Origin: Ignavibacteriota bacterium
Lineage (GTDB): Bacteria > Bacteroidota > Ignavibacteria > Palsa-1295
Reading direction: 5' to 3'
Length of the DNA stretch: 64,000 bases
Assembly (NCBI GenBank): GCA_963787835.1
Contig: CAWBEI010000002.1
Coordinates: 224,001-288,000, forward strand
Shown here: piece by piece, positions 1 through 64,000 of the stretch
How positions within the stretch are numbered: position 1 is the first letter of the stretch
Layout of the letters: each line of letters opens with the position of its first letter
The notes under the pieces: model-generated
What the model was told of the DNA's origin: nothing
Seen by the model: only the letters and a program-made list of their open reading frames with translations
The model's database searches: none
Translations under genes and position numbers: made by a program

Positions 1-2
1 CA

Positions 3-1421
3 GCATGGTTTGCCTTCTACTGGCTGCGCGTTGACTCGGGTTGGTTTATGTTCCGCCGGGGTGCCAGTGACCTTACTCCTGCCCTCTTGCCAGAATCTGC
101 ACTCTTGCTATATCTTTTTTGGATGATCCTGTTCCTATTCTTCGGGCTGTATCGTCCGTGGTATGTACGAGCGCCGTTTGATGAGATCATCACGATCTTG
201 AAAACCCTTGGCGTAGGCACCATACTCCTGTCGATCCTTATCTGGTGGGATCCCTGGAATACACTCAGCCCTTCATCCAATGATCCCCGCCTTTTGGGAT
301 TGACCTATTGGCTCATTACTGCGGTCTTATGTGTCGCTGTTCGTTCACTCATCCGAAGTGGCCAACGGCGACTTCTTGAATCTGGCGTAGGAACCCGACT
401 ATCTATCGTGGTCGGTGATCCCGAAAAGGCAAGAGATCTTGCCGCGCGAGTAGCGCATTATCCGCGTTTGGGGTATGAAGTCATTGGATTCGTCCATCCC
501 TATTCCAATGGCAAAAGTGCTAATCCTGCTGGATTTAGCATTGAGCAGCGAAACGGGAAGCGCGGACACAAGCCGAAAATTGTTGAGGTTCCGAACCTCG
601 GTACAACAGAAGAACTTGAAGCGGTCATAGACAAGCATGGGATTAAAGAAGTACTGATCGCTCTTGGCTCCGATGAACATGAAAAGCTGATCGATGTGAT
701 CGCTCGAGCATCGAAATCGAATGCCGGCCTCAAAATTGTGCCTGATCTCTACGATATTGTCTCAGGCCAGGCGCGTGCGCGTGAAATATACGGCTTTCCG
801 CTTATCGATGTGAATCCTGTTCTGCTACGACCCTGGGAAGAAGCTGCAAAACGAACGCTTGACGTAGTAGTGAGTTTAATGCTGCTTCTGCTTGGAAGCC
901 CGATCATCATCGCTACAGCCATTGCAATAAAAATGACATCGAGCGGGCCACTTATCTACTCGCAGGAGCGCGTAGGCAAAGATGGCAAGCGCTTTCGCAT
1001 CTTTAAATTCAGGTCGATGTATGTCAATGCCGAGCAGGCGGGACCGCAATGGGCATCGAAGAACGATCCTCGCGTGACACCGCTTGGTCGTTTCCTAAGA
1101 AAATCACATCTGGATGAAGTACCACAGCTCTGGAATGTGTTAAAGGGAGATATGTCATTGGTTGGCCCCAGACCCGAACGAGAATTCTTTGTTAAGCAAT
1201 TGATCGAAGAAATTCCGTATTACAATCGCCGGCATCGAGTCCGGCCCGGTGTAACCGGTCTTTATCAGGCGATGGTCGATAAATACGACGAGAATCTCGA
1301 TGATGTTCGCCAGCGGGTCAAGTACGATCTGATGTACATTGAATCCATGTCATTCCGATTGGATGTGAAGATCCTATTCCGCACCGGCTATATGATGTTT
1401 CGAGGTAAAGGACAAGCTTAG
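3..1421 (+). CDS. Polyprenyl-phosphate sugar phosphotransferase (WcaJ/Bac_transf family), 5'-partial
   Basis: Four TM helices, a CoA-binding-like domain, then KRTLD...FKFRSM...DPRVTPLGRFLRKSHLDEVPQLWNVLKGDMSLVGPRPER. The frame stays open upstream of ATG 48 to the window edge. Confidence 0.92.
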   Translation, partial: AWFAFYWLRVDSGWFMFRRGASDLTPALLPESALLLYLFWMILFLFFGLYRPWYVRAPFDEIITILKTLGVGTILLSILIWWDPWNTLSPSSNDPRLLGLTYWLITAVLCVAVRSLIRSGQRRLLESGVGTRLSIVVGDPEKARDLAARVAHYPRLGYEVIGFVHPYSNGKSANPAGFSIEQRNGKRGHKPKIVEVPNLGTTEELEAVIDKHGIKEVLIALGSDEHEKLIDVIARASKSNAGLKIVPDLYDIVSGQARAREIYGFPLIDVNPVLLRPWEEAAKRTLDVVVSLMLLLLGSPIIIATAIAIKMTSSGPLIYSQERVGKDGKRFRIFKFRSMYVNAEQAGPQWASKNDPRVTPLGRFLRKSHLDEVPQLWNVLKGDMSLVGPRPEREFFVKQLIEEIPYYNRRHRVRPGVTGLYQAMVDKYDENLDDVRQRVKYDLMYIESMSFRLDVKILFRTGYMMFRGKGQA

Positions 1422-1422
1422 T

Positions 1423-1460
1423 AATTAAGAAGTAAGAATTAGCAATTAAGAATTAGCAAC
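1423..1460 (+). repeat. Degenerate 7-bp tandem repeat (AATTAAG/AAGTAAG/AATTAGC x5)
   Basis: aattaag aagtaag aattagc aattaag aattagc fills the intergenic gap. Confidence 0.8.
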
Positions 1461-1462
1461 AA

Positions 1463-2599
1463 ATGAGCGTAACAGAAGTAGAAATTCCTACAAAACCGAT
1501 TCAGATGGTCGATGTCATCGGACAATACCGGCGATATCAGGAGGAAATTGATAGCGCCGTATTGGAAGTTGTTCGCAGCGGGAAGTATATCAACGGCCCG
1601 TATGTGCAACGTTTTGAACATGCAATGGAGAATTATCTCGGCGTCAAGCACGCCATCGCGTGTGCATCAGGGACCGATGCATTGCAACTCACGCTCATGG
1701 CTATCGACCTTGAGCCCGGTGATGAGGTGATCACCACTCCTTTTACCTTCGCCGCCACAACGGAAACCATTGCACTTCTGCGTGGTAAGCCCGTGTATGT
1801 GGATATTGATCCCTCAACATTTAATCTTGATGTCGAGCAGATCGAATCGAAAATAACCCCTCGCACACGGGCTATCCTACCTGTTCATCTCTTTGGACAG
1901 GCAGCAAACATGAACCGCATTTCTGAGATCGCGCACAAGCATAATCTTATCGTTATTGAAGATGCTGCTCAGGCAGTGGGGGCGAAATGGGAAGGGAAAA
2001 TGGTCTGCGGGATCGGCGATATGAGTGCAATTTCGTTTTATCCTTCTAAAAATCTTGGGGCTTTCGGTGATGGCGGCATGGTGACAACGAATGATGACAA
2101 ACTTGCTCATGCCATGCGTACTATTGCCAATCATGGCTCAGAGCGTGCATATTACCATGATAGACTTGGTGTAAACTCACGGCTTGATGCGATACAGGCT
2201 GCGATCTTGAATGTAAAACTCCCTCATCTCGATGAATGGAACACCGCCCGGTCAAAAGCAGCGGATACCTATTCCGCGCTTTTTGAAGATTATTCCGAAC
2301 TGGTGCAAACGCCATTTGTTGATAGTCGCGCCACTTCCATCTGGCATCAATATTCCATTATTCTCTCATCCGGACGTGAGCAAGTTGCACAACATCTTCG
2401 AGAAACAGGCATCCCTCACGGCATATACTATCCTGTTCCATTACACCTTCAAAAAGCCTATGCTGAAGGAAAACGAGGCGATTTCCCACACTCCGAGTTC
2501 TCAGCAGATCATATTCTTTCGATTCCGATGCATTCTGAGCTTACGAGTGCGGAAATGGAATATATCGCAAGTCATGTTCTGGAGGGATTAGGAGTTTAA
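1463..2599 (+). CDS. DegT/DnrJ/EryC1/StrS family PLP-dependent sugar aminotransferase
   Basis: SGTDAL, PVHLFGQ, IEDAAQA and SFYPSKNLGAFGDGG (PLP lysine) motifs. Confidence 0.95.
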   Translation: MSVTEVEIPTKPIQMVDVIGQYRRYQEEIDSAVLEVVRSGKYINGPYVQRFEHAMENYLGVKHAIACASGTDALQLTLMAIDLEPGDEVITTPFTFAATTETIALLRGKPVYVDIDPSTFNLDVEQIESKITPRTRAILPVHLFGQAANMNRISEIAHKHNLIVIEDAAQAVGAKWEGKMVCGIGDMSAISFYPSKNLGAFGDGGMVTTNDDKLAHAMRTIANHGSERAYYHDRLGVNSRLDAIQAAILNVKLPHLDEWNTARSKAADTYSALFEDYSELVQTPFVDSRATSIWHQYSIILSSGREQVAQHLRETGIPHGIYYPVPLHLQKAYAEGKRGDFPHSEFSADHILSIPMHSELTSAEMEYIASHVLEGLGV

Positions 2600-2614
2600 T
2601 CATTTCCCTTACTC

Positions 2615-3358
2615 ATGGCGCGAGCACTGATCATCATACCGACTTATAACGAGCAGGAGAATATCGTCCGGCTCGTGCATGAGATATTTTCTCAGCAGCC
2701 ACGTTGCCCGGATGTTGCGCTGAGCATCCTCATTGTCGATGACAATTCTCCCGATGGAACCTCGGACATTGTACGTGATCTTCAGGCGCGAGAAGATCCG
2801 GAGTTCAGCCGTATTCATTTACTGACCCGCCCAGCCAAAATGGGATTGGGAACTGCGTATGTGACCGGATTTAAGTATGGGGTCCGCGAAGGATTCGACT
2901 ACGTTTTTGAAATGGATGCGGATTTTTCGCACGATCCGAAAGAGATCCCAAATTTTCTGCATGAGATCGAGAACTATGACCTTGTGATCGGCTCGCGCTA
3001 TATTCCCGGTGCTCATGTAACCAACTGGCCTAAACGCAGGCTCTTGCTTTCCTATAATGCGAACGTGTATGCCCGAATCATCACCGGCATACCGGTGCGC
3101 GATGCGACCGGAGGTTTTAAATGTTTTCGTCGCAACGTGCTTGAAGCGATCGACCTGGATGACATTCGCTCCAATGGCTATGCGTTCCAGATCGAAATGA
3201 ACTTCCGCGCATGGCGCAAAGGGTTTCGTATCAAGGAGATCCCCATCACGTTCGCGGATCGCCTCGCCGGTGCTAGTAAAATGAGCAGATCGATCGTTCG
3301 CGAAGCCGTTGGGATGGTCTGGAAATTGAAGGCACGCGCAATTTCAGGAGAGCTTTAA
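2615..3358 (+). CDS. Polyprenol monophosphomannose synthase-like GT2 (DPM1 family)
   Basis: IIPTYNE, VDDNSPDGT, KMGLGTAY, EMDADFSHDP, DATGGFKCFRR, GYAFQIEM. Confidence 0.92.
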   Translation: MARALIIIPTYNEQENIVRLVHEIFSQQPRCPDVALSILIVDDNSPDGTSDIVRDLQAREDPEFSRIHLLTRPAKMGLGTAYVTGFKYGVREGFDYVFEMDADFSHDPKEIPNFLHEIENYDLVIGSRYIPGAHVTNWPKRRLLLSYNANVYARIITGIPVRDATGGFKCFRRNVLEAIDLDDIRSNGYAFQIEMNFRAWRKGFRIKEIPITFADRLAGASKMSRSIVREAVGMVWKLKARAISGEL

Positions 3359-3361
3359 GAC

Positions 3362-5404
3362 ATGGATCTTTCGATCATTATTGTCAGCTACAATGTGAAG
3401 GAATTCCTTCGCGGCGCGATCGCAAGCGCTCAGCGCTCGCTTGCGGCTGGTGAGATCGAGGGTGAAATTATCGTGGTCGATAACAATTCTTCCGACGGCA
3501 GCGTCGCAATGGTGCGCTCTGAGTTTCCAGAAGTCCTGTTGCATGCATTGGACGAGAATATTGGATTTGGGCGCGCAAACAATCTTGCACTAAAAGAAGC
3601 TAAAGGAAATTTCCAACTCCTTTTGAATCCGGACACGATCCTTGGTGAAGAAACGCTTCGAACCATGCTCGATTTTATGCGGTCACATCCTGGTGCCGGG
3701 TTAGCAGGATGTAAATTGCTTAATGGCGATGGCACATTTCAGCTTAGCTGCCGCCGAGGATTTCCCACCCCATGGGCAAGTTTTACAAAGCTCTTTGGCT
3801 TAGCCAGTCTGTTCCCAAATTCTAAGCTGTTTGCCCGATATAATCTTACCTATCTGCCTATCGATGCGACTTATGAAGTCGATGCCCTTGGGGGAGCTTT
3901 TATGATGATTTCCCGTGCAGCGTTAGAGGCAACAAAAGGCTTCGACGAAGATTTTTTCATGTATGGGGAGGACATCGATCTTTGCTTTCGAGCTAAGAAG
4001 GCTGGCTTTAAGATCTTTTACGTAAACACAACTGCAACAATCCATTTTAAAGGTGAATCGACGAGGCGCAGCGCGATTAATGAACTTCAGGTATTTTATG
4101 AAGCGATGCATGTTTTTGTCAAGAAACACTATCATGCCTCGTTTATATTTAATCTGCTCCTTCGGCTTGGAATTTTCCTTAGACGGGCAATCGCACTCGC
4201 CAGACGTCATCGGAGTTCGATCGCTCTTGTCGTATTAGACTATCTTGTGATTGGGCTAAGTGTGCTCATCGGTTCCAAAATCCTTTTGGGAACATGGCTT
4301 GGTTTACCGCAATGGGATTACCCATTTGCATATCTGATCCCACCGATTATCGTAGTTACGCTCCTCGCCGCACTGAAAGCATATCATCCAACACGTTGGG
4401 GTAGCATGAGGCCCGTTGTGATTGCCATCCCCGCAATCCTCATCGGACTCTCTTCACTCACGTATTTCTTTAAGGAATTTCCGGCAAGCCGAAGCTTTGT
4501 GGTCATGGTTACGCTCGTGACTGGTGCAATGTTGCTGCTCGATCGAGGCTTACTCAGAGCAACCCGGTGGTTTATTCGGGGAACTGGAACCTCAGCAACA
4601 CCACAATTAAGGAGAACCTTGATCGTGGGAGCAAACGAAGAGGGTTTGCGCATTGCTTCGCTACTGACACGCTTGGAATTTCTCCGCCGATTTGAGGTGG
4701 TCGGACTTATCAACAGCACCCTTGAGCGGCTGAATACCGAAGTACAACCGGGCTTGCGAATCCTTGGCGATACCAACATGATCGCAAAGGTCGTTCGTGA
4801 TAAGAAGGTTATAGAAGTTATTTTCGCAAGTGGTGCGGTGCCTTATACGGAAGTATTAGCGATAATGCAAAGGACCTCTTCCGAAAACCCCTCCTTGCGA
4901 GTTAATTTTTCCATGGTTCCCGCCGCAAGCGATGTCCTACTCGGTAAACAGAATATCGAGTTGTTGTCAGAAGTAGCGAGAGAGCCGCTTGCATTGCTGC
5001 CAGTTGCATATAATCTCGATCGCCTTTCGCATCGTCTTGCAAAACGCACGCTCGATATATTTGTAAGTGGCATAGCACTACCGGGTCTTGCTCTTGCTTC
5101 TTTTTTGCATCCAACCGAAATTCTGCGCAAACGTACAAATGTATGGGTCGATATTTTTCGAGGGAGACGAACGCTGGTCGGTGTTGAGGGATATTTCGAT
5201 CGAGAGGCCTACTACCCCAAACCCGGTCTAACCAGTTTAGCAGCAGTTGCTGCAAAAAGCACCCCACGTGAGGAGGATATTCAGCAGTTCGACCAGTACT
5301 ATGCGCGAAACCATACTATCGCCATGGACTGTGAGATTTTATTCAAAGCGATCTTCACAAGGCCCACGACTTTATTGACCAGCACATCACGAAGGAGAGC
5401 ATAA
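3362..5404 (+). CDS. GT2 glycosyltransferase fused to TM/CoA-binding-like and degenerate sugar-transferase domains
   Basis: N-terminal [44 protein letters not shown]; central TM helices; C-terminal KRTLDI...KPGLTSL...DQYYARN. Confidence 0.85.
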
Positions 5405-6438
5405 TGGCAAAAACAATTCTTGATTTCGAAAAACCGCTTGAAGATCTTGAGAACAAATATGAAGAGATGCGCAAGCTTTCCGAAACCGTTGAACTAACTT
5501 CAGAGATGGCGGCAATGCGATCAAAGATCGAGGACCTGACTCGTGAAATATATCAACACCTAACACGATGGCAACGTGTGCAGGTAGCGCGCCATCCGGA
5601 TCGACCCTATACCCTTGATTATATTCATGGACTTACATCCGATTTTACCGAACTTCACGGAGACCGCGGCGTACGTGACGACCCCGCCATTGTTGGTGGA
5701 TTTGGAACGCTCGATGAAATAGGAAGTGTCATGTGGATCGGTCATCAAAAGGGGCGCGACACGAAGCAAAACGTCTATCGGAATTTTGGCATGCCAAACC
5801 CAGAAGGGTACCGCAAGGCGTTGCGGCTGATGAAACTTGCCGAAAAATTTGGCAAACCGATTGTTACGTTACTCGATACCCCCGGAGCGTATCCCGGTAT
5901 CGAAGCCGAAGAACGTGGACAGGCTGAAGCTATTGCTCGGAATTTATTTGAAATGGCCCAACTTAAAGTACCGATTGTTGTTGTAATCATCGGTGAAGGG
6001 GCGTCCGGCGGAGCGTTAGGCATTGGTTTGGGTGACAGGGTTTTGATGCTTGAAAATTCATGGTATAGTGTTATTTCTCCAGAAAGCTGCTCCTCCATTC
6101 TTTGGAGAAGCTGGAATTTCAAAGAGCAGGCCGCAGAAGCATTAAAACTTACCGCGACGGACCTGCTGGCTTATGGTATCATCGACCGCATTATACCAGA
6201 GCCGCTTGGTGGTGCGCACCGCTCACCGGAAACGATGTTCGAAACCCTCAAAGAGATTTTGCTCGAAGAACTTCGTGGGCTCACCGATCTATTTGAGATA
6301 GAATCTACTTCCGCTCTGGACCGAAGAACGGAAAAATTTTCCAGAATGGGAATATGGACTGAAGACCCTTTCGCATCGGTTGACCCAACTGCGATGGAAA
6401 TTATCGCAGTTGAGGCTATCGCCAATGAAGAACCATAA
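5404..6438 (+). CDS. accA: Acetyl-CoA carboxylase carboxyltransferase alpha subunit
   Basis: [70 protein letters not shown] overlap with the upstream gene. Confidence 0.97.
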
Positions 6439-6471
6439 GGATATTCTGAAAGATTGCGCTCCACTTCTCGT

Positions 6472-6990
6472 ATGCCGCTCTTTACAGGCCTTCTTTTAAT
6501 CTTTATTATTTTGGCAATAGTGCCTTTAGCATTCCGCAATAACGGCGCGAGGGAATCACGATGGCAAAAGGAATGGAACGAAAGAAAAATGATAATTGGC
6601 GCTCAAATTTGCGAAGCAGCGGGAATGGATACCTTCGGTATCAAACTCGATCATTCAATTGAAAGCATTGCTCAGCTTGACTTGCTGATCACAAAAGGCT
6701 GGGGTAACAAATCAATTTCCGTGACCTCTCCAATGAAGGATTCAAACAATCTGATTTTTGTTTTTGCCGCTTATCTCGGAGATGTTTTTGTCCAGCATAA
6801 AAATGCGTCATGGCAGTTGGAGAGTGAGCACGCTGTACTTTATTTTCGAAATTTGAAACGAATGGCCTATCCATTCGAACTTATCACACAGAAGATGCGT
6901 GAACCCAGCGAAATTGATCTGGTGGAGGAGACATCGAACTGGCTAAAACCACCAATTCAAGAGGACGGCAATGGAACCACATCATCCTGA
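6472..6990 (+). CDS. Hypothetical single-pass membrane protein
   Basis: ORF fills the accA-thioesterase gap, with an N-terminal hydrophobic helix. ATG at 6472 preferred over the TTG at 6454. Confidence 0.65.
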   Translation: MPLFTGLLLIFIILAIVPLAFRNNGARESRWQKEWNERKMIIGAQICEAAGMDTFGIKLDHSIESIAQLDLLITKGWGNKSISVTSPMKDSNNLIFVFAAYLGDVFVQHKNASWQLESEHAVLYFRNLKRMAYPFELITQKMREPSEIDLVEETSNWLKPPIQEDGNGTTSS

Positions 6991-7411
6991 TTCCCACCTC
7001 ATCGAACATACCACAATGATCCGAGTTCGATATGCGGACACAGATCAAATGGGGATGGTCTATTACGGGAAATATTTCGAGTATTTCGAAGTAGCGCGCA
7101 CCGAAATGCTGAGAGCATGCGGACTTCCCTACGCAGAGATCGAAGCTGCCGGTTATTGGCTCCCAGTTTCCGACGCAAGCATAAGATACCTTCGATCCGC
7201 GAAATACGATGACCTGCTTCGTGTCATTGCGCGCATGCCTGCATCTGTTAGCCCACGGTTAGAAATTTCCTACGAAGTTCGCTTAGATTCAACAGGTGAA
7301 TTGATCGCCGAAGGCACAACAACCCTCGTCATGGTATCAAGCGCAACAGGGAAACCTACACGTCCACCACAAATATATCGCGATGCCATCGAACGACATG
7401 CAACCACTTAG
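6971..7411 (+). CDS. Acyl-CoA thioesterase (YbgC/4HBT hotdog family)
   Basis: IRVRYADTDQMGMVYYGKYFEYFEVARTE signature. Confidence 0.92.
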   Translation: MEPHHPDSHLIEHTTMIRVRYADTDQMGMVYYGKYFEYFEVARTEMLRACGLPYAEIEAAGYWLPVSDASIRYLRSAKYDDLLRVIARMPASVSPRLEISYEVRLDSTGELIAEGTTTLVMVSSATGKPTRPPQIYRDAIERHATT

Positions 7412-8285
7412 TGACATCGAACGCCAGCGCATACGAATCGCCCTCGTCGAAGATGGAGGCCGCGAGGACGTAACTACGCTCGCGACCATCGATGAAGATG
7501 AGGAAGGTATCGGAACATTTATTGCGAAGGCCCATGGTGTTGTTGCCGGTATTGACATTGCACGCCACAGCTTTTCTTTGTACGAAATAGTCCACGGTAA
7601 ATTCTCGACAGCTTTTGAATTTGAATCGATCTGTGAAGATGGTGATGCTGTCCGAGTTGGGGATGTGCTGGGTACGATTCGCGCCCGGATGCATACACTA
7701 CTTGGAGCAGAACGTGTCGCTCTGAATTTTTTACAGCGCATGTCCGGTATTGCTACGCTGACTCGTTCTTTTGTGGATGCTATCGCAGGAACCGGCGCGA
7801 CCATACTCGATACACGTAAAACTGCCCCACTGCTGCGCCCTTTCGACCGTTACGCTGTTCGAGCAGGTGGTGGCACGAATCACCGATATTCGCTGAGCGA
7901 CATGGTTCTCGTAAAAGATAACCATATCGCTGCGAACGATGGCGATATCGGACTGGTAATTGCGAAACTTATCAAGTTCTTTGCAAATCCAGAACGGGCC
8001 GTCGTTCCCGTGGAGTTCGAGGTAACATCACTCGACCAATTCGAGGAAGTTCTTCGCCTCGGCCCTGGAATTATTGATCGAGTCCTGTTCGATAATTTTG
8101 AACTTGAAAGGCTTCATGAAGCGATCCGAATGAATAATGGAATATTCGAAACAGAAGCATCCGGGGGTGTGAATCTTGAGACTGTCCGTGCTATTGCGGA
8201 AACGGGGGTGAACTTTATTTCGGTTGGAGCGCTCACACATTCGGTTCGCGCTCTCGACATTTCGTTAGAGATCGAACCTTCCTGA
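7398..8285 (+). CDS. nadC: Nicotinate-nucleotide pyrophosphorylase (quinolinate phosphoribosyltransferase)
   Basis: EDVTT, ERVALNFLQRMSGIAT, LDTRKT, NHRYSLSD, KDNH, EASGG, ISVGALTHS. Start may be 7383 or 7398. Confidence 0.96.
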   Translation: MQPLSDIERQRIRIALVEDGGREDVTTLATIDEDEEGIGTFIAKAHGVVAGIDIARHSFSLYEIVHGKFSTAFEFESICEDGDAVRVGDVLGTIRARMHTLLGAERVALNFLQRMSGIATLTRSFVDAIAGTGATILDTRKTAPLLRPFDRYAVRAGGGTNHRYSLSDMVLVKDNHIAANDGDIGLVIAKLIKFFANPERAVVPVEFEVTSLDQFEEVLRLGPGIIDRVLFDNFELERLHEAIRMNNGIFETEASGGVNLETVRAIAETGVNFISVGALTHSVRALDISLEIEPS

Positions 8286-8291
8286 ACAATA

Positions 8292-8981
8292 ATGTTGCAA
8301 ATACTTGTCATCGAGGATGAGCGTAAAGTCGCTCGCTTCATTCAAAAAGGCCTCTCGGCGGAAGGTATGGAAACGACGATTGCCGAAACTGGCGATGAAG
8401 GACTGCGCCTTGCTTCCGAACGCACCTTCGATATCATTACCGTAGATCTTTCGCTCCCAGGGATCGATGGAATCAGCGTTATTCGAGAACTCCGAGCGCG
8501 ACAAAATTCTGCTGGTATTTTGGTGCTTTCCGCAAAAGGAGCATTAGAAGATAAACTACTGGGCTTTGGAGTGGGTGCTGATGATTACCTTCCCAAACCC
8601 TTTGCGTTCGATGAATTGATCGTTCGCATTCGTGCATTGGCTCGAAGAACGGCGACCTTCGCTCAAGATTCAAAGCTTTCATACTCCGATCTGGAAATGG
8701 ATTTGCGCACCCGACGTGTTGTTCGAAACGGAAAAGAGATCGAATTGACGGCAAGGGAATTTAATCTTCTCGAATTATTCTTGCGCAATCCCGAGCAGGC
8801 GCTTACACGCGCCAAAATTGGCGAATCCGTCTGGCGAGAACAATTTGAGCGAGAGACCAATGTGATCGAGGTCTACATGATGTATCTTCGCAAAAAGCTC
8901 GAGGTTGCAAATTCAAGACCCTTGTTACATACCGTTCGTGGAGTTGGGTACCGGCTCTGCGAACTCCCGGAGCGAGAATGA
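8292..8981 (+). CDS. OmpR-family response regulator (CusR/CzcR-like)
   Basis: Receiver domain (IEDE, DLSLPGIDG, GADDYLPKPF) plus winged helix (LTAREF, NVIEVY, TVRGVGY). Confidence 0.95.
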   Translation: MLQILVIEDERKVARFIQKGLSAEGMETTIAETGDEGLRLASERTFDIITVDLSLPGIDGISVIRELRARQNSAGILVLSAKGALEDKLLGFGVGADDYLPKPFAFDELIVRIRALARRTATFAQDSKLSYSDLEMDLRTRRVVRNGKEIELTAREFNLLELFLRNPEQALTRAKIGESVWREQFERETNVIEVYMMYLRKKLEVANSRPLLHTVRGVGYRLCELPERE

Positions 8982-10393
8982 AGATCATTCCACGAAGTCT
9001 TCAGGGACGAACGGCTGTCGTCATCGCATTGGCCTTTTTCTTTTTTCTCACTCTTTTTTTTGTATCTACTTATGGTTCAATTCATAGCTCGCTGCTCGAT
9101 CGAAGCGATGGCGAAGTCCGTGCCGAGTTAGAACGCATAGCATCCGAAACCTTTCCTGGGATTTCTAAAGATGCTCTCACTCATCTTCTTTCAGAGAATC
9201 GATCGATCGGAGAATCACCATTGCATGACGTATTTCTTGAAAGTCAAGCTGGAAGTTTTCTTCTCTCTACGGGCAATGCGATCGACAACATCCCCACCGA
9301 TGTGATGACGGAGCTCAAACAACATCCAGGTCAGCCAATATCCTACTCCTCTTCCGAAGGCGATATGCGGTTAATTAGTATTACGCACGCGGGCACGGTT
9401 CTCGCTGCCTCTTATAACACGATCGTTCTTGAAGAGGCGGAAGATTCCATCGTTCACGTATTCGCCTTCTATTTAGCAGGCGGCTTGATCGTAGGGATTT
9501 TTGGGGGCATATTCCTTTCTAAATATCTGATCGGACCCATTGGTGACCTTGCAACATCTGCGAGAAATATCCTTCATCTTCACGAAGAATCGCCGGATCG
9601 TCTCCCTGTTTCGAAAAACATCGAGGAAGTAGCACATCTCGCCCAATCGATCAACGAACTACTCGATGCTCGTGAGCTCGCCATGGAACGCCAACGGAAT
9701 TTTGCCGCCGATGCTGCACATGAACTGCGAACGCCGCTTACTGTTTTGAAAGGCGAGATCGAGGTTGAGTTAAGGATGATCGACCATGATAGTCCTCAAG
9801 CGGAACTATTGCACAGCAACCTGGAGGAAATCGAGCGACTGATTTCAACAGTTCAGGATCTTTTAGAGTTAGCAGAAATAGAAGCCGATAATACACTCGA
9901 CTCTCCTGATTCTGAGTGTTCCATTCAATCCGCCATTCAGTACGCCGCCGATCGACTTCGTGGCCTTGCTTCGGAAAGAGGAATTTTGTTGATACTCCCG
10001 CAAAACGATGTTATTATTAGAGCTCAAGAAAAGCGGATAACACGGCTGATCTATAATCTTCTGTTGAATGCTGTGGAACATTCCGGATCCACACCACAGG
10101 TAGAGGTAAGGCTTCGTATCACAGACCAAGGCTGCATTCTCGAAATTCAAGATCAGGGGAAAGGAATCCTACCCGAACAACTTGAACATCTGTTCGAACG
10201 CTTCTACCGAAGCGAAAGCGGCGCTGCGGACAAACGAGGCGGCGCAGGGCTTGGCCTTGCCATCGTAAAATCTATTGCTGACCATTATAGTTACCAATTA
10301 GGCGTACACAGTAGCAGAGGCATAGGAACAACGGTCTCCTTGAGTATTCCACACTCTGCTATCTTGGATAAGAATATTCTCATGTTATTCTAA
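8978..10393 (+). CDS. Membrane sensor histidine kinase (HAMP-HisKA-HATPase)
   Basis: Two TM segments, FAADAAHELRTPL H-box, NLLLNA, DQGKG, FERFYR, GAGLGLAIV. ATGA overlap with the regulator. Confidence 0.95.
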   Translation: MKIIPRSLQGRTAVVIALAFFFFLTLFFVSTYGSIHSSLLDRSDGEVRAELERIASETFPGISKDALTHLLSENRSIGESPLHDVFLESQAGSFLLSTGNAIDNIPTDVMTELKQHPGQPISYSSSEGDMRLISITHAGTVLAASYNTIVLEEAEDSIVHVFAFYLAGGLIVGIFGGIFLSKYLIGPIGDLATSARNILHLHEESPDRLPVSKNIEEVAHLAQSINELLDARELAMERQRNFAADAAHELRTPLTVLKGEIEVELRMIDHDSPQAELLHSNLEEIERLISTVQDLLELAEIEADNTLDSPDSECSIQSAIQYAADRLRGLASERGILLILPQNDVIIRAQEKRITRLIYNLLLNAVEHSGSTPQVEVRLRITDQGCILEIQDQGKGILPEQLEHLFERFYRSESGAADKRGGAGLGLAIVKSIADHYSYQLGVHSSRGIGTTVSLSIPHSAILDKNILMLF

Positions 10394-10416
10394 TTGTATT
10401 CTTATCTATTGATTTG

Positions 10417-10424
10417 TATGTTTG
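10417..10424 (+). promoter_or_regulatory. Bacteroidota-type sigma70 -7 box (TAnnTTTG)
   Basis: TATGTTTG ends 4 nt before the TonB receptor ATG at 10429. Confidence 0.45.
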
Positions 10425-10428
10425 TAAC

Positions 10429-12732
10429 ATGAAATTTCGGATACTAAATTTTCGCCACACTGGCCTTGTCATTGTTTTTTTTATATTTTTCCCTGGATTG
10501 GCACTGGCGGGCTCGATCCATGGTGTAATTAAGAGCGGGGATGAAACGATCACGGGGGCAAGCGTTCGGCTTCTTGAACTCGACCGCAGCACCATTTCCG
10601 GCGCTCACGGGGAATATACTTTCGAGCGTGTTCCGGCTGGTACCTATCATATTTTTGTACACGCGGTCGGATACGCCTCGAAAACAAGCATGGTCCAGGT
10701 AACAGATGGTTCAGCGGAGCTTTCGTTCTCGCTCACCCCTTCTGCGCTTCCCGGTGAAGAGGTCGTTGTTTCGGCATCTCCTTATGCACGCACCGAAAGC
10801 GAACAGTATCAGCCGGTTGCGACGAAGGATGCCAATGAGTTGCATGAAAGTCCTGGCTCGACTTTTTCGGAGGAGATTGACGATATACCCGGAGTTGCAA
10901 TGCGATATAATGCTGCTGCGCCATCGCGGCCTATTGTACGTGGTCTTGGCGATAACGAAGATCTGATTTTAGAAAACGGGTTGAGAATCGGCGATCTTTC
11001 AACATTCGATCCCGCACATGCCACACCAATAGAGATGGGAGAAGTACAGGAGGTAGATATTGTGCGCGGCCCAGCAAGCATTCTTTATGGTTCCAATTCT
11101 ATTGGCGGCCTTGTAAACGTAATTACCAATACGATCCCAATGGCATCGAGCCAAACGGTCAGCGGAAATGCGACCGTCACAGGAAATTCGGTTAATGATC
11201 TCTATTCCGCACATTTCAATACTGTTTGGAGCGACGGCTCATCAGCGCTCCAAATTTCAGCCGGAGATCTTCATTCCGGTAGTATTGCAATTCCCTCCGG
11301 AACCTATACAGACCCCACCACGAGTCAAACATATAATCTCACTGCGATGCCTCAGTCATTCATGCGAACCAGCGATGAAGGCATTGGCTACTCCTATCAG
11401 GGAGATTTTGGAATGATCGGAGTTGGAGTAAAACATTATTATTCCAATTATGGGATTACCGGTGATCCCTGGGATACAATGTATATGAATCCGACGACAT
11501 CTCGCATTGTGCAGGAAAAATATACCGCAGAGTTGCGTGCGCAGTTCAATGTCGGAGGATCATTTGTCAATCAGATCCGACTCAACTCAAGTGCCAGCGA
11601 TTATGTGCATTCGGAATTCCCAACTATTCCCGATTCCGCCGGCACATCGCCGATCGAATTCGAGCAGAATAACTTTCACCAAAACAATTATAATACAACG
11701 CTCCAATTCCTTCTTCAACCCATGGGAAATTGGCAGGGAACGCTCGGGTTGTGGAGTGACATTGAAAACCTTACTCTGGGCGGCTTGCAGCCTCTTGGTC
11801 CCAATTCGCTTACGACTGGGCTTGCTGGCTATGTATTGGAAGAATATCGAGCTGGGGATAATACCAAAGTTCAAGGAGCCGTCCGATACGATTACAATAA
11901 TATTTCAACATTTGGATCGCCCTATTCTACCGTGCCGGTGTTTGTAAACTTCAATGAAACACGAACCGCCAACGCTGTGACCGGCTCACTCGGAATTATT
12001 CAGAACATAACATCTCAAATTACCGGCTCACTCAACGTCGGTCGTTCATTCCGAGCCCCTACCATGCAGGAATTGTTTTCGCTTGGCCCTGACGATGCGA
12101 GTCAGGCTTCGCTTGTTGGCGATTCGAACCTGGTTCCTGAGACTTCGCTCGGAATTGATATGACGCTAACGGGCAGGTTCTCGGACTTTACGTTTTCGGT
12201 CTCGCCGTTCATAAATTTTATCCATAATTACATTTATAGCTATACAAATGGAGTAACGGACACGATCGACCAGCCGAATTACCTTTACCGATTCTTCGCG
12301 CAGACGGATGCCCGGCTCTATGGTGGAGAAGTGAGTGCAACCGCTCAACTTATGGATCATCTCGCACTTACCGTAAGCGGGGATTATGTAAATGCTGAGG
12401 ATGTAAACAGAGATACTGCACTTCCTTCGACTCCACCACTCCGCGGACTTTTGAGATTAAATTATCTCGATAATATGTATTCCGGTTTGATCGAGTGGCG
12501 TTTGGTTGCTGCTCAAAACCGGCTTGGGGATGGCGATTTTTATACTGCAGGATATGGTATCCTTAATCTGGGCTTTGGGGTTCGTTTCCACTCTGGAGAC
12601 GCCGTACATAATATCAGCGTCCATTGTGACAATCTCTTCAATAAAGTATATTACGATAATCTCTCGGCAATCGGGTTTTTCCTTCCTCAACCTGCTCGCG
12701 GATTCCGGCTTGTGTATGATGTGACGTTCTGA
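10429..12732 (+). CDS. TonB-dependent outer-membrane receptor (ZnuD-like plug)
   Basis: Signal peptide, carboxypeptidase-regulatory-like N-domain, plug SRPIVRG...DPAHATP...VRGPASILYGSNSIGGLVNVIT, FRAPTMQELF, C-terminal Phe. Confidence 0.92.
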   Translation: MKFRILNFRHTGLVIVFFIFFPGLALAGSIHGVIKSGDETITGASVRLLELDRSTISGAHGEYTFERVPAGTYHIFVHAVGYASKTSMVQVTDGSAELSFSLTPSALPGEEVVVSASPYARTESEQYQPVATKDANELHESPGSTFSEEIDDIPGVAMRYNAAAPSRPIVRGLGDNEDLILENGLRIGDLSTFDPAHATPIEMGEVQEVDIVRGPASILYGSNSIGGLVNVITNTIPMASSQTVSGNATVTGNSVNDLYSAHFNTVWSDGSSALQISAGDLHSGSIAIPSGTYTDPTTSQTYNLTAMPQSFMRTSDEGIGYSYQGDFGMIGVGVKHYYSNYGITGDPWDTMYMNPTTSRIVQEKYTAELRAQFNVGGSFVNQIRLNSSASDYVHSEFPTIPDSAGTSPIEFEQNNFHQNNYNTTLQFLLQPMGNWQGTLGLWSDIENLTLGGLQPLGPNSLTTGLAGYVLEEYRAGDNTKVQGAVRYDYNNISTFGSPYSTVPVFVNFNETRTANAVTGSLGIIQNITSQITGSLNVGRSFRAPTMQELFSLGPDDASQASLVGDSNLVPETSLGIDMTLTGRFSDFTFSVSPFINFIHNYIYSYTNGVTDTIDQPNYLYRFFAQTDARLYGGEVSATAQLMDHLALTVSGDYVNAEDVNRDTALPSTPPLRGLLRLNYLDNMYSGLIEWRLVAAQNRLGDGDFYTAGYGILNLGFGVRFHSGDAVHNISVHCDNLFNKVYYDNLSAIGFFLPQPARGFRLVYDVTF

Positions 12733-12779
12733 TCGTCTTAATTCTTGTATCGCAGTTCATTTCCCAATTCAACTTAAAT

Positions 12780-15212
12780 ATGATGAAAACTCTTTTTTTC
12801 TTTTTTCTTTTAATTCCTTCAATAACGGTTGCGCAAGTTCACTATTCCGGTTCGATTGTCGATAAACAATCGCGCGAACCCGTTGGCGGGGCTAATGTAC
12901 TCGTCAGTGGCAAGCGTGTTGCGATAAGCGATAGCACTGGCACGTTCGCATTCACCTCTACCAATGCGGTGCGGTTGATTTCCATCGTGCGTCTCGGATA
13001 TGCAAACGCTTCTATTGAAATTCCAGCCGATGCTAATACCGTGACCGTTGAACTCGAACAGCAATCGCCTTCGAAAGAAGTATTGGTGCAAGGAGCAACC
13101 AATCCAGCGGCACAGGCGCGCCCCGATGCTGCCATTTCGGTTCTCACGCCCCTTGAGCTGACTCGGAGCTCGGGGCTTTCACTACAGGATGCAGTCAATC
13201 TTATTCCGGGAGTCAATTTGGAAGCACGCACACCGTTCGGAGGACAGAAGTTTACCATTCGTGGTATCGGGGGTAACACGGGAACCGGCATTTCCAGCGA
13301 TTTCAGCCCAACAGGCTATAAAGTTTATCTCGATGGTGTGCCGATCACGGACGCGACAGGTCTGACACTCATGGACGACGTCGATAATGCAAATCTGGGC
13401 GGCGTTTCGATCATCAAAGGACCGGCCTCCACACTTTACGGGAACGGAATCGGCGGCGTTGTCCAGCTATACACTCTTCAGCCCACGCCCAGACAAGAGG
13501 ATGTATCGGAAGATTATCTTGCTGGTAGTCATGGCCTCATGCGCTGGGATAATCGGATCGAAGATGGAACCGACAATAACGCGCTCTTGATGAATTATGG
13601 CAAACAGCATGATGATGGCCCGCGTATGCATAGCGCATCGGATAAAAATTATGTCTCATTTACAGACAAATATAGCGCAAACCCGAAGCAGACCATTTCC
13701 GTGTTCGGAAACTATAGCGATTCCTACGAACAATACGGCGGTGAAGAACCGGACTCCATGTTTATAAACCGCCTCAATTGGGACGATCCAAATTACGTTC
13801 AAGCCGACGCGCATGAAAAAATTGAAAGCTTCCGCGGTGGCGCGACCGATAATTACCAGTTTAACAACGATTTTGGCAATACCTCGTCGCTCTTCTTCGA
13901 TGGCTATTCGCTGAACTCCGCCAACGGAGCGCATCGTGGTAATCCCGTCGCAGATTCGCTGAAAACTCCGCCTACACAATCAACCTCGGACAATAACGTG
14001 TTTACATTTGGAGGGCGGTCTGTCTTTAATTATCAATATAGCAATAGTTCTATTACCCTCAACGGCGTGGGCGGCGTCGAATTCGATAAAACCGACGAGT
14101 TCACCAAGAGCTATGCTTATACAGGTGGCATATTGGGCGCAATCTCATCGGACCTGCAGATCGATGCGATCCGAACCTCACCCTTTACACAATGGGTACT
14201 TACACTTCCCAATCAGTGGTTCGTCACGGCCGGAGTGAGTGTCAATTATACTCAGTTCAATGTTCAGGACATGCACAATCCACCAGATACGTCCAAGACA
14301 GTATCTAATAATAAAAATGCATCGGTCTTCAAGGTATTCACACCAGTTCCGATGCCACATTTCGATCTTGCAAAGCAATTGAACGATAATACAACCGTGT
14401 ATGCCGATTTCAGCGAGGGATATACCCCCCCGACTACGTCCACGGTCGTAATTCCGGCACTCAACGAGGTCAATTCGGGACTTCAACCCGAAAAAGGAAC
14501 ACAATATGAACTTGGCATCAAAGGGACAGCGCTCGATAATCGCTTAAGCTACCAGGCGGACATTTTCGATCTTACCCTTACCAATGCGTTCGAAACAGAG
14601 GCGGATTCGGGAACGACCATTACGGTCAATTCCCCGGCTGAACAGGACAATAAAGGCCTGGAAGCTGCTATCGGATATGCGGTCGTTGATGATCCATCTC
14701 AGACAATATCTTTTATTCGCCCGTGGGCCAACATCGCTTATTCCAGTTTTACGTATAAGAATCTAAAGGCAACGAATAATGCTTCCGACACTGCGGCCGC
14801 CGATAATTACAATGGAAATTCGGTCGAAGGTGTTCCACAAAAGGTCATAAATGCGGGGGTCGATCTTAATACGAAATTCGGGCTTTATTTCAATGCAACG
14901 TGGAATTACAATGATAAAATGGCGATGAACTACCAGAACACGGTGTATGCACCGGCCTATTACCTGATCAATATGAAAATCGGTTATAAGACGATCATTG
15001 ACGATGTCATTTCCGTGAATGTTTATGTGGGAGCGAATAATCTCACGAACGAATTGTATTATTCGGAGGCAATTCTGAATCCTATGCCTTATGTGGATCT
15101 GCAAGGCCACGGTGTGCCCGGCGCAACTACACCTCAGACCCAGGACGCGCTCTTCATTCCGGGATATGCGACAACATGGTATGGGGGAGCAACGATAAAA
15201 TGGCTGTTTTAG
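12780..15212 (+). CDS. TonB-dependent outer-membrane receptor
   Basis: Signal peptide (AQ), N-domain, plug IKGPASTLYGNGIGGVV, LQPEKGTQYELGIKG, NNLTN, C-terminal WLF. Confidence 0.92.
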   Translation: MMKTLFFFFLLIPSITVAQVHYSGSIVDKQSREPVGGANVLVSGKRVAISDSTGTFAFTSTNAVRLISIVRLGYANASIEIPADANTVTVELEQQSPSKEVLVQGATNPAAQARPDAAISVLTPLELTRSSGLSLQDAVNLIPGVNLEARTPFGGQKFTIRGIGGNTGTGISSDFSPTGYKVYLDGVPITDATGLTLMDDVDNANLGGVSIIKGPASTLYGNGIGGVVQLYTLQPTPRQEDVSEDYLAGSHGLMRWDNRIEDGTDNNALLMNYGKQHDDGPRMHSASDKNYVSFTDKYSANPKQTISVFGNYSDSYEQYGGEEPDSMFINRLNWDDPNYVQADAHEKIESFRGGATDNYQFNNDFGNTSSLFFDGYSLNSANGAHRGNPVADSLKTPPTQSTSDNNVFTFGGRSVFNYQYSNSSITLNGVGGVEFDKTDEFTKSYAYTGGILGAISSDLQIDAIRTSPFTQWVLTLPNQWFVTAGVSVNYTQFNVQDMHNPPDTSKTVSNNKNASVFKVFTPVPMPHFDLAKQLNDNTTVYADFSEGYTPPTTSTVVIPALNEVNSGLQPEKGTQYELGIKGTALDNRLSYQADIFDLTLTNAFETEADSGTTITVNSPAEQDNKGLEAAIGYAVVDDPSQTISFIRPWANIAYSSFTYKNLKATNNASDTAAADNYNGNSVEGVPQKVINAGVDLNTKFGLYFNATWNYNDKMAMNYQNTVYAPAYYLINMKIGYKTIIDDVISVNVYVGANNLTNELYYSEAILNPMPYVDLQGHGVPGATTPQTQDALFIPGYATTWYGGATIKWLF

Positions 15213-15220
15213 TAAAGAAA

Positions 15221-16147
15221 ATGAGCGACTCAGGGAGCGGGAAAGCGCGGGCATTGCTCGCGTTTTCCCTTGCTTCTTTACTAAGCGCATTAGTATTATT
15301 AAATTCCTGCGGGAAATCGAATGCTCCGCCCGCAACGCTGGCTGAACAGATGAAGACCGATACGAGCGTGCGTATCGTTTGCGTGTCTAAACAACTCACC
15401 GAAATGATCTTCGCTCTCGGCATGGGCGATAAGGTCGTAGGATGCGATCTCACGAGCAATTATCCACCGGAAGAGACTTCGAAGCTTCCCAAAGTAGGCT
15501 ATCATCGCTTACTTTCGGCGGAGGGAATTATCTCTCTGCACCCGACAATCGTCGTGCATGATAGCAACAACGCCCCCAAAAGCGCGCTCGATCAGGTGAG
15601 GAAGGCTGGAATTCCCGTCGAATATTTCCCTGAAGCGAAGGACCTTGATCAGACCAAACAGGTCTTGCGCGATCTGGGGAAAGCATTTGGAGTCGAGCAC
15701 CGCGCCGATTCGCTCTGCCATTATCTCGATTCGACAATGGCGCTCGCGCTTTCGATCCATCACGAAACGCATCCCAAAGTAGTGGTTATTCATTTTGGTA
15801 TGGTGGGAATGAGCTATCTTGTCATTACCAAAAGAAATCTCGCGAGTAAGATGATCGAGTGGGCAGGGGGACTCAATCCAATCGATCCCGGACGTGGCAT
15901 GGCTCAGTTAAGCCCTGAACTGATCGCGGAAGCACAGCCCGACATTATTTTAGTGACTGATTATGGATTCGATCATGCCGGAGGAATCGAGGGCGTTAAA
16001 AAACTTCCTGGCGTCGCGCTTACTCCGGCTGCGAAAAATAACCGTATTTACCGAATAGCGGAGCACGATATTGTCTATTTCGGCCCGCGTACGGGTGATA
16101 ATGTGATGAAATTTGAGAAGTTGTTGTACCCGGACGTAAACCCTTAG
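15221..16147 (+). CDS. hmuT: Heme/hemin ABC transporter substrate-binding lipoprotein (HmuT/ShuT-like)
   Basis: Lipobox LNSC; VGYHRLLSAEGIISLHP carries the heme-ligand Tyr motif; TPAAKNNRI; FGPRT. Confidence 0.8.
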   Translation: MSDSGSGKARALLAFSLASLLSALVLLNSCGKSNAPPATLAEQMKTDTSVRIVCVSKQLTEMIFALGMGDKVVGCDLTSNYPPEETSKLPKVGYHRLLSAEGIISLHPTIVVHDSNNAPKSALDQVRKAGIPVEYFPEAKDLDQTKQVLRDLGKAFGVEHRADSLCHYLDSTMALALSIHHETHPKVVVIHFGMVGMSYLVITKRNLASKMIEWAGGLNPIDPGRGMAQLSPELIAEAQPDIILVTDYGFDHAGGIEGVKKLPGVALTPAAKNNRIYRIAEHDIVYFGPRTGDNVMKFEKLLYPDVNP

Positions 16148-16171
16148 CCCTAATGTGAGCGTTCTGAGGAA

Positions 16172-17239
16172 GTGCCAATAGTTCGTCAATCCTTCGGTTC
16201 GTTGTATGCAGCGCTTGCCGTACTTCTTGTGGTAGCGATTTTTTTTGCGCTGAGTGTAGGCGCGGTGCCTATTTCAATTTCGCAGATAGGAACCTATTTT
16301 TTCCACGCCATCGGCAGTGCGACCGGGGAGCGTCCCTCACTTGAAGAAGCAGTTTTTTTGCAGATTCGGCTCCCTCGCGTACTGCTTTCGGCGCTGGTTG
16401 GTGCGTCGCTTTCTGTTTCAGGTGCGTTGATGCAGGCGCTCTTTCGTAATCCAATTGTCGAGCCAGGACTGGTTGGAACCTCCGCAGGCGCGGCATTCGG
16501 GGCGGCGATCGTCTTTGTGCTGGGGAAAAACATCACCTTTCTTTCGAATACATTTCTCGAGCCATTTTTGCTTCCCATCTTTGCATTTCTCGGCGGGCTC
16601 CTTGCCACGATCATCGTTTACCGTGTTTCGACTTTTACAGGGAAAGTTACTGTAGCAACGATGCTCCTCGCCGGCATCGCGATCAATGGCATGTTCGGCA
16701 GCAGCACCGGATTCCTTTCTTACATCGCACACGATCCGCAGGCGCGCTCAATCACCTTCTGGATGCTCGGTGGTTTCGGCGGCGTCGATTGGAATGCGGT
16801 GGAACTTGTAGCGGTGACGACTATTCTTGGAACACTCATCGCGATACGAAACAGCAAAGGACTGAACGCGCTGCTGCTCGGCGAAGCCGAGGCAGGACAC
16901 TTGGGAATGAACCCAAAACGCTTACAGCGTAATATTCTTCTCTTGAACACCGTCATGGTCGCCACGGCAACTTCAATGGTAGGCGTCATCGCCTTTGTGG
17001 GACTAATTGTACCGCATATACTGCGTATTGTTCGAGGGTCGGACACACGCTACCTCCTCACTGGCTCAGCGTTGCTGGGTGCCGCGCTATTGGTTATGGC
17101 CGATGCAGTTTCGCGGATAGTCATTGCGCCAGGTGAATTACCAGTAGGAGTAATTACTTCCTTTGTTGGCGCGCCAGTATTCTTATGGATACTCGTTCGC
17201 CATCGAAGCATCGATCCCGTTGGAGGATTTTATGCTTGA
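16172..17239 (+). CDS. hmuU: Heme/FecCD-family ABC permease
   Basis: IRLPRV, QALFRNPIVEPGLVG, LLGEAEAGHLG, IAFVGLIVPH, ELPVGVIT. Confidence 0.88.
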   Translation: MPIVRQSFGSLYAALAVLLVVAIFFALSVGAVPISISQIGTYFFHAIGSATGERPSLEEAVFLQIRLPRVLLSALVGASLSVSGALMQALFRNPIVEPGLVGTSAGAAFGAAIVFVLGKNITFLSNTFLEPFLLPIFAFLGGLLATIIVYRVSTFTGKVTVATMLLAGIAINGMFGSSTGFLSYIAHDPQARSITFWMLGGFGGVDWNAVELVAVTTILGTLIAIRNSKGLNALLLGEAEAGHLGMNPKRLQRNILLLNTVMVATATSMVGVIAFVGLIVPHILRIVRGSDTRYLLTGSALLGAALLVMADAVSRIVIAPGELPVGVITSFVGAPVFLWILVRHRSIDPVGGFYA

Positions 17240-18011
17240 GGTTCGCGATATTTCATATCATATTGGCGAGGCACGAATTCTTCGTGGCATTTCTGCGCGG
17301 TTCGAGCCGGGCACACTTTCGGTTATTGTAGGCCCTAATGGTTCCGGAAAATCGACGTTGCTTCGCGCCATGAGCGGCGAAAACATTCCGAGTTCGGGCG
17401 CAGTGTTCTATGGCACGACATCCCTCCCAACGATTCGGCCTCAGGACCGGGCAAGGATGCGCGCGGTGTTATCGCAACGTACCGAGTTAACATTTCCTCT
17501 CACCGTCACGGAAATTGTGATGATGGGTCGTTATCCTCATTTTCTTGTGAAGCCCTCGAATAAAGATTATGAGATCGTTGAAGCCGCGCTCGAACGAATG
17601 GGCATACTCGAATTTGGTGCTCGAAATTATCTGACACTCTCCGGCGGTGAGCAGCAAATCGTACAGTTCGCTAGAATTCTTGCTCAAATTTGGGACGCTC
17701 GTGATGGTGAAACAAAATATCTTCTGCTCGATGAACCTACCACTTTCCTCGATCTCAAACATCAGCATCAATTCTTGCATATCGCCCAAGAACTGGCATT
17801 TGAGGGTGCCGTGGTCATTGCTGTGATTCATGATATAAATCTTGCGGCGCAATATGCCGGTTTTATTTTGGCGATTGAATCCGGAAAGGTGCTTGCCAGC
17901 GGTACACCCAACAGAGTTATTCAGTCTGAGATCATTGATGCCCTCTATCACATCGAGAGTACGATCCTACATCCGGACGGAATGAACTTCCCCATTGTGT
18001 GCGCCTCATGA
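17232..18011 (+). CDS. hmuV: Heme ABC transporter ATP-binding protein
   Basis: GPNGSGKST, LSGGEQQ, ARILAQ, LLLDEPT, VIHDINLA. ATG at 17232 follows GGAGG. Confidence 0.88.
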   Translation: MLEVRDISYHIGEARILRGISARFEPGTLSVIVGPNGSGKSTLLRAMSGENIPSSGAVFYGTTSLPTIRPQDRARMRAVLSQRTELTFPLTVTEIVMMGRYPHFLVKPSNKDYEIVEAALERMGILEFGARNYLTLSGGEQQIVQFARILAQIWDARDGETKYLLLDEPTTFLDLKHQHQFLHIAQELAFEGAVVIAVIHDINLAAQYAGFILAIESGKVLASGTPNRVIQSEIIDALYHIESTILHPDGMNFPIVCAS

Positions 18012-18025
18012 CAGGCCAGACCCTG

Positions 18026-18033
18026 TAATTTTG
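18026..18033 (+). promoter_or_regulatory. TAnnTTTG -7 box upstream of proline dehydrogenase
   Basis: TAATTTTG lies in the intergenic gap. Confidence 0.4.
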
Positions 18034-18051
18034 AATCATGATTTTTGTTAT

Positions 18052-18076
18052 GTCCCCAACTAAAGTTGGGGACTAC
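18052..18076 (-). repeat. GTAG-type REP-like palindrome
   Basis: Perfect 10-bp inverted repeat gtccccaact-aa-agttggggac; the minus strand reads GTAG-TCCCCAAC-TTTA-GTTGGGGA. Confidence 0.6.
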
Positions 18077-18093
18077 ACGGTTTGTCATGCGGC

Positions 18094-19014
18094 ATGAATG
18101 TTTTTAACCAAGCCGTTACCTGGCTCCTCCCCGTAATTCCAAAACCGATCGTCCGAAAAGTAAGCGAGCGATATATCGCCGGCTCAACCTTAGACGATGC
18201 CATCCGCACACTTCGCGACTTGAATGCCAGAGGTGCAATGGCAACGGTCGATGTGCTTGGCGAATTCATTAAAAATCTCGAAGAAGCAAAAAGAAATACG
18301 CGCTATTGCTGCGAGGTCATTCGCCGTATTCACCGTGACGGACTTCAGGGAAATCTCTCCATAAAGCTTACTTCCCTCGGTCTCGCGATCGATCCATCTG
18401 CATGTGAAACGAATGTGCGCGAAATTCTCGTGACTGCGCGCGAGAATGGCATTATGTTCGTACGGATGGATATGGAAAATTCCCCCTATACCACGAAGAC
18501 TATTGAACTCTATCGCAAGCTCAGAACAGAGTTTACGAATGTTGGAGTAGTCTTGCAAGCATATCTCCGGCGAACACCAGTCGATGTTGATTCGCTACTT
18601 GCCGAGGGTACGGCTAATGACGTGAAAACAAATGTCCGGCTCTGCAAAGGAATTTATGTTGAATCGGAATCGATCGCGTTTCAGGATAGAAAAGGAATTC
18701 AGGATAATTATCTCACCTGCCTCGAAAAACTGTTTGCTGCTCGTGCGTATGTCGGTATTGCCACGCATGATGATGTCCTGATTAATGGCGCCAAACAGCT
18801 CATTAAGAAATACGGGCTTGGAAAAGAAGAATTCGAATTCCAGATGTTGCTCGGTGTTCGAGAGAATGTGCGTGATGGTCTGATCCGGGAAGGCTTTCGA
18901 CTTCGGGTTTACGTTCCATTTGGCGAAGACTGGTATGGCTATTCTATTCGCCGATTAAAGGAAAATCCGAAAATGGCTGGATATATTGTGAAAGCTGTTC
19001 TGACGGGGAAATAA
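18094..19014 (+). CDS. Monofunctional proline dehydrogenase
   Basis: RYIAG, DVLGE, SIKLTSLG, RMDME, LQAYLRR, RLCKGIY, ATHD, EFQMLLGVR, RVYVPFG, YSIRRLKENP. Confidence 0.95.
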   Translation: MNVFNQAVTWLLPVIPKPIVRKVSERYIAGSTLDDAIRTLRDLNARGAMATVDVLGEFIKNLEEAKRNTRYCCEVIRRIHRDGLQGNLSIKLTSLGLAIDPSACETNVREILVTARENGIMFVRMDMENSPYTTKTIELYRKLRTEFTNVGVVLQAYLRRTPVDVDSLLAEGTANDVKTNVRLCKGIYVESESIAFQDRKGIQDNYLTCLEKLFAARAYVGIATHDDVLINGAKQLIKKYGLGKEEFEFQMLLGVRENVRDGLIREGFRLRVYVPFGEDWYGYSIRRLKENPKMAGYIVKAVLTGK

Positions 19015-19082
19015 GTTAAAAATCGAGATTCGGCACAATCCCTGACCACAGTCTGTTTAGTAGCTTATAGAATAGCTCTTGA

Positions 19083-20177
19083 ATGATAATTGTCATGCAG
19101 CGCGGCGCAACGGAGCCGCAGATCCAGCAGATCACGAAATACCTCAGCAGCCGCGGCATTCGAGCCGAACGGCTGGATGGACACGAACAGACCTTAATTG
19201 GCATCGTTGGCGGCAGTGGCGGCTACGACATCGCCGCAATGGCTGCGATGTCAGGCGTTCAGGATGTCGTGCGGGTTTCCTCGCCGTATAGGCTTTCGGC
19301 AAGAACAGGCCATCCAGAAGATACCGTCATTACACTTTCCGATGGTACTCGAATTGGCAGTGATGCACCAAGCATTGTTATCGCTGGTCCATGTTCGGTG
19401 GAATCTGAAGATCAGCTTCGCCGAACGGCCGAATGCATTCGAAAAGCCGGAGTCCGCTTCATGCGAGGAGGCGCATTCAAACCACGGACTTCCCCCTACT
19501 CTTTTCAGGGTCTTGGATTCGATGGACTTGAGCTTCTTAAAAAAGTAAGCGAGGAATTCGGTCTCTTTATCGTCTCCGAAGTAATGGAACCAGCGCATGT
19601 GCCGGCGATCGCGGAGTTTACTGATATTGTCCAGGTCGGTTCACGGAACATGCAGAATTATCCTCTACTTCGCCAGATTGGGAACATTCGCAAGCCTGTC
19701 ATGCTCAAACGCGGACCTGCGGCGACCATCGAAGAATGGCTCATGGCGGCGGAATACATTCTTTCTGGCGGGAATGAAAAAGTGATTCTATGCGAGCGCG
19801 GCATTCGCACATTCGAAAGCTCCCTTCGCTTCACTCCGGACATTAGCGCGGTTCCGATCATTAAGAAGCTTTCTCATCTACCGATCATCTTCGATCCATC
19901 TCATGCGACCGGAAAACGGGAATTCGTTGCAAGTATGGCACGAGCCGCTATTGCAGCGGGCGCGGATGGAATTATGGTCGAAGTACATCCCGACCCAGAT
20001 CGCGCGCTCTCCGACGGCGCCCAGAGTCTGACGTTCGAATTATTCGAAGAAATGATGGGAGAATTGGTGCGCGTTGCGGATGCCGTCAACAGGCCTATGC
20101 TTATTGAGCAATATGCAGGCAAAACAAGTGGCACAATTTCCAATCCTGTGAAAAAAGCAGCCGCGCCGAAGGCATAA
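19083..20177 (+). CDS. aroF: DAHP synthase class I-beta with N-terminal regulatory domain
   Basis: IAGPCSVES, RGGAFKPRTSPYSFQG, GSRNMQN, LKRG, LCERGIRTFE, DPSHATG, EVHPDP, SDGAQSL. Confidence 0.95.
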   Translation: MIIVMQRGATEPQIQQITKYLSSRGIRAERLDGHEQTLIGIVGGSGGYDIAAMAAMSGVQDVVRVSSPYRLSARTGHPEDTVITLSDGTRIGSDAPSIVIAGPCSVESEDQLRRTAECIRKAGVRFMRGGAFKPRTSPYSFQGLGFDGLELLKKVSEEFGLFIVSEVMEPAHVPAIAEFTDIVQVGSRNMQNYPLLRQIGNIRKPVMLKRGPAATIEEWLMAAEYILSGGNEKVILCERGIRTFESSLRFTPDISAVPIIKKLSHLPIIFDPSHATGKREFVASMARAAIAAGADGIMVEVHPDPDRALSDGAQSLTFELFEEMMGELVRVADAVNRPMLIEQYAGKTSGTISNPVKKAAAPKA

Positions 20178-20199
20178 AATTTCAGGTTCGTTTTTCATC

Positions 20200-20613
20200 A
20201 TGACGAGTCGCGACATTCTTCGAACATCGAAAACGATCGCTGTCGTCGGTATCAGCGGCCGTCCGAACCGTCCCAGTAACGATGTTGCTCACCAGCTTAT
20301 GCATCGGGGATTTACGATCATTCCTGTCAATCCGAGTTTGCAAACGTGGAACGGCCTTCAGGCGTATCCGAATGTCTCTTCAATTCCAGATGAGATCCAA
20401 ATAGATATTGTCGATATATTTCGCCGAAGTGAAACCACCCCGGATGTTGTCCGCGATGTACTGCTCCGCAATACAAAACCCAGATGCATCTGGCTTCAGC
20501 TTGGAATTGTGAATGAGGAAGCAAAGCTACTCACCGAAGCCGCAGGGATTTTTTACGTCGAAGACCGATGCACTGCTGTCGATGCGGCACTGGCGCAGAT
20601 AAAGATCGGGTGA
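20200..20613 (+). CDS. CoA-binding protein (YccU-like)
   Basis: IAVVGIS, IIPVNP, DIVDIFRRS, WLQLGI, VEDRC. Confidence 0.9.
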   Translation: MTSRDILRTSKTIAVVGISGRPNRPSNDVAHQLMHRGFTIIPVNPSLQTWNGLQAYPNVSSIPDEIQIDIVDIFRRSETTPDVVRDVLLRNTKPRCIWLQLGIVNEEAKLLTEAAGIFYVEDRCTAVDAALAQIKIG

Positions 20614-20614
20614 T

Positions 20615-21328
20615 ATGGAATGCTTCATCGTTCAGAAAGAGAATATCGATCTCAATCGACGCGTGCTAACACTTGTTGACGATGAAGCCCATCATGCAAC
20701 CCGTTCACTTAGAATTAAGACTGGAGAATCGCTTCTTGCAACTGATCTTTCCGGCACTTGCTACCACTGCCGTGTGGAGCGTGCCGACCTCAGCACTCTT
20801 ACATGCTCAATAGAAGAAATTCTCCCGAATTTTGGAGAGCCAAAGCGAGATATTTTACTTATTCAAGGATTGATCGCCCAGCCATCACGTTGGGAGTTCT
20901 TGCTTGAAAAAGCGACGGAATTAGGCATTAGAGCGATTCAACCAGTTACCAGCGAGCGCACCGAACGCGAAAGCTTCAATCAGGATCGTTCTGAGCGGAT
21001 TTTACGGGCTGCGGTCAAGCAGACAAAACGGGCCCGGATGCCAGAATTACGCGAACTCTCTTCATTCAACGCGGCGTTATCCGAAGCGATTAAAGAGGGG
21101 CGGAAGCTGATCTTGCTCCATGAAGCAGCAGATAATGCCTCAACCCTCTCAAGATCACAGACAAGTAAAGATTCGCTTGCAATCTTCGTCGGCCCGGAAG
21201 GCGGCTTTTCGGATTCCGAAGTCGAGAGTGCATCGAAATTCGGGGCCGAAATTACATCCCTCGGTGTACGCCGGCTTCGCGCTGAAACGGCCGCGATCGC
21301 TGCACTGGCAATCCTGATCGACCACTAA
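20615..21328 (+). CDS. rsmE: 16S rRNA m3U1498 methyltransferase
   Basis: HHATRSLR, EKATELG, KQTKR, VGPEGGFS, SLGVRRLRAETA. Confidence 0.93.
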   Translation: MECFIVQKENIDLNRRVLTLVDDEAHHATRSLRIKTGESLLATDLSGTCYHCRVERADLSTLTCSIEEILPNFGEPKRDILLIQGLIAQPSRWEFLLEKATELGIRAIQPVTSERTERESFNQDRSERILRAAVKQTKRARMPELRELSSFNAALSEAIKEGRKLILLHEAADNASTLSRSQTSKDSLAIFVGPEGGFSDSEVESASKFGAEITSLGVRRLRAETAAIAALAILIDH

Positions 21329-21343
21329 AAAATCCTATTCCCT

Positions 21344-22423
21344 ATGCCTGAGAACCTTTTAGAGGTAACACACTTAAAGAAATACTTCCCGATCAAGCGG
21401 GGTATTTTATCGAAAACGGTCGGTCACGTTAAGGCGGTCGATGATGTATCGTTTACGATCCGCAAGGGCGAAACGCTCGGATTGGTCGGCGAGTCCGGCT
21501 GTGGCAAAACCACGGCAGGCCGCTCAATTCTTCGACTCATCGAGCCGACAGGCGGATCGGTAAAATTCGAAGGCGAGGAAGTAACGACGATGAACGCTCA
21601 CCGTTTGCGTGAAATGCGCCGTCAGATGCAGATCATTTTTCAGGATCCGTATAGCTCGCTCAATCCTCGCATCACGGTTGGTGGAATGCTTACGGAAATT
21701 CTAAAAGTTCACAATCTACGAAAGACCGACGCAGAAAGAAAAGATCGCGTCAACGAATTACTTGAAACGGTAGGTCTCAGTCCCCTTCATGCTCGCCGTT
21801 ATCCTCATGAGTTTTCCGGCGGTCAGCGTCAGCGCATTGGAATTGCGCGTGCGCTTTCCGTCGAGCCAAAATTTATTGTATGCGACGAACCTGTTTCAGC
21901 GCTCGATGTTTCGATCCAATCGCAAGTCCTGAATCTGCTTATGGACTTGCAGCAACGACTGGAGCTAACCTATCTTTTCATCGCTCATGATCTTTCTGTC
22001 GTGAAGCACATTTCCGATCGAGTCGCTGTAATGTATTTGGGCGAGATCGTGGAAATGACGGATTACAAAACCCTTTACGCAGATCCGAAAGCGCCATACA
22101 CCGAAGCATTACTTTCCGCTGTTCCCGTAGCAAATCCGCGCGTGAAACGCTCTCGTATCGTCCTCACAGGCGATGTTCCATCACCTGCAAATGTGCCGAG
22201 TGGTTGTTATTTCCATCCGCGATGTCCCAAGGTGATGCCGGAATGTTCATCCGTGCACCCACTGCTCGCTGAAGAGGAACAGGACCACGCCGTGCGTTGC
22301 ATTATTTATCCAAGCAGCTGGCCGCAAGGAAGCAATATTCCCGAGCGCATCAAAAGCGGAGCACAGCAACAAATCTCTAAGCAAGCATCCGCAAAATCGA
22401 CATCACCGGTCGTGGCGGCATGA
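21344..22423 (+). CDS. Oligopeptide/dipeptide ABC ATP-binding protein (OppF/DppF type)
   Basis: [62 protein letters not shown]. Confidence 0.93.
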
Positions 22424-23025
22424 GTGAGATTCCCATCGCAGAAAAAGATCCCATAGCGAAATACCGCGCTAAGGACGACCTCTTCACGCCGTCCAACCTC
22501 ATTAGCCTGATGCGGGTGATGTTCGTGATGCCGGCGATCTTTTGCATCATGGCGCAGCTTTATTTTCTGGTAGCTGCGATCTTCGTCGCTGCGGTGCTTA
22601 CCGATCTGCTCGATGGAATTATAGCTCGCCGCACGGATTCCGTTACGGAACTTGGCAAGATCGTCGATCCGCTCGCAGACAAAATTTTCATTGGGTTGGT
22701 TGTAATCACGATGGCATTCTATGGCCTGATCCCCATCTGGTTTATCCTTATCATTTTAGCGCGCGACGCTGTAATACTTGCTGGTGGCGTGTGGGCAAAG
22801 AAGAAATTAGGAGTTGTGCTACCTTCGAATTATCCGGGAAAGATTGCAGTGATAACGATCGCGCTTACATTGTTTCTCATTATCATTCGAGCTGGAATTT
22901 CAGGAGATACGAGTGTGCTTCTGCAAGTGATCGTCTATCTCGAATGGTTAAGCGTGGCCCTGATGGCGCTTTCGTTGTGGGTGTATGGAAGACGATTAGC
23001 AGTGTTGCTGGCTGTTGCGAAATAA
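22420..23025 (+). CDS. CDP-alcohol phosphatidyltransferase (PgsA-like)
   Basis: PSNLISLMR and [10 protein letters not shown]...[13 protein letters not shown] signature. Confidence 0.9.
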
Positions 23026-23043
23026 ATTTTCTCGCTCTCTAGC

Positions 23044-23355
23044 TCATAAATATTGGAATGCTACCAACGCAAGTCCTGAGAGAAGAATAGACACCACAAG
23101 ACTCCACAATAGTAGATTCATTAGAGATGAGTTCTGCGCCCGAAGTGCCAAGTTTCCCATCCCGATCATGAATGTCGGCATCATTATTGCGACAGTATGA
23201 TCAATCATCGATGGTTTTGCTGCAGTTCCGTAAATAATTGGTGGTAATAACTTCATGATCAGAATCATCGGAAAATAAAGCATGGCAAAGCATGCCATCA
23301 TTTTCATTACAAGACCACTTGGAAGTGTTTTATCTGTCTTTGGGTAGTTACTCAT
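23044..23355 (-). CDS. Small hypothetical membrane protein (Met-rich, about 3 TM)
   Basis: ATG at 23355 lies 2 nt after the upstream stop; hydrophobic segments; AT-rich DNA. Confidence 0.55.
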   Translation of the reverse strand: MSNYPKTDKTLPSGLVMKMMACFAMLYFPMILIMKLLPPIIYGTAAKPSMIDHTVAIMMPTFMIGMGNLALRAQNSSLMNLLLWSLVVSILLSGLALVAFQYL

Positions 23356-23357
23356 AG

Positions 23358-23660
23358 TTATTTGAGTGTCGATTGAAAGTATGAAAACAAAATTATCATA
23401 CCAAGATTGAGGGCAGGAAAAAGCGTTACACTCGATATCATTATTATCTGTTGCCTTTTCTTCGTTAAGGTGGCATATTGGGAAAGTGCTGGGTGAAGCC
23501 ACGCTTGGTTTAGCATGATGACCAGAATAAAAATCATCTTGTCCTTTCCCATAAATTGCGGCCAGAGACCGAGGGATTTTAAAATTAATCCCATGAGTAT
23601 TAAGGTTACAACCGTTGCAGCATTCAAAAGGAGTTCGGTTTTCTCATAGTATTTTAACAT
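23358..23660 (-). CDS. Small hypothetical membrane protein (about 3 TM)
   Basis: 100-aa ORF with hydrophobic segments, tightly coupled to the downstream ORF. Confidence 0.55.
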   Translation of the reverse strand: MLKYYEKTELLLNAATVVTLILMGLILKSLGLWPQFMGKDKMIFILVIMLNQAWLHPALSQYATLTKKRQQIIMISSVTLFPALNLGMIILFSYFQSTLK

Positions 23661-23768
23661 AGCGAGATAAACAAGACAATGACAAAAAATAGCACATCAA
23701 GCTTAAGTCGCTTAGAAAACAAGCTGGTTTGAAGCTTTAATCCCTCGTCGTTTGTTCTTTTCAAACTA

Positions 23769-24743
23769 ATGGGATTTTTCGATAACTTTAAGCTTTCGAA
23801 GCTCCGCGAGGGGCTGCAAAAATCGCACGACGAGTTCGTGCGAAAGATCAACCGCATCTTCTATCAATCGCGAAAGATCGATGATGAATTGATGGCGGAG
23901 ATCGAGGAAACGCTTCTGCTATCGGATGTTGGCGTTACCACGACCGAGCGCATCATGTCGCATCTTGTCGATGAGATGCAGTTCAAGAAATGGTCGGAAG
24001 CATCACAACTTCGAGATGAACTTCGGAAGCAGCTTTCCGAAGCCATTTATAACCCTCTCTCCGAGAATGGCTCCTCAAATGCCAAACTGGAGTCGGCCAA
24101 ACCTCATGTCATCATGGTGATCGGCGTCAATGGCGTCGGAAAAACAACAACCATCGGTAAACTCGCCTTTAATTATCGCAATGATGGCAAGCGTGTTATC
24201 ATCGGAGCTGCAGATACCTTTCGAGCGGCAGCAAATCAGCAGTTGGAGGTTTGGGCCGAGCGTGCTGGCGTCGATATCGTGCAGCAACATCCTGGCGCAG
24301 ATCCATCCGCAGTAGCATACGACACGCTCCAATCGGCGATCGGTAAAGATGCCGATGTCGTCCTTATCGACACCGCAGGCCGCTTGCATAATAAACAAAA
24401 TCTGATGGCCGAGCTTGAAAAAATGACGCGCGTCATGCGAAAGCTCATGCCAGAAGTTCCCCACGAAATTCTGCTCGTGCTCGATGCAACCACGGGACAG
24501 AACGCGCTTCAGCAAGCACGAGAATTTACAAAAGTCGCTCCGATAACCGGTATCGTGCTTACAAAACTTGATGGCACTGCGAAAGGCGGAATTGTCATCG
24601 CGCTCACGAACGAGCTTCGTGTGCCTGTGCGTTATATCGGAGTCGGTGAAAAGATTGGCGATCTCCAGCCATTCGATTCCGAAGAATTTGCGAAGGCCAT
24701 GTTCGGAGATGCGATGTTTCAAACGGAAGAAGAAGTAGCCTAA
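23769..24743 (+). CDS. ftsY: Signal recognition particle receptor
   Basis: GVNGVGKTTTIGKLA, ADTFRAAA, DTAGRLH, DATTGQN, TKLDGTAKGG, IGVGE. Confidence 0.97.
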   Translation: MGFFDNFKLSKLREGLQKSHDEFVRKINRIFYQSRKIDDELMAEIEETLLLSDVGVTTTERIMSHLVDEMQFKKWSEASQLRDELRKQLSEAIYNPLSENGSSNAKLESAKPHVIMVIGVNGVGKTTTIGKLAFNYRNDGKRVIIGAADTFRAAANQQLEVWAERAGVDIVQQHPGADPSAVAYDTLQSAIGKDADVVLIDTAGRLHNKQNLMAELEKMTRVMRKLMPEVPHEILLVLDATTGQNALQQAREFTKVAPITGIVLTKLDGTAKGGIVIALTNELRVPVRYIGVGEKIGDLQPFDSEEFAKAMFGDAMFQTEEEVA

Positions 24744-24750
24744 CGGCATC

Positions 24751-26655
24751 ATGTCCATCGTTAAACGATTACCCGATTCCATTTCGCAGAAGATCGCGGC
24801 CGGCGAGGTCGTGACAAGGCCGGAGTCTGTCGTAAAAGAGTTGGTGGAGAACTCGCTCGATGCTGGCGCGAAAAATATCACCATCATTCTGAAAGATGCT
24901 GGCAGAACGCTCATTCAAATTGTCGATGATGGTGCAGGAATGTCCCGCGAGGATGCGCGCACATCCATTGAACGTCACGCCACATCCAAACTTACTACAA
25001 TAGACGACCTTGAACATCTCACCACCTATGGTTTTCGTGGCGAGGCGCTAGCTGCGATTGCATCTGTCTCAAAATTTGAGATGCTTACGCGGCCCTCACG
25101 CGAAGAATTAGGCACACTTATCCAAGTAGAAGGAAGTATTCTCCGTTCGTGCGAATCAACAGCATGTGATGAGGGAACTTCCATTTCGGTACGAAATATC
25201 TTTTTCAATATTCCTGCACGCCGTAAGTTTATGAAGACCGAGGCGACAGAATTCAAGCACGTCGTCGATACGGTCACAAAATGTGCTCTTGCACATAGCG
25301 ATGTGCATTTTATTTTCGTCTCCGATGGCGATCTGATCTTCGATCTGCCCGCGCTTGTGCCATTGCCAGAACGCATCGAGCAAATTTTTGGCAACCGCCT
25401 GCGCGGTGCCTTGCTTCCAGTCGAACGTGTCTCACCTCAATTGCATGTTCATGGATTTATCAGTGCGCCAAGCTTTGTAAAGCGTGTTCGGACCGAGCAA
25501 TTTTTCTTTGTCAATAATCGACCAATCTCTTCACGCAGTCTTTCCTATGCCGTCGCAAGCGCGTATGAGCATTTGGTCGAGAAAGGGGCATTCCCATCCA
25601 CGTTCCTTTTCCTTACGATCGATCCATCGCACATCGATGTGAATGTGCATCCCCAAAAACTGGAAGTGAAGTTCGAGGATGAACGCAGCGTTACCGAAGA
25701 AGTCCGTCGTGCCTTGCAGGAAGCGCTGACACGCGCAACGCAAGCCACAGCAAAAGAAGGCGCGCTTGCGCCTGATATGGCCATGCCGGATGCTATTAAC
25801 ACATCTTCCGATCCTGCAAGAATGCGGTTCCCAGATTATGCCACTGCTCCAAATGGAAATGGCCGATCGACGGCGACCGTTGCAAGAAGTGTTCCAGATA
25901 CCGGCGGCTTAGGCACGCTGGAACGTCTCTTTGGTGGGAAACCAGATGATCTATTCCGCGGAAAAGCTATTGATACGCTCCCCGCAACATCACCCGCAAT
26001 ACTTGCACGACCAGCAGTTGAACATACTGGACTTGCTGCCGAGGTATTGAAAGACAAGCCTGTTCTCTGGCAGCTTCACAATAAATATATCTTTTCCCAG
26101 ATTAAGTCGGGATTGATGATCGTCGATCAGCATGTAGCGCATGAGCGTATTCTCTACGAGCGTGCATTGCGGTCAATGGAGGATAACAATCCTGCCTCAC
26201 AGCAATTATTGTTCCCACGCCATTTGGATCTGTTGCCACGCGAGATGGCGCTCGTTCGCGAATTGCTTCCGGAACTCGAAAAGATCGGGTTCCAACTCCG
26301 GTTCTTCGGCGGATCGAGCATTATTATCGATGGCATTCCAGCCGATGTTCGAGCCGGACGCGAAGAAGGAATTTTACGCGAAGTCCTTGAAGGCTATGAT
26401 GAATATGGCGAAAATCGCACGATACCAAGCCGCGATGCCCTTGCCGCTACTTTCTCCTGCAAAGCTGCTATCAAAGCCGGGGATAAACTCGGTCAGGAGG
26501 AAATGCACATCCTGATCGAGCAGCTATTCGAAACGCAAATGCCTTACGTGTGCCCGCACGGACGTCCAATCGTCATCAAGCTTGCCATCGATGAGCTTGA
26601 CCGGCGATTTGGAAGATCGCCGGTCGAAAGTCTTGCAAAAGCTGAAGCTGCATAG
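24751..26655 (+). CDS. mutL: DNA mismatch repair endonuclease
   Basis: IAAGEVV, KELVENSLDAGA, RHATSK, GFRGEAL, DVNVHP, DQHVAHERILYE, SCKAAIK, CPHGRP. Confidence 0.98.
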   Translation: MSIVKRLPDSISQKIAAGEVVTRPESVVKELVENSLDAGAKNITIILKDAGRTLIQIVDDGAGMSREDARTSIERHATSKLTTIDDLEHLTTYGFRGEALAAIASVSKFEMLTRPSREELGTLIQVEGSILRSCESTACDEGTSISVRNIFFNIPARRKFMKTEATEFKHVVDTVTKCALAHSDVHFIFVSDGDLIFDLPALVPLPERIEQIFGNRLRGALLPVERVSPQLHVHGFISAPSFVKRVRTEQFFFVNNRPISSRSLSYAVASAYEHLVEKGAFPSTFLFLTIDPSHIDVNVHPQKLEVKFEDERSVTEEVRRALQEALTRATQATAKEGALAPDMAMPDAINTSSDPARMRFPDYATAPNGNGRSTATVARSVPDTGGLGTLERLFGGKPDDLFRGKAIDTLPATSPAILARPAVEHTGLAAEVLKDKPVLWQLHNKYIFSQIKSGLMIVDQHVAHERILYERALRSMEDNNPASQQLLFPRHLDLLPREMALVRELLPELEKIGFQLRFFGGSSIIIDGIPADVRAGREEGILREVLEGYDEYGENRTIPSRDALAATFSCKAAIKAGDKLGQEEMHILIEQLFETQMPYVCPHGRPIVIKLAIDELDRRFGRSPVESLAKAEAA

Positions 26656-26657
26656 AA

Positions 26658-27419
26658 CTACTGCACCTGAATTAGCTGTACGATCTGACCGGGAGCAGCT
26701 TGACCTGCGACGGACGTTGGGTGGAAAATATTAAGTACTTGCCCATATTGCGCCGATACATACGTATCCACAGGGCCACGGGCTTGGATAAGGCCTGCGT
26801 TGAAGTTCACGATATGCACCGAATGCTTCGCTGAGATGGGTGAATTGGTAGCAGTCTGCTCATTAGGTTTCACTAAAGTGTCGAACGTGGTGTCGTTCAA
26901 TTCTGTAACGGAATCCGTAAGCAGAGGCGTTGCGCTGCCTATCGTTATTGTGGTATCGGCGGCGATCCATTTTTCACTGTCAGTCGCAGCGAGCTTTGCC
27001 TGAAGAACCCATCCCCCGATGATCGGCTTTTGGTGATTGTATGCAAGAACCGCTGCATTTTTGTTCAGCGATTCCAGGCCATAATTATAATGCCAGTAAT
27101 TTCCGGAATCCTGCGCGATGTACGTCGTGTCAACGGAGACTGGATTCGTGTGGGTATTCTGGATAACAGTTACATTCGACTTCCCTTGATAAACGGTATC
27201 CGTCGTAAGTACCCTGGAGGTAATAGTATCTCCTGAGCCAGGGATGGGTTCGCCGGTGGTGGCATTCAGGTTTTGTGCATAATACACATAGGCACTTCCG
27301 GCAACATAATTCACCTGCGGAGTTGTGGGTGTGCTCGGAGGAGGGGTTGGGCTGTTGCTGCATCCACCTGCAATTGTTAAAATAAGAGAGCCAAGAATGG
27401 CAAAATACGATCGTTTCAT
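26658..27419 (-). CDS. Hypothetical lipoprotein, Thr-rich beta-strand protein
   Basis: MKRSYFAILGSLILTIAGGC lipobox followed by a Pro/Thr linker. Confidence 0.75.
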   Translation of the reverse strand: MKRSYFAILGSLILTIAGGCSNSPTPPPSTPTTPQVNYVAGSAYVYYAQNLNATTGEPIPGSGDTITSRVLTTDTVYQGKSNVTVIQNTHTNPVSVDTTYIAQDSGNYWHYNYGLESLNKNAAVLAYNHQKPIIGGWVLQAKLAATDSEKWIAADTTITIGSATPLLTDSVTELNDTTFDTLVKPNEQTATNSPISAKHSVHIVNFNAGLIQARGPVDTYVSAQYGQVLNIFHPTSVAGQAAPGQIVQLIQVQ

Positions 27420-27519
27420 CTGATTTTGATAAATTTTAATAAGGTCTGTTATATTAATAACTCGTTTCGAGGTCAAAAGTTACACCATGAACTACTAATC
27501 AGACTCTGGCGTCCTGAAT

Positions 27520-27545
27520 CGAAACAGTATTCTATTGCCTCCGTA
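27520..27545 (+). promoter_or_regulatory. ECF-sigma-type promoter (GAAAC-N16-CGTA)
   Basis: cGAAAC agtattctattgcctc CGTA ends 44 nt before ATG 27590 and matches the SigW-type consensus spacing. Confidence 0.45.
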
Positions 27546-27589
27546 ACTTCTGAATCTGCAAAATCAGACTCATTTTCCCCTTTTCCATC

Positions 27590-28318
27590 ATGAAAACGTC
27601 GCGAATTGCCTGCATACTTCTTATGCTTCCGCTTACCAGTTGCATGAAACTCTCTTCGGCACTCTTGCATAGCTATTCCGGCGATGGAAAGATCTCGGTT
27701 GATACTCGCCCCGTCGAATCCTTTAGTGCAGTGGATCTGGAAGGAGCCTACGATGTGATACTCGTTCAGGGACCAATATCCGAGGTCAGTATCGAGACGG
27801 ATAATAACCTGCTTACTCATATTACCAGCACTGTCGAAAAAGGCAAGCTCACCGTCAGTTCTGAGGGAATACTCAGTCCAACGAAAAGCATAAAAGTTAC
27901 CATAACAAGCCCGAATTTTCGAGCGATCGATATTGAAGGTTCCTCCGATATTTCTGCCTCGACGCCAATTACCTCGGACGATCTAACGCTCCAGCTTGAA
28001 GGCTCCGGCGATTACAATCTGGAGGTTCATGCCAAGCACTTGCACTCCCAGATCGAAGGATCGGGCTCCATGATGCTCGTCGGCGATGTGCAGAGTCATT
28101 CTATAGAGATCGATGGCTCCGGCGACCTCTCCTGCAAAAAGCTCCTTGCTGATTCCACGAAGATTGAAGTCGCAGGATCCGGTGATGCCGACGTGAACGT
28201 CGCGAAGCGGCTCGAAGCCTCGATCGCTGGCTCCGGGAGCGTCCGCTACCAGGGCGCGGTGACAGATGTTCACACCAGCATCACCGGCAGCGGATCGATC
28301 GATCGCGAGACGAAATAG
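27590..28318 (+). CDS. Head GIN domain (DUF2807) lipoprotein
   Basis: Lipobox LTSC; G.G...T-R-V-ESF, ETDNNLL and repeated GSG(D/S) beta-helix rungs. Confidence 0.85.
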   Translation: MKTSRIACILLMLPLTSCMKLSSALLHSYSGDGKISVDTRPVESFSAVDLEGAYDVILVQGPISEVSIETDNNLLTHITSTVEKGKLTVSSEGILSPTKSIKVTITSPNFRAIDIEGSSDISASTPITSDDLTLQLEGSGDYNLEVHAKHLHSQIEGSGSMMLVGDVQSHSIEIDGSGDLSCKKLLADSTKIEVAGSGDADVNVAKRLEASIAGSGSVRYQGAVTDVHTSITGSGSIDRETK

Positions 28319-28344
28319 TCAGCAATTACCCATTGCTGGACGCG

Positions 28345-29277
<933 letters not shown>

Positions 29278-29312
29278 CTAAATTTAAATGGTGAGGACCA
29301 ATTCCTTCACTA

Positions 29313-29320
29313 CAAAAATA
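29313..29320 (-). promoter_or_regulatory. TAnnTTTG -7 box upstream of mdh
   Basis: The minus strand reads cgTATTTTTGtag about 45 nt before the mdh ATG. Confidence 0.45.
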
Positions 29321-29562
29321 CGAAGAGAAAGTAGCTACCGCCTGCAGACCAAGCTTTAAATTCATGCTCCCATGTTTCCTCCAAGAAATAGGTGCCATTT
29401 CTTTTTCTTGCTGAGTTCCCGATGGTCCCTGTCTCACCCTCGTTCCTGAGCCAATTTCCCGCATTTGTTCCAACGAGTATTCATAATGCCACTTCCTAAA
29501 GAACTTGTTCATAATGAAACCCATCGCCGCTCTCTATTTTCAAAGAACTCCCCATCCTTCCC

Positions 29563-29617
29563 TAATCCTGAAAATCCTGTAAATCGTGGTCTAATTCTTA
29601 CCTCTTACTTCTTACTT
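29563..29617. repeat. Short 9-bp (AATCCTGAA/AATCCTGTA) and 7-bp (TCTTACT) tandem repeat tract
   Basis: aatcctgaa aatcctgta aatcgtggt, then tcttacc tcttact tcttact. Confidence 0.65.
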
Positions 29618-29739
29618 GAAATAGGTGCCCATCAAAACACATACTAATATACACACTTGGAATGGCATTGTCAAGCGTTTTTAAAAAGAATCTGGAAAAG
29701 AATCGTTTGGGCAATACACCCGCTCACTCTTCCAAGAGC

Positions 29740-31077
29740 TTACAACTCGTACACCGAAATACTCACATTGGAAATAGTCACCGGACCAGAACCATCGGTA
29801 TTTTGCACGGACATATCGATCCAGATCTTCGCGGTCTGCTTCGTCGTGATAATTCCACTCAGCGAAAAAGGAAATTGGTTGACGTTATTGTGTGATTCCT
29901 GTAATTGTGCCGCCCCCAACGTTGTGCCCGTTGCTGTGACGCCATTGCCAGGTGCAGGAAACGTCGTTCCATACCGAAGCTGTAAGGAGCTTTGGTTTGG
30001 TGACGTACCCGATGTATTCAGCACGCTACCGGAGATGATGATAAAAAATAAACCGCTTCCTCCGGGGGTAATCGTGGCTGTACCACCCAATCCCATCATC
30101 ACGGCAGACGTGCTTGTGGTGGAAGCGGGATTCGATGGTGTGAACTGACCCACATTTACTGTGGCATTAGTAAAACTCGTTCCATTCGACTGCAGCACCT
30201 GACCGGCCGATCCAGACGTAGAAGGAAACGCAGTAGAGGTTGGAACATACGCTGTCCCATTTCCTTCAAGGATGTAGCCTGTCGTCCCTGTGCCGTTGAT
30301 CTTAAACCCCGTGGCAACATTAAGCACCCCAGCACCAGGATCTTTAGGGGTGGTAATGCCGAGCGTTGCGCCGCCGCTTGCATACAGATCAAAATCGGAC
30401 GCATAACCGCCATTATCTTGATTGTCCGAAATATCGAGATAGGAGGAATCGGTACTGGATGACGAAGTAAACGGGATGAGCTGCATGATCCAGTCCACCG
30501 GCTCATTCGTACCGCCCCACCCTTGCCCGTGCATGTGCAAGCGTGGCGACCACTGTTGAAGTGACGATGTCGCGGCGGTGGTATTGCTCAAAACAAGAGC
30601 ATCCACCGGTGCTGCGAGTGTTGAGGTCTCAGAAACATCCTGAGCAACCGTCCAGGTGTTCGCATGAGGAAGATCGATCTCAAGTGGCGTGGGCGAAATA
30701 CCCTTTCCGGTGAGCGTGGTGCCATCCACATTCAACGTGGTCCACGAAGTGGTGGTACCGTTCGAGGTAATGAATTGATTCGGCGAACCGGCACCATAAC
30801 TATAAACGGGATTCGTCACCACCCACGAAAGGTTACCAGAGCCATCGTTGGTGAGAAACCCGTTCGCAACTTCGGTGGCTGGCAAAATGAAAGAATATGG
30901 GGCAGTCAGCGTGGGGGCGGCGAGCGTCACAGTCGCTGTTGTACTCGACCCAGTTCCCGCAAGAACAAGGGATTTAGCATACGTTTTATCATAGACCTGC
31001 GCGGACGCATACGGCATGCCGCACGTCATGAGGATGCAAAAAACCGCCAGTGCAAAAAGAGGGATCGTGTACTTCAT
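29740..31077 (-). CDS. Secreted fibre-like protein (YDK tag, head type 1), 445 aa
   Basis: Signal peptide then AQVYDKTYAKSLVLAG; T/S/G-rich body; paralog of the next three genes; ends VSISVYEL. Confidence 0.8.
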   Translation of the reverse strand: MKYTIPLFALAVFCILMTCGMPYASAQVYDKTYAKSLVLAGTGSSTTATVTLAAPTLTAPYSFILPATEVANGFLTNDGSGNLSWVVTNPVYSYGAGSPNQFITSNGTTTSWTTLNVDGTTLTGKGISPTPLEIDLPHANTWTVAQDVSETSTLAAPVDALVLSNTTAATSSLQQWSPRLHMHGQGWGGTNEPVDWIMQLIPFTSSSSTDSSYLDISDNQDNGGYASDFDLYASGGATLGITTPKDPGAGVLNVATGFKINGTGTTGYILEGNGTAYVPTSTAFPSTSGSAGQVLQSNGTSFTNATVNVGQFTPSNPASTTSTSAVMMGLGGTATITPGGSGLFFIIISGSVLNTSGTSPNQSSLQLRYGTTFPAPGNGVTATGTTLGAAQLQESHNNVNQFPFSLSGIITTKQTAKIWIDMSVQNTDGSGPVTISNVSISVYEL

Positions 31078-31081
31078 GTCG

Positions 31082-32467
31082 CTATTCTAATTCTACAATG
31101 GAAATAACGACACCGGTAAGCTGTGCATCGATAGGAGTTCCACCGGTGTAGATGGATGTAAGTGCGGGATCGACCCAATACGTGTTGCCAACGGTTAGTC
31201 CCGTAACAATGGCATTCAAGGTAAAGAACCATACGTTGTCGCCATTTGCCATGGTGGCCGTAATAGTGCTCCCGACGGCCGTACCCGAGTACGTTCCGTT
31301 TGCAGCATAGCCGTTGGCTGGTGGATAGTTGGTCCCCGTTGGGCCATAATGGATCTGGGCGCTCTCCCCAAAACCATCGGCAGTAGGATAGCCTTGTGGG
31401 AGGGTCATATTGCCAGTGATAAGGATCAGTACAACACCGCTGCCAGCAGGAGTGAACTGAGCCGTACTTCCTAAACCCATCATGACCCCGGTCGTATTGT
31501 TCGTTGTTTCCGCTGGATTCGTCGAGATCGTATATTGATGGTTGTATGGGAAGGCCGAGGTAAATCCACCCGTGGTGTTCGAAAAGATCACATTTCCTGC
31601 GCTGCCTGCAGTCGTCGGAAAGGTTGCTGATGAAGCGACGTAATCGGTCCCATTCCCAACGAGTACCTTGCCGGTACCGGCAGCGCCACCGATCTGCAAG
31701 CCCGTTCCAACATTGAGAATCCCCGCTCCCGGATCGGTGGGAGAAGTGATGCCCAACGTTGCGCCTCCACTGGCGAACACATCGAAACCACTCACATACG
31801 CTCCGCCATTCAGAGAATGTTCGAAATCGAGATACGAGGTCGTTGGGCTTGTGGATTCACTGATCGGCACAGCCTGAATGATCCAGTCTGCGGATTGACT
31901 GGCTGCGGCCCACCCCTGGCCGGTAAAATGCACCCGAGGTGCGTATTCCTGCGTGCCGGATGCCGCAGTGGTGGTATTCTCCAACAGGAGTGCATCCACC
32001 GGACTGGCTGCTGTTGATGTCAATGAAACGGTCTGAGCAGCAGACCACAAATTGCTGTGCGCAAGGTTCAGTGCTAGGTTCGACGTAATTCCATTGCCCG
32101 TGAGCAAGGCATCCGTCGAGAATGCAGTCCACCCGACAACACTGCTGTTGTTGGTAGTTGAAAACGTGTTGGCCGTTCCTGGGGTTAGGTCCGTGACGGG
32201 GGTGGGAATCACCCAGCTACATCCGCCGGTCGTGGTATTCGTAATCTGAAGCACTCCGCTGGCATTCGTGCCAGGGAACATGACAGGAATGCTTGCGCTC
32301 AAGGTCGGGGAAGAGATCGTCAGGGTATTCGTAAGATCCGTTCCGTTCCCAGCAAGCGTGATCGATTTCGCATACATCTTATCGAACGCTTGCGCATAAC
32401 TCCCCTGGCTCGTGCCAAGCAGAATGAGCACAATGGCTGCGACTCCAATAATGATCTTATGCGTCAT
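31082..32467 (-). CDS. Secreted fibre-like protein (YDK tag, head type 1), 461 aa
   Basis: Signal peptide then AQAFDKMYAKSITLAG; shares the QEYAPR.H..G.GW...DWI.Q block; ends VISIVELE. Confidence 0.8.
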   Translation of the reverse strand: MTHKIIIGVAAIVLILLGTSQGSYAQAFDKMYAKSITLAGNGTDLTNTLTISSPTLSASIPVMFPGTNASGVLQITNTTTGGCSWVIPTPVTDLTPGTANTFSTTNNSSVVGWTAFSTDALLTGNGITSNLALNLAHSNLWSAAQTVSLTSTAASPVDALLLENTTTAASGTQEYAPRVHFTGQGWAAASQSADWIIQAVPISESTSPTTSYLDFEHSLNGGAYVSGFDVFASGGATLGITSPTDPGAGILNVGTGLQIGGAAGTGKVLVGNGTDYVASSATFPTTAGSAGNVIFSNTTGGFTSAFPYNHQYTISTNPAETTNNTTGVMMGLGSTAQFTPAGSGVVLILITGNMTLPQGYPTADGFGESAQIHYGPTGTNYPPANGYAANGTYSGTAVGSTITATMANGDNVWFFTLNAIVTGLTVGNTYWVDPALTSIYTGGTPIDAQLTGVVISIVELE

Positions 32468-32473
32468 GGCCGT

Positions 32474-33814
32474 TCAAAATTCTATCACCGTGATCGTTAC
32501 GTTGTTGATGCTCGACGTAAAGGAAGTGGCTTCCGCCGTTAGATCAAGATCGATCCAGTAGGTGTTTGTGGATGACAATCCGGTAACAACGCTGGTTGCA
32601 CTGAAAAAAAAGTAGTTGTCCGCGCTATAACTCTGCTCGGAAACCAAAGAGCCAGTGGTGGTTCCCACAGGGCCTGTGGTTTGGTAGGTCGGGGCAGCAC
32701 CGGTCCCGAAGCAGATCTGTGCAGTCGAAATATCCGGGGGATTTCCGCTGCTGTTCCACAAATTCCCGGTGGCGATAATGAGCACCGTACCACTGAGCGA
32801 CGGTTTGAAGGTCGCAGTCCCCCCAAATCCAAGCATAACATTATCTTTACTGTTCGTAGTCACATACGGGCCAGCGGTGAAGGTAAAGTTCGTGGCATTG
32901 GGTGCGCCGGAAATAAAATTCGTACCGTCGGACCGAAGAATATTCCCGCTTGCGCCAGCCGACGCGGGGTAGGTTGCTGTGGAGGGAACGAAGTCCGTGC
33001 CGTTCCCGATCAACAGAGTTCCATTCGCCGCTGCGCCGTTAACTTTAATACCCGTGCCAAAACTTAATACTCCGCTGCCGGGGTCCGTCGGGGATGCAAT
33101 CCCGAGCGTGGCGCCACTGCTTGAAAAAAGATCGAAATCCGATGAATACCCGCCCGTACCGTTTTGTTGATCCTCGATGTCGAGATAGGAAGAGGTCGGA
33201 CTGCTGGAAGAATTGACAGGCACCACCTGCGCGATCCAGTCGATCGCTTCGCTCGAACCACCCCATCCCCGACCGTTCCAATGCAGGCGCGGCGAATATT
33301 CCTGCGTACCGGATGCTGCGGGAGTAGTATTGCTAAGCACAATTCCATCGGTCGAAGTGGCGCCGATGCTTTGAGATGAACCTTGCGCGGCCGTCCAGAC
33401 ATTCGTATGCGTGAGAATCATCGCAAGCGCCGTACTGACCCCGTTTCCGGTCAGCGTTACGCCATCGACGCCGAGCGAAGCCCATGCGATAGCGCTGCTG
33501 TTGTTGGTGATGAGAAACTGGTTTGCAGAACCGGTTGGAATATCACCCACAGGAAGCCCACTCCACGATAGCCCGCCGGAACCATTATTGACGAGCGCAC
33601 CCGCTGCGTTCGATGCCGGAAGCGTGAGTGTGATCGAACTGGTGGGGGTAGCTGCTGAGATCGTGAGCTTATTCGCCGTGCTCGTGCCGCCGCCAGCGAG
33701 AATGAGCGATTGAGCATATTTTTTATCGTACGCCTGGGCGCCAGCTCGCGTCGATATCCCTGCCGCAAATGCGAGCAGGGCTAAGCCAACCACGGCAAGG
33801 TTATTCACTTTCAT
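32474..33814 (-). CDS. Secreted fibre-like protein (YDK tag, head type 1), 446 aa
   Basis: Signal peptide then AQAYDKKYAQSLILAG; ends VTITVIEF. Confidence 0.8.
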   Translation of the reverse strand: MKVNNLAVVGLALLAFAAGISTRAGAQAYDKKYAQSLILAGGGTSTANKLTISAATPTSSITLTLPASNAAGALVNNGSGGLSWSGLPVGDIPTGSANQFLITNNSSAIAWASLGVDGVTLTGNGVSTALAMILTHTNVWTAAQGSSQSIGATSTDGIVLSNTTPAASGTQEYSPRLHWNGRGWGGSSEAIDWIAQVVPVNSSSSPTSSYLDIEDQQNGTGGYSSDFDLFSSSGATLGIASPTDPGSGVLSFGTGIKVNGAAANGTLLIGNGTDFVPSTATYPASAGASGNILRSDGTNFISGAPNATNFTFTAGPYVTTNSKDNVMLGFGGTATFKPSLSGTVLIIATGNLWNSSGNPPDISTAQICFGTGAAPTYQTTGPVGTTTGSLVSEQSYSADNYFFFSATSVVTGLSSTNTYWIDLDLTAEATSFTSSINNVTITVIEF

Positions 33815-34014
33815 GTGTTAGTGTACGATCCTGCGAATGATGTGGAACATCCCAGGACTTGGGGAAAAATCGTTCTTTCGATCAATTGCCAACGTTCGAG
33901 CAGCAATAAGCGAGTTATGCCATCCCCTGATTCAGCAACCTGATATCAAACGCTCTGGGGTGGTAATAGGTTTTCAGCCATTGTACAGTTCATAGAATGA
34001 AAATATTCCTATTG

Positions 34015-34446
34015 CTATTCAAGTTCAAACTGCTGCCATTGATGATCGAACCCGAACATTAGCAAATGAGTCTGCTGCCCTAACATTCCTTTTACCTGGG
34101 GATGATCGGATCGGTCAAAGAACAGCCGGAAAAACATTCTATTATGTGCGGAATTATCGCAAATCAGGATAAGGAATGTTCCGGGAGCCACATTATCCGT
34201 AGGAAGATAAACCGATACCACTCGGCTCGGCGTATCGTTTAACACCGGCAATCCGTTCAGCAAGTGCTGAACAGGCGGATAGGAATTAAGTTCTTTATCT
34301 TCGGTGAGTGTATATTGTGCCGAAGGAAATACAAAAGGCCCGCCGCCCGATGAAACGGAGATCGGAGGCGGAATCGTGCGCGGTGCGGAGCAACCGCTCC
34401 ACACACAGGTTGCAACAGTGAAAAGCCCTGCCGCCATTCTAGACAT
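34015..34446 (-). CDS. Small hypothetical lipoprotein inside the fibre array
   Basis: ATG 34446 lies 14 nt after the upstream stop; MSRMAAGLFTVATCVWSGC lipobox-like signal. Confidence 0.6.
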   Translation of the reverse strand: MSRMAAGLFTVATCVWSGCSAPRTIPPPISVSSGGGPFVFPSAQYTLTEDKELNSYPPVQHLLNGLPVLNDTPSRVVSVYLPTDNVAPGTFLILICDNSAHNRMFFRLFFDRSDHPQVKGMLGQQTHLLMFGFDHQWQQFELE

Positions 34447-34460
34447 GTAGGGCAATCCTC

Positions 34461-36149
34461 TTATGGCAGTTCTATAACCGTGAACTGCACATTGTTCAAG
34501 GCCGAGCCCTGGCACCCACTCGCCCAGGTAGTCCAACCGTCAATCCAATAGGAGTGACCAACGGTCAAGCCGCTAACATAGGCGCTGACACAGAACGGCG
34601 CCTGCTCATCATGCTGACCAGACTCGACAGAAATAGTGCAAAGAGGTCCTAATGACGTTGCTGTTGAAGTAGCTGGTGTGGTACCCGCATGAGTTGGTGC
34701 TACATTCGTGGCGGCATCCTCATAATACATTTGGACCGCCGCTAAGGCGGTGGCTGTGCTGCTGCTGCTATTGGACATAAACAAATTTCCGGTGATGTTT
34801 ATGAGAAACCTTCCCGTCGATTTTGGCGTGAACGTATAGCTAGCCGAGTGTGAAAGCCCGACCCATTGCCCACTGGTCGTGGTATCATTACCTGGAGATG
34901 CGATGTTCGTGGACTGGTTATAATACTGCGGCGGTGAAGTGCTGCTGTTCCACTGCATGGTCACGGTATTACCCGTGATGTTTGAAACCTCCATTAATTG
35001 GCCGACTGCAGTAGGACCAGCAGCGGGAAGGATGTACGTGTATCCCGTAGTAGCCGCACCACCCTGAATCGTGGTTACAGTGGTTCCCGCCGTGGAATTT
35101 GCAAGGGCAAGAGATCCAGTCGTCGATGCAGCCTTGCCAAGGGTAAGCGCACCGGCAGAAGAAACCGACCAGTTCGAACTGGTGCCGAGGATATCCGTAT
35201 TGGTCGTCCCACCGGTAACATTGAGCGTGAGTCCGGTATTCGTTGCCGTGGTACCACTCCACGATCCGGTGGAACTTAAAGAAAGACCGGTCTTCGCAAT
35301 GCTTGTCGTGCTGCTGGTTGCATCGTTCAGGATGGTCGCTTCAGTGAAGGCGGTCGTCTTAGCAGGAGCGCCAGCCGTAACATCGAACCCTGCGCTGGTT
35401 TGCGCGGTGTATTGATTCGCGATAAAAGCGCCAGTCACGTCAGCAGCGACCAGCGAACGGAACGTTGGTGCCCCTGCTGATCCATTTGGCGCAGCAAATA
35501 CTGTGTTCGCCGCCTCAGAAGCCAGCGTGCCTGTTAATGTGCCCGTCGTAGTGACTGGGGAACCTGATATGGTAAAGATCGAGGGAAGTGCAAGGGCTAC
35601 GCTTGTCACGCCGGTATTAGCTATGGAGATGGAGCCGACGCCGTTCGTCACCGATACTCCGGTTCCTGCTGTAAGAGTGGTGAGCGAGTAATTCGTACCA
35701 TTCCCGATGAGCAGCTGACCGTTCGTAGGTGTCGTCGTCAGCCCCGTGCCGCCATTAGCGACCGGCAGTGCTGTGCCAGAAAGGGTTAACGCAAGCGTGC
35801 CGTTACTCGTGATCGGAGAACCACTGATCGAAAGGAAACTCGGAACCGTCATAGCAACTGAAGTGACAGTACCAATCGCCGACGTGGACCACGTTAGCCC
35901 ACCCGTTGTAGTATTAGAAACAAGGGCCAAACCGGTGGAACCCGGCAACGCCGCTGGCAGGGTAAGCGAGAAAGCTGTAGTCGGCGTCGGAGCAAGGATG
36001 GTGACCGTATGAACAACATCCGCCTGACTCCCTGCGAGCGTGATCGATTTAGCATACTCTTTATCCACTGCTTGTGCATGGGCACGCCCAGCCATGCCCA
36101 CTACCGCAGCGAGCATGATCAAATATACAAAGAAATGTTTGGTCTTCAT
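34461..36149 (-). CDS. Secreted fibre-like protein (YDK tag, head type 1), 562 aa
   Basis: AQAVDKEYAKSITLAG; tail-fibre-like GTVTSVAMTVPSFLS...LPVANGGTG...GQLLIGNG; ends VQFTVIELP. Confidence 0.82.
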   Translation of the reverse strand: MKTKHFFVYLIMLAAVVGMAGRAHAQAVDKEYAKSITLAGSQADVVHTVTILAPTPTTAFSLTLPAALPGSTGLALVSNTTTGGLTWSTSAIGTVTSVAMTVPSFLSISGSPITSNGTLALTLSGTALPVANGGTGLTTTPTNGQLLIGNGTNYSLTTLTAGTGVSVTNGVGSISIANTGVTSVALALPSIFTISGSPVTTTGTLTGTLASEAANTVFAAPNGSAGAPTFRSLVAADVTGAFIANQYTAQTSAGFDVTAGAPAKTTAFTEATILNDATSSTTSIAKTGLSLSSTGSWSGTTATNTGLTLNVTGGTTNTDILGTSSNWSVSSAGALTLGKAASTTGSLALANSTAGTTVTTIQGGAATTGYTYILPAAGPTAVGQLMEVSNITGNTVTMQWNSSTSPPQYYNQSTNIASPGNDTTTSGQWVGLSHSASYTFTPKSTGRFLINITGNLFMSNSSSSTATALAAVQMYYEDAATNVAPTHAGTTPATSTATSLGPLCTISVESGQHDEQAPFCVSAYVSGLTVGHSYWIDGWTTWASGCQGSALNNVQFTVIELP

Positions 36150-36191
36150 GTATTAATTTTTACCGTTAATTCCGAAGATCTGACAGGATGC

Positions 36192-39100
36192 TTATTTGGA
36201 TGAGACCACTCTCCACCCGCCGGTAGTATTATAGGTGGAATCATAGATCAATGTCAATATTCCGTCGGGCGCGAGGATCAGGCTATTACCGCTACCACCG
36301 ACGAGATGAATCACGTCCCCAGCCGTACCTGCATCACTATTGAAAGTGATATTATAACTGCCCGTATTCACTAGGATCATGACGCGACCGTCCGCGCCAC
36401 CTGTGATACCGTTTACAGTAGCTCCCGACGGACCTCCTGCGGAAATTTTGAAATAGCTGTTGGTTGTGCTTAACGCCCAGGCATTAGTGCTGCTACCGCT
36501 GGTTAGTTGCGTTGGGCTGTTAGAAGTCAGCGCCGCGCCACCGAATGTTTGGGTACCGGTCCAGGTGTTAGCATTGGTAAGATTGATGCCGAGTTCATGC
36601 GCTGCAACGGTGCCTACCTGCAAGGTTGCATCGTAATTGAGCACATCCGCATTCAGGGTTTTATTAGCGGTGGAACTATTCACCGAACTCACAAGCGCTG
36701 CAGCCTGCGCCGCCGTCGTTGGGAGGGTTTGTGTACCGGTCCAAGTATTAGCATGAGTGACATCAAGCGTGAGCGTAGTGGTTCCACCAAGGGCAACCGA
36801 ACCGCCGCCGGCCAAACCAGAACCCGCCGTGACCGTAAGGCTCGGATTTGCAAGTGCTGAGTTCGGAACCGCAGAAGCGTTGATCGTCACCGCGCCTGTT
36901 CCTCCGCTTAAGCTGATACCCGTGCCAGCGACTGCGGAAGTTACACCTGTATTAGAAAGTGTTACCGTACCGCCAAGCGAAACCGGCGAACCCGATACCC
37001 CAAGACCCGTACCGCCTGTCACCGTGATGCTCGAATTGGCAAGCGCAGAGTTCGGAACCGACGTCGCGTTGACCGTGATCGACCCAGCGCCGTTCGTGAT
37101 TGAAATTCCCGTGCCACTCGTAAGTGTTCCAAGCGAAAGAGTATTACCCGTCGTGTTGCCGATCAGCAACTGGCCGTTCGTGTAAGAGGTCTGACCCGTG
37201 CCGCCATTGGCAACCGGAAGGGCTGTGCCCGAAAGTGTTACTCCAAAGGTGCCACTTGATGTAATCGTTGCAGGAGAAACGGAAAGAAATGTTGGAACCG
37301 TCATGCCGACCGAAGTGACCGACCCGCTATTCGTAGTATTCAGCACTGTACCCGTAAAACTGAGACCCGAGCCAAGCGTGATTTCCTCCGGAACCTGATT
37401 TGTAGAGGCCGTCGGATTACCGAGTAGCGTAGTGTGCGTCTCGCTCTGCATCTTGGCATAAGTAACCTTATTCGCCCCGATCGTAATGAGACCGGCATCG
37501 GTAATCGTCGCATCACCGCTCATTGCAACAGGGTTCCACGCAGGTGTGGATGAATTATAGATGAGCATGTTTGCATCTGCCACGCTTGCCATCGAACCGA
37601 GTGGGGATCCGTTGATCTTCTTTACAGCCGTTGTGCCCTGCGGTCCCGTTACATCACCGGCGAGATTACCACTGAAATTCGTTGCCGTAGTTCCTGCGGG
37701 AAGCGTCACGGTTCCCGTGAAGTTCACCGTGCCAGCAACCGTAGTGTTGCTCGGGCCGGTGTTATTGCCAATGTTAATGTTCATGGCACCGGAGGTATCG
37801 CCAATATTGATAGGATTCGTACCGGTCACATCGATATCGGTCGCTCCTCCCGTTGTGCGCAGCGTTCCAGTGTTGTTAAAGCTGGTATTCGAGGTCAGTG
37901 TGGTGAAAGCACCCGTGCCTGGAGTGGTTGCACCGACCGTGCCATTGAATGCTCCCGCGATGTTGTTGCTCGCGTTCGTGGCTGTGACGGCACCGGTGAG
38001 CGTTGAAGCATTGGTAACCGTGAGGCCTGTGCCTGCGCCATTGAAGGTAGCATCTCCGCCAACCGTCATGGCATTCGCTACGGCAAATGTTGTTGCATGA
38101 GAACCGTTGACCGTTGCCTGTGCTACGTGTGTCGAGGTGTTCTGAAGCGTCACGTCCTGCGTCATCATCGCGGTATCGGCAGTGGCCGAAGTAGCATCGC
38201 CGATGAAAATATCATTCTTCGCTAAACCGAGAGATGAGGAGGATAACGAACCTGCGGGAAGCGTCACCGTGCCAGTGAAGTTAACCGTGCCGGCAAGCGT
38301 GGTCACGCTCGGGCCGGTATTATTGCCAATGTTGATGTTCATGGCACCGGAGGTATCGCCAATATTGATGGGATTTGTGCCCGTCGTACTGATATCTGTC
38401 GTTCCCGTAGTGCGCAGCGTTCCGGTCGTTTGGATGCTTCCGGTCGTATTGATCACCGTCGAACCGCCGATATTGCCGGCGCCCGTGATCTGTGCTGCCG
38501 GATAGGTCAGTCCGCTCGGGAGCGTCTGTGACCATTGCGGCGTGCCGATCGGAGATGCCGCATTAGTGATAAGAACCGAATTAGCCGATGGGGCAAGTGG
38601 CGTAGCTACGTTGCTCGTATTGCCGACCAACATATATTGATTGGTAAGCCCGATAGAACCCGCTGTAACTGAACCGGAAGGTAACGTAACCGTGCCCGTG
38701 AAACTTACGGCACCGGCGAGATATGTGGTGCTGCTGTCGCCGGGACTGCCAGCGCTGCCGTTATTACCGATGGTAACCACACCGCCTGTGCCCGCAGTCG
38801 CATCGATACTCGTGTTCGCAGCCGGCGCTGAAGCCGGGCTGTTAATATTTGTGTTGCCATAGACATTGGTCGTGCTCGTGCTGTTACCAATGTTGTTCGT
38901 TCCACCCGTCGCGCTGTTATCAATATTGGTGGTCGGATTCGAACCGCTGTTATTGAGGCCACCACCGCTCGGTGTGAGGATTCCACCTGTGAAGCTTGCC
39001 TGACCGGTATTCGTAACATACCATGAATCACCTGTGATGTCATTCACACCGGAACCCGGCGTGGCAGCATTCGACAGGGTAAGCGGCGTTCCAGATCCAG

Positions 39101-39644
39101 CACCACTTGCTGGGGTGTTAATCGTTTGCTTAGCCGTCCATGTGTTAGAATTCGCAAGGTTGATACCAAGTTTATTTGAACTAACCGTCAATGTGGAATT
39201 GATGTTGAGGACATTAGCATCTAACGAGCCAACAGCAACTTGACCTGTTCCACTGCCATAGTTATTGAGCGCGCCAACAATATCCGTTCCAGCAGTATTT
39301 TCAATGACTGTCGCCAGGGAGGTTCCCCCAACATCACCGGATAAGTTCACAGTGAGTCCGGAGGCTGGGTTGGTCCAGCTAAGACCGCCCGTCGTGGTGT
39401 TCATGGTAAGGACATATCCGACAACGCCACCAGGCTCCGTGCCAGGGAACGTCAGCGTGAACGATCCTGCGGCCGGAGTCGCCGCCGAGATCGAAAGCGT
39501 GTGCTTCGTATCCGTCCCATTGCCGGCGAGGACCACCCCTGTGGCATGAACGGAATCGTAGGTTTGAGAAAAGGCGCGAGGGGCAATGCCAGCCAGTAAG
39601 GCAAGCGTCACCGCAACCGTCAAAAAAGTGATCTTGTTTTTCAT
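36192..39644 (-). CDS. Large secreted fibre-like protein (head type 2), about 1150 aa
   Basis: MKNKITF signal, SQTYDSVHATGVVLAG; internal repeats; ends LIYDSTYNTTGGWRVVSSK. Confidence 0.85.
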   Translation of the reverse strand: MKNKITFLTVAVTLALLAGIAPRAFSQTYDSVHATGVVLAGNGTDTKHTLSISAATPAAGSFTLTFPGTEPGGVVGYVLTMNTTTGGLSWTNPASGLTVNLSGDVGGTSLATVIENTAGTDIVGALNNYGSGTGQVAVGSLDANVLNINSTLTVSSNKLGINLANSNTWTAKQTINTPASGAGSGTPLTLSNAATPGSGVNDITGDSWYVTNTGQASFTGGILTPSGGGLNNSGSNPTTNIDNSATGGTNNIGNSTSTTNVYGNTNINSPASAPAANTSIDATAGTGGVVTIGNNGSAGSPGDSSTTYLAGAVSFTGTVTLPSGSVTAGSIGLTNQYMLVGNTSNVATPLAPSANSVLITNAASPIGTPQWSQTLPSGLTYPAAQITGAGNIGGSTVINTTGSIQTTGTLRTTGTTDISTTGTNPINIGDTSGAMNINIGNNTGPSVTTLAGTVNFTGTVTLPAGSLSSSSLGLAKNDIFIGDATSATADTAMMTQDVTLQNTSTHVAQATVNGSHATTFAVANAMTVGGDATFNGAGTGLTVTNASTLTGAVTATNASNNIAGAFNGTVGATTPGTGAFTTLTSNTSFNNTGTLRTTGGATDIDVTGTNPINIGDTSGAMNINIGNNTGPSNTTVAGTVNFTGTVTLPAGTTATNFSGNLAGDVTGPQGTTAVKKINGSPLGSMASVADANMLIYNSSTPAWNPVAMSGDATITDAGLITIGANKVTYAKMQSETHTTLLGNPTASTNQVPEEITLGSGLSFTGTVLNTTNSGSVTSVGMTVPTFLSVSPATITSSGTFGVTLSGTALPVANGGTGQTSYTNGQLLIGNTTGNTLSLGTLTSGTGISITNGAGSITVNATSVPNSALANSSITVTGGTGLGVSGSPVSLGGTVTLSNTGVTSAVAGTGISLSGGTGAVTINASAVPNSALANPSLTVTAGSGLAGGGSVALGGTTTLTLDVTHANTWTGTQTLPTTAAQAAALVSSVNSSTANKTLNADVLNYDATLQVGTVAAHELGINLTNANTWTGTQTFGGAALTSNSPTQLTSGSSTNAWALSTTNSYFKISAGGPSGATVNGITGGADGRVMILVNTGSYNITFNSDAGTAGDVIHLVGGSGNSLILAPDGILTLIYDSTYNTTGGWRVVSSK

Positions 39645-39780
39645 TGCACTATTCTGAATCATATGGTTGGGACCCTGCTCGCGCACAACGTCCCCTGAAA
39701 ATTAAATTCCAAAAAATCGTTCAACTACTAATAACCGTGTCGTGATCTATTGGAAAAAGATCCCGAGGATCCGGGCCGCA

Positions 39781-39806
39781 GCAGCACATCGTTGATGATG
39801 TGCTGC
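39781..39806. other. Intergenic perfect 10-bp stem-loop
   Basis: gcagcacatc-gttgat-gatgtgctgc with partial outer pairing, between two fibre genes; no U-tract. Confidence 0.6.
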
Positions 39807-39872
39807 AATGCGCGACCCGATCTCTTCGATATTCATTTCCATTACTCTTATCCTTCGATGCGTCGATCGCGA

Positions 39873-42800
39873 TTACTCCGCACCGATAAGACGCCACTTC
39901 GAACCGTCATAGATGAGCGTGACGGATCCACCGGGTGTCATAATCACATCACCGCCGTTAAGGACAAGGCTACCGTTGCTATGCAGCGTGATGTTGTTCG
40001 TTGGGTCGGTATTCACAAGCGTGATGATCTGACCCGCCGTCGTATTCGCACCCGTAATACTGTTAACCGTAACCGGCGCTGCCGTAGCTGTTAGCAGGTA
40101 AGCCGAATTGCTGGTGGTAAGCGTAAGCGTTGCCGCTGCAGCAACCGTTGCAGACGAAAGAGCCGTGCTTCCGAGGGTTGTCTGGCCAACCGCCGTAAGA
40201 GTTCCATTTAGCTGCGTAGCGTTCGTAACGGTAAAGCCACTTGCGCCGCTTGCTGCGGAAACAGTTACCTTCCCAACATCAGGTGTACCCGCCGTGAAAA
40301 CGATCCCGGCATCACCCGTCATCCCAACGTCCTCGGCATCACTGCTGGCATTGCCAACAAACAGATGACTGGTCGTCAGGCTAAGTGAACTCGGCGTTAC
40401 CGAACCCGCAGGCAACTTGACGGTACCTGTAAAATCGACATTGCCAGTAAGATTTACATCGCCATTGATGGTGGTTAAGCTGCTATCGAGTGTTCCGATT
40501 GTATGAGCTGTCCCGTTGTTACCAATGTTGATGTTTCCGAGCGTTGTTCCTGTACCCGCGTTAATGTTCGTGGTTCCCGTTGCACCGGCTGGGGACGGTA
40601 CATCGATCGTCGTGTTGCCCGTCGAGGTAACCGTGGAGAACGTCTGCAACGTGCTCCAGGAGTTACTATAAGCATCGTTGATGCTCAAGGTCGTACCAGA
40701 GCCAAGAACTGCAGAACCTCCACCGGAAAGTCCCGAACCGGCAGTGACCGTCGTCGCATCGTTCGCAAGATCGCCGTTCGTAACAGCCGAAGGTTGGATG
40801 GTCGTTTTGCCGGTGTTGTCAATATGCACATCACCACTCATCGCAACGCCTGTCGCTATGCTGGGAGTCGCGCCGTTGCCAACGAAGATGTCGGCAGAGG
40901 CAAGGCCGAGGTTAAGATCGCCGGCCGGGATATTCACGGCACCCGTGAAATTCACTGCGCCGGCGATATTCGTCGTGCTGCTGTCGCCAGGGTTTCCGAC
41001 GCTACCGTTGTTACCAATGTTGATCACGCCCTCGCTGCCCACTCCAGCATCGAGGTTTGTCGTGGAATTTACGATGCTGCCGGTAGTTGAGTTGTTAATG
41101 TTCGTATTCGCACCGTTGATCGTCGTCGTGCTACCAGTACCAGATGAGCCGATCGTGTTCGAGATATTGGAGGCATTACCATCCGATGTGTTCACGCCAC
41201 CGTTGAAGGTCGCTACACCCGTGTTTGTAACGTTCCATGTGTTGCCAGTGCCGCTAACATCGAGTGACGTGCCTGAAACATCCGTGTTATTCAAAGACAG
41301 CGCTGCACCCGCGACTCCGTTGGTACTACTCGAAGCCGTAAGCGTTGGGATCGTTAAGTCGCTTGGAAGCGTCGTTGCCCATTCTGGCGTGGTGTGGTCG
41401 CTTCCAGCTGTGATGAACACCGAATTGGAAGATGGCGCAAGTGGCGCAGCCACGTTCGGAGTTCCGTTGTTGCCTACAAAGATGTTCTCATACGCAAGGC
41501 CGAGGTTAAGATCGCCGGCAGGAATATTAACCGCGCCAGTGAAATTAACCGTGCCAGCCATATTCGTCGTGCTGCTGTCGCCAGGGGTTGTCCCACCGTT
41601 GTTACCGATGTTGATCACACCTTCAGTGCCAGTTCCCGCATCGATGTTAGTCGTCGAGTTTACGACCGTATTGGCAGGCGAGTTGTTGAGGTTGGCATTC
41701 CCCGTCTCAGTCAAACCACCATTGAACGTCTGCAAGGTGCTCCAGGTGTTCCCATAAGCATCGTTAATGCTCAAGGTCGTACCAGAGCCAAGAACTGCAG
41801 AACCTCCACCGGAAAGTCCCGAACCGGCAGTGACCGTCGTCGCATCGTTCGCAAGATCGCCGTTCGTAACAGCCGAAGGTTGGATGGTCGTTTTGCCGGT
41901 GTTGTCAATATGTACGTCACCGCTCATCGCAACGCCTGTTGCTATGCTGGGAGTAGCGCCGTTGCCAACGAAGATGTCGGCAGAGGCAAGGCCGAGGTTA
42001 AGATCGCCCGCTGGGATATTCACCGTTCCAGTGAAATTAACTGCACCAGCAAGATAGGTTGTGCTGCTGTCGCTGTAAGGAGGTGTAGCACCGGCAGTGC
42101 CGTTGTTACCAATCGTGACGACCCCCATCGAGCCCGTCGCGTCGATGTCTGTATTATTATCCGGCCCTGTTGCTGGGCTGTTAATATTCGTGTTGCCCAG
42201 CACAGTGGTCGTGCTCGGGCCGGCGCTATTGCCAATGTTAATGTTCATGGCGCCGGAGGTATCACCAATATTGACAGGACTCGTACCCGTCGTATTGATA
42301 TCTGCCGCTCCTCCTCCAGTAGTGCGAAGGATTCCGGTTGTCTGGATGCTACCCGTCGTGTTGATAACCGTCGAACCGCCGATATTGCCAGCGCCGGTGA
42401 TCTGTGCAGCCGGGTAGGTCAATCCGCTCGGAAGCGTCTGAGACCATTGCGGCGTGCCGATCGGAGATGCCGCATTGGTGATAAGAACCGAATTGGCCGA
42501 TGGCGCAAGTGGCGTAGCATCGTTGCTTGTATTACCAACCAACATGTATTGATTGGTAAGCCCGATCGAACCTGCCGTGACCGAGCCGGAAGGCAATTGA
42601 ACCGTTCCAGTGAAATCAACCGCACCGGCGAGATACGTCGTGCTGCTATCTCCGGAACCAGTGCCATTATTACCAATTGTTACGACGCCCTTATCGCCAG
42701 TCGCATCAATGTCGGTGTTAGCATCCGGCCCCGTAACTGGGCTGTTAATATTCGTGTTGCCATAGACATTGGTTGTGCTCGTGCTGTTACCAATGTTGTT

Positions 42801-43532
42801 CGTACCACCCGTCGCGCTATTATCAATGTTGGTGGTCGGATTCGAACCACTGTTATTGAGGCCACCGCCGCTTGGCGTGAGGATTCCACCAGAGAAGCTT
42901 GCCTGGCCCTGGTTCGTTACATACCATGAGTCGCCAGAAATGTCATCACTGCCCGCCGCACCAGTATTTGTTACCGTAAGTGGGGTGGTAGCCGTTGAGG
43001 AGCTGAAGTTTTGCGCACCCGTCCATGTGTTAGGATTCGTAAGGTTGATACCGAGAGCATTGGTGCTAACCGTCAACGTGCTATTGATGTCCAGCACATT
43101 AGCATCCAAGGAGCCAACGGCAACTTGGCCGATTCCACTGCCGTAGTTATTGAGTGCTCCAACGATGTCCGTTCCAGCGGTATTTTCAATGACCGTAGCT
43201 GCGGACGTCCCCCCCACATCACCGCTCAAATTCACGGTGAGTCCGGAGGCAGGGTTGGTCCAGCTCAGACCCCCCGTCGTGGTGTTCATGGTAAGCACAT
43301 ACCCGACAACGCCGCCAGGCTCCGTGCCCGGGAACGTCAGCGTGAACGAGTTTGCCGCAGGAACGGCCGCGTTAAGCGTCACCGTTTTTCCGGTGTTCGT
43401 TCCCCCTCCGGCAAGTATCACTTCCGTGCTGAAGTCGGATTTATAGGTTTGCGCGTTCACAGTAGTGGCCGGCAGCAGCATCGCATATGCAGCAAGCATC
43501 GCGACTGGAATCGCAAGTTTAAGGTATTTCAT
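39873..43532 (-). CDS. Large secreted fibre-like protein (head type 2), 1219 aa
   Basis: AQTYKSDFSTEVILAG; N-terminal third closely similar to the 36192-39644 protein; repeated GDSSTT...VNFTG modules; ends LIYDGSKWRLIGAE. Confidence 0.85.
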   Translation of the reverse strand: MKYLKLAIPVAMLAAYAMLLPATTVNAQTYKSDFSTEVILAGGGTNTGKTVTLNAAVPAANSFTLTFPGTEPGGVVGYVLTMNTTTGGLSWTNPASGLTVNLSGDVGGTSAATVIENTAGTDIVGALNNYGSGIGQVAVGSLDANVLDINSTLTVSTNALGINLTNPNTWTGAQNFSSSTATTPLTVTNTGAAGSDDISGDSWYVTNQGQASFSGGILTPSGGGLNNSGSNPTTNIDNSATGGTNNIGNSTSTTNVYGNTNINSPVTGPDANTDIDATGDKGVVTIGNNGTGSGDSSTTYLAGAVDFTGTVQLPSGSVTAGSIGLTNQYMLVGNTSNDATPLAPSANSVLITNAASPIGTPQWSQTLPSGLTYPAAQITGAGNIGGSTVINTTGSIQTTGILRTTGGGAADINTTGTSPVNIGDTSGAMNINIGNSAGPSTTTVLGNTNINSPATGPDNNTDIDATGSMGVVTIGNNGTAGATPPYSDSSTTYLAGAVNFTGTVNIPAGDLNLGLASADIFVGNGATPSIATGVAMSGDVHIDNTGKTTIQPSAVTNGDLANDATTVTAGSGLSGGGSAVLGSGTTLSINDAYGNTWSTLQTFNGGLTETGNANLNNSPANTVVNSTTNIDAGTGTEGVINIGNNGGTTPGDSSTTNMAGTVNFTGAVNIPAGDLNLGLAYENIFVGNNGTPNVAAPLAPSSNSVFITAGSDHTTPEWATTLPSDLTIPTLTASSSTNGVAGAALSLNNTDVSGTSLDVSGTGNTWNVTNTGVATFNGGVNTSDGNASNISNTIGSSGTGSTTTINGANTNINNSTTGSIVNSTTNLDAGVGSEGVINIGNNGSVGNPGDSSTTNIAGAVNFTGAVNIPAGDLNLGLASADIFVGNGATPSIATGVAMSGDVHIDNTGKTTIQPSAVTNGDLANDATTVTAGSGLSGGGSAVLGSGTTLSINDAYSNSWSTLQTFSTVTSTGNTTIDVPSPAGATGTTNINAGTGTTLGNINIGNNGTAHTIGTLDSSLTTINGDVNLTGNVDFTGTVKLPAGSVTPSSLSLTTSHLFVGNASSDAEDVGMTGDAGIVFTAGTPDVGKVTVSAASGASGFTVTNATQLNGTLTAVGQTTLGSTALSSATVAAAATLTLTTSNSAYLLTATAAPVTVNSITGANTTAGQIITLVNTDPTNNITLHSNGSLVLNGGDVIMTPGGSVTLIYDGSKWRLIGAE
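40681..42050 (-). repeat. Near-identical internal duplication of about 0.27-0.3 kb, offset 1086 bp
   Basis: AGDLNLGLASADIFVGNGATPSIA...LSINDAY is encoded twice (blocks begin at + positions 40681 and 41767). Confidence 0.85.
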
Positions 43533-43616
43533 GTGTTGTTTCGTGAATTAGATTAATGGAGATGAAGTTAGGAATAATCGCAAAAATCGCTAAGTTATCG
43601 CAAAAACACTTTGTAG

Positions 43617-45017
43617 CTAATCGTTTGTCGAGACCAGTACCCACTTACCAAGGTGAGATGGGTCCGCATTGTCGTTCGTGTCGTAAAGAAATGTTGCCGC
43701 CCCTTTTTGGCCAAGTAGAATGGGCTTGCCGCCAGGGAGATCGAACTCGTCCACGGAAGCAGAATTCGCATCCAGGTTCGTGATCTGGATGATGTCGCCA
43801 GGATCGCTGCTCACGTTTGCGATCGTTACCATTCTACCGTCTGGAACGCTCGTGCTTGAAATTCCGCTGACGTTGATCTGCTTCGCAGGACTATTGGTGT
43901 TCGAAAGACGAATATACCCAACGGAATTAGCAACTGTATAAGGACTTTGATCCGTCGAGACGGCGTCAGATGCAATTGTTGGGGTTACTGTCGCCCCGTT
44001 GGTGATGTAGGACACCGCATGGGTGGTAGGATCCACGCCAAGCACCTGTCCGTCTGTACCCTGAGGAAGTCTTGAGAGGGCCGTTGTAGAACTTGCAACA
44101 AGAATGTCTCCGGTGGCGTACGTGCTATTGCCAGTTCCTCCTGCGACAGCGTTGACGGGTGCTGCCGGAGCATTCGCATTCAGCGAGGCCGCGATGTCGG
44201 TGCTGGCCGATTGGTTCGCCGCGATCGTTGGATTTGGATAGGTATTTGCAAGGTCGCCTCCGGCATTTCCGGAGGGAGCCGCTCCGATGGCGGTAAGTTG
44301 TCCGCCTGGGGTGACCGTGATGGTCGTATTATCAACAGAAACCACGCCAACGGAACTGGACGTTGCGATCGGAAGGTCTCCCGTGGGAATCGTTCCGGTG
44401 TTCGTTAAATTATCATTAGCATCGGTAAAGACCGGCATCGAGGCCGTAAGGCCAGCGATGTTCACATTTCCGGAGGTAACCGAAAGCGCGGTACCGCTCG
44501 CAACGGTATTGCTCGCTACGATCGGTGCGTTCGCATTAGATATATTCGAAAAGCTTTTTTGACCACTAATTGCCTGAGCGCCCTGGGTCATGACGAAACT
44601 CGCATTGGCTCCGGATGCTGGGATTGTGTCGATAAATGTGGATGTGCCTGGGTTCGCGGCCTGAATTTTAACATAGCCGTTTCCTCCAACATTGTAGAAT
44701 TTGAGCGTTCCCGTAAGCGGGGTGTAGGGAGTGAGCGCATTAGATGGTTCGCCGATATTAGCGTTTTGAAGATGAAGTATTTGCTCCTCACCCATATTGA
44801 GATTGGAGACGGAACGGCCGTTAAACGTGAGCGTGTTCGAGTTTGAACCGCCGAGGACCAGATTCCCGTCGATCGTGGTGTTGCCAGAAGATGTATTAAG
44901 AAATACATCCTGCTGAACGGTCAGGGTTCCATTGATGACTTGATTCTGCGCGAATACCGTATCAACTCCTCCGAGCAGGAAGAGGCACGCTAAGCCTATT
45001 TTAGTTATTTTTTGCAT
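43617..45017 (-). CDS. Secreted fibre-like protein (head type 2), about 466 aa
   Basis: Signal peptide AQNQVING; PSGNAGGDLANTYPNPT and GGTGNSTYATGDILVA modules; ends FLYD...GKWVLVSTND. Confidence 0.8.
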   Translation of the reverse strand: MQKITKIGLACLFLLGGVDTVFAQNQVINGTLTVQQDVFLNTSSGNTTIDGNLVLGGSNSNTLTFNGRSVSNLNMGEEQILHLQNANIGEPSNALTPYTPLTGTLKFYNVGGNGYVKIQAANPGTSTFIDTIPASGANASFVMTQGAQAISGQKSFSNISNANAPIVASNTVASGTALSVTSGNVNIAGLTASMPVFTDANDNLTNTGTIPTGDLPIATSSSVGVVSVDNTTITVTPGGQLTAIGAAPSGNAGGDLANTYPNPTIAANQSASTDIAASLNANAPAAPVNAVAGGTGNSTYATGDILVASSTTALSRLPQGTDGQVLGVDPTTHAVSYITNGATVTPTIASDAVSTDQSPYTVANSVGYIRLSNTNSPAKQINVSGISSTSVPDGRMVTIANVSSDPGDIIQITNLDANSASVDEFDLPGGKPILLGQKGAATFLYDTNDNADPSHLGKWVLVSTND

Positions 45018-45112
45018 GTTTCGCAATGTTCACAAAATTCGCACTTGTAACCCTCATCCAGCCCCGCGATGCATCACCATAATGCGGCGCGAAACCGGAA
45101 AAAAGACCGAAC

Positions 45113-48100
45113 CTATCGGCTCGGATTCACAATTATATAACCTACATTCACCGTCTTATTTGCCGTTGAAGTTTTACCGCTCAGTACATTCTGAGTAAGC
45201 ACCAAAGTAAAGTGACCGCTTGTCTGCCCCGTCGCTTGCACCGTGTATGTTGACTTTCCAGCATCGGGATCATTTTGAACCGTCGCCATAATAATGCTTG
45301 TAGATGAGCAGTACTCATTGCCCACCTGAAAATCTGCTTCTTGAATGTAAGGACCAGATTCAGATGCAAATCCCGACGCAAGTTGAACCAACCCCGAAGG
45401 GCCTTCCGATCCGGATACAGCGTTGTTTACCGTCGTGACACCGCTGCCGTTTTCGCCGTTCGGATTCGACGTCATTCCCATCGTCAGCTCACCGTTCTCG
45501 ACATCCAGCGCCACATTTGTTTGGCCGTCTCCCGTTTCCCCATTTCCGCCCTGCGCAAGCACGCCGATGCTTTCAGTGTTGGTGGCAGAATTGCCGCTCG
45601 CAAGACCCCAAACGCCAATTACGGTTCTTCCCGAGGAATTACCTGCGGTTCCGACCGCCTCACCACGAACGCCAAAGGAGCCCGTGAAACCAGAGCCGCC
45701 AAAATTATAGTCATTATTCAGTTCACTATACGAGGTGGTCGCGTTGGTTACACCATAGATTCCAGAAATAGAGCCTTGTGCAAGAATACCGTTCGGGTAA
45801 TTAGCACTTGTAATTCCGATAGCAGCACCTGAATGGTTTGTATTGTCGGAGTTCGAACCCGCCATCTTGATCGAGTAAGTAGGAGTCGATGCCGTGCTGG
45901 AAAGCCCACCCGCAGTAAAAATATCACCTGAAACGCCCTCCAATTTGGCTGCGATGTCCGGTGCATGTGTGGTACCTACAAGGAGGCCAAAAGAACCCGC
46001 TGTAGCAGTAGTCGTTCCGTTGACGGTAATTCCAGCCGAGGATGCACCCGGTGTGAAAGTCGCCGCGATTGCAGTGTTGGTCGATGTGCTGCCGGTTGCA
46101 GAAACATTCAGACCGGTTGCAGTTCCACCGGATGTAGCAATAGACTTAATAGTGGCCCCCAACGCGCTTGCAACACCCGCAGAAGGGTATTCCACATCAA
46201 ATAGCTCATCTCCCGTAGTCGCCGTAATCTGTGCATTGGCAGGAGCGACATTATAATTCACGGCTGTACCGGTGTTCACAGTATTAAGCACTGTACCGTT
46301 AAAGGTTAGCCCCGATCCCAGCGTGATCTCGCTCGGAGCGGCCGATGCTCCGGTCGGATTACCGAGAAGAGTGACCGTGCTTTCCTGCTGAATATCGCCA
46401 TACGTCACTGCATTCGCGGTGATCGATGTGGCATTACCAACCGACGTCACCGGACCCGTCAGGTTCGCATCCGTCGTTACCGTGGCCGCATTACCAGAGA
46501 TGCTGATCCCCGCTGTGCCCGCCGAAATATTCGCCGCCGTCAGGTTCGTGAGTGCCGAGCCATTACCCGCAGCATAGTTCGTACCTGTTAACGTATTCAT
46601 CGCCGCAGTCACCGTGATCGGCGCAGCGCCCGTGAACGTCACACCGTTGATCGTTGCACCCGGAGAAAGCGCGGAAGCCGTCGCTGCATTACCCGATGTG
46701 TTCGACGTGATCGTAGCCGGAAGGTCCGTCGCTGCGATCGAACGGAAGGCCGGAACACTGCCCGCCGTCGTATTCGCAAAAAATTGATTTGCACTCGCTA
46801 CCGTCGATAATGTAAACGACAGTGCAGGAGTCGATGTCGGCGTGGCAACCGACGTCGTGAACAATGGGCTCAAGTTGCCGCTCGAGAACGAGGTAACTGT
46901 GCCGCCGCTACCGGTGGCTGTCAGGGTCGTTCCACTAAAGGCAAGACCGGAGCCGAGCGTGATCTCGCTCGGAGCGGCCGATGCTCCGGTCGGATTACCG
47001 AGAAGAGTGACCGTGCTTTCCTGCTGAATATCGCCATACGTCACTGCATTCGCGGTGATCGATGTGGCATTACCAACCGACGTCACCGGACCCGTCAGGT
47101 TCGCATCCGTCGTTACCGTGGCCGCATTACCAGAGATGCTGATCCCCGCTGTGCCCGCCGAAATATTCGCCGCCGTCAGGTTCGTGAGTGCCGAGCCATT
47201 ACCCGCAGCATAGTTCGTACCTGTTAACGTATTCATCGCCGCAGTCACCGTGATCGGCGCAGCGCCCGTGAACGTCACACCGTTGATCGTTGCACCCGGA
47301 GAAAGCGCGGAAGCCGTCGCTGCATTACCCGATGTGTTCGACGTGATCGTAGCCGGAAGATCCGTTGCCGCGATCGAACGGAACGCCGGAGTGCTGCCAC
47401 CGGTCGTGTTCGCGAAAAATTGATTCGCTGCAGTCACCGTCGATAATGTGAATGACAGTGCAGGAGTCGATGTCGGCGTGGCAACCGACGTCGTGAACAA
47501 TGGGCTCAAGTTGCCGCTCGAGAACGAGGTAACTGTGCCGCCGCTACCGGTGGCTGTCAGGGTCGTTCCACTAAAGGCAAGACCGGAGCCGAGCGTGATC
47601 TCGCTCGGAGCGGCCGATGCTCCGGTCGGATTACCGAGAAGGGTGACCGTACTTTCCTTCTGAATATCGCCGTACGTCACTGCATTCGCCGTGATCGATG
47701 TGGCATTACCAACCGACGTGACCGGACCCGTCAGGTTCGCATCCGTCGTTACCGTCGCCGCATTGCCACTGGTGCTGTTCGTGATCGCGCCGCTGCATCG
47801 ATAACCGATGCCGAGATGCTGCCCACTGTCGGGTTCGGATAGGTGCCCGTCAGGCCGCCGCCCGCTGTGCCGCTGGGTGCCGCTGTCACCGTAATGTTCG
47901 AACCGCCTGTGAAGAGTACACCATTGATCTGGGCACCCGGAGAAAGCGCGGAAGCCGTCGCTGCATTACCCGATGTGTTCGATGTGATCGTAGCCGGAAG
48001 GTCCGTTGCTGCGATCGAACGGAAGGCCGGAACACTGCCCGCCGTCGTATTCGCAAAAAATTGATTTGCACTCGCTACCGTCGATAATGTGAATGACAGT

Positions 48101-50835
48101 GCAGGGGTCGAGGTCGGCGTGGCAACCGACGTTGTGAACAATGGGCTCAAATTCCCGCTTGAGAACGAGGTAACCGTTCCGCCGCTACCGGTAGCCGTCA
48201 GGGTCGTTCCACTAAAGGCGAGACCGGAGCCAAGCGTGATCTCGCTCGGAGCGGCCGATGCTCCGGTCGGATTACCAAGAAGGGTGACCGTGCTTTCCTT
48301 CTGAATATCGCCGTACGTCACCGCATTTGCTGTGATCGATGTGGCATTACCAACCGACGTCACCGGACCCGTCAGGTTCGCATCCGTCGTTACCGTGGCC
48401 GCATTACCAGAGATGCTGATCCCCGCTGTGCCCGCCGAAATATTCGCCGCCGTCAGGTTCGTGAGTGCCGAGCCATTACCCGCAGCATAGTTCGTACCTG
48501 TTAACGTATTCATCGCCGCAGTCACCGTGATCGGCGCAGCGCCCGTGAACGTCACACCGTTGATCGTTGCACCCGGAGAAAGCGCGGAAGCCGTCGCTGC
48601 ATTACCCGATGTGTTCGACGTGATCGTAGCCGGAAGGTCCGTTGCTGCGATCGAACGGAACGCAGGAACACTGCCCGCCGTCGTATTCGCAAAAAATTGA
48701 TTTGCACTCGCTACCGTCGATAATGTGAATGACAGTGCAGGAGTCGAGGTCGGCGTGGCAACTGACGTCGTGAACAATGGGCTCAAGTTGCCGCTCGAGA
48801 ACGAGGTGAGCGATCCACTGTTTGTAGTGTTCAAAACAGAGCCCGTAAAGCTTAAACCCGAACCCAGCGTGATCTCGCTCGGAGCCTGGTTCGTCGCAGC
48901 CGTCGGATTGCCAAGCAATGTGGTGTGCGTCTCGTTCTGAATATTCGCATACGTCACTGCACCATTCGTGATCGTCGTCGCATTACCGACCGATGTGACC
49001 GGACCCGTCAGGTTCGCATCCGTCGTTACCGTGGCCGCATTGCCACTGGTGCTGTTCGTGATCGCGCCCGCTGCATCGATAACCGATGCCGAGATGCTGC
49101 CTACCGTCGGGTTCGGATAGGTGCCCGTCAGGCCGCCGCCCGCTGTGCCGCTGGGTGCCGCTGTCACCGTAATGTTCGAACCGCCTGTGAAGAGTACACC
49201 ATTGATCTGGGCACCCGGAGAAAGCGCGGAAGCCGTCGCTGCATTACCCGATGTGTTCGATGTGATCGTAGCCGGAAGGTCCGTTGCTGCGATCGAACGG
49301 AAGGCCGGAACACTGCCCGCCGTCGTATTCGCAAAAAATTGATTTGCACTCGCTACCGTCGATAATGTGAATGACAGTGCAGGGGTCGAGGTCGGCGTGG
49401 CAACCGACGTTGTGAACAATGGGCTCAAATTCCCGCTCGAAAATGAGGTGAGCGATCCACTATTCGTGGTGTTCAAAACAGAGCCCGTAAAGCTTAAACC
49501 CGATCCCAACGTGATCTCGCTCGGAGCCTGGTTCGTCGCAGCCGTCGGATTGCCAAGCAATGTGGTGTGCGTCTCGTTCTGAATATTCGCATACGTCACT
49601 GCACCATTCGTGATCGTCGTCGCATTACCAACCGAGGTCACCGGACCCGTCAGATTCGCATCCGTGGTTACCGTGGCCGCATTGCCACTGGTGCTGTTCG
49701 TGATCGCGCCCGCTGCATCGATAACCGATGCCGAGATGCTGCCTACTGTGGGGTTCGGATAGGTGCCCGTCAGGCCGCCGCCCGCTGTGCCGCTGGGTGC
49801 CGCTGTCACCGTAATGTTCGAAGCACCCGTGAAGTTTACACCGTTGATCTGGGCACCCGGAGAAAGCGCTGAAGCCGTCGCTGCATTACCCGTCGTGTTC
49901 GACGTGATCGTAGCCGGAAGGTCCGTTGCTGCGATCGAACGGAACGCCGGAGCGCTACCACCCGCTAAGTTAGCGAAAAATTGATTTGCACCCGCCACCG
50001 TCGATAACGTGAACGACAGCGCTGGGGTCGTCGTCGGTGTCGCAACCGATGTTGTGAACAATGGACTCAGGTTCCCACTTGAAAACGACGTCACGGTACC
50101 ACTGCTCGCCGTGACATTCAATGTGGTTCCGGAAAAGCTAAGCCCAGAACCCAGCGTGATCTCCTCCGGAGCCTGTCCTGATCCCGTCGGATTGCCCAAC
50201 AAAGAGTGAGCACCCTCATTCTGGATCTTACCGTAGGAAATGGTGCTATTTGTGATGTCATTGTTAACTATGGCACTCCAGCTTGGCGGCGTTGAGCCAT
50301 GCAACACCGTGTTCGCACCACCGTTCGCGATAGTAACGAAATTCCCGCTGCCATCGGTCGAGACATTCGAATTCGGAGTCAAGGCACCGGCTGCCGTTAC
50401 GATCCCAAGTTGTGCCGTCGTGGCATAGTCCCACGCACCATCGCTTCCGCCGTTATGGCCATCGCCGCTTAAGCTTGGCTGGTTCGGATACAGCCAGTAG
50501 GGAATAGTTACCGTGGTAGGATACGGAGACGCTGTTGGTGTTAATGGGCCAACATAAAGAAATCCGCTCTGGGCATTATTCGTCGGAGGAATGGGAACTT
50601 CCCAGATAAGAGGCGCATACGGCGGCGAGGTATGAGACCAGGCATTTGCTTCCGGACTTCCATAGAGCGGCGCCTGAATTGAAACGGTGTGTCCATGATA
50701 ATCATCCAGCACGAGCGCACCGCCCGCAATACCTCGAACCTGACCGATGGCATCTTGAGTTAACACGGTTCCCGCAAAGGCAACGAGAAAAAGGCATGCA
50801 CGAAAGGGAGAAGGGGAAAGATTGGCTTTTTTCAT
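45113..50835 (-). CDS. Giant secreted repeat fibre protein (about 1907 aa after repairing a 1-nt deletion near 47790; LDD tag, head type 3)
   Basis: Joins ORFs 47749-50982 and 45113-47680. One repeat copy reads gcgcc-gctg where sister copies read gcgcccgctg, giving 641 rather than 642 bp. Signal peptide starts at ATG 50835. Confidence 0.85.
46290..50100 (-). repeat. Six tandem 636/642-bp coding repeats
   Basis: Homologous anchors at 46812, 47448, 48089, 48725, 49367 and 50009 (spacings 636, 641, 636, 642, 642). Confidence 0.92.
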
Positions 50836-51609
50836 CACAAAACTATGAATGCTATTAAGAGTAATGATCCACCCGAAAAAGTACTTTTTAATTTTTATCG
50901 CAGCTCGACTATTCCTCACCGTCACGCAGGAACTATTGTATCCCGGAACTATAACGCGCGACATTCTCTCACGTGCGACCAATGAGAAACAGATTTACGT
51001 AATCCGGTCGTTTCCAACCCGTTCCACGCAAACATCGTTCGATGTCACCATCGAAGCAGGATGAAAGTTTTCGGCCCGCACCCTCTCGTTCGTTATACTT
51101 TATGCAACCAAGAAACATCTCGCAGACGGGATCGCAAAAAACCCGCCCATCGATACATGCTCGCCGCCATAAGCGAGATTCAAGTCAGAATCCGAGGCTC
51201 CAACGATCCTATTCGCAAAAACAAGGATGAAAGAGAATATCGCATTCCCATAGATCGCACTAGCTCCCGGCCTCCCAGCTAACAGATAAGCGTTAGTAAA
51301 CATTATGCCAACCGGGAAAACCGCTTTATTTTGCCAATTTCAAAGGTTGTCTTTATGACATTGTCCGTTTATGAAACAAAAATATCAAATTGTTTTTCAA
51401 AATCGGACAAGAACAGAAAACGCTTTTAATTAGAAAACTAAGTGCTAAATAAATGCAGGGATCTAAGGTTTGAAATCAATATACTATGATTATAGCTCTA
51501 TTCTGATTTCTTTCGTTAGAAGTGATGTCATGACAGCATCCATCTGAAATAGGTTTCTTAAAAAAATAACGGAGAAAAGTATTTCTTTCAGAAACCCCAT
51601 CTTCCTCGT

Positions 51610-54600
51610 CTAAACACTAAGTCCGCTATCCGATGCAAGAAACAATGGAGAATCGAAGTTCGAGTACTCGATATCGGGAAGAGAACGGTCGATCACATCC
51701 AGGAGCTGCGATCTGGTGAATGGCTTCGAAAGAAAATCCGTACAGCCAGCCCTGATCGCTTCGTCTCGATCTGACTTTTTTGCGTAAGCGGTCAGCGCGA
51801 TGATCGGAAGGCTGGCTAATTGTTTATCCTGGCGAAACTCCGTCGTTAATTCTAGGCCAGTTGTAAACTCACCCAGATTAATGTCCATAAGAATGAGATC
51901 GGGGATCGTTTCATTTACGATTTTCTTGGCAGTTCCGATCCTTGGGGCATGGATGATCTCAAATCGGTCTTGCAGATGCGCCTGCACTAACTTCACGGTA
52001 TCGATGGAATCCTCAACCAGCAAGAGCAAGGGCTTTGGTGCATTATCTTGCGTTTGCTGCTGCTCCTCAGAGGGCGGGACTGGATGCAATGGAAGACAAA
52101 CAATGAAAATACTCCCAACACCTCTGCTGCTTCGAACCTCGATCGAGCCACCCATGGCTAACGCCAGACGGCTCGTGATCGTAAGCCCCAAACCCGACCC
52201 CTCATAGTAGCGATGCATTCCAGTCGATTCCTGAGTGAATTCTTCGAAGATCGATGCCAGGTTCTCTGAACCGATCCCCAACCCGGTATCTTCAACAACA
52301 ATGCGGAAATAATCCTGCTGCGGAGGCTGCCCTATACTATATGATGCATATCCTTGAGGCATCGGAAGCGACGCATCCAGCTCTTGTCCGAATTGCACCG
52401 TTACAGTCACTTCTCCACGTCGAGTGAATTTTATTGCGTTGCCAAGGAGATTGGTTACAATATGATCAAATCGCTGTGGGTCGATCATGGCGTGAGGGTC
52501 TTCCATGGATGGATGGAACAGAAGCCGGATCTGCTTGGAAGATGCAAGTGGTTCGACCGAAGCAAAAATCTGTTGGATGGCTTCATTGACCTCTACGAGT
52601 TCTGGTGAAAGCTTTAGCTTTTTCGATTCGATCTGCGCATGATCGAGAATATTGTTGATGGTGCTAAGGCAGGCGATTCGCGCTCGACTCGATGGTTGCA
52701 GCATGATCCGCCAAAGCCCGATCCGGTATTCTCTCTTTGAGAATTTCAGCGAAGCCAAGAATAGCGGTCATAGGCGTTCGGATCTCGTGACTCATATTGG
52801 CGAGGAAATTCGATTTCAATTGTGTCATTTCCTCGGCCTTTTCTTTGGCACGCATCGCGTGGTTTCGCTGCTCTTCCAACTGGATCTCCATTTGCCTTCG
52901 AACAGTAATGTCCTGCGTACATCCGACCATTCGATAGGGCTTTCCACGGTCGTTCAAGGAGAGCATCGAACGATCCCACACATAGACCCAATGGCCGTCT
53001 TTATGGCGCATGCGGTATTCGGATTCATACAATTTCTTGTCTGGACAAAGGTCGGCAATGGCCTCATTTGCCAGAGCAAGGTCATCGGGATGGATACGCG
53101 ATCTCCACCATTCGATGGTGCCAGTTTCTGGCTCCTCAATGGGATCGAAACCAAGAAGCTGCTTCAGGCCAGAGGATCGTTCACAAAAACCGGTTGATAG
53201 GTCGAGATCATAGATCAGGGATGAAACAGCTTCCGATGCAAGCTGGAAACGCTCGTTAGCTTGCATCAACTGCTGCTGCATTTGGGCACGCTCGGTAATA
53301 TCGCGAATCGATCCGATGACTCGAATGGCTATTCCATGTTCGTCGCGAAATATCTGACCGGCGTCCCACACATGGATCCAGTGACCGTCTTTATGCTGCA
53401 TCCGGCATTCCAGTTCGTAGCGCATACGTTCAGGATTCGTATTTTCGATGAGATCCTTGACTAAACCAACATCGTCCGGATGAACGCGGCTAAGCCACCA
53501 CTCCACGGAGGCTGTCTCTGGTTCCAACTCCGGATCGAATCCCAGGAGATTTTTCAATTCCGGCGAACGGTGAGAGCGCATGGTAACGGGATCGAAATCA
53601 TAAATAACCGTTGTGATCGCATCCGATGCAAGTTTATACCGCTCGTTCATTTCCCTTAATTTTTGTTCCATCTGGACGCGTTCGGAAATGTCCCGATGTA
53701 TTCCAAGCACTCGTGCCGCTTTGCCGCTCTCATCGGTAAAAATTTGGGCACTATCCCACAGATACACCCAGTGCCCATCCTTATGCTGTACACGATACTC
53801 GAGTTCTGAATTTCCCAGACTCTTGACGACGGCAGCAGCGTGAGCTCGAACCATGCCTATATCATCCGGGTGGACACGACTCATTAACCACTCGAACGTC
53901 CCGGTTTCGGGCTCTGTGTCAGGGTCGAACCCCAACATTCTTAAGAATCCTCTGGAACGTTCGACTGCTCCTGTTGCTAAGTTCAACTCAAAAATACAGA
54001 TGTTAACCGATTCAGAGGCAAGGTGGTACCGTTCGTTCACTCGCTCCAATTCAAGGTTCACCTTTAATTGGTCGGTCACATCCTCAATAAAGGCGAACCG
54101 GGCATTCCGACCTTCATACTGTACGGCATGGTGAAAAACCTGTACGCTTATCCGATCCCCATTTTTCTTCACATGCGTTACACTGACGGATGGCTCATTG
54201 TTTGGGCCGCGTATCACCTTCGCATATTTCTCAAAAAAAGCTTCCTGGCTCTCTACAGGGTGCAAATCATAAACGAAAAGCTTCAAAAATTCTTCTTCCG
54301 AATAACCATAGAGCTGGCAAGCAGCGCGGTTCACTTTCAAATATTGGAACGTTTCAATATCTAAAATCCACATCGGCAAGGGGCTGTCTTCGAAGAGCAG
54401 ACGATACTGGGATTCCGATCGGAGGAGTTCCTGTGCAATGCGGTGACGCTCCGTGATCTCGGTCAGCAAGTAGAGCCAACCTGTTGACGTTCCATCCTGC
54501 CGGAGGGAAAAGATGGACATCGAAAAAAAACGAGTCTCGAAGTTCGTAAGCTTTAATTGACAGATCCCTTGCCATACTCCCTGCTCTTTGATGATAGCTC

Positions 54601-55283
54601 CAATATCCTCATTCGGTGTGGAAGGAATCCACTCTTCTCCAAGAACCATTGGCCCATATTTCCCGATGGCGTCTGCGCTCGAAATACCAGTTACCTGTTC
54701 GGCCGCTTGATTCCAGTAGGTGATGATGCCGGCGGTGTCACTGGCAATAACGGCATCACCGATCTGGGAAATAACGTTTGCCTGTAATTGAATTTGCTCT
54801 CGTGATTTCCATTCTTTAGTAATATTCCTTCCAAATACTGCGACACTCACGACCGCATCACCCTCGAAAACGGGATCGAACGTGAATTCAACAATATGGC
54901 CACTTAGTTCAGGGGTGAAATGGCGAACTTCTGTCACCTTTTCACCCTGGAAAGCGCGCGCATAAGCCGCAGCCCAAAATGGTTGTTCTGTTGGCGGCAA
55001 GTAGGAGCTGATCTCCATCCCTTCAATCAACTCCACATGATAGAAGTGATGAAAAATATTTTTTAAGAACGAGATTGAATGTCAGAAGTCGTGCTTCCCG
55101 ATCCACCAGGCAGATGGCATCGTTCGAGTTATCGAGCACGAACCGGAGCATTGCATTAACCTGCATTGTCCCGGAGTTGGGGCTAAGACTACCCATACTT
55201 CCGTTCTCTTTATTATGTAGGTTCGCGCCGGTTTTACTCGGTGGGGCTGATTCAACCGTTAATGCGCGATTGACTTTATTCAT
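51610..55283 (-). CDS. Cytoplasmic multi-PAS hybrid histidine kinase (PAS/PAC array-HisKA-HATPase-REC), about 1223 aa, two +1 frameshifts
   Basis: Three ORF pieces join if one extra base is removed in the A5 run near 55054 and one near 52668 (restoring RLLSTINNILD). FLANMSHEIRTPM, NAIKFT, GSGLGL and LILMDINL motifs. Confidence 0.88.
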
Positions 55284-55430
55284 AAGATGTGATCACATCG
55301 AACCAATAACTAAAGAACGAGAAGCTGTAACAAATGGGGATAGAGCACAGGTCAGATCCAAGCTTCTCAATCTATGCTTTAGTACATTGAGTACAAGGCT
55401 CCATCCCTAAAAAGTTTCCAATACGGAAAA

Positions 55431-56731
55431 TTAGGCTGCCGTGGCCAACAACCGCTCCACGCGTTCTTTATTTCGAACATGTACCCGTAATCGAAGCCTA
55501 ACATGGGTCTCAGAGAATACGCGCTCACTGACTTCCCCCAATTCATAGAGCCGTGAAGCAATATCGTAATGCGCTATGGGGATCTCGACCGTTAGTTCGA
55601 ACGAAGATTCTGTGATCACTTTCTCGATCTCGCTCTTCAAGCGTTCGATCCCGATCCCTTTCTGGGCAGAAATGAACACCGCATGAGGATAGCGCCGCAT
55701 TTCTGCGAGCAGAAACTTTCGATCTTCATCAAGCGCATCGAGCTTGTTGAATACCATAATAGTCGGTTTCAAGTGCGAACCAAGGTCTTGAAGCGTACCA
55801 TTGACTACTTCGATCTGTTCCTCGAATTGCGGATTTGCCATATCGACAACATGCAGCAGAATATCCGCTTCCTCAACTTCAGAGAGCGTTGTCCTGAACG
55901 ATGCTATAAGCTTCGGTGGCAGTTTCCGTATAAATCCGACGGTGTCCGTCACGAGTGCTCGGCGACCTGTGCGAATTCGACAGCTCGTGTGGTTGCATCC
56001 AGCGTCGCAAACAGCCGGTTCTCGACAAACACATTCGAATCGCCTGCGGTCAGCGCATTAATGAGCGATGATTTTCCAGCATTGGTATATCCAACGAGCG
56101 CAACTCGTGCAAGCTCATCACTGCGGCCCAGCCGCCGAGTAGCATGCTGCTGTTCGATCGCGACCAGCTTCTCTTTTAAGAGGGAGATGCGTGTTTTGAC
56201 GAGCCTGCGATCCGTTTCGATCTGCGTTTCGCCGGGTCCTTTGGTTCCGATACCACCATGCTGCTTGGATAAGTGCGTCCACGCACGAGTAAGGCGTGGG
56301 AGGATATATTCTAATTGGGCAAGCTCGATCTGCGTTTTTGCTTCCCGTGTTCGGGCGCGGCTTGCGAAAATATCGAGAATAAGACTGGAACGATCGAGAA
56401 CTTTAATGTTTAATTCCTTCTCGAGATTCCGGAGTTGGACTGGCGTTAACTCATCATCGAAGATCGCGATCTGAATTTCAAGCGCCTCCACATGGCGCTT
56501 CAACTCTTCTACTTTACCCTTACCAAGATAGAGCGCCCCGTCCGGTGTGGCTCGCTCCTGCGTCATACGATAAAGGACGTCAGCGCCTGCGGTATCGGCA
56601 AGGAGGGCAAGCTCGTTTAGATGTTCCAGAGCTTCTCGTCTGGTTTCTTCATCGTTCGAACGAATGAGTGTTACGATCGCCGCCCGCTCACGGGCTTTAT
56701 GGGTTTCGAAAAATTTAAATGATTCTCTCAA
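55431..56731 (-). CDS. hflX: Ribosome-splitting GTPase HflX (1-nt deletion near 55969)
   Basis: GKGKVEE, QLRNLE, GGIGTKGPGETQIETDRR, GYTNAGKS, LFATLD, then DTVGFI, FNKLD and ISA. Adding one C restores APGRRALVTDTVGF. Confidence 0.93.
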
Positions 56732-56765
56732 TAGTATGCTTTTCTAATAGAGCGCCATTTCCGTG

Positions 56766-57599
56766 TTAATGTGATGTGACGCTGTCAATTATTCTCCCTA
56801 ATGAATCGTACGCCAATCCCGACTCCGTGTTCCGCGACGTAATAATATGATAAACTGTTTCCGCGATCTCTTCCGGTTCGATGATGCGGCCTTCGCGGTT
56901 CAGCATGGCAAACATGGCTTCGGCTTTCTCTTCCGACCTGCCCCGTGCCATCGTTGCTTGTATGGCTTCGTGCAAAATTTGTGTGCGAGTAAACCCCGGG
57001 CAGATCGTACTGAATTTCACTCCGGATTGCTTGTATTCCGCCGCTAAAGCTCGCATCATCCCTAAAAGGGCGTGCTTCGAAGCCGTGTATGCAGCAGTAA
57101 AACGAAATCCTTCCAAGGCTGCGGTGGAGGCAATGGAGACAACATGCCTGGCGGGGATGGTGGACATTGTGGACGACGTGGACGTAGATGCAAGCATCCC
57201 CGGTAAAAATGCACGGGTCATGTAGAACGCACCATCTACGTTTACAGCAAATGTTTCGCGCCACATTTCGTCGGTTATTTCTTCAAATTTTGTGGAGGGA
57301 GCAACTCCGGCATTATTGATGAGAATCGTCACTGGCCCAAGTTCATCCAAAATGTCATTTGCAAGAGCGTTCACCTCGTCGGCAATACCAACATCGCACG
57401 GCGTGGCATAGGCTTTCCCGCCGCAGTCTATGATCTCATTGCGAAGCTCGGAAATTCCTTCGCTCGAGCGCGCAACGAGCACCACCGGAATACCTGGCGC
57501 ATCATCACTGCCAAGCGCGAGCCGCCGCGCGATCGCGCGGCCTATGCCGCGGCCTGCACCAGTTACGAGAGCGAGTTCTTTCGTTTCATTCGAGTTCAA
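56766..57599 (-). CDS. Short-chain dehydrogenase/reductase (classical SDR)
   Basis: TGAGRGIG, INNAG, S-x12-YTASK, CPGF. Confidence 0.9.
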   Translation of the reverse strand: MNSNETKELALVTGAGRGIGRAIARRLALGSDDAPGIPVVLVARSSEGISELRNEIIDCGGKAYATPCDVGIADEVNALANDILDELGPVTILINNAGVAPSTKFEEITDEMWRETFAVNVDGAFYMTRAFLPGMLASTSTSSTMSTIPARHVVSIASTAALEGFRFTAAYTASKHALLGMMRALAAEYKQSGVKFSTICPGFTRTQILHEAIQATMARGRSEEKAEAMFAMLNREGRIIEPEEIAETVYHIITSRNTESGLAYDSLGRIIDSVTSH

Positions 57600-58254
57600 C
57601 GGTTTGCCTTCCTTGTGCGATATAGTCGTTCAGTGAACCCACCCTCTTCAATAAAAGATTTCGCAAGAGCGTTAATCTGTCTGTCCAAAAGAGTGCAGGC
57701 TACATTGATCAGAACAAGCGCACCATTGGCAGCAATTTCAGGGATAGAATTGTGCTCCGTGAAAGTGGACTTAATGGACATAGGGGACTTTGGGGAAACC
57801 GATTGAGTTTTCTTTTGTCCACTATGCCCATCAAGTCCACTTTGTCCATCAAGAGCTAATCGCTGCATATCCACAGCCCATTGCACAACGACATCGGCAG
57901 TAGCAGGCCGGCGGCGCACCAGTTCGGCGCGGCGAGGGTCGATGGGTTCCCAAAGCAGCATTCCTTGTTGCCGAAGAAAATCCTCATAATCCAAACGAAG
58001 TTCTTCCAAGCTGGCGCGTGCTACATTGGTCAGTTTCATCTCCATTTTTCGGGAGGTGCTGGAAGCCTGGCTTCCTTCTGCAATATTTTGCACACCGGAA
58101 CGCGCGGCCTGCACCATTTGGTCATGAGTGCGGCTGCGTTTATCGATGTACTTACCACAGAACCGAACCGTCACATCATACACAAGCTGCGAAACCTGAA
58201 AGCTTTTTAGCTTGCGCTAGCCACCATGCTTGGGATGAGGGGAGAGGGGGTCAT
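57596..58254 (-). pseudogene. Four-helix-bundle (IVS/Avd-like) protein with suffix domain; 5' end carries a 1-nt deletion and an in-frame TAG
   Basis: SRTHDQMVQAARSGVQNIAEGS, LTNVARASLEELRLDYEDFLRQ and FIEEGGFTERLY. The 5' end reconstructs as MTPSPLIP/KHGG*RKLKSFQVSQLVYD. Confidence 0.75.
57762..57843. repeat. 27-bp imperfect inverted repeat built from 9-bp GGAC-core units
   Basis: Left arm aaagtggacttaatggacataggggac (57762-57788) matches the reverse complement of 57817-57843 at 24 of 27 positions. Confidence 0.8.
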
Positions 58255-58265
58255 TGCAAGCTAAG

Positions 58266-59549
58266 CTATTGAATATCGAAAACCCAGACGGCATTTACCG
58301 CAGGTGGACTACCTGTCCCACTATATTTTATTGAGATTAGATCACCTGCTGAAACGGGATATGTATCAGTGTTATCTGTTGCAGTCACGTTTGTGCCAGA
58401 AATACTCACGGTTACTCCCGTTGAAGTCTGTCCGTCATAGACGGTAAATTTATATGTCGAAGTACTTCCATCCGCTGTGGCAATGGTGACAGTAAGATTT
58501 TTTAGAGTTCCACTCCGATCCAGAATCATTTGGTTGTTATTCGAAATGGAAGCTGTACTTGGAAAGGGCGACAAGCTCGTCAGCCCTAATGGATAATTAA
58601 ACCCAACAGGGTTCCCGCCAAATGTCTGCGTTGAGCTCCCGGTTATCATCAAAGCGGATGAGCCCCCCGGTGCTACCCACGTCGCATCCTCTCTCAAATA
58701 CCTTGTGGTACCGGCAGTCGATCCTGGGTCGGGAACCGCACCAACGGCGTGCGTTGAACCAGATTTGATGAATACGGGAACATCGGATCCTGCGATAGTA
58801 GCCCAAACGGGAGCAGTTGCGGCACCGCTGGCTCCCGTTGAGGTCAGGAATTCCTTGGTTGTAGTGGTATTCCCCGAAAGCACAGCCGCTGCCGGAGTAG
58901 CATTCTCATACTCGATATCTCCGAGCGTTGCCATAGGCGAGAGCGCATTAAAAGCGGCGTTCGCCGTCGTTTTACTTGTACCACCATTAGCTATCGGAAG
59001 CGCAGTTCCTGAAAGCGTCACCGCAAACGTGCCACTTGTTGTTATCGGCGTTGCAGTAACAGAAAGGAAGCTCGGTACTGTCATCGCAACCGAAGTTACG
59101 GTTCCGCTGCCGCCAGCTGCGTTCTGCCATGTTGGAAGCGCACTGGGGCCATTCGAGGTAAGAACTTGATTGCTCGATCCTAACCCGGAAATCTGTTGCA
59201 AATTACCCGTTGCGGTCGTGCCACCAGCAAGCAACGCATACGGAGTATACGTAGCAAGCCCCGTACCGCCATATTGGGGCACAACCACCGTTCCCTGCCA
59301 TACCCCGCTCGATATGGTGCCAAGTGCTGTGATCGACGTAGAATTTCCAGAAGTATAAAGCATGCCTCCTCCTACGGGAAAGGTGAAGGATCCCCCACCG
59401 GTTGCTCCCGAAAAAATCGATATGTGGCCAGAGCCATCATCAAGATAAAGAGCGGTCTGCCGAACCTGAGCAGTGGAAGTGGAAGCCAAAAGAGTAAAAG
59501 CGATTACTGCGAATAATGCTGTACGAACAACGAGCGATTTATCAGACAT
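58266..59549 (-). CDS. Stand-alone secreted fibre-like protein (LDD tag, head type 4), about 427 aa
   Basis: Signal peptide then AQVRQTALYLDDGSGH; PQYGGTG and GTVTSVAMTVPSFLS...LPIANGGT modules shared with the array. Confidence 0.8.
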   Translation of the reverse strand: MSDKSLVVRTALFAVIAFTLLASTSTAQVRQTALYLDDGSGHISIFSGATGGGSFTFPVGGGMLYTSGNSTSITALGTISSGVWQGTVVVPQYGGTGLATYTPYALLAGGTTATGNLQQISGLGSSNQVLTSNGPSALPTWQNAAGGSGTVTSVAMTVPSFLSVTATPITTSGTFAVTLSGTALPIANGGTSKTTANAAFNALSPMATLGDIEYENATPAAAVLSGNTTTTKEFLTSTGASGAATAPVWATIAGSDVPVFIKSGSTHAVGAVPDPGSTAGTTRYLREDATWVAPGGSSALMITGSSTQTFGGNPVGFNYPLGLTSLSPFPSTASISNNNQMILDRSGTLKNLTVTIATADGSTSTYKFTVYDGQTSTGVTVSISGTNVTATDNTDTYPVSAGDLISIKYSGTGSPPAVNAVWVFDIQ

Positions 59550-59650
59550 AGGGGTATTCAGGGAAAAAACAACCAAAAGTGACACAACGAAAAATAGATG
59601 TTCGCTACGTCTTCAACGAGTGAAATGCGTGTTCAAAGAACTTATTTTTC

Positions 59651-59658
59651 CAAATTTA
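59651..59658 (-). promoter_or_regulatory. TAnnTTTG -7 box for the stand-alone fibre gene
   Basis: The minus strand reads cgTAAATTTGg about 100 nt upstream of ATG 59549. Confidence 0.45.
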
Positions 59659-59795
59659 CGACCATTTTGGAACCACGAGTGAAAAATGCGATAAAATATT
59701 CACAGAGACCACCAGAAGTCCCAGCGAATCAGGTTCTGTGAACGACTCTTTGCATCTTCCTCGTTATTCCTCATTCTTCTTAAATTGCCATTTTC

Positions 59796-60529
59796 ATGCG
59801 AAAATTCGAACGTGTACTTATAATCGGAGCTTCTTCCGGCATCGGCCTTGCGCTTGCGGAGCAGTTATTAAAGGCGGGCGCATCGGTGGCTATGGTTGCG
59901 CGCCGCCGAGAACCTATGGCTGAGCTTGCAGCGCAACACTCCGGCAAAGCGTTCGTCTATCCGCATGATGTCACTAATTATGCAGAGGCTCCCACGCTTT
60001 TTCAGCAGATCACAAAAGATCTCGGCGGCTGGATTGCGTGATCTACTCCTCCGGCGTGATGCCCAGCATGGATGAGCACGAGTATAATTTCGAAAAAGAT
60101 CGTGAGATCATAGAGGTGAATGTGTTGGGTGCCTTTGCGTGGTTGAATGAAGCGGCTAATCGTTTCGAGCGTTTGAAGAGCGGCACCATCATAGGAATTT
60201 CTTCTGTAGCCGGTGAACGCGGCCGCCGTGGGAACCCAGCATATTGCACCTCGAAAGCAGCTCTCACGACGTATCTGGAATCGCTCCGTAACCGACTTTC
60301 ACAGTATGGCGTCCGCGTGGTAACGATCAAACCCGGAATGGTGGATACTGCGATGACGCGTGGCAAGCCCGGCCAGCTTTGGGTGATCTCTGCCGACGAA
60401 GCTGCGAAACGAATCCTTGCTTACGCACACATCGGAAAGAACACTGCCTACATTCCCTCCCGTTGGAGACTGCTCATGTTCGTGTTGAAGTGTATGCCCT
60501 CCTTCATCTTCCGCAGATTGCCGATATGA
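59796..60529 (+). CDS. DprE2-like short-chain dehydrogenase (1-nt deletion near 60030)
   Basis: IGASSGIG, then GISSVAGERGRRGNPAYCTSKAAL, IKPGMVDT. One added base restores GGLDCVIYSSG. Confidence 0.82.
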
Positions 60530-61944
60530 CCGAATCGCGATCGCTTCCAACAGAACGACTGGAACCCCTTGAAGGCTGGGGTGGCGCTATCCATGGCGCG
60601 GGATATGTTTTTCGACCATCGACAACCCTCCAATTAAAGGAGGCGATTGCATCTGCAAAAACGGCCGGGCGAAACATAACCCTTCGCGGTGCGGGACGAA
60701 GCTACGGCGATGCTGCACTGGGCCGCGAAAATGTGGTGATCGATCTCACGCGCATGAACCGGATCCTTTCCTGGGATCCCACGAGTGGAATTATTACCTG
60801 TGAACCGGGCGTAACCATCAAGCAGCTATGGGAATACACGATCGAGGATGGCTGGTGGCCGCCCGTTGTGCCGGGAACGATGTTTCCCACGCTCGGCGGA
60901 GTGCTCGGAATGAACATTCACGGCAAGAATAATGCAAAAGCAGGGACGATCGGTGAGCATGTGCTGGCCTTCGATTTTCTTGCCCCCTCCGGCGAGGAAC
61001 TTCATGTGGACCGTGAGGCCGATCCCGGACTTTTTCATTCCATCATCGGCAGTTTTGGAATGCTCGGGTGCTTCACTTCCATTTCGCTCAAACTGAAAAA
61101 GGTGTATTCGGGCGATCTCGATGTGAAGGTCTATATTGCTGATAACTTGCACGAGTTGTTCCGTATTTACGAGAATAATATCCCTGAATCCGATTACCTT
61201 GTTGGATGGATCGATGCGTTCGCGGGGGGCAAAGCATTAGGGCGGGCGATTGTGCATCAGGCAAATTATCTTGCGCAGGGTGTGGACCCAACGCCTACGC
61301 AATCGCTCCGGCTGAATCATCAGAATTTACCGGATAGCATAATGGGACTCATTCCGAAATCTATTGTATGGATATTCATGAGACCGTTCACAAATAATTT
61401 CGGCGTCCGTTTTGTGAATTGGGCAAAATTCATCTCTTCGAAATTCAGCCCGAAGAAACAATTCCGGCAGGCGCATGCGGCGTTTGCATTTTTGCTCGAT
61501 TATGTTCCCAACTGGAAGAAGTCCTATGGCAAAGGCGGACTTATCCAGTTTCAATCTTTTATTCCAAAGGAATCTGCGGAAGATGCCTTTCGTAAGCAGA
61601 TCGAACTATGCCAGCGTGAGAATCTTGCTCCCTTTCTTGCCGTCTTCAAACGGCACCGTCCCGATAATTTCCTGATGACACATGCCGTCGATGGGTACTC
61701 GCTCGCACTCGATTTCAAAGTGACCGCAGCCAACCGTGTACGGCTTTGGGAACTTTCGGAGCAACTAAACGAGATCGTGCTCGCTGCTGGTGGAAGATTC
61801 TACATGGCAAAAGACCTCACACTGACACCCGAGGCATTCCGGCAGTATCTCGGCGAAGAAACGCTCGCCAAATTCAAAGCACTGAAAGCCCGCTTTGACC
61901 CCGAAGGATTATTGGAAACCGAGCTATCAAAACGGCTATTGTAG
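60526..61944 (+). CDS. DprE1-like FAD-linked oxidoreductase (polyprenylphosphoryl-beta-D-ribose oxidase family)
   Basis: GWG, RGAGRSYGDAA, PVVPGT, IHGKN, YLVGWID, YGKGGLIQFQ, FLAVFK, GYSLALDF, GGRFYMAKD, FDPEG. ATGA overlap with the SDR. Confidence 0.85.
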   Translation: MTESRSLPTERLEPLEGWGGAIHGAGYVFRPSTTLQLKEAIASAKTAGRNITLRGAGRSYGDAALGRENVVIDLTRMNRILSWDPTSGIITCEPGVTIKQLWEYTIEDGWWPPVVPGTMFPTLGGVLGMNIHGKNNAKAGTIGEHVLAFDFLAPSGEELHVDREADPGLFHSIIGSFGMLGCFTSISLKLKKVYSGDLDVKVYIADNLHELFRIYENNIPESDYLVGWIDAFAGGKALGRAIVHQANYLAQGVDPTPTQSLRLNHQNLPDSIMGLIPKSIVWIFMRPFTNNFGVRFVNWAKFISSKFSPKKQFRQAHAAFAFLLDYVPNWKKSYGKGGLIQFQSFIPKESAEDAFRKQIELCQRENLAPFLAVFKRHRPDNFLMTHAVDGYSLALDFKVTAANRVRLWELSEQLNEIVLAAGGRFYMAKDLTLTPEAFRQYLGEETLAKFKALKARFDPEGLLETELSKRLL

Positions 61945-61994
61945 CCAAACCAGGCATGTTTGCCACAAGAAGCCTATTTGGTTGAAAGTTTTTT

Positions 61995-62020
61995 TGTAAC
62001 CCAAGCAACCCTGCGCGTTT
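61995..62020 (+). promoter_or_regulatory. Possible autoregulatory ECF promoter
   Basis: TGTAAC-N15-CGTT upstream of the sigma gene; spacing is one short of the usual consensus. Confidence 0.3.
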
Positions 62021-62095
62021 TAAAAGGATGTGGGCTTTATCTGCAAGAAAGCGTTATTTAGCCTGTGACTCTTTAAATGTTAACGTGTTAGGGTA

Positions 62096-62938
62096 ATGAT
62101 GTCGATCGGATCGCTGAGCCTGAAACGGGCACGGACTGCCGGTGAGCGACCAAGCGGGACTCGTCCCGTAATGGCCGTTGGCGGTCGCGTGGCTCAGAGT
62201 GGATCTCCGGCAACCTCTGTATTTCCTGCAACGAATGGCTCGAACATTCCCAGCCTTCGGCCTGCTTCGGATGCGATAGCCCCTCCTATCGACACACAAA
62301 AGATCAACATGGTCCGTCCGCCCAAAGAGGTGACCGATAATGAACTATTGGAGCGATTTCAGCGCGGCGATGAGGATGGATATGTAGAACTTTATCTGCG
62401 GCGTCAAGCGGAAGTTTATACCTTCGCGCTTCGGCTCGCCGGCGGCGACCGCGATCTTGCGAGCGATCTTTTTCAGGATACCTTTATCAAGGTCTATCGA
62501 AAGGCACATACGTTCCGGCCCATCGTTTCGGAAGATGGGCAGTCAAGTACCAACGTGCTTGGCTGGTTGTACACCATTGTCCGCACGACCTATTTGAATC
62601 ACAAGCGGCGGCGCACGATGGTCGGCCTGGACGATACTGCGAACGAGATCCCCTCGACCGACCGAACCCTCGATCCGGAATTCCGCGAGGAGCAATCGAC
62701 TTTGCGCGAGTGTGTCGAAGGTGCGATCATGAACCTGTCGCCTGAGATACGCGAACCGTTCATACTTCGCGAGTTCGATGGGCTTTCCTATCAGGAAATA
62801 TCCGACGAATTGCATCTCACGCTCGGCGCTGTGCGCCAGCGTATCTACCGCGCAAAGCTTGCGATGCGCGAACAACTGTGGGACCTTGTTCACGATGATA
62901 CCGGCGGCGATATTCAGCATTCAGCACTCAGCACTTAG
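62096..62938 (+). CDS. ECF (sigma-70 family) RNA polymerase sigma factor
   Basis: DNELL, DLFQDTFIKVY, WLYTIVR (region 2); FILREFDGLSYQEI...GAVRQRIYRA (region 4). The true start may be downstream, near 62309. Confidence 0.9.
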   Translation: MMSIGSLSLKRARTAGERPSGTRPVMAVGGRVAQSGSPATSVFPATNGSNIPSLRPASDAIAPPIDTQKINMVRPPKEVTDNELLERFQRGDEDGYVELYLRRQAEVYTFALRLAGGDRDLASDLFQDTFIKVYRKAHTFRPIVSEDGQSSTNVLGWLYTIVRTTYLNHKRRRTMVGLDDTANEIPSTDRTLDPEFREEQSTLRECVEGAIMNLSPEIREPFILREFDGLSYQEISDELHLTLGAVRQRIYRAKLAMREQLWDLVHDDTGGDIQHSALST

Positions 62939-62940
62939 CA
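62913..62940 (+). repeat. 7-bp tandem repeat (TTCAGCA-type x4) spanning the sigma stop codon
   Basis: ttcagca ttcagca ctcagca cttagca. Confidence 0.75.
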
Positions 62941-62947
62941 TGTTGCT

Positions 62948-64000
62948 ATGGCAAACTTTGAAGAAAAAATATTAGGGTACCTCGATGGCTCGCTCTCGGA
63001 AGCGGATCGTGAGGACGTGCTTGCCGGAATCTCCGGCGAACGCGCCAACACCCCCGAGCGCGCGCTCTTCGATGCGCACCTGCGTTTGCAGGAGCTGTAC
63101 TCGGTCGTCCGAACACCGGTGAGCGCGCCACTTTCCGTCCAGCGCGAACTCGCTTCCCAGGTGCCGCTGCTTGCAATAAAACTTCCCTATCTTGCGCCTG
63201 CCGAACGACGCGACCGTGCTGCGGCTGGATGGCTCAGTTATATTCGTTCGTCGTGGGTCAATGTGTTCCTGATCTTCTCAAGTGTATTGCTTTTAGGTGG
63301 GGTCTGGTATGCCGTCAATACAAATGCAAGTAATGGAACTCCTTCATCCGTTACAAATCCAATTACAATAGGATCGTTCGGTGGAGGATTGTCGGGAGCC
63401 GCTTCTAATAGCGCTCCGCAGAACATCTCCCCTGCAAATATTGCTACTTCCAGTAGCACAGCATCCGGCTCAAGTACGAGAGGAACTGTTGTGACACATC
63501 CCATCGGTTCGTCGATCGCAAGCACCGTCTCGAACAGCTCCCCATCATCACGATCTAAATTAGATAGAATGGATGGGTCGTATTCCAATTGGGTGTCATC
63601 CCGATCCACAAGTGCTCACCGGTCTGGAAGCGCCGATCGTCTATCGAACGCTCGCTATATGATGCGAACTCGCCAAAATGCTTCCGCGAACAAAACCCCT
63701 GCATCGACAGAGAGTATCCCGCAAACAGCAACTCCACCCTCGCAAGCAAATGCCCCAGCAGGAGTGAATGCACCCACTACACCTGAGGAACCACCGGCTC
63801 TGCCTCCGCTAACGCTTCATTCGATCGATGTGCAAGAAAAAGCGATAGGATTCGACCCTCAACATGCCATGCCGATCGGCTCAGAATTGCAAGATAATTC
63901 CTCAAGCTTTGAGCCACTGCATGTGTATGCTTCGGGCGGCTCGCGGTATTTGATCCCTTTATCGAAAATTACTTCGCATGTGATCGAAGCGAAACAAGGA
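62948..64000 (+). CDS. Anti-sigma-like single-pass membrane protein, 3'-partial (absent from the ORF track)
   Basis: ATG 62948 gives MANFEEKILGYLDGSLSEADRE..., a TM helix (VFLIFSSVLLLGGVWY) and a long Ser/Pro/Thr linker; open to the window end. Confidence 0.75.
   Translation, partial: MANFEEKILGYLDGSLSEADREDVLAGISGERANTPERALFDAHLRLQELYSVVRTPVSAPLSVQRELASQVPLLAIKLPYLAPAERRDRAAAGWLSYIRSSWVNVFLIFSSVLLLGGVWYAVNTNASNGTPSSVTNPITIGSFGGGLSGAASNSAPQNISPANIATSSSTASGSSTRGTVVTHPIGSSIASTVSNSSPSSRSKLDRMDGSYSNWVSSRSTSAHRSGSADRLSNARYMMRTRQNASANKTPASTESIPQTATPPSQANAPAGVNAPTTPEEPPALPPLTLHSIDVQEKAIGFDPQHAMPIGSELQDNSSSFEPLHVYASGGSRYLIPLSKITSHVIEAKQG

Follow-up and report, generated by a model that had tools for sequence, protein, structure and literature searches.

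A fixed order of C-terminal tips and N-terminal leaders, kept from gene to gene across the host family, is what is new in the fibre array described here. The array lies on the minus strand at positions 29740–50835 of the window (the whole 64-kb stretch of DNA that was analysed) and consists of eight co-oriented fibre genes and one small lipoprotein gene, g6. With high confidence we regard the fibres as proteins similar to the mosaic adhesive trimers (MATs) of Bdellovibrio bacteriovorus, composed of phage tail-fibre modules. We are evenly divided on whether the order reflects a chain mechanism, in which class A leaders dock on the tip of the preceding trimer to give segmented fibres.

Organization of the fibre array

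The host is a soil bacterium related to Ca. Kapaibacterium. All genes of the array are read from the minus strand, starting with g1 (45113–50835), a giant fibre with a class B N-terminus and its own tip type. It is followed by g2 (43617–45017, 466 aa), which has a non-A N-terminus and an alpha-type tip of gp9/XD1 fold, and by g3 (39873–43532, 1,219 aa), which has a class A1 leader and a beta-type gp9/XD1-like tip. The remaining fibres all carry class A2 leaders. In g4 (36192–39644, 1,150 aa) the leader is combined with a gp9/XD1-like tip, and in g5 (34461–36149, 562 aa) with a TNF/C1q-like tip. The same kind of tip is predicted for g7 (32474–33814, 446 aa), and its paralogs g8 (31082–32467, 461 aa, 44% identity) and g9 (29740–31077, 445 aa, 46% identity) belong to the TNF-like tip family. 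The N-terminal part of g4 is 61% identical to that of g3 over an alignment of 716 columns.

The intergenic gaps from g1 to g9, g6 included, are 95, 84, 228, 42, 20, 200, 6, and 4 nt. Threonine, serine, glycine, asparagine, and alanine make up 52–65% of the fibre proteins, and charged residues 5–9%. Judged by eye, all eight begin with a signal-peptide-like segment, in which a basic n-region and a hydrophobic core precede A-x-A and then Q. The earlier note on this DNA had described eight co-oriented genes of 445 to about 1900 aa, several of them only 4–42 nt apart, with low-charge bodies rich in these residues, and this description of the array is borne out. It overlooked the ninth gene, g6, and it assigned to all fibres a compact beta-rich head of one kind, whereas the heads prove to be of three kinds.

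The g1 gene is split into two open reading frames (47749–50835 and 45113–47965) by one missing G near position 47789; read through, it encodes 1,907 aa. It carries tandem repeats of 212/214 aa (DUF5907), which are spaced by 636/642 nt with one exception of 641. The extra base is present in two sister repeat copies, and the one-base deletion is probably an assembly error. Short-read contigs from four runs match pieces of the array region, most at 99% or more, and none of them covers the break in g1. RNA run X6 gave short pieces only, mostly less than 95% alike, from relatives. Further frameshifts occur in the nearby hflX and PAS kinase genes.

The fibre family is not confined to the array and has at least 33 members genome-wide. 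One of them, a 427-aa class B fibre upstream of hflX (58266–59549, minus strand), has a shaft module in common with g4 and g5. Among named genomes, none of 108 pattern matches to g7 was confirmed. We found no tRNA in the 64-kb window and no Rfam match in positions 26000–60000, and the counts of predicted promoters (19, versus 14.2 after shuffling) and terminators (17, versus 17.4) were near shuffle levels.

The lipoprotein g6 (34015–34440, minus strand, 141 aa, start uncertain) has a G-C lipobox that is invariant in six of six aligned homologues. The claim that there is no lipobox therefore stands for the fibres and fails for the array, inside which g6 lies. As a general fibre anchor g6 is ruled out, being present in only 2 of 35 host-family genomes. 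A metagenome scan for g6 confirmed none of 30 pattern matches. Its sequence has a weak, non-significant likeness to the XD-type tips: hhalign gave a probability of 0.1%, and a tip-only profile scored one g6 homologue at 7.1 bits (best of 1,800 shuffles, 4.5) and the g6 of the array at 2.2.

Phage-like shafts and three types of tip

The shafts match PHROG tail-fibre families, 31660 on g4 (3.8e-18) and g5 (3.8e-8), and 1833 on g1 (2.6e-11). Together with the Pfam family Phage_depo_C on the g3 tip (1.6e-7) and the DUF5907 repeats, these matches uphold the resemblance to phage tail-fibre shafts noticed earlier. By profile search, the shaft repeat of the array is common to other long secreted fibres. 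Pfam and NCBIfam scans of the 10 array ORFs revealed no type IX secretion system (T9SS) C-terminal domain (CTD), YadA, autotransporter, or S74 domain at E≤0.05, as had been proposed from the sequence alone; the scanned NCBIfam library was taken to include TIGR04131. As a control, TIGR04183 had at least 150 matches in other parts of the genome, with 150 of the 253 candidates scored. YadA_anchor is absent from both the array and the host genome, with a positive E. coli control. Only loose matches to the MAT capping-loop motif were found, in g3 and g4.

Three tip types are present in the array. The alpha tip of g2 (43620–43994, minus strand) is predicted to be a beta-sandwich (pLDDT 93.5), and the best PDB matches of the model are Solidus gp83, the N-terminal domains of CBA120 TSP4, T4 gp10, and T4 gp9. 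The model also resembles StcE and CpaA, and these matches as a whole point to the XD1 type. A profile of the XD tips searched against PDB sequences reached CpaA at E 0.0025. The tip of g7 is modeled as a TNF/C1q-like fold (pLDDT 88.8) that matches BxpB/ExsF among other TNF-like trimers, and the same TNF-like tip is found on class A, B, and C proteins. PDB sequence searches with the g5 tip and with the class C profile gave nothing meaningful. Because the tip folds match trimeric PDB proteins, the fibre proteins are likely to form trimers. The TNF-like tips may bind glycans.

N-terminal classes and a conserved gene order

Six of the eight array fibres belong to class A, in which a leader of about 17 residues is followed by the shaft with no globular base. 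In g3, the first 16 mature residues (43404–43451, minus strand) form the A1 leader, the family-specific part of class A, and the approximately 50 residues after it belong to a shaft repeat that occurs widely. When 1.84 billion proteins were searched with a profile of the A1 N-terminus, 9,340 matched, and the top matches listed fall mostly at positions ~18–66, in this internal repeat. Class B proteins mostly start with a short leader too, yet they are often first or alone. Their likeness to the class A leader is weak (hhalign E 0.0014, probability 18%).

Class C has an N-terminal domain of about 110 aa and shows no similarity to class A. Its profile has no significant match in the 10 array ORFs and finds 11 proteins elsewhere in the genome, one of which ends in Peptidase_S74. 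Judged from its motifs and its architecture, class C is a putative MAT domain; of 150 long fibres, 18 have this architecture, in some cases together with an S74 motif.

Across the host family, a gene with a non-A start and an alpha tip is followed by a gene with an A1 leader and a beta tip, and then by a gene with an A2 leader and a variable tip. The counts come from 23 genomes, comprising the whole host genome and 40 stretches chosen around class A matches in 22 relatives. Each of the 22 A1 genes comes immediately after a gene whose product ends in an XD-type tip, in every case an alpha tip. Class A starts are missing from all of these upstream genes, five of which have the MAT-type class C domain instead. 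The A1 genes themselves end in an XD tip in 18 cases and in an XD tip on a frameshifted piece in two; the other two are cut by contig ends. An A2 gene comes next after 19 of the 20 A1 genes that have a tip. Related genomes are not independent in such counts. The order had escaped the earlier note and is the most unusual feature of the array.

More generally, of 57 adjacent pairs with a class A gene in second place, 45 have an XD tip on the gene before it and 12 a non-XD tip (8 TNF, 4 other). Non-A starts follow an XD tip in 4 of 19 pairs; the total of 19 is too low, because a crude signal-peptide filter took some genuine genes for fragments and left them out as the second member of a pair. For 5 of 62 class A genes, the stretch contains no fibre gene upstream, and 11 XD tips of the comparison set have no class A gene behind them.

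In metagenomes, the gene after an alpha tip carries an A1-like leader in 8/8 strong matches, of which two repeat sequences already counted and six are new. All five complete cases among the new loci show an A1 gene with an XD tip and an A2 gene behind it. One weak match has an XD tip followed by a class C gene.

Conservation and covariation of tips and leaders

Between genomes, the alpha tip is more conserved than the shaft preceding it (46% versus 29%), and the A1 leader more than the A1 signal peptide (59% versus 26%). The corresponding values are 26% for XD tips with no class A gene behind them and 22% for the end tips of A2 genes. On a quick tree, the alpha tips cluster with 2 changes against a shuffled mean of 17.9. 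Over all 43 pairs, tip similarity correlates with leader similarity after control for the flanking segments (partial r 0.38, p 0.0005). Within classes the covariation is weak, with a partial r of 0.15 both for A1 (p 0.14) and for A2 (p 0.036). For A1, the leader covaries as closely with the shaft upstream of the tip (0.378) as with the tip itself (0.374).

A proposed model of segmented fibres and its alternatives

The fixed tip-to-leader order kept across the family suggests assembly as an end-to-end chain. In our model, each class A protein would attach by its short N-terminal leader to the C-terminal tip of the product of the preceding gene. The g2 protein would serve as the base, or proximal, segment with its alpha tip, and g3 would join it as a middle segment by placing its A1 leader on the alpha tip and exposing its beta tip. 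An extra middle segment, g4, would come next through its A2 leader and offer another XD-type tip. The end piece would be one of g5, g7, g8, and g9, putative interchangeable, lectin-like terminal segments with A2 leaders and TNF/C1q-like tips. The outcome would be a multi-segment adhesive surface fibre, with g1 as a separate one-piece fibre. Signal-peptide cleavage, surface display, and leader–tip docking are presumed for these proteins. The evidence for the chain consists of the order of all 22 A1 genes, the six of six new metagenome loci, the base-free class A, the conservation of tips and leaders, the covariation between them, the predicted folds of the tips, and the precedent of the F-ENA spore fibres. 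We propose, tentatively and leaning slightly against, that the whole is a Gram-negative segmented appendage of domesticated phage-fibre trimers in fixed order, with A1–alpha and A2–beta codes and no known secretion signal.

On the other hand, the tip of one gene adjoins the leader of the next, so that recombination in the shafts moves both as a cassette whether they bind or not, and gene linkage alone could account for part of the order pattern. The fibres might then be independent one-piece fibres of the MAT kind, a possibility that we take seriously but doubt. The A1, A2, B, and C starts would each bind a surface socket of their own, all tips would bind glycans, and the order would be an inherited operon in which tip–leader junctions travel together. 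MAT fibres work in this way as far as is known (PMC10769870). According to the portion of PMC8825819 at hand, the XD1/gp9 fold serves phages as a spacer and has a glycan-binding role in CpaA and StcE, which also counts against the chain. The covariation within classes is not above that of shared ancestry, and there are orphan A2 genes as well as class B genes that have short leaders and no fibre partner; since class B short leaders often occur first or alone, the lack of a base does not force docking on a tip. However, this reading leaves unexplained why A1 proteins always have XD tips (a terminal-type tip in 0 of 20) when A2 proteins have many tip types, why the alpha-tip gene takes B, C, and other starts but never A (0 of 22), and why the conservation of alpha tips is roughly double that of end tips.

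Tips and leaders might also be export or assembly signals instead of joints. The T9SS would then carry the fibres over the outer membrane by way of a carrier protein or a C-terminal signal of non-canonical type, and the upstream product would be a transient chaperone for the next one. The genome does have SprA and at least 150 TIGR04183 matches, with no secretin and no YadA anchor, and among 25 family genes that lie outside the array, 4 are next to a gene with a TIGR04183 match. Nevertheless we consider this reading unlikely, as the array contains no T9SS cargo gene, the tip fold is phage-like, the terminal A2 proteins bear unrelated tips, and no consistent partner gene was found beside family genes. 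For the outer-membrane passage itself, a route tied to the T9SS is tentatively favoured, because SprA marks the only large protein exporter found; the suggestion of an uncharacterised export route holds for this step. A remnant of a prophage or contractile injection system, or an assembly artefact, is highly improbable and largely refuted, despite the phage-fibre modules and the frameshifts in g1, hflX, and the PAS kinase gene. Phage_sheath_1 (PF04984), the one phage-tail family searched genome-wide, is absent from the 98% complete genome (controls 3/14), and 43 pattern matches in viral contigs included no relative of the alpha tip. Against it also stand the signal-peptide-like starts of all eight fibres, the short-read contigs mentioned above, and the synteny that many relatives keep with hflX or mdh.

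Comparison with known fibre systems

Signal-peptide-bearing trimeric fibres with swappable tips have been published as the MATs of Bdellovibrio bacteriovorus (Caulton et al., 2024; PMC10769870), and the earlier claim of a new system is overstated in this respect. The host-domesticated, phage-fibre-like secreted family that it also proposed agrees with the PHROG, Pfam, and Foldseek matches (among the latter the phage fibre proteins matched by the g2 tip), with the lack of a tail sheath in the genome, and with the housekeeping flanks hflX and mdh, which are kept in relatives. According to the sections of that paper at hand, the non-S74 group of MATs has a signal peptide, to which the signal-peptide-like starts of the array would correspond, and resembles the array in its phage-fibre-like shaft, mosaic tips including TNF-like ones, and large paralog family, and Table S3 lists examples from the FCB group. 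All 21 MATs there have a beta-rich domain that is conserved and about 130 aa long after the signal peptide, the surface partner of which awaits identification, whereas the class C domain is missing from all eight proteins of the array. These sections describe each MAT fibre as made of one protein, with no ordered chain of several genes. Bdellovibrio is a predator; the array host shows no evidence of predation and has no secretin. Literature searches turned up no paper that deals with such fibres in Kapabacteria or with MAT fibres joined in chains, a weak result, with general terms swamping part of them.

Trimers that dock on trimers are found in T4 gp9/gp10 with their fibres and in CBA120 TSP1–4; of these, gp9, gp10, and TSP4 are matched by the g2 tip model. 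In these phage complexes, as far as the accessible text of PMC8825819 goes, docking falls to the XD2 and XD3 jelly rolls, with XD1 as a spacer, whereas in the array an XD1-like fold is C-terminal, on chromosomally encoded proteins with signal-peptide-like starts and with no baseplate or sheath. In the F-ENA appendages of spores (ExsF/F-Anchor/F-ENA/F-BclA), as the available part of PMC12357932 reports, leader peptides dock on the C-terminal domain of the preceding trimer, and an anchor and a stalk, together with a tip protein of C1q-like fold, are arranged like the proposed chain. F-ENA belongs to the Gram-positive spore surface, with collagen stalks and polymerising DUF4183 subunits, and is likened to the array by mode, not by sequence. 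YadA-family and T9SS-anchored adhesins are, like the predicted array products, fibrous or surface adhesins with Sec export. The former have an anchor barrel, which is absent from the array and the genome, and the latter a CTD, which is absent from the array proteins.

Implications

The leader and the tip form a small testable pair of 16 and 110 residues, with more than 20 natural variants of each. If docking is true, it would be an assembly principle beyond the MAT fibres as described in the published part consulted. Reach and specificity would be changed by swapping end pieces, and the pairs would provide orthogonal trimer-to-trimer connectors. If docking is false, the genes would still make up a MAT-like repertoire that spans the host family, an uncultured lineage from soil, and includes new N-terminal types.

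Layout of the fibre gene array

The array proposed in the earlier note is a real feature: the minus strand at 29740–50835 carries eight genes for fibres and, among them, one for a small lipoprotein. In transcription order, these are g1 (50835–45113), g2 (466 aa), g3 (1,219 aa), g4 (1,150 aa), g5 (562 aa), the lipoprotein gene g6 (141 aa), g7 (446 aa), g8 (461 aa) and g9 (445 aa), with successive intergenic gaps of 95, 84, 228, 42, 20, 200, 6 and 4 nt. With g6 present, the statement that there is no lipobox is true of the fibres but not of the whole array. The GC content of the array is 0.52–0.58 versus ~0.49 in the flanks. Judged by eye, every fibre has a signal-peptide-like N-terminus that ends in A-x-A and is followed by Q; glutamine at +1 after the signal peptide is a Bacteroidota trait.

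The g1 reading frame is broken near 47789 by a single missing G, which is present in both sister repeats, and the repeat spacing drops once from 642 to 641. Nearby, hflX (55431–56731) and a PAS-domain hybrid histidine kinase gene (51610–55081) each appear as two overlapping ORFs, and hflX is unsplit in relatives, which suggests indel errors in the assembly. Because these neighbors are also split, the g1 break is likely an assembly error.

Terminator-like hairpins occur 3' of g3 (39762–39775) and 3' of g1 (45107–45124). In relatives, the gaps behind beta tips (the g3 kind) tend to be longer than those behind alpha tips (the g2 kind); such hairpins and gaps after beta tips may tune segment ratios. 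We also notice a 12/12 sigma-70 consensus (36228–36257) in the 3'-terminal part of g4, a short distance before g5. Bacteroidota promoters differ from this consensus, and the match may be due to chance. Between mdh and g9, a dispersed non-coding repeat of ~170–300 nt (29375–29660), MITE-like by appearance, gives 67 BLAST matches genome-wide, of which 43 span 120 nt or more, and none in Rfam and tRNA searches. Beside mdh are a DUF2807 (GIN domain) protein (27590–28318) and a lipoprotein-like ORF (26658–27419) that has no Pfam match and whose counterpart in a relative (locus L048) adjoins mutL.

Predicted fold of the tips

The proposed likeness to phage tail fibres is borne out by PHROG tail-fibre families matching g4, g5 and g1, by Pfam Phage_depo_C on the g3 tip and by DUF5907 on the g1 repeats. 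As the earlier note had also claimed, no T9SS CTD, YadA, autotransporter or S74 family scored across 10 array ORFs.

The predicted model of the g2 tip (pLDDT 93.5) matches Solidus gp83 best (E 1.1e-4), the only one of 442 structure matches with E <0.001, followed by the N-terminal domains of CBA120 TSP4, T4-type gp10 and gp9, StcE and CpaA. Among predicted viral proteins, 164 match at E<=0.001, several being tail fibres. We refer to g2-like tips as XD-type; going by the available part of a published comparison, this tip probably corresponds to XD1 (PMC8825819). The g7 tip model (pLDDT 88.8) instead matches TNF/C1q-like trimers, with 55 matches at E<=0.001. Its matches include the binding domain of a cyanophage short fibre (3.3e-6), two lectins, PLTL and BC2L-C, as well as Pgp3 and BxpB/ExsF, and an Atlas search with g7 returned phage C1q-domain clusters (0.91).

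N-terminal classes and host genome

The host genome (3.57 Mb, 7 contigs, 98% complete) probably belongs to the Kapabacteria, going by the nearest named relatives of the adjoining MDH (82–96% identity; Ca. Kapaibacterium, Ignavibacteriae palsa_1295 and similar). Near-identical array copies occur in sequencing runs of soil metagenomes from a single study.

At least 33 related genes are spread over this genome, with more arrays on contigs C1 and C4. Class A has 10 genes, including g3, g4, g5, g7, g8 and g9; class B includes g1 and others; class C has 11 genes with a ~110-aa N-terminal domain, one with a Peptidase_S74 terminus; a few further types exist, such as that of g2. Only the first ~17 residues of class A are distinctive: its profile matched 9,340 proteins, among the top matches listed mostly at positions ~18–66 as an internal repeat. 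Class A was found in 23/24 family genomes versus 0/16 genomes from other families at E<=0.001, where some weak matches are to the shaft repeat, and in 23/34 genomes at a stricter 1e-6. By these sequence matches, class A is family-specific. Class C heads 18 of 150 long fibres that a different profile retrieved, and an S74 motif occurs in some of these; it also heads Atlas clusters from Bacteroidota and Myxococcota.

On C1 (9985–33200), a second array carries five class B fibres and ends in a g6 paralog, which directly follows a TNF-tip gene as in the window. In two cases a class B gene of this array comes after an XD tip, which raises the possibility that leaders of class B chain too. On C4, a third array (4198–17452) repeats the alpha, A1, A2 order with an extra XD-tipped segment, its final gene being frameshifted. 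Meanwhile, a class C fibre of >4,170 aa on C4 (370147–383486), frameshifted near its end, has tandem repeats ~81% identical to those of g1, placing the g1 shaft on another base.

Conserved order of tips and leaders

We surveyed gene order in this genome and in 40 stretches of 22 relatives, picked around class A matches. A three-gene order recurs: first comes a non-A gene ending in an alpha tip, next an A1 gene whose tip is of the beta kind, and last an A2 gene, in which the tip varies. Every A1 gene (22/22) lies behind the XD tip of a non-A gene, five of these upstream genes being class C. A1 was defined by leader motif; position (first class A behind non-A) gives the same set, bar one contig-end case. 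A1 genes themselves terminate in an XD tip in 20/20 assessable cases (two via a frameshifted piece), and an A2 gene comes next in 19 of 20. Over 76 adjacent pairs, an XD tip lies upstream of 45/57 class A starts and 4/19 non-A starts, counted with true genes mislabelled as fragments dropped as downstream partners and lipoproteins filtered out; g6 actually intervenes in 2/8 pairs of TNF tip then A2.

Searching metagenomes for the alpha tip yielded 13 loci. An A1-like leader comes next in 8/8 strong loci (six new) and class A in 0/5 weak ones, and all five new complete loci have an XD tip followed by an A2 gene. Only 1/200 other genomes sampled from the phylum has an alpha tip (E<=1e-12). Across genomes, conservation is highest in the A1 leader (59%, counting the fixed +1 Q) and the alpha tip (46%), and lower in the shaft before the tip (29%), the signal peptide (26%) and A2 end tips (22%). 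It is 26% for 11 XD tips without class A behind them (two doubtful rows dropped).

Proposed assembly, export and anchoring

The simplest functional reading is an end-to-end chain of the array fibres, to which we give an even chance. Each protein would cross the inner membrane through Sec and then trimerise. In this model g2 would be held by its own N-terminus, the g3 leader would dock onto the g2 tip and the g4 leader onto the g3 tip, and g5, g7, g8 or g9 would cap the end with a lectin-like head. F-ENA spore fibres, built by docking of leader peptides onto the trimer before them, offer a structural precedent in the available text (PMC12357932). On the other hand, a tip and the next leader adjoin in DNA and would be co-inherited, and covariation within classes is weak and equalled by the upstream shaft. 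Class B proteins likewise begin with a short leader although they stand alone, 17/62 class A genes have no XD tip directly upstream, and XD1 of known structures is described, in the accessible comparison, as a spacer or glycan-binding fold (PMC8825819). That the fibres are independent, each with a separate socket, is a possible but less likely alternative to the chain.

For passage of the outer membrane, T9SS is the sole, tentative candidate found. SprA is present, TIGR04183 has at least 150 matches (150/253 candidates scored), and a T9SS cargo gene adjoins 4/25 family genes outside the array; a genome-wide search for a secretin, a YadA anchor and a tail sheath found none of them. On C2 (1002232–1008094), a T9SS-CTD protein is immediately followed by two fibres that have a fourth N-terminal type and g1-like tips, which may be a carrier arrangement. 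As a general anchor, g6 is ruled out by its presence in only 2/35 genomes; it has no significant likeness to the tips.

Relation to MAT fibres

In the available text of the paper that defined them, the MAT proteins of Bdellovibrio form trimeric fibres displayed on the cell surface. They have a signal peptide, a conserved domain of ~130 aa, shafts like those of phages and tips that can be swapped, some of which are TNF-like and bind glycans; according to the paper, what the N-terminal domain binds to awaits identification, and Table S3 holds FCB-group examples (PMC10769870). The accessible text of a 2026 review adds no anchor (PMC13689555). As far as these sources go, the array works in the manner of MAT fibres but its fibres lack the defining ~130-aa N-terminal domain. 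Class C probably corresponds to the MAT N-terminal domain, to judge from the architecture and motifs of the proteins that carry it. The most canonical MAT-like member in this genome is a class C protein on C2 (368775–370952) with a Peptidase_S74 terminus (4.7e-9).

The earlier note saw a new surface-fibre system. Secreted MAT-like fibres are already published, going by the available text (PMC10769870), so novelty is below that first estimate; what stands as new is the ordered tip-to-leader architecture, of which a literature search with weak coverage found no report. The array consists of MAT-like fibres, a known kind, to which this order of tips and leaders is a specific, new and testable addition.

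Follow-up and report, generated by a model that had tools for sequence, protein, structure and literature searches.

Six adjacent phage-fibre-like genes of a soil Ignavibacteriota bacterium suggest a plug-and-socket joint between consecutively encoded fibres

A short N-terminal tag carried by six adjacent genes (F1-F6) is best read as a plug that would dock a trimeric fibre onto the C-terminal beta-sandwich, or socket, of the fibre trimer encoded upstream, giving a chain F7-F6-F5 capped by one of F1-F4. We regard this predicted arrangement as likely. The six genes encode phage-fibre-like proteins of a soil bacterium, which are probably exposed at its surface.

Results

The six open reading frames and N-termini quoted in the original prediction are present on the minus strand of the window (the whole 64,000-nucleotide stretch of DNA analysed), where the fibre genes follow one another in the order F7, F6, F5 and then F4 to F1 (Table 1). 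The stretch is matched, mostly at 99% identity or higher, by four soil metagenome DNA runs of one study, which may be its source. Each of F1-F6 begins with a Sec-type signal peptide followed by Gln (assigned by eye and by a simple rule, without SignalP). Pfam matches among F1-F6 were confined to the C-terminus of F6 (PF25692), and none was obtained for the whole F7 protein; the C-terminal domain of F5 and F6 is common to F7 as well. The six fibres do not seem equivalent: gene order points to F6 and F5 as likely linkers and to F1-F4 as likely tips.

Table 1. Positions of the fibre genes and their predicted parts within the window
Feature	Position	Strand	Description
F1	29740..31077	-	likely tip fibre, 445 aa; signal peptide, tag, core, shaft, head
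F1 tag and core	30810-30999	-	type-C tag
F1 head	~29743-30165	-	TNF/C1q-like
F2	31082..32467	-	likely tip fibre, 461 aa
F2 tag and core	32198-32392	-	type-C tag
F2 head	~31085-31546	-	F1 head family
F3	32474..33814	-	likely tip fibre, 446 aa
F3 tag and core	33551-33736	-	type-C tag
F3 plug	33461-33736	-	used in co-fold
F3 head	~32477-32923	-	F1 head family
F4	34461..36149	-	likely tip fibre, 562 aa; gene directly behind F5 socket
F4 tag and core	35880-36074	-	type-C tag
F4 head	~34464-34922	-	F1 head family
F5	36192..39686	-	likely linker fibre, 1164 aa counted from GTG; likely true start is ATG near 39641
F5 tag and core	39366-39566	-	type-B tag
F5 socket	36195..36530	-	C-terminal beta-sandwich; PF25692, 27 bits (cut-off 25)
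F6	39873..43532	-	likely linker fibre, 1219 aa
F6 tag and core	43251-43451	-	type-A tag
F6 socket	~39876-40190	-	C-terminal; PF25692, 32.1 bits (cut-off 25)
F7 ('X')	43617..45026	-	putative base or adaptor fibre, 469 aa; untagged, with a different N-terminus
F7 socket	~43620-43985	-	C-terminal; clade always preceding type-A tags
F9/F8	45113..50982	-	repeat-rich lead gene for a fibre (DUF5907 repeats), divided in two by a 1-nt frameshift near 47790; lacks a full tag and a socket

The N-terminal module of F1-F6 (~63 residues) is similar above chance in all 15 pairs, as judged against 200 shuffles, and this holds for its two parts taken separately (z 3.3-8.0 for residues 1-14, z 3.3-19.6 for residues 15-63). 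We conclude from these comparisons and the profile searches below that it consists of a lineage-specific tag (residues ~1-14) and a generic fibre repeat (~15-63, the core). A profile built from 48 modules matches 8,003 of 1.84 billion representative sequences. The best 150 of these are large fibres with 4-32 copies, aligned mostly over positions 18-61, and among them 1,196 of 1,226 matches are internal, the other 30 starting within the first 80 residues. The core also occurs inside proteins of Bdellovibrio, Patescibacteria and Bacteroidota and in a fibre of cyanophage P-SCSP1u. The tag behaves otherwise: in the regions read from 21 genomes, all 64 tag-containing matches lie near the start of the frame with a small residue at position -1, 63 of them with an upstream hydrophobic stretch and 62 with a Met 17-45 residues upstream. 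Gln1 and Leu13 are found in every tag and an aromatic residue at position 3 in most. Gln at +1 is common in secreted proteins of Bacteroidota and is thus not specific by itself; a search for one type of glutaminyl cyclase (PF05096) found none. The module as a whole has no match in Pfam or NCBIfam; in PHROGs one of the 48 modules gave a weak match, and an Atlas search returned unnamed clusters and a single Mtd_N row (0.90, with a low shared count), which is at most a lead.

These observations modify the original prediction, which had described a constant domain opening with a 'YDKxYAKS' tag behind the signal peptide, while shafts and heads vary. The motif fits F1-F4 loosely (consensus QxxDKxYA(K/Q)S, tag identity 64-86%), but F5 and F6 carry other types (QTYDSVHAT and QTYKSDFST, 21-50% identical to the tags of F1-F4). 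The constancy of the module is borne out by the pairwise comparisons, but most of its length is a widespread internal repeat, so that a single domain restricted to N-termini had to be rejected. Internal occurrence in unrelated or phage proteins, which had been named as evidence against a docking, sorting or polymerisation module, is true of the core, with copies inside giant fibres and a phage fibre, and not of the tag. Variation of the remaining parts is seen in the 64 residues after the module, which align in just 4 of the 15 pairs; on the other hand, shafts and heads differ less than had been described, as F1-F3 are whole-length paralogues (42-56% identical in both shaft blocks compared), F5 and F6 share a block of 95% identity, and F1-F4 have heads of one family. 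The F1 head is modelled (pLDDT 91.9) as a TNF/C1q-like jelly roll resembling the PLTL lectin (Z 12.1, rmsd 2.6, 121 residues aligned), Pgp3 (Z 11.8) and the Bdellovibrio tip Bd2734 (Z 10.8); alignment with it suggests the same fold for the F2-F4 heads. The tips may act as adhesins, probably glycan-binding ones.

PF25692 (Phage_depo_C) is matched at E 0.1 or better by 38 of 45 aligned sockets. The model of the F5 sandwich (pLDDT 93) has as its best fold match the C-terminal domain of a phage tailspike (24qj, Z 9.8, rmsd 2.5, 86 aligned), followed by 9f4a (Z 7.2) and TSP4 (Z 6.8), the top rows all belonging to the gp9/gp10/TSP4 XD1-type group and the next unrelated row standing at Z 3.9; these values (6.8-9.8) are middling and most fall below the caution level of the tool (Z 8). 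The matches include a capsid spike, CpaA and gp10. The match to TSP4 spans residues 79-178, which correspond to XD1, and no XD2 or XD3 range appears among the matches. In the part of PMC8825819 available to us, XD1 is described as a spacer in gp9, gp10 and TSP4, and its fold as glycan-binding in CpaA and StcE, so the fold itself offers no precedent for docking. An assignment of the socket as an XD2/XD3-type docking domain was dropped, as the match is to XD1 (PMC8825819, same part).

The strongest regularity lies in gene order. The loci start with an X gene, whose product has a variable N-terminus (at least five different ones occur) and a C-terminal sandwich of ~105 residues. It is followed by an A gene, with a QTYKxD-type tag at the N-terminus and the same sandwich at the C-terminus, and then by B and sometimes C. 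Later tagged genes end in a sandwich if a tagged gene of the next type comes after them; otherwise they carry other heads. The source genome contains a second such locus (contig C4), and a genome scan showed all six of its terminal sandwiches to be directly followed by a tagged gene. Six of its ten tags lie directly behind a sandwich, three (F3-F1) belong to the same run without being directly behind a socket, and one stands alone. In regions picked by the tag, 45 of 46 terminal sandwiches have a tag behind them at a distance of 101-526 nt; conversely, the 64 tags comprise 45 directly behind a socket, 10 later in runs and 9 alone or at contig ends. One genome combines a single socket-then-tag locus with five genes that carry the same tag type and stand alone on other contigs.

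Since regions chosen by the tag are biased, we also searched 200 genomes of the class with the sandwich only. This gave 11 matches outside the family, in 10 genomes, seven of which are terminal, with a signal peptide and a QTY tag coming next (in three further families); two of these tags reach just 18 and 24 bits with the tag profile. In the other four, one strong terminal sandwich is followed by mdh, one by a fibre with another lead, and two are internal. An earlier restriction of the system to one family (0 of 16 other families with the first profile) is thereby overturned. In metagenomes, the socket-then-tag order was seen in all eight loci at 44% identity or higher (six new, two repeating known proteins), while three weak phage-like loci of the 11 found had no tagged follower, nor had five viral sandwich loci (all read by eye). 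Counts within the family are partly circular, as the profiles were built from coupled loci, and the relatives are not independent. No match was obtained outside the class at E 1e-17 in 401 genomes of the phylum, for each of which up to 11 candidates were scored.

Not every member of the sandwich family behaves as a socket. In 40 loci fetched for lower-scoring sandwich matches (six weak ones excluded), none of 26 terminal sandwiches precedes a tag, and 45 further copies are internal. The internal copies continue into other sequence, and a fused socket-plus-plug (Rosetta stone) protein was accordingly discarded as a candidate. A tblastn search for phage homologues of the F7 socket returned none. 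In a tree of 117 domains (110 columns, supported by SH-aLRT alone), 64 generic sandwiches form a clade (SH-aLRT 96) that includes none of the 45 followed by a tag; the other eight rows are long or unresolved.

To the extent that a co-fold may be taken as a guide, the F5 socket would bind the F3 plug. Three F5 sandwiches and three F3 N-termini, the only pair folded and with trimers imposed, gave ipSAE values of 0.91, 0.92 and 0.91, against 0.00 for the best of three controls; the controls were unrelated proteins, and close cousins can also pass the score mark. Of solved pairs, 116 of 157 reach this mark, and of mismatched pairs 2 of 215, figures that apply only roughly to a six-chain job with custom alignments. 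At least 95% of contacts are common to the runs, with partner pLDDT of at least 84. A similar complex was not found by sequence, and the pass may reflect memory of a structural analogue. At the predicted interface, plug residues 1-5, 7, 9, 14, 18 and 20 meet socket residues 60, 76-78, 82-87, 89-92, 108 and 111-112. The three tags are thus placed against strand 82-87 of the socket trimer, its loops 76-78 and 89-92 and its C-terminus, a contact list that would suit docking by strand addition.

Sockets and tags also appear to be matched by type. The 21 X sockets form a clade (SH-aLRT 93) and all precede type-A tags, in which Lys4 is present in 22 of 22 (partly by definition of the type) and Thr9 in 21 of 22. 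The F5 socket groups with its counterpart from another genome, G006 (SH-aLRT 99), and both lie ahead of type-C tags. Across genomes, the tag modules cluster according to type, and do so less clearly without the tag (6 versus 12 changes). Coupled and generic sandwiches also differ in their interface columns, residue 76 being mostly Leu in the former and Thr or Cys in the latter. Lys or Arg at socket residue 89 occurs ahead of 15 of 19 tags with Asp6 and ahead of none of the 26 others, a pattern representing few independent events and weakened because the relatives are not independent. A proposed charge pairing at socket residue 107 was dropped, as this residue lies outside the predicted interface. 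From these patterns we infer type-specific joints, with the X socket receiving tag A, the A socket tag B and the F5 socket tag C.

Discussion

In the proposed assembly, each fibre protein would cross the inner membrane by Sec and then trimerise, the ~45-residue core behind the tag forming an ordinary trimeric fibre knob. The three tags of a trimer would dock on the trimeric socket of the fibre whose gene lies upstream. The resulting jointed chain F7-F6-F5 would be capped by any one of the four interchangeable tips F1-F4 and displayed on the cell surface, its base held by the F7 N-terminus or through F9/F8. Exchangeable tips fit the presence of four tips that share a tag type and follow a single socket, as well as the genome with five stand-alone genes of the same type. 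The original idea of a docking module for interchangeable fibres is thus upheld insofar as the tag lies at the predicted interface and several tips of one type follow a single socket gene. It fares less well as to the single platform, the likely partner being the C-terminal sandwich of the upstream fibre instead of a baseplate in the outer membrane or made of lipoprotein. The suggested roles in sorting or polymerisation found no support. A broader version of the docking model, in which a Gram-negative lineage (Kapabacteria class) joins separately exported phage-type trimers in gene order by orthogonal tag-socket pairs, as a typed relay, and a genome-wide pool of tips serves one stalk, has in our view slightly less than an even chance.

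Several other explanations have to be weighed against the docking model. A conserved operon without any physical joint, where the sandwich serves as a head for binding receptors or glycans and each protein makes a fibre of its own, appears unlikely, even though CpaA and StcE use the same fold to bind glycans, a phage tailspike is capped by it, generic terminal sandwiches occur without a tagged follower, and F1-F3 are paralogous over their whole length. It would have the socket-then-tag junction inherited as one block of DNA while shafts were shuffled. The confident tag-sandwich interface of the co-fold speaks against it, as do the recurrence of the junction in four families, two or three times per locus and with matching subtypes, and the other heads found on the tagged genes that end a run. 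Alternatively, the tag might be an export or folding signal for a secretion or assembly factor, with the fibres attached separately to a common surface platform, which we consider improbable. A single signal of this kind would need no types that track the upstream socket, F7 and F9 lack the tag, and among the neighbours listed for the loci read by eye no conserved membrane protein or lipoprotein of the sort originally expected was seen, the flanks being housekeeping genes such as hflX, mdh and mutL. The constant position of the tag at the mature N-terminus (64 of 64) and the existence of stand-alone tagged genes would agree with such a signal, as would the absence from F1-F9 of the T9SS C-terminal domain (PF18962), which elsewhere in the genome is over the cut-off in ~149 of 150 scored matches, none of them in fibre genes.

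A promiscuous joint, where any tag fits any coupled socket and chains may be self-extending (F6 or F5 polymerising alone) or mixed, so that gene order is not chain order, seems to us the least probable reading. It could draw on the residues common to the tags (Gln1 and Leu13 in all, the aromatic at 3 in most), on the plug and socket carried together by F5 and F6, as in the self-polymerising F-ENA subunit, and on the close cousins that pass the co-fold mark. The strong conservation of the type-A tags, always behind the X clade, argues against it, and the residue-89 pattern likewise suggests matched surfaces.

The closest parallels to the docking model, drawn here from the available parts of the papers cited, differ from it in their components. 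In the F-ENA/F-Anchor/F-BclA system of Bacillus endospores, trimers are joined axially by N-terminal hooks on the preceding C-terminal trimer, the anchor has a C-terminal docking domain, and a C1q/TNF-headed tip uses the same hook (PMC12357932). Our fibres would resemble it in their predicted plug on the preceding trimer (from the F5/F3 co-fold) and in the TNF/C1q-like tip. The docking domain, however, is DUF4183 there and PF25692 here, and DUF4183 was absent from Pfam scans of the proteins, sockets and plugs. The shafts of the F-ENA system (collagen GXY in anchor and tip) contrast with the phage-fibre repeats of our proteins, whose translations have neither a Pfam match to collagen nor GXY runs. 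F-ENA decorates a Gram-positive spore whereas our proteins have Sec signal peptides in a Gram-negative host, and one hook motif builds its homopolymer whereas two or three typed joints apparently act in series here (PMC12357932, same part). The best reading is that the joint works like F-ENA hook docking but with other domains.

The mosaic adhesive trimer (MAT) fibres of Bdellovibrio are likewise chromosomal phage-fibre-like mosaics (PMC10769870), Bdellovibrio fibres contain our core repeat internally, and the tip fold resembles the C-terminal domain of Bd2734. MATs share an invariant N-terminal domain (PMC10769870, available text), which is absent from F1-F9; a profile of it, from the N-termini of seven Bdellovibrio fibres picked by a motif, matched none of F1-F10 and four other genes of the genome. 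In the same text, gene mosaicism accounts for the variation of MAT tips within one chain, separate fibres are not described as being chained, and the surface partner is left unidentified (PMC10769870). The neck fibre gp82-gp81-gp80 of cyanophage A-1(L) also consists of operon-encoded trimers joined head-to-tail via N-terminal elements, and its far end is a distal bead that bears a binding module (PMC10966104, in part); this likeness is one of description, and the neck fibre differs in belonging to a phage virion, in its globular beads and in ~14 repeats of one subunit. Branched tailspike complexes (T4 gp9/gp10, CBA120 TSP4) dock swappable receptor-binding trimers via XD2/XD3, with XD1 as spacer, according to the available part of PMC8825819, whereas our XD1-like domain lies at the C-terminus and is predicted to be the site of docking itself. 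PMC13730344, as far as available, describes a different rope-and-dimer fibre. No description of this plug-socket system was found in the literature searched, subscription papers and supplements being outside its scope.

These genomes, and Bdellovibrio too, are rich in phage-fibre-like proteins, and how these are attached and how their tips are swapped is a standing question. If true, the typed relay would represent a new assembly route for bacterial appendages, a docking role for the XD1-type sandwich and a natural set of orthogonal trimer connectors. The joint proposed at this locus would also assign a binding function to a domain hitherto regarded as a spacer or as a head that binds glycans, and its tags could be used in protein engineering if the types are indeed orthogonal. 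A joint this small and concrete (112 plus ~65 residues) would allow these bacteria to lengthen a fibre or change its specificity after translation.

A possible internal promoter and gene integrity within the fibre cluster

Within the end of F5, a linker gene of the fibre cluster, lies a perfect TTGACA-18-TATAAT site, from which, judging by sequence, the downstream tip genes could be expressed separately as from a putative promoter; such sites numbered 19 against 13.9 expected, and the consensus may not be that of this lineage.

At the leading end of the cluster, F9 and F8 are a single gene, divided by a 1-nt difference near 47790 as compared with two sister repeat copies. Since the frames of hflX and of a PAS histidine kinase gene in the window are split as well, assembly indels are suggested as the cause.

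Neither the 173-aa ORF between F4 and F3, which may encode a small lipoprotein (a guess from its sequence), nor a Gly/Ser/Thr-rich fibre-like gene with a signal peptide had a match in Pfam. The product of the latter carries a QVRQTALYLDD lead, and similar leads are found on some X proteins (the untagged type that precedes tagged types A and B in such loci).

Features of the window and of other loci
Feature	Coordinates	Strand	Remark
TTGACA-18-TATAAT site	36228-36257	-	~80 nt ahead of F4
F9/F8	45113-50982	-	divided frame
hflX	55431-56731		frame split
PAS histidine kinase gene	51610-55036		frame split
173-aa ORF	34015-34536	-	probable start internal to listed frame
Fibre-like gene	58266-59585	-	
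VGYIIVNP-type domain	45113-45500	-	ahead of X gene (43617-45026)
Locus L001	4198-17449 (G000:C4)		
Locus L002	5642-6934 (G000:C2:801641-802933)		
Locus L003	G000:C4:370974-383486		
Locus L164	11524-15111		three short genes

Further fibre loci and a candidate second joint

The same genome (G000) holds a second complete X-A-B-tip locus (L001), whose last gene contains three internal sandwiches and a frameshift. It also has a stand-alone tagged gene (L002), which adjoins a phosphate transport operon and in which the core (the generic fibre repeat behind the tag) recurs once internally, and a 4,171-residue frame (L003) with an N-terminal domain like that of the Bdellovibrio mosaic adhesive trimer (MAT) fibres (E 1e-5), which is matched more weakly in three more genes.

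In another family, the socket-then-tag pair of L164 is adjoined by three short genes, which we take to resemble phage tail-collar or microcystin-dependent proteins.

Upstream of the X gene in several loci (the window, L015, L018 and L022), the preceding gene product has a distinct C-terminal domain, ending roughly in VGYIIVNP, and L036, L045, L049, L051, L053 and L062 show comparable fixed gene pairs whose leads are of other kinds. The VGYIIVNP-type domain may represent a second kind of joint.
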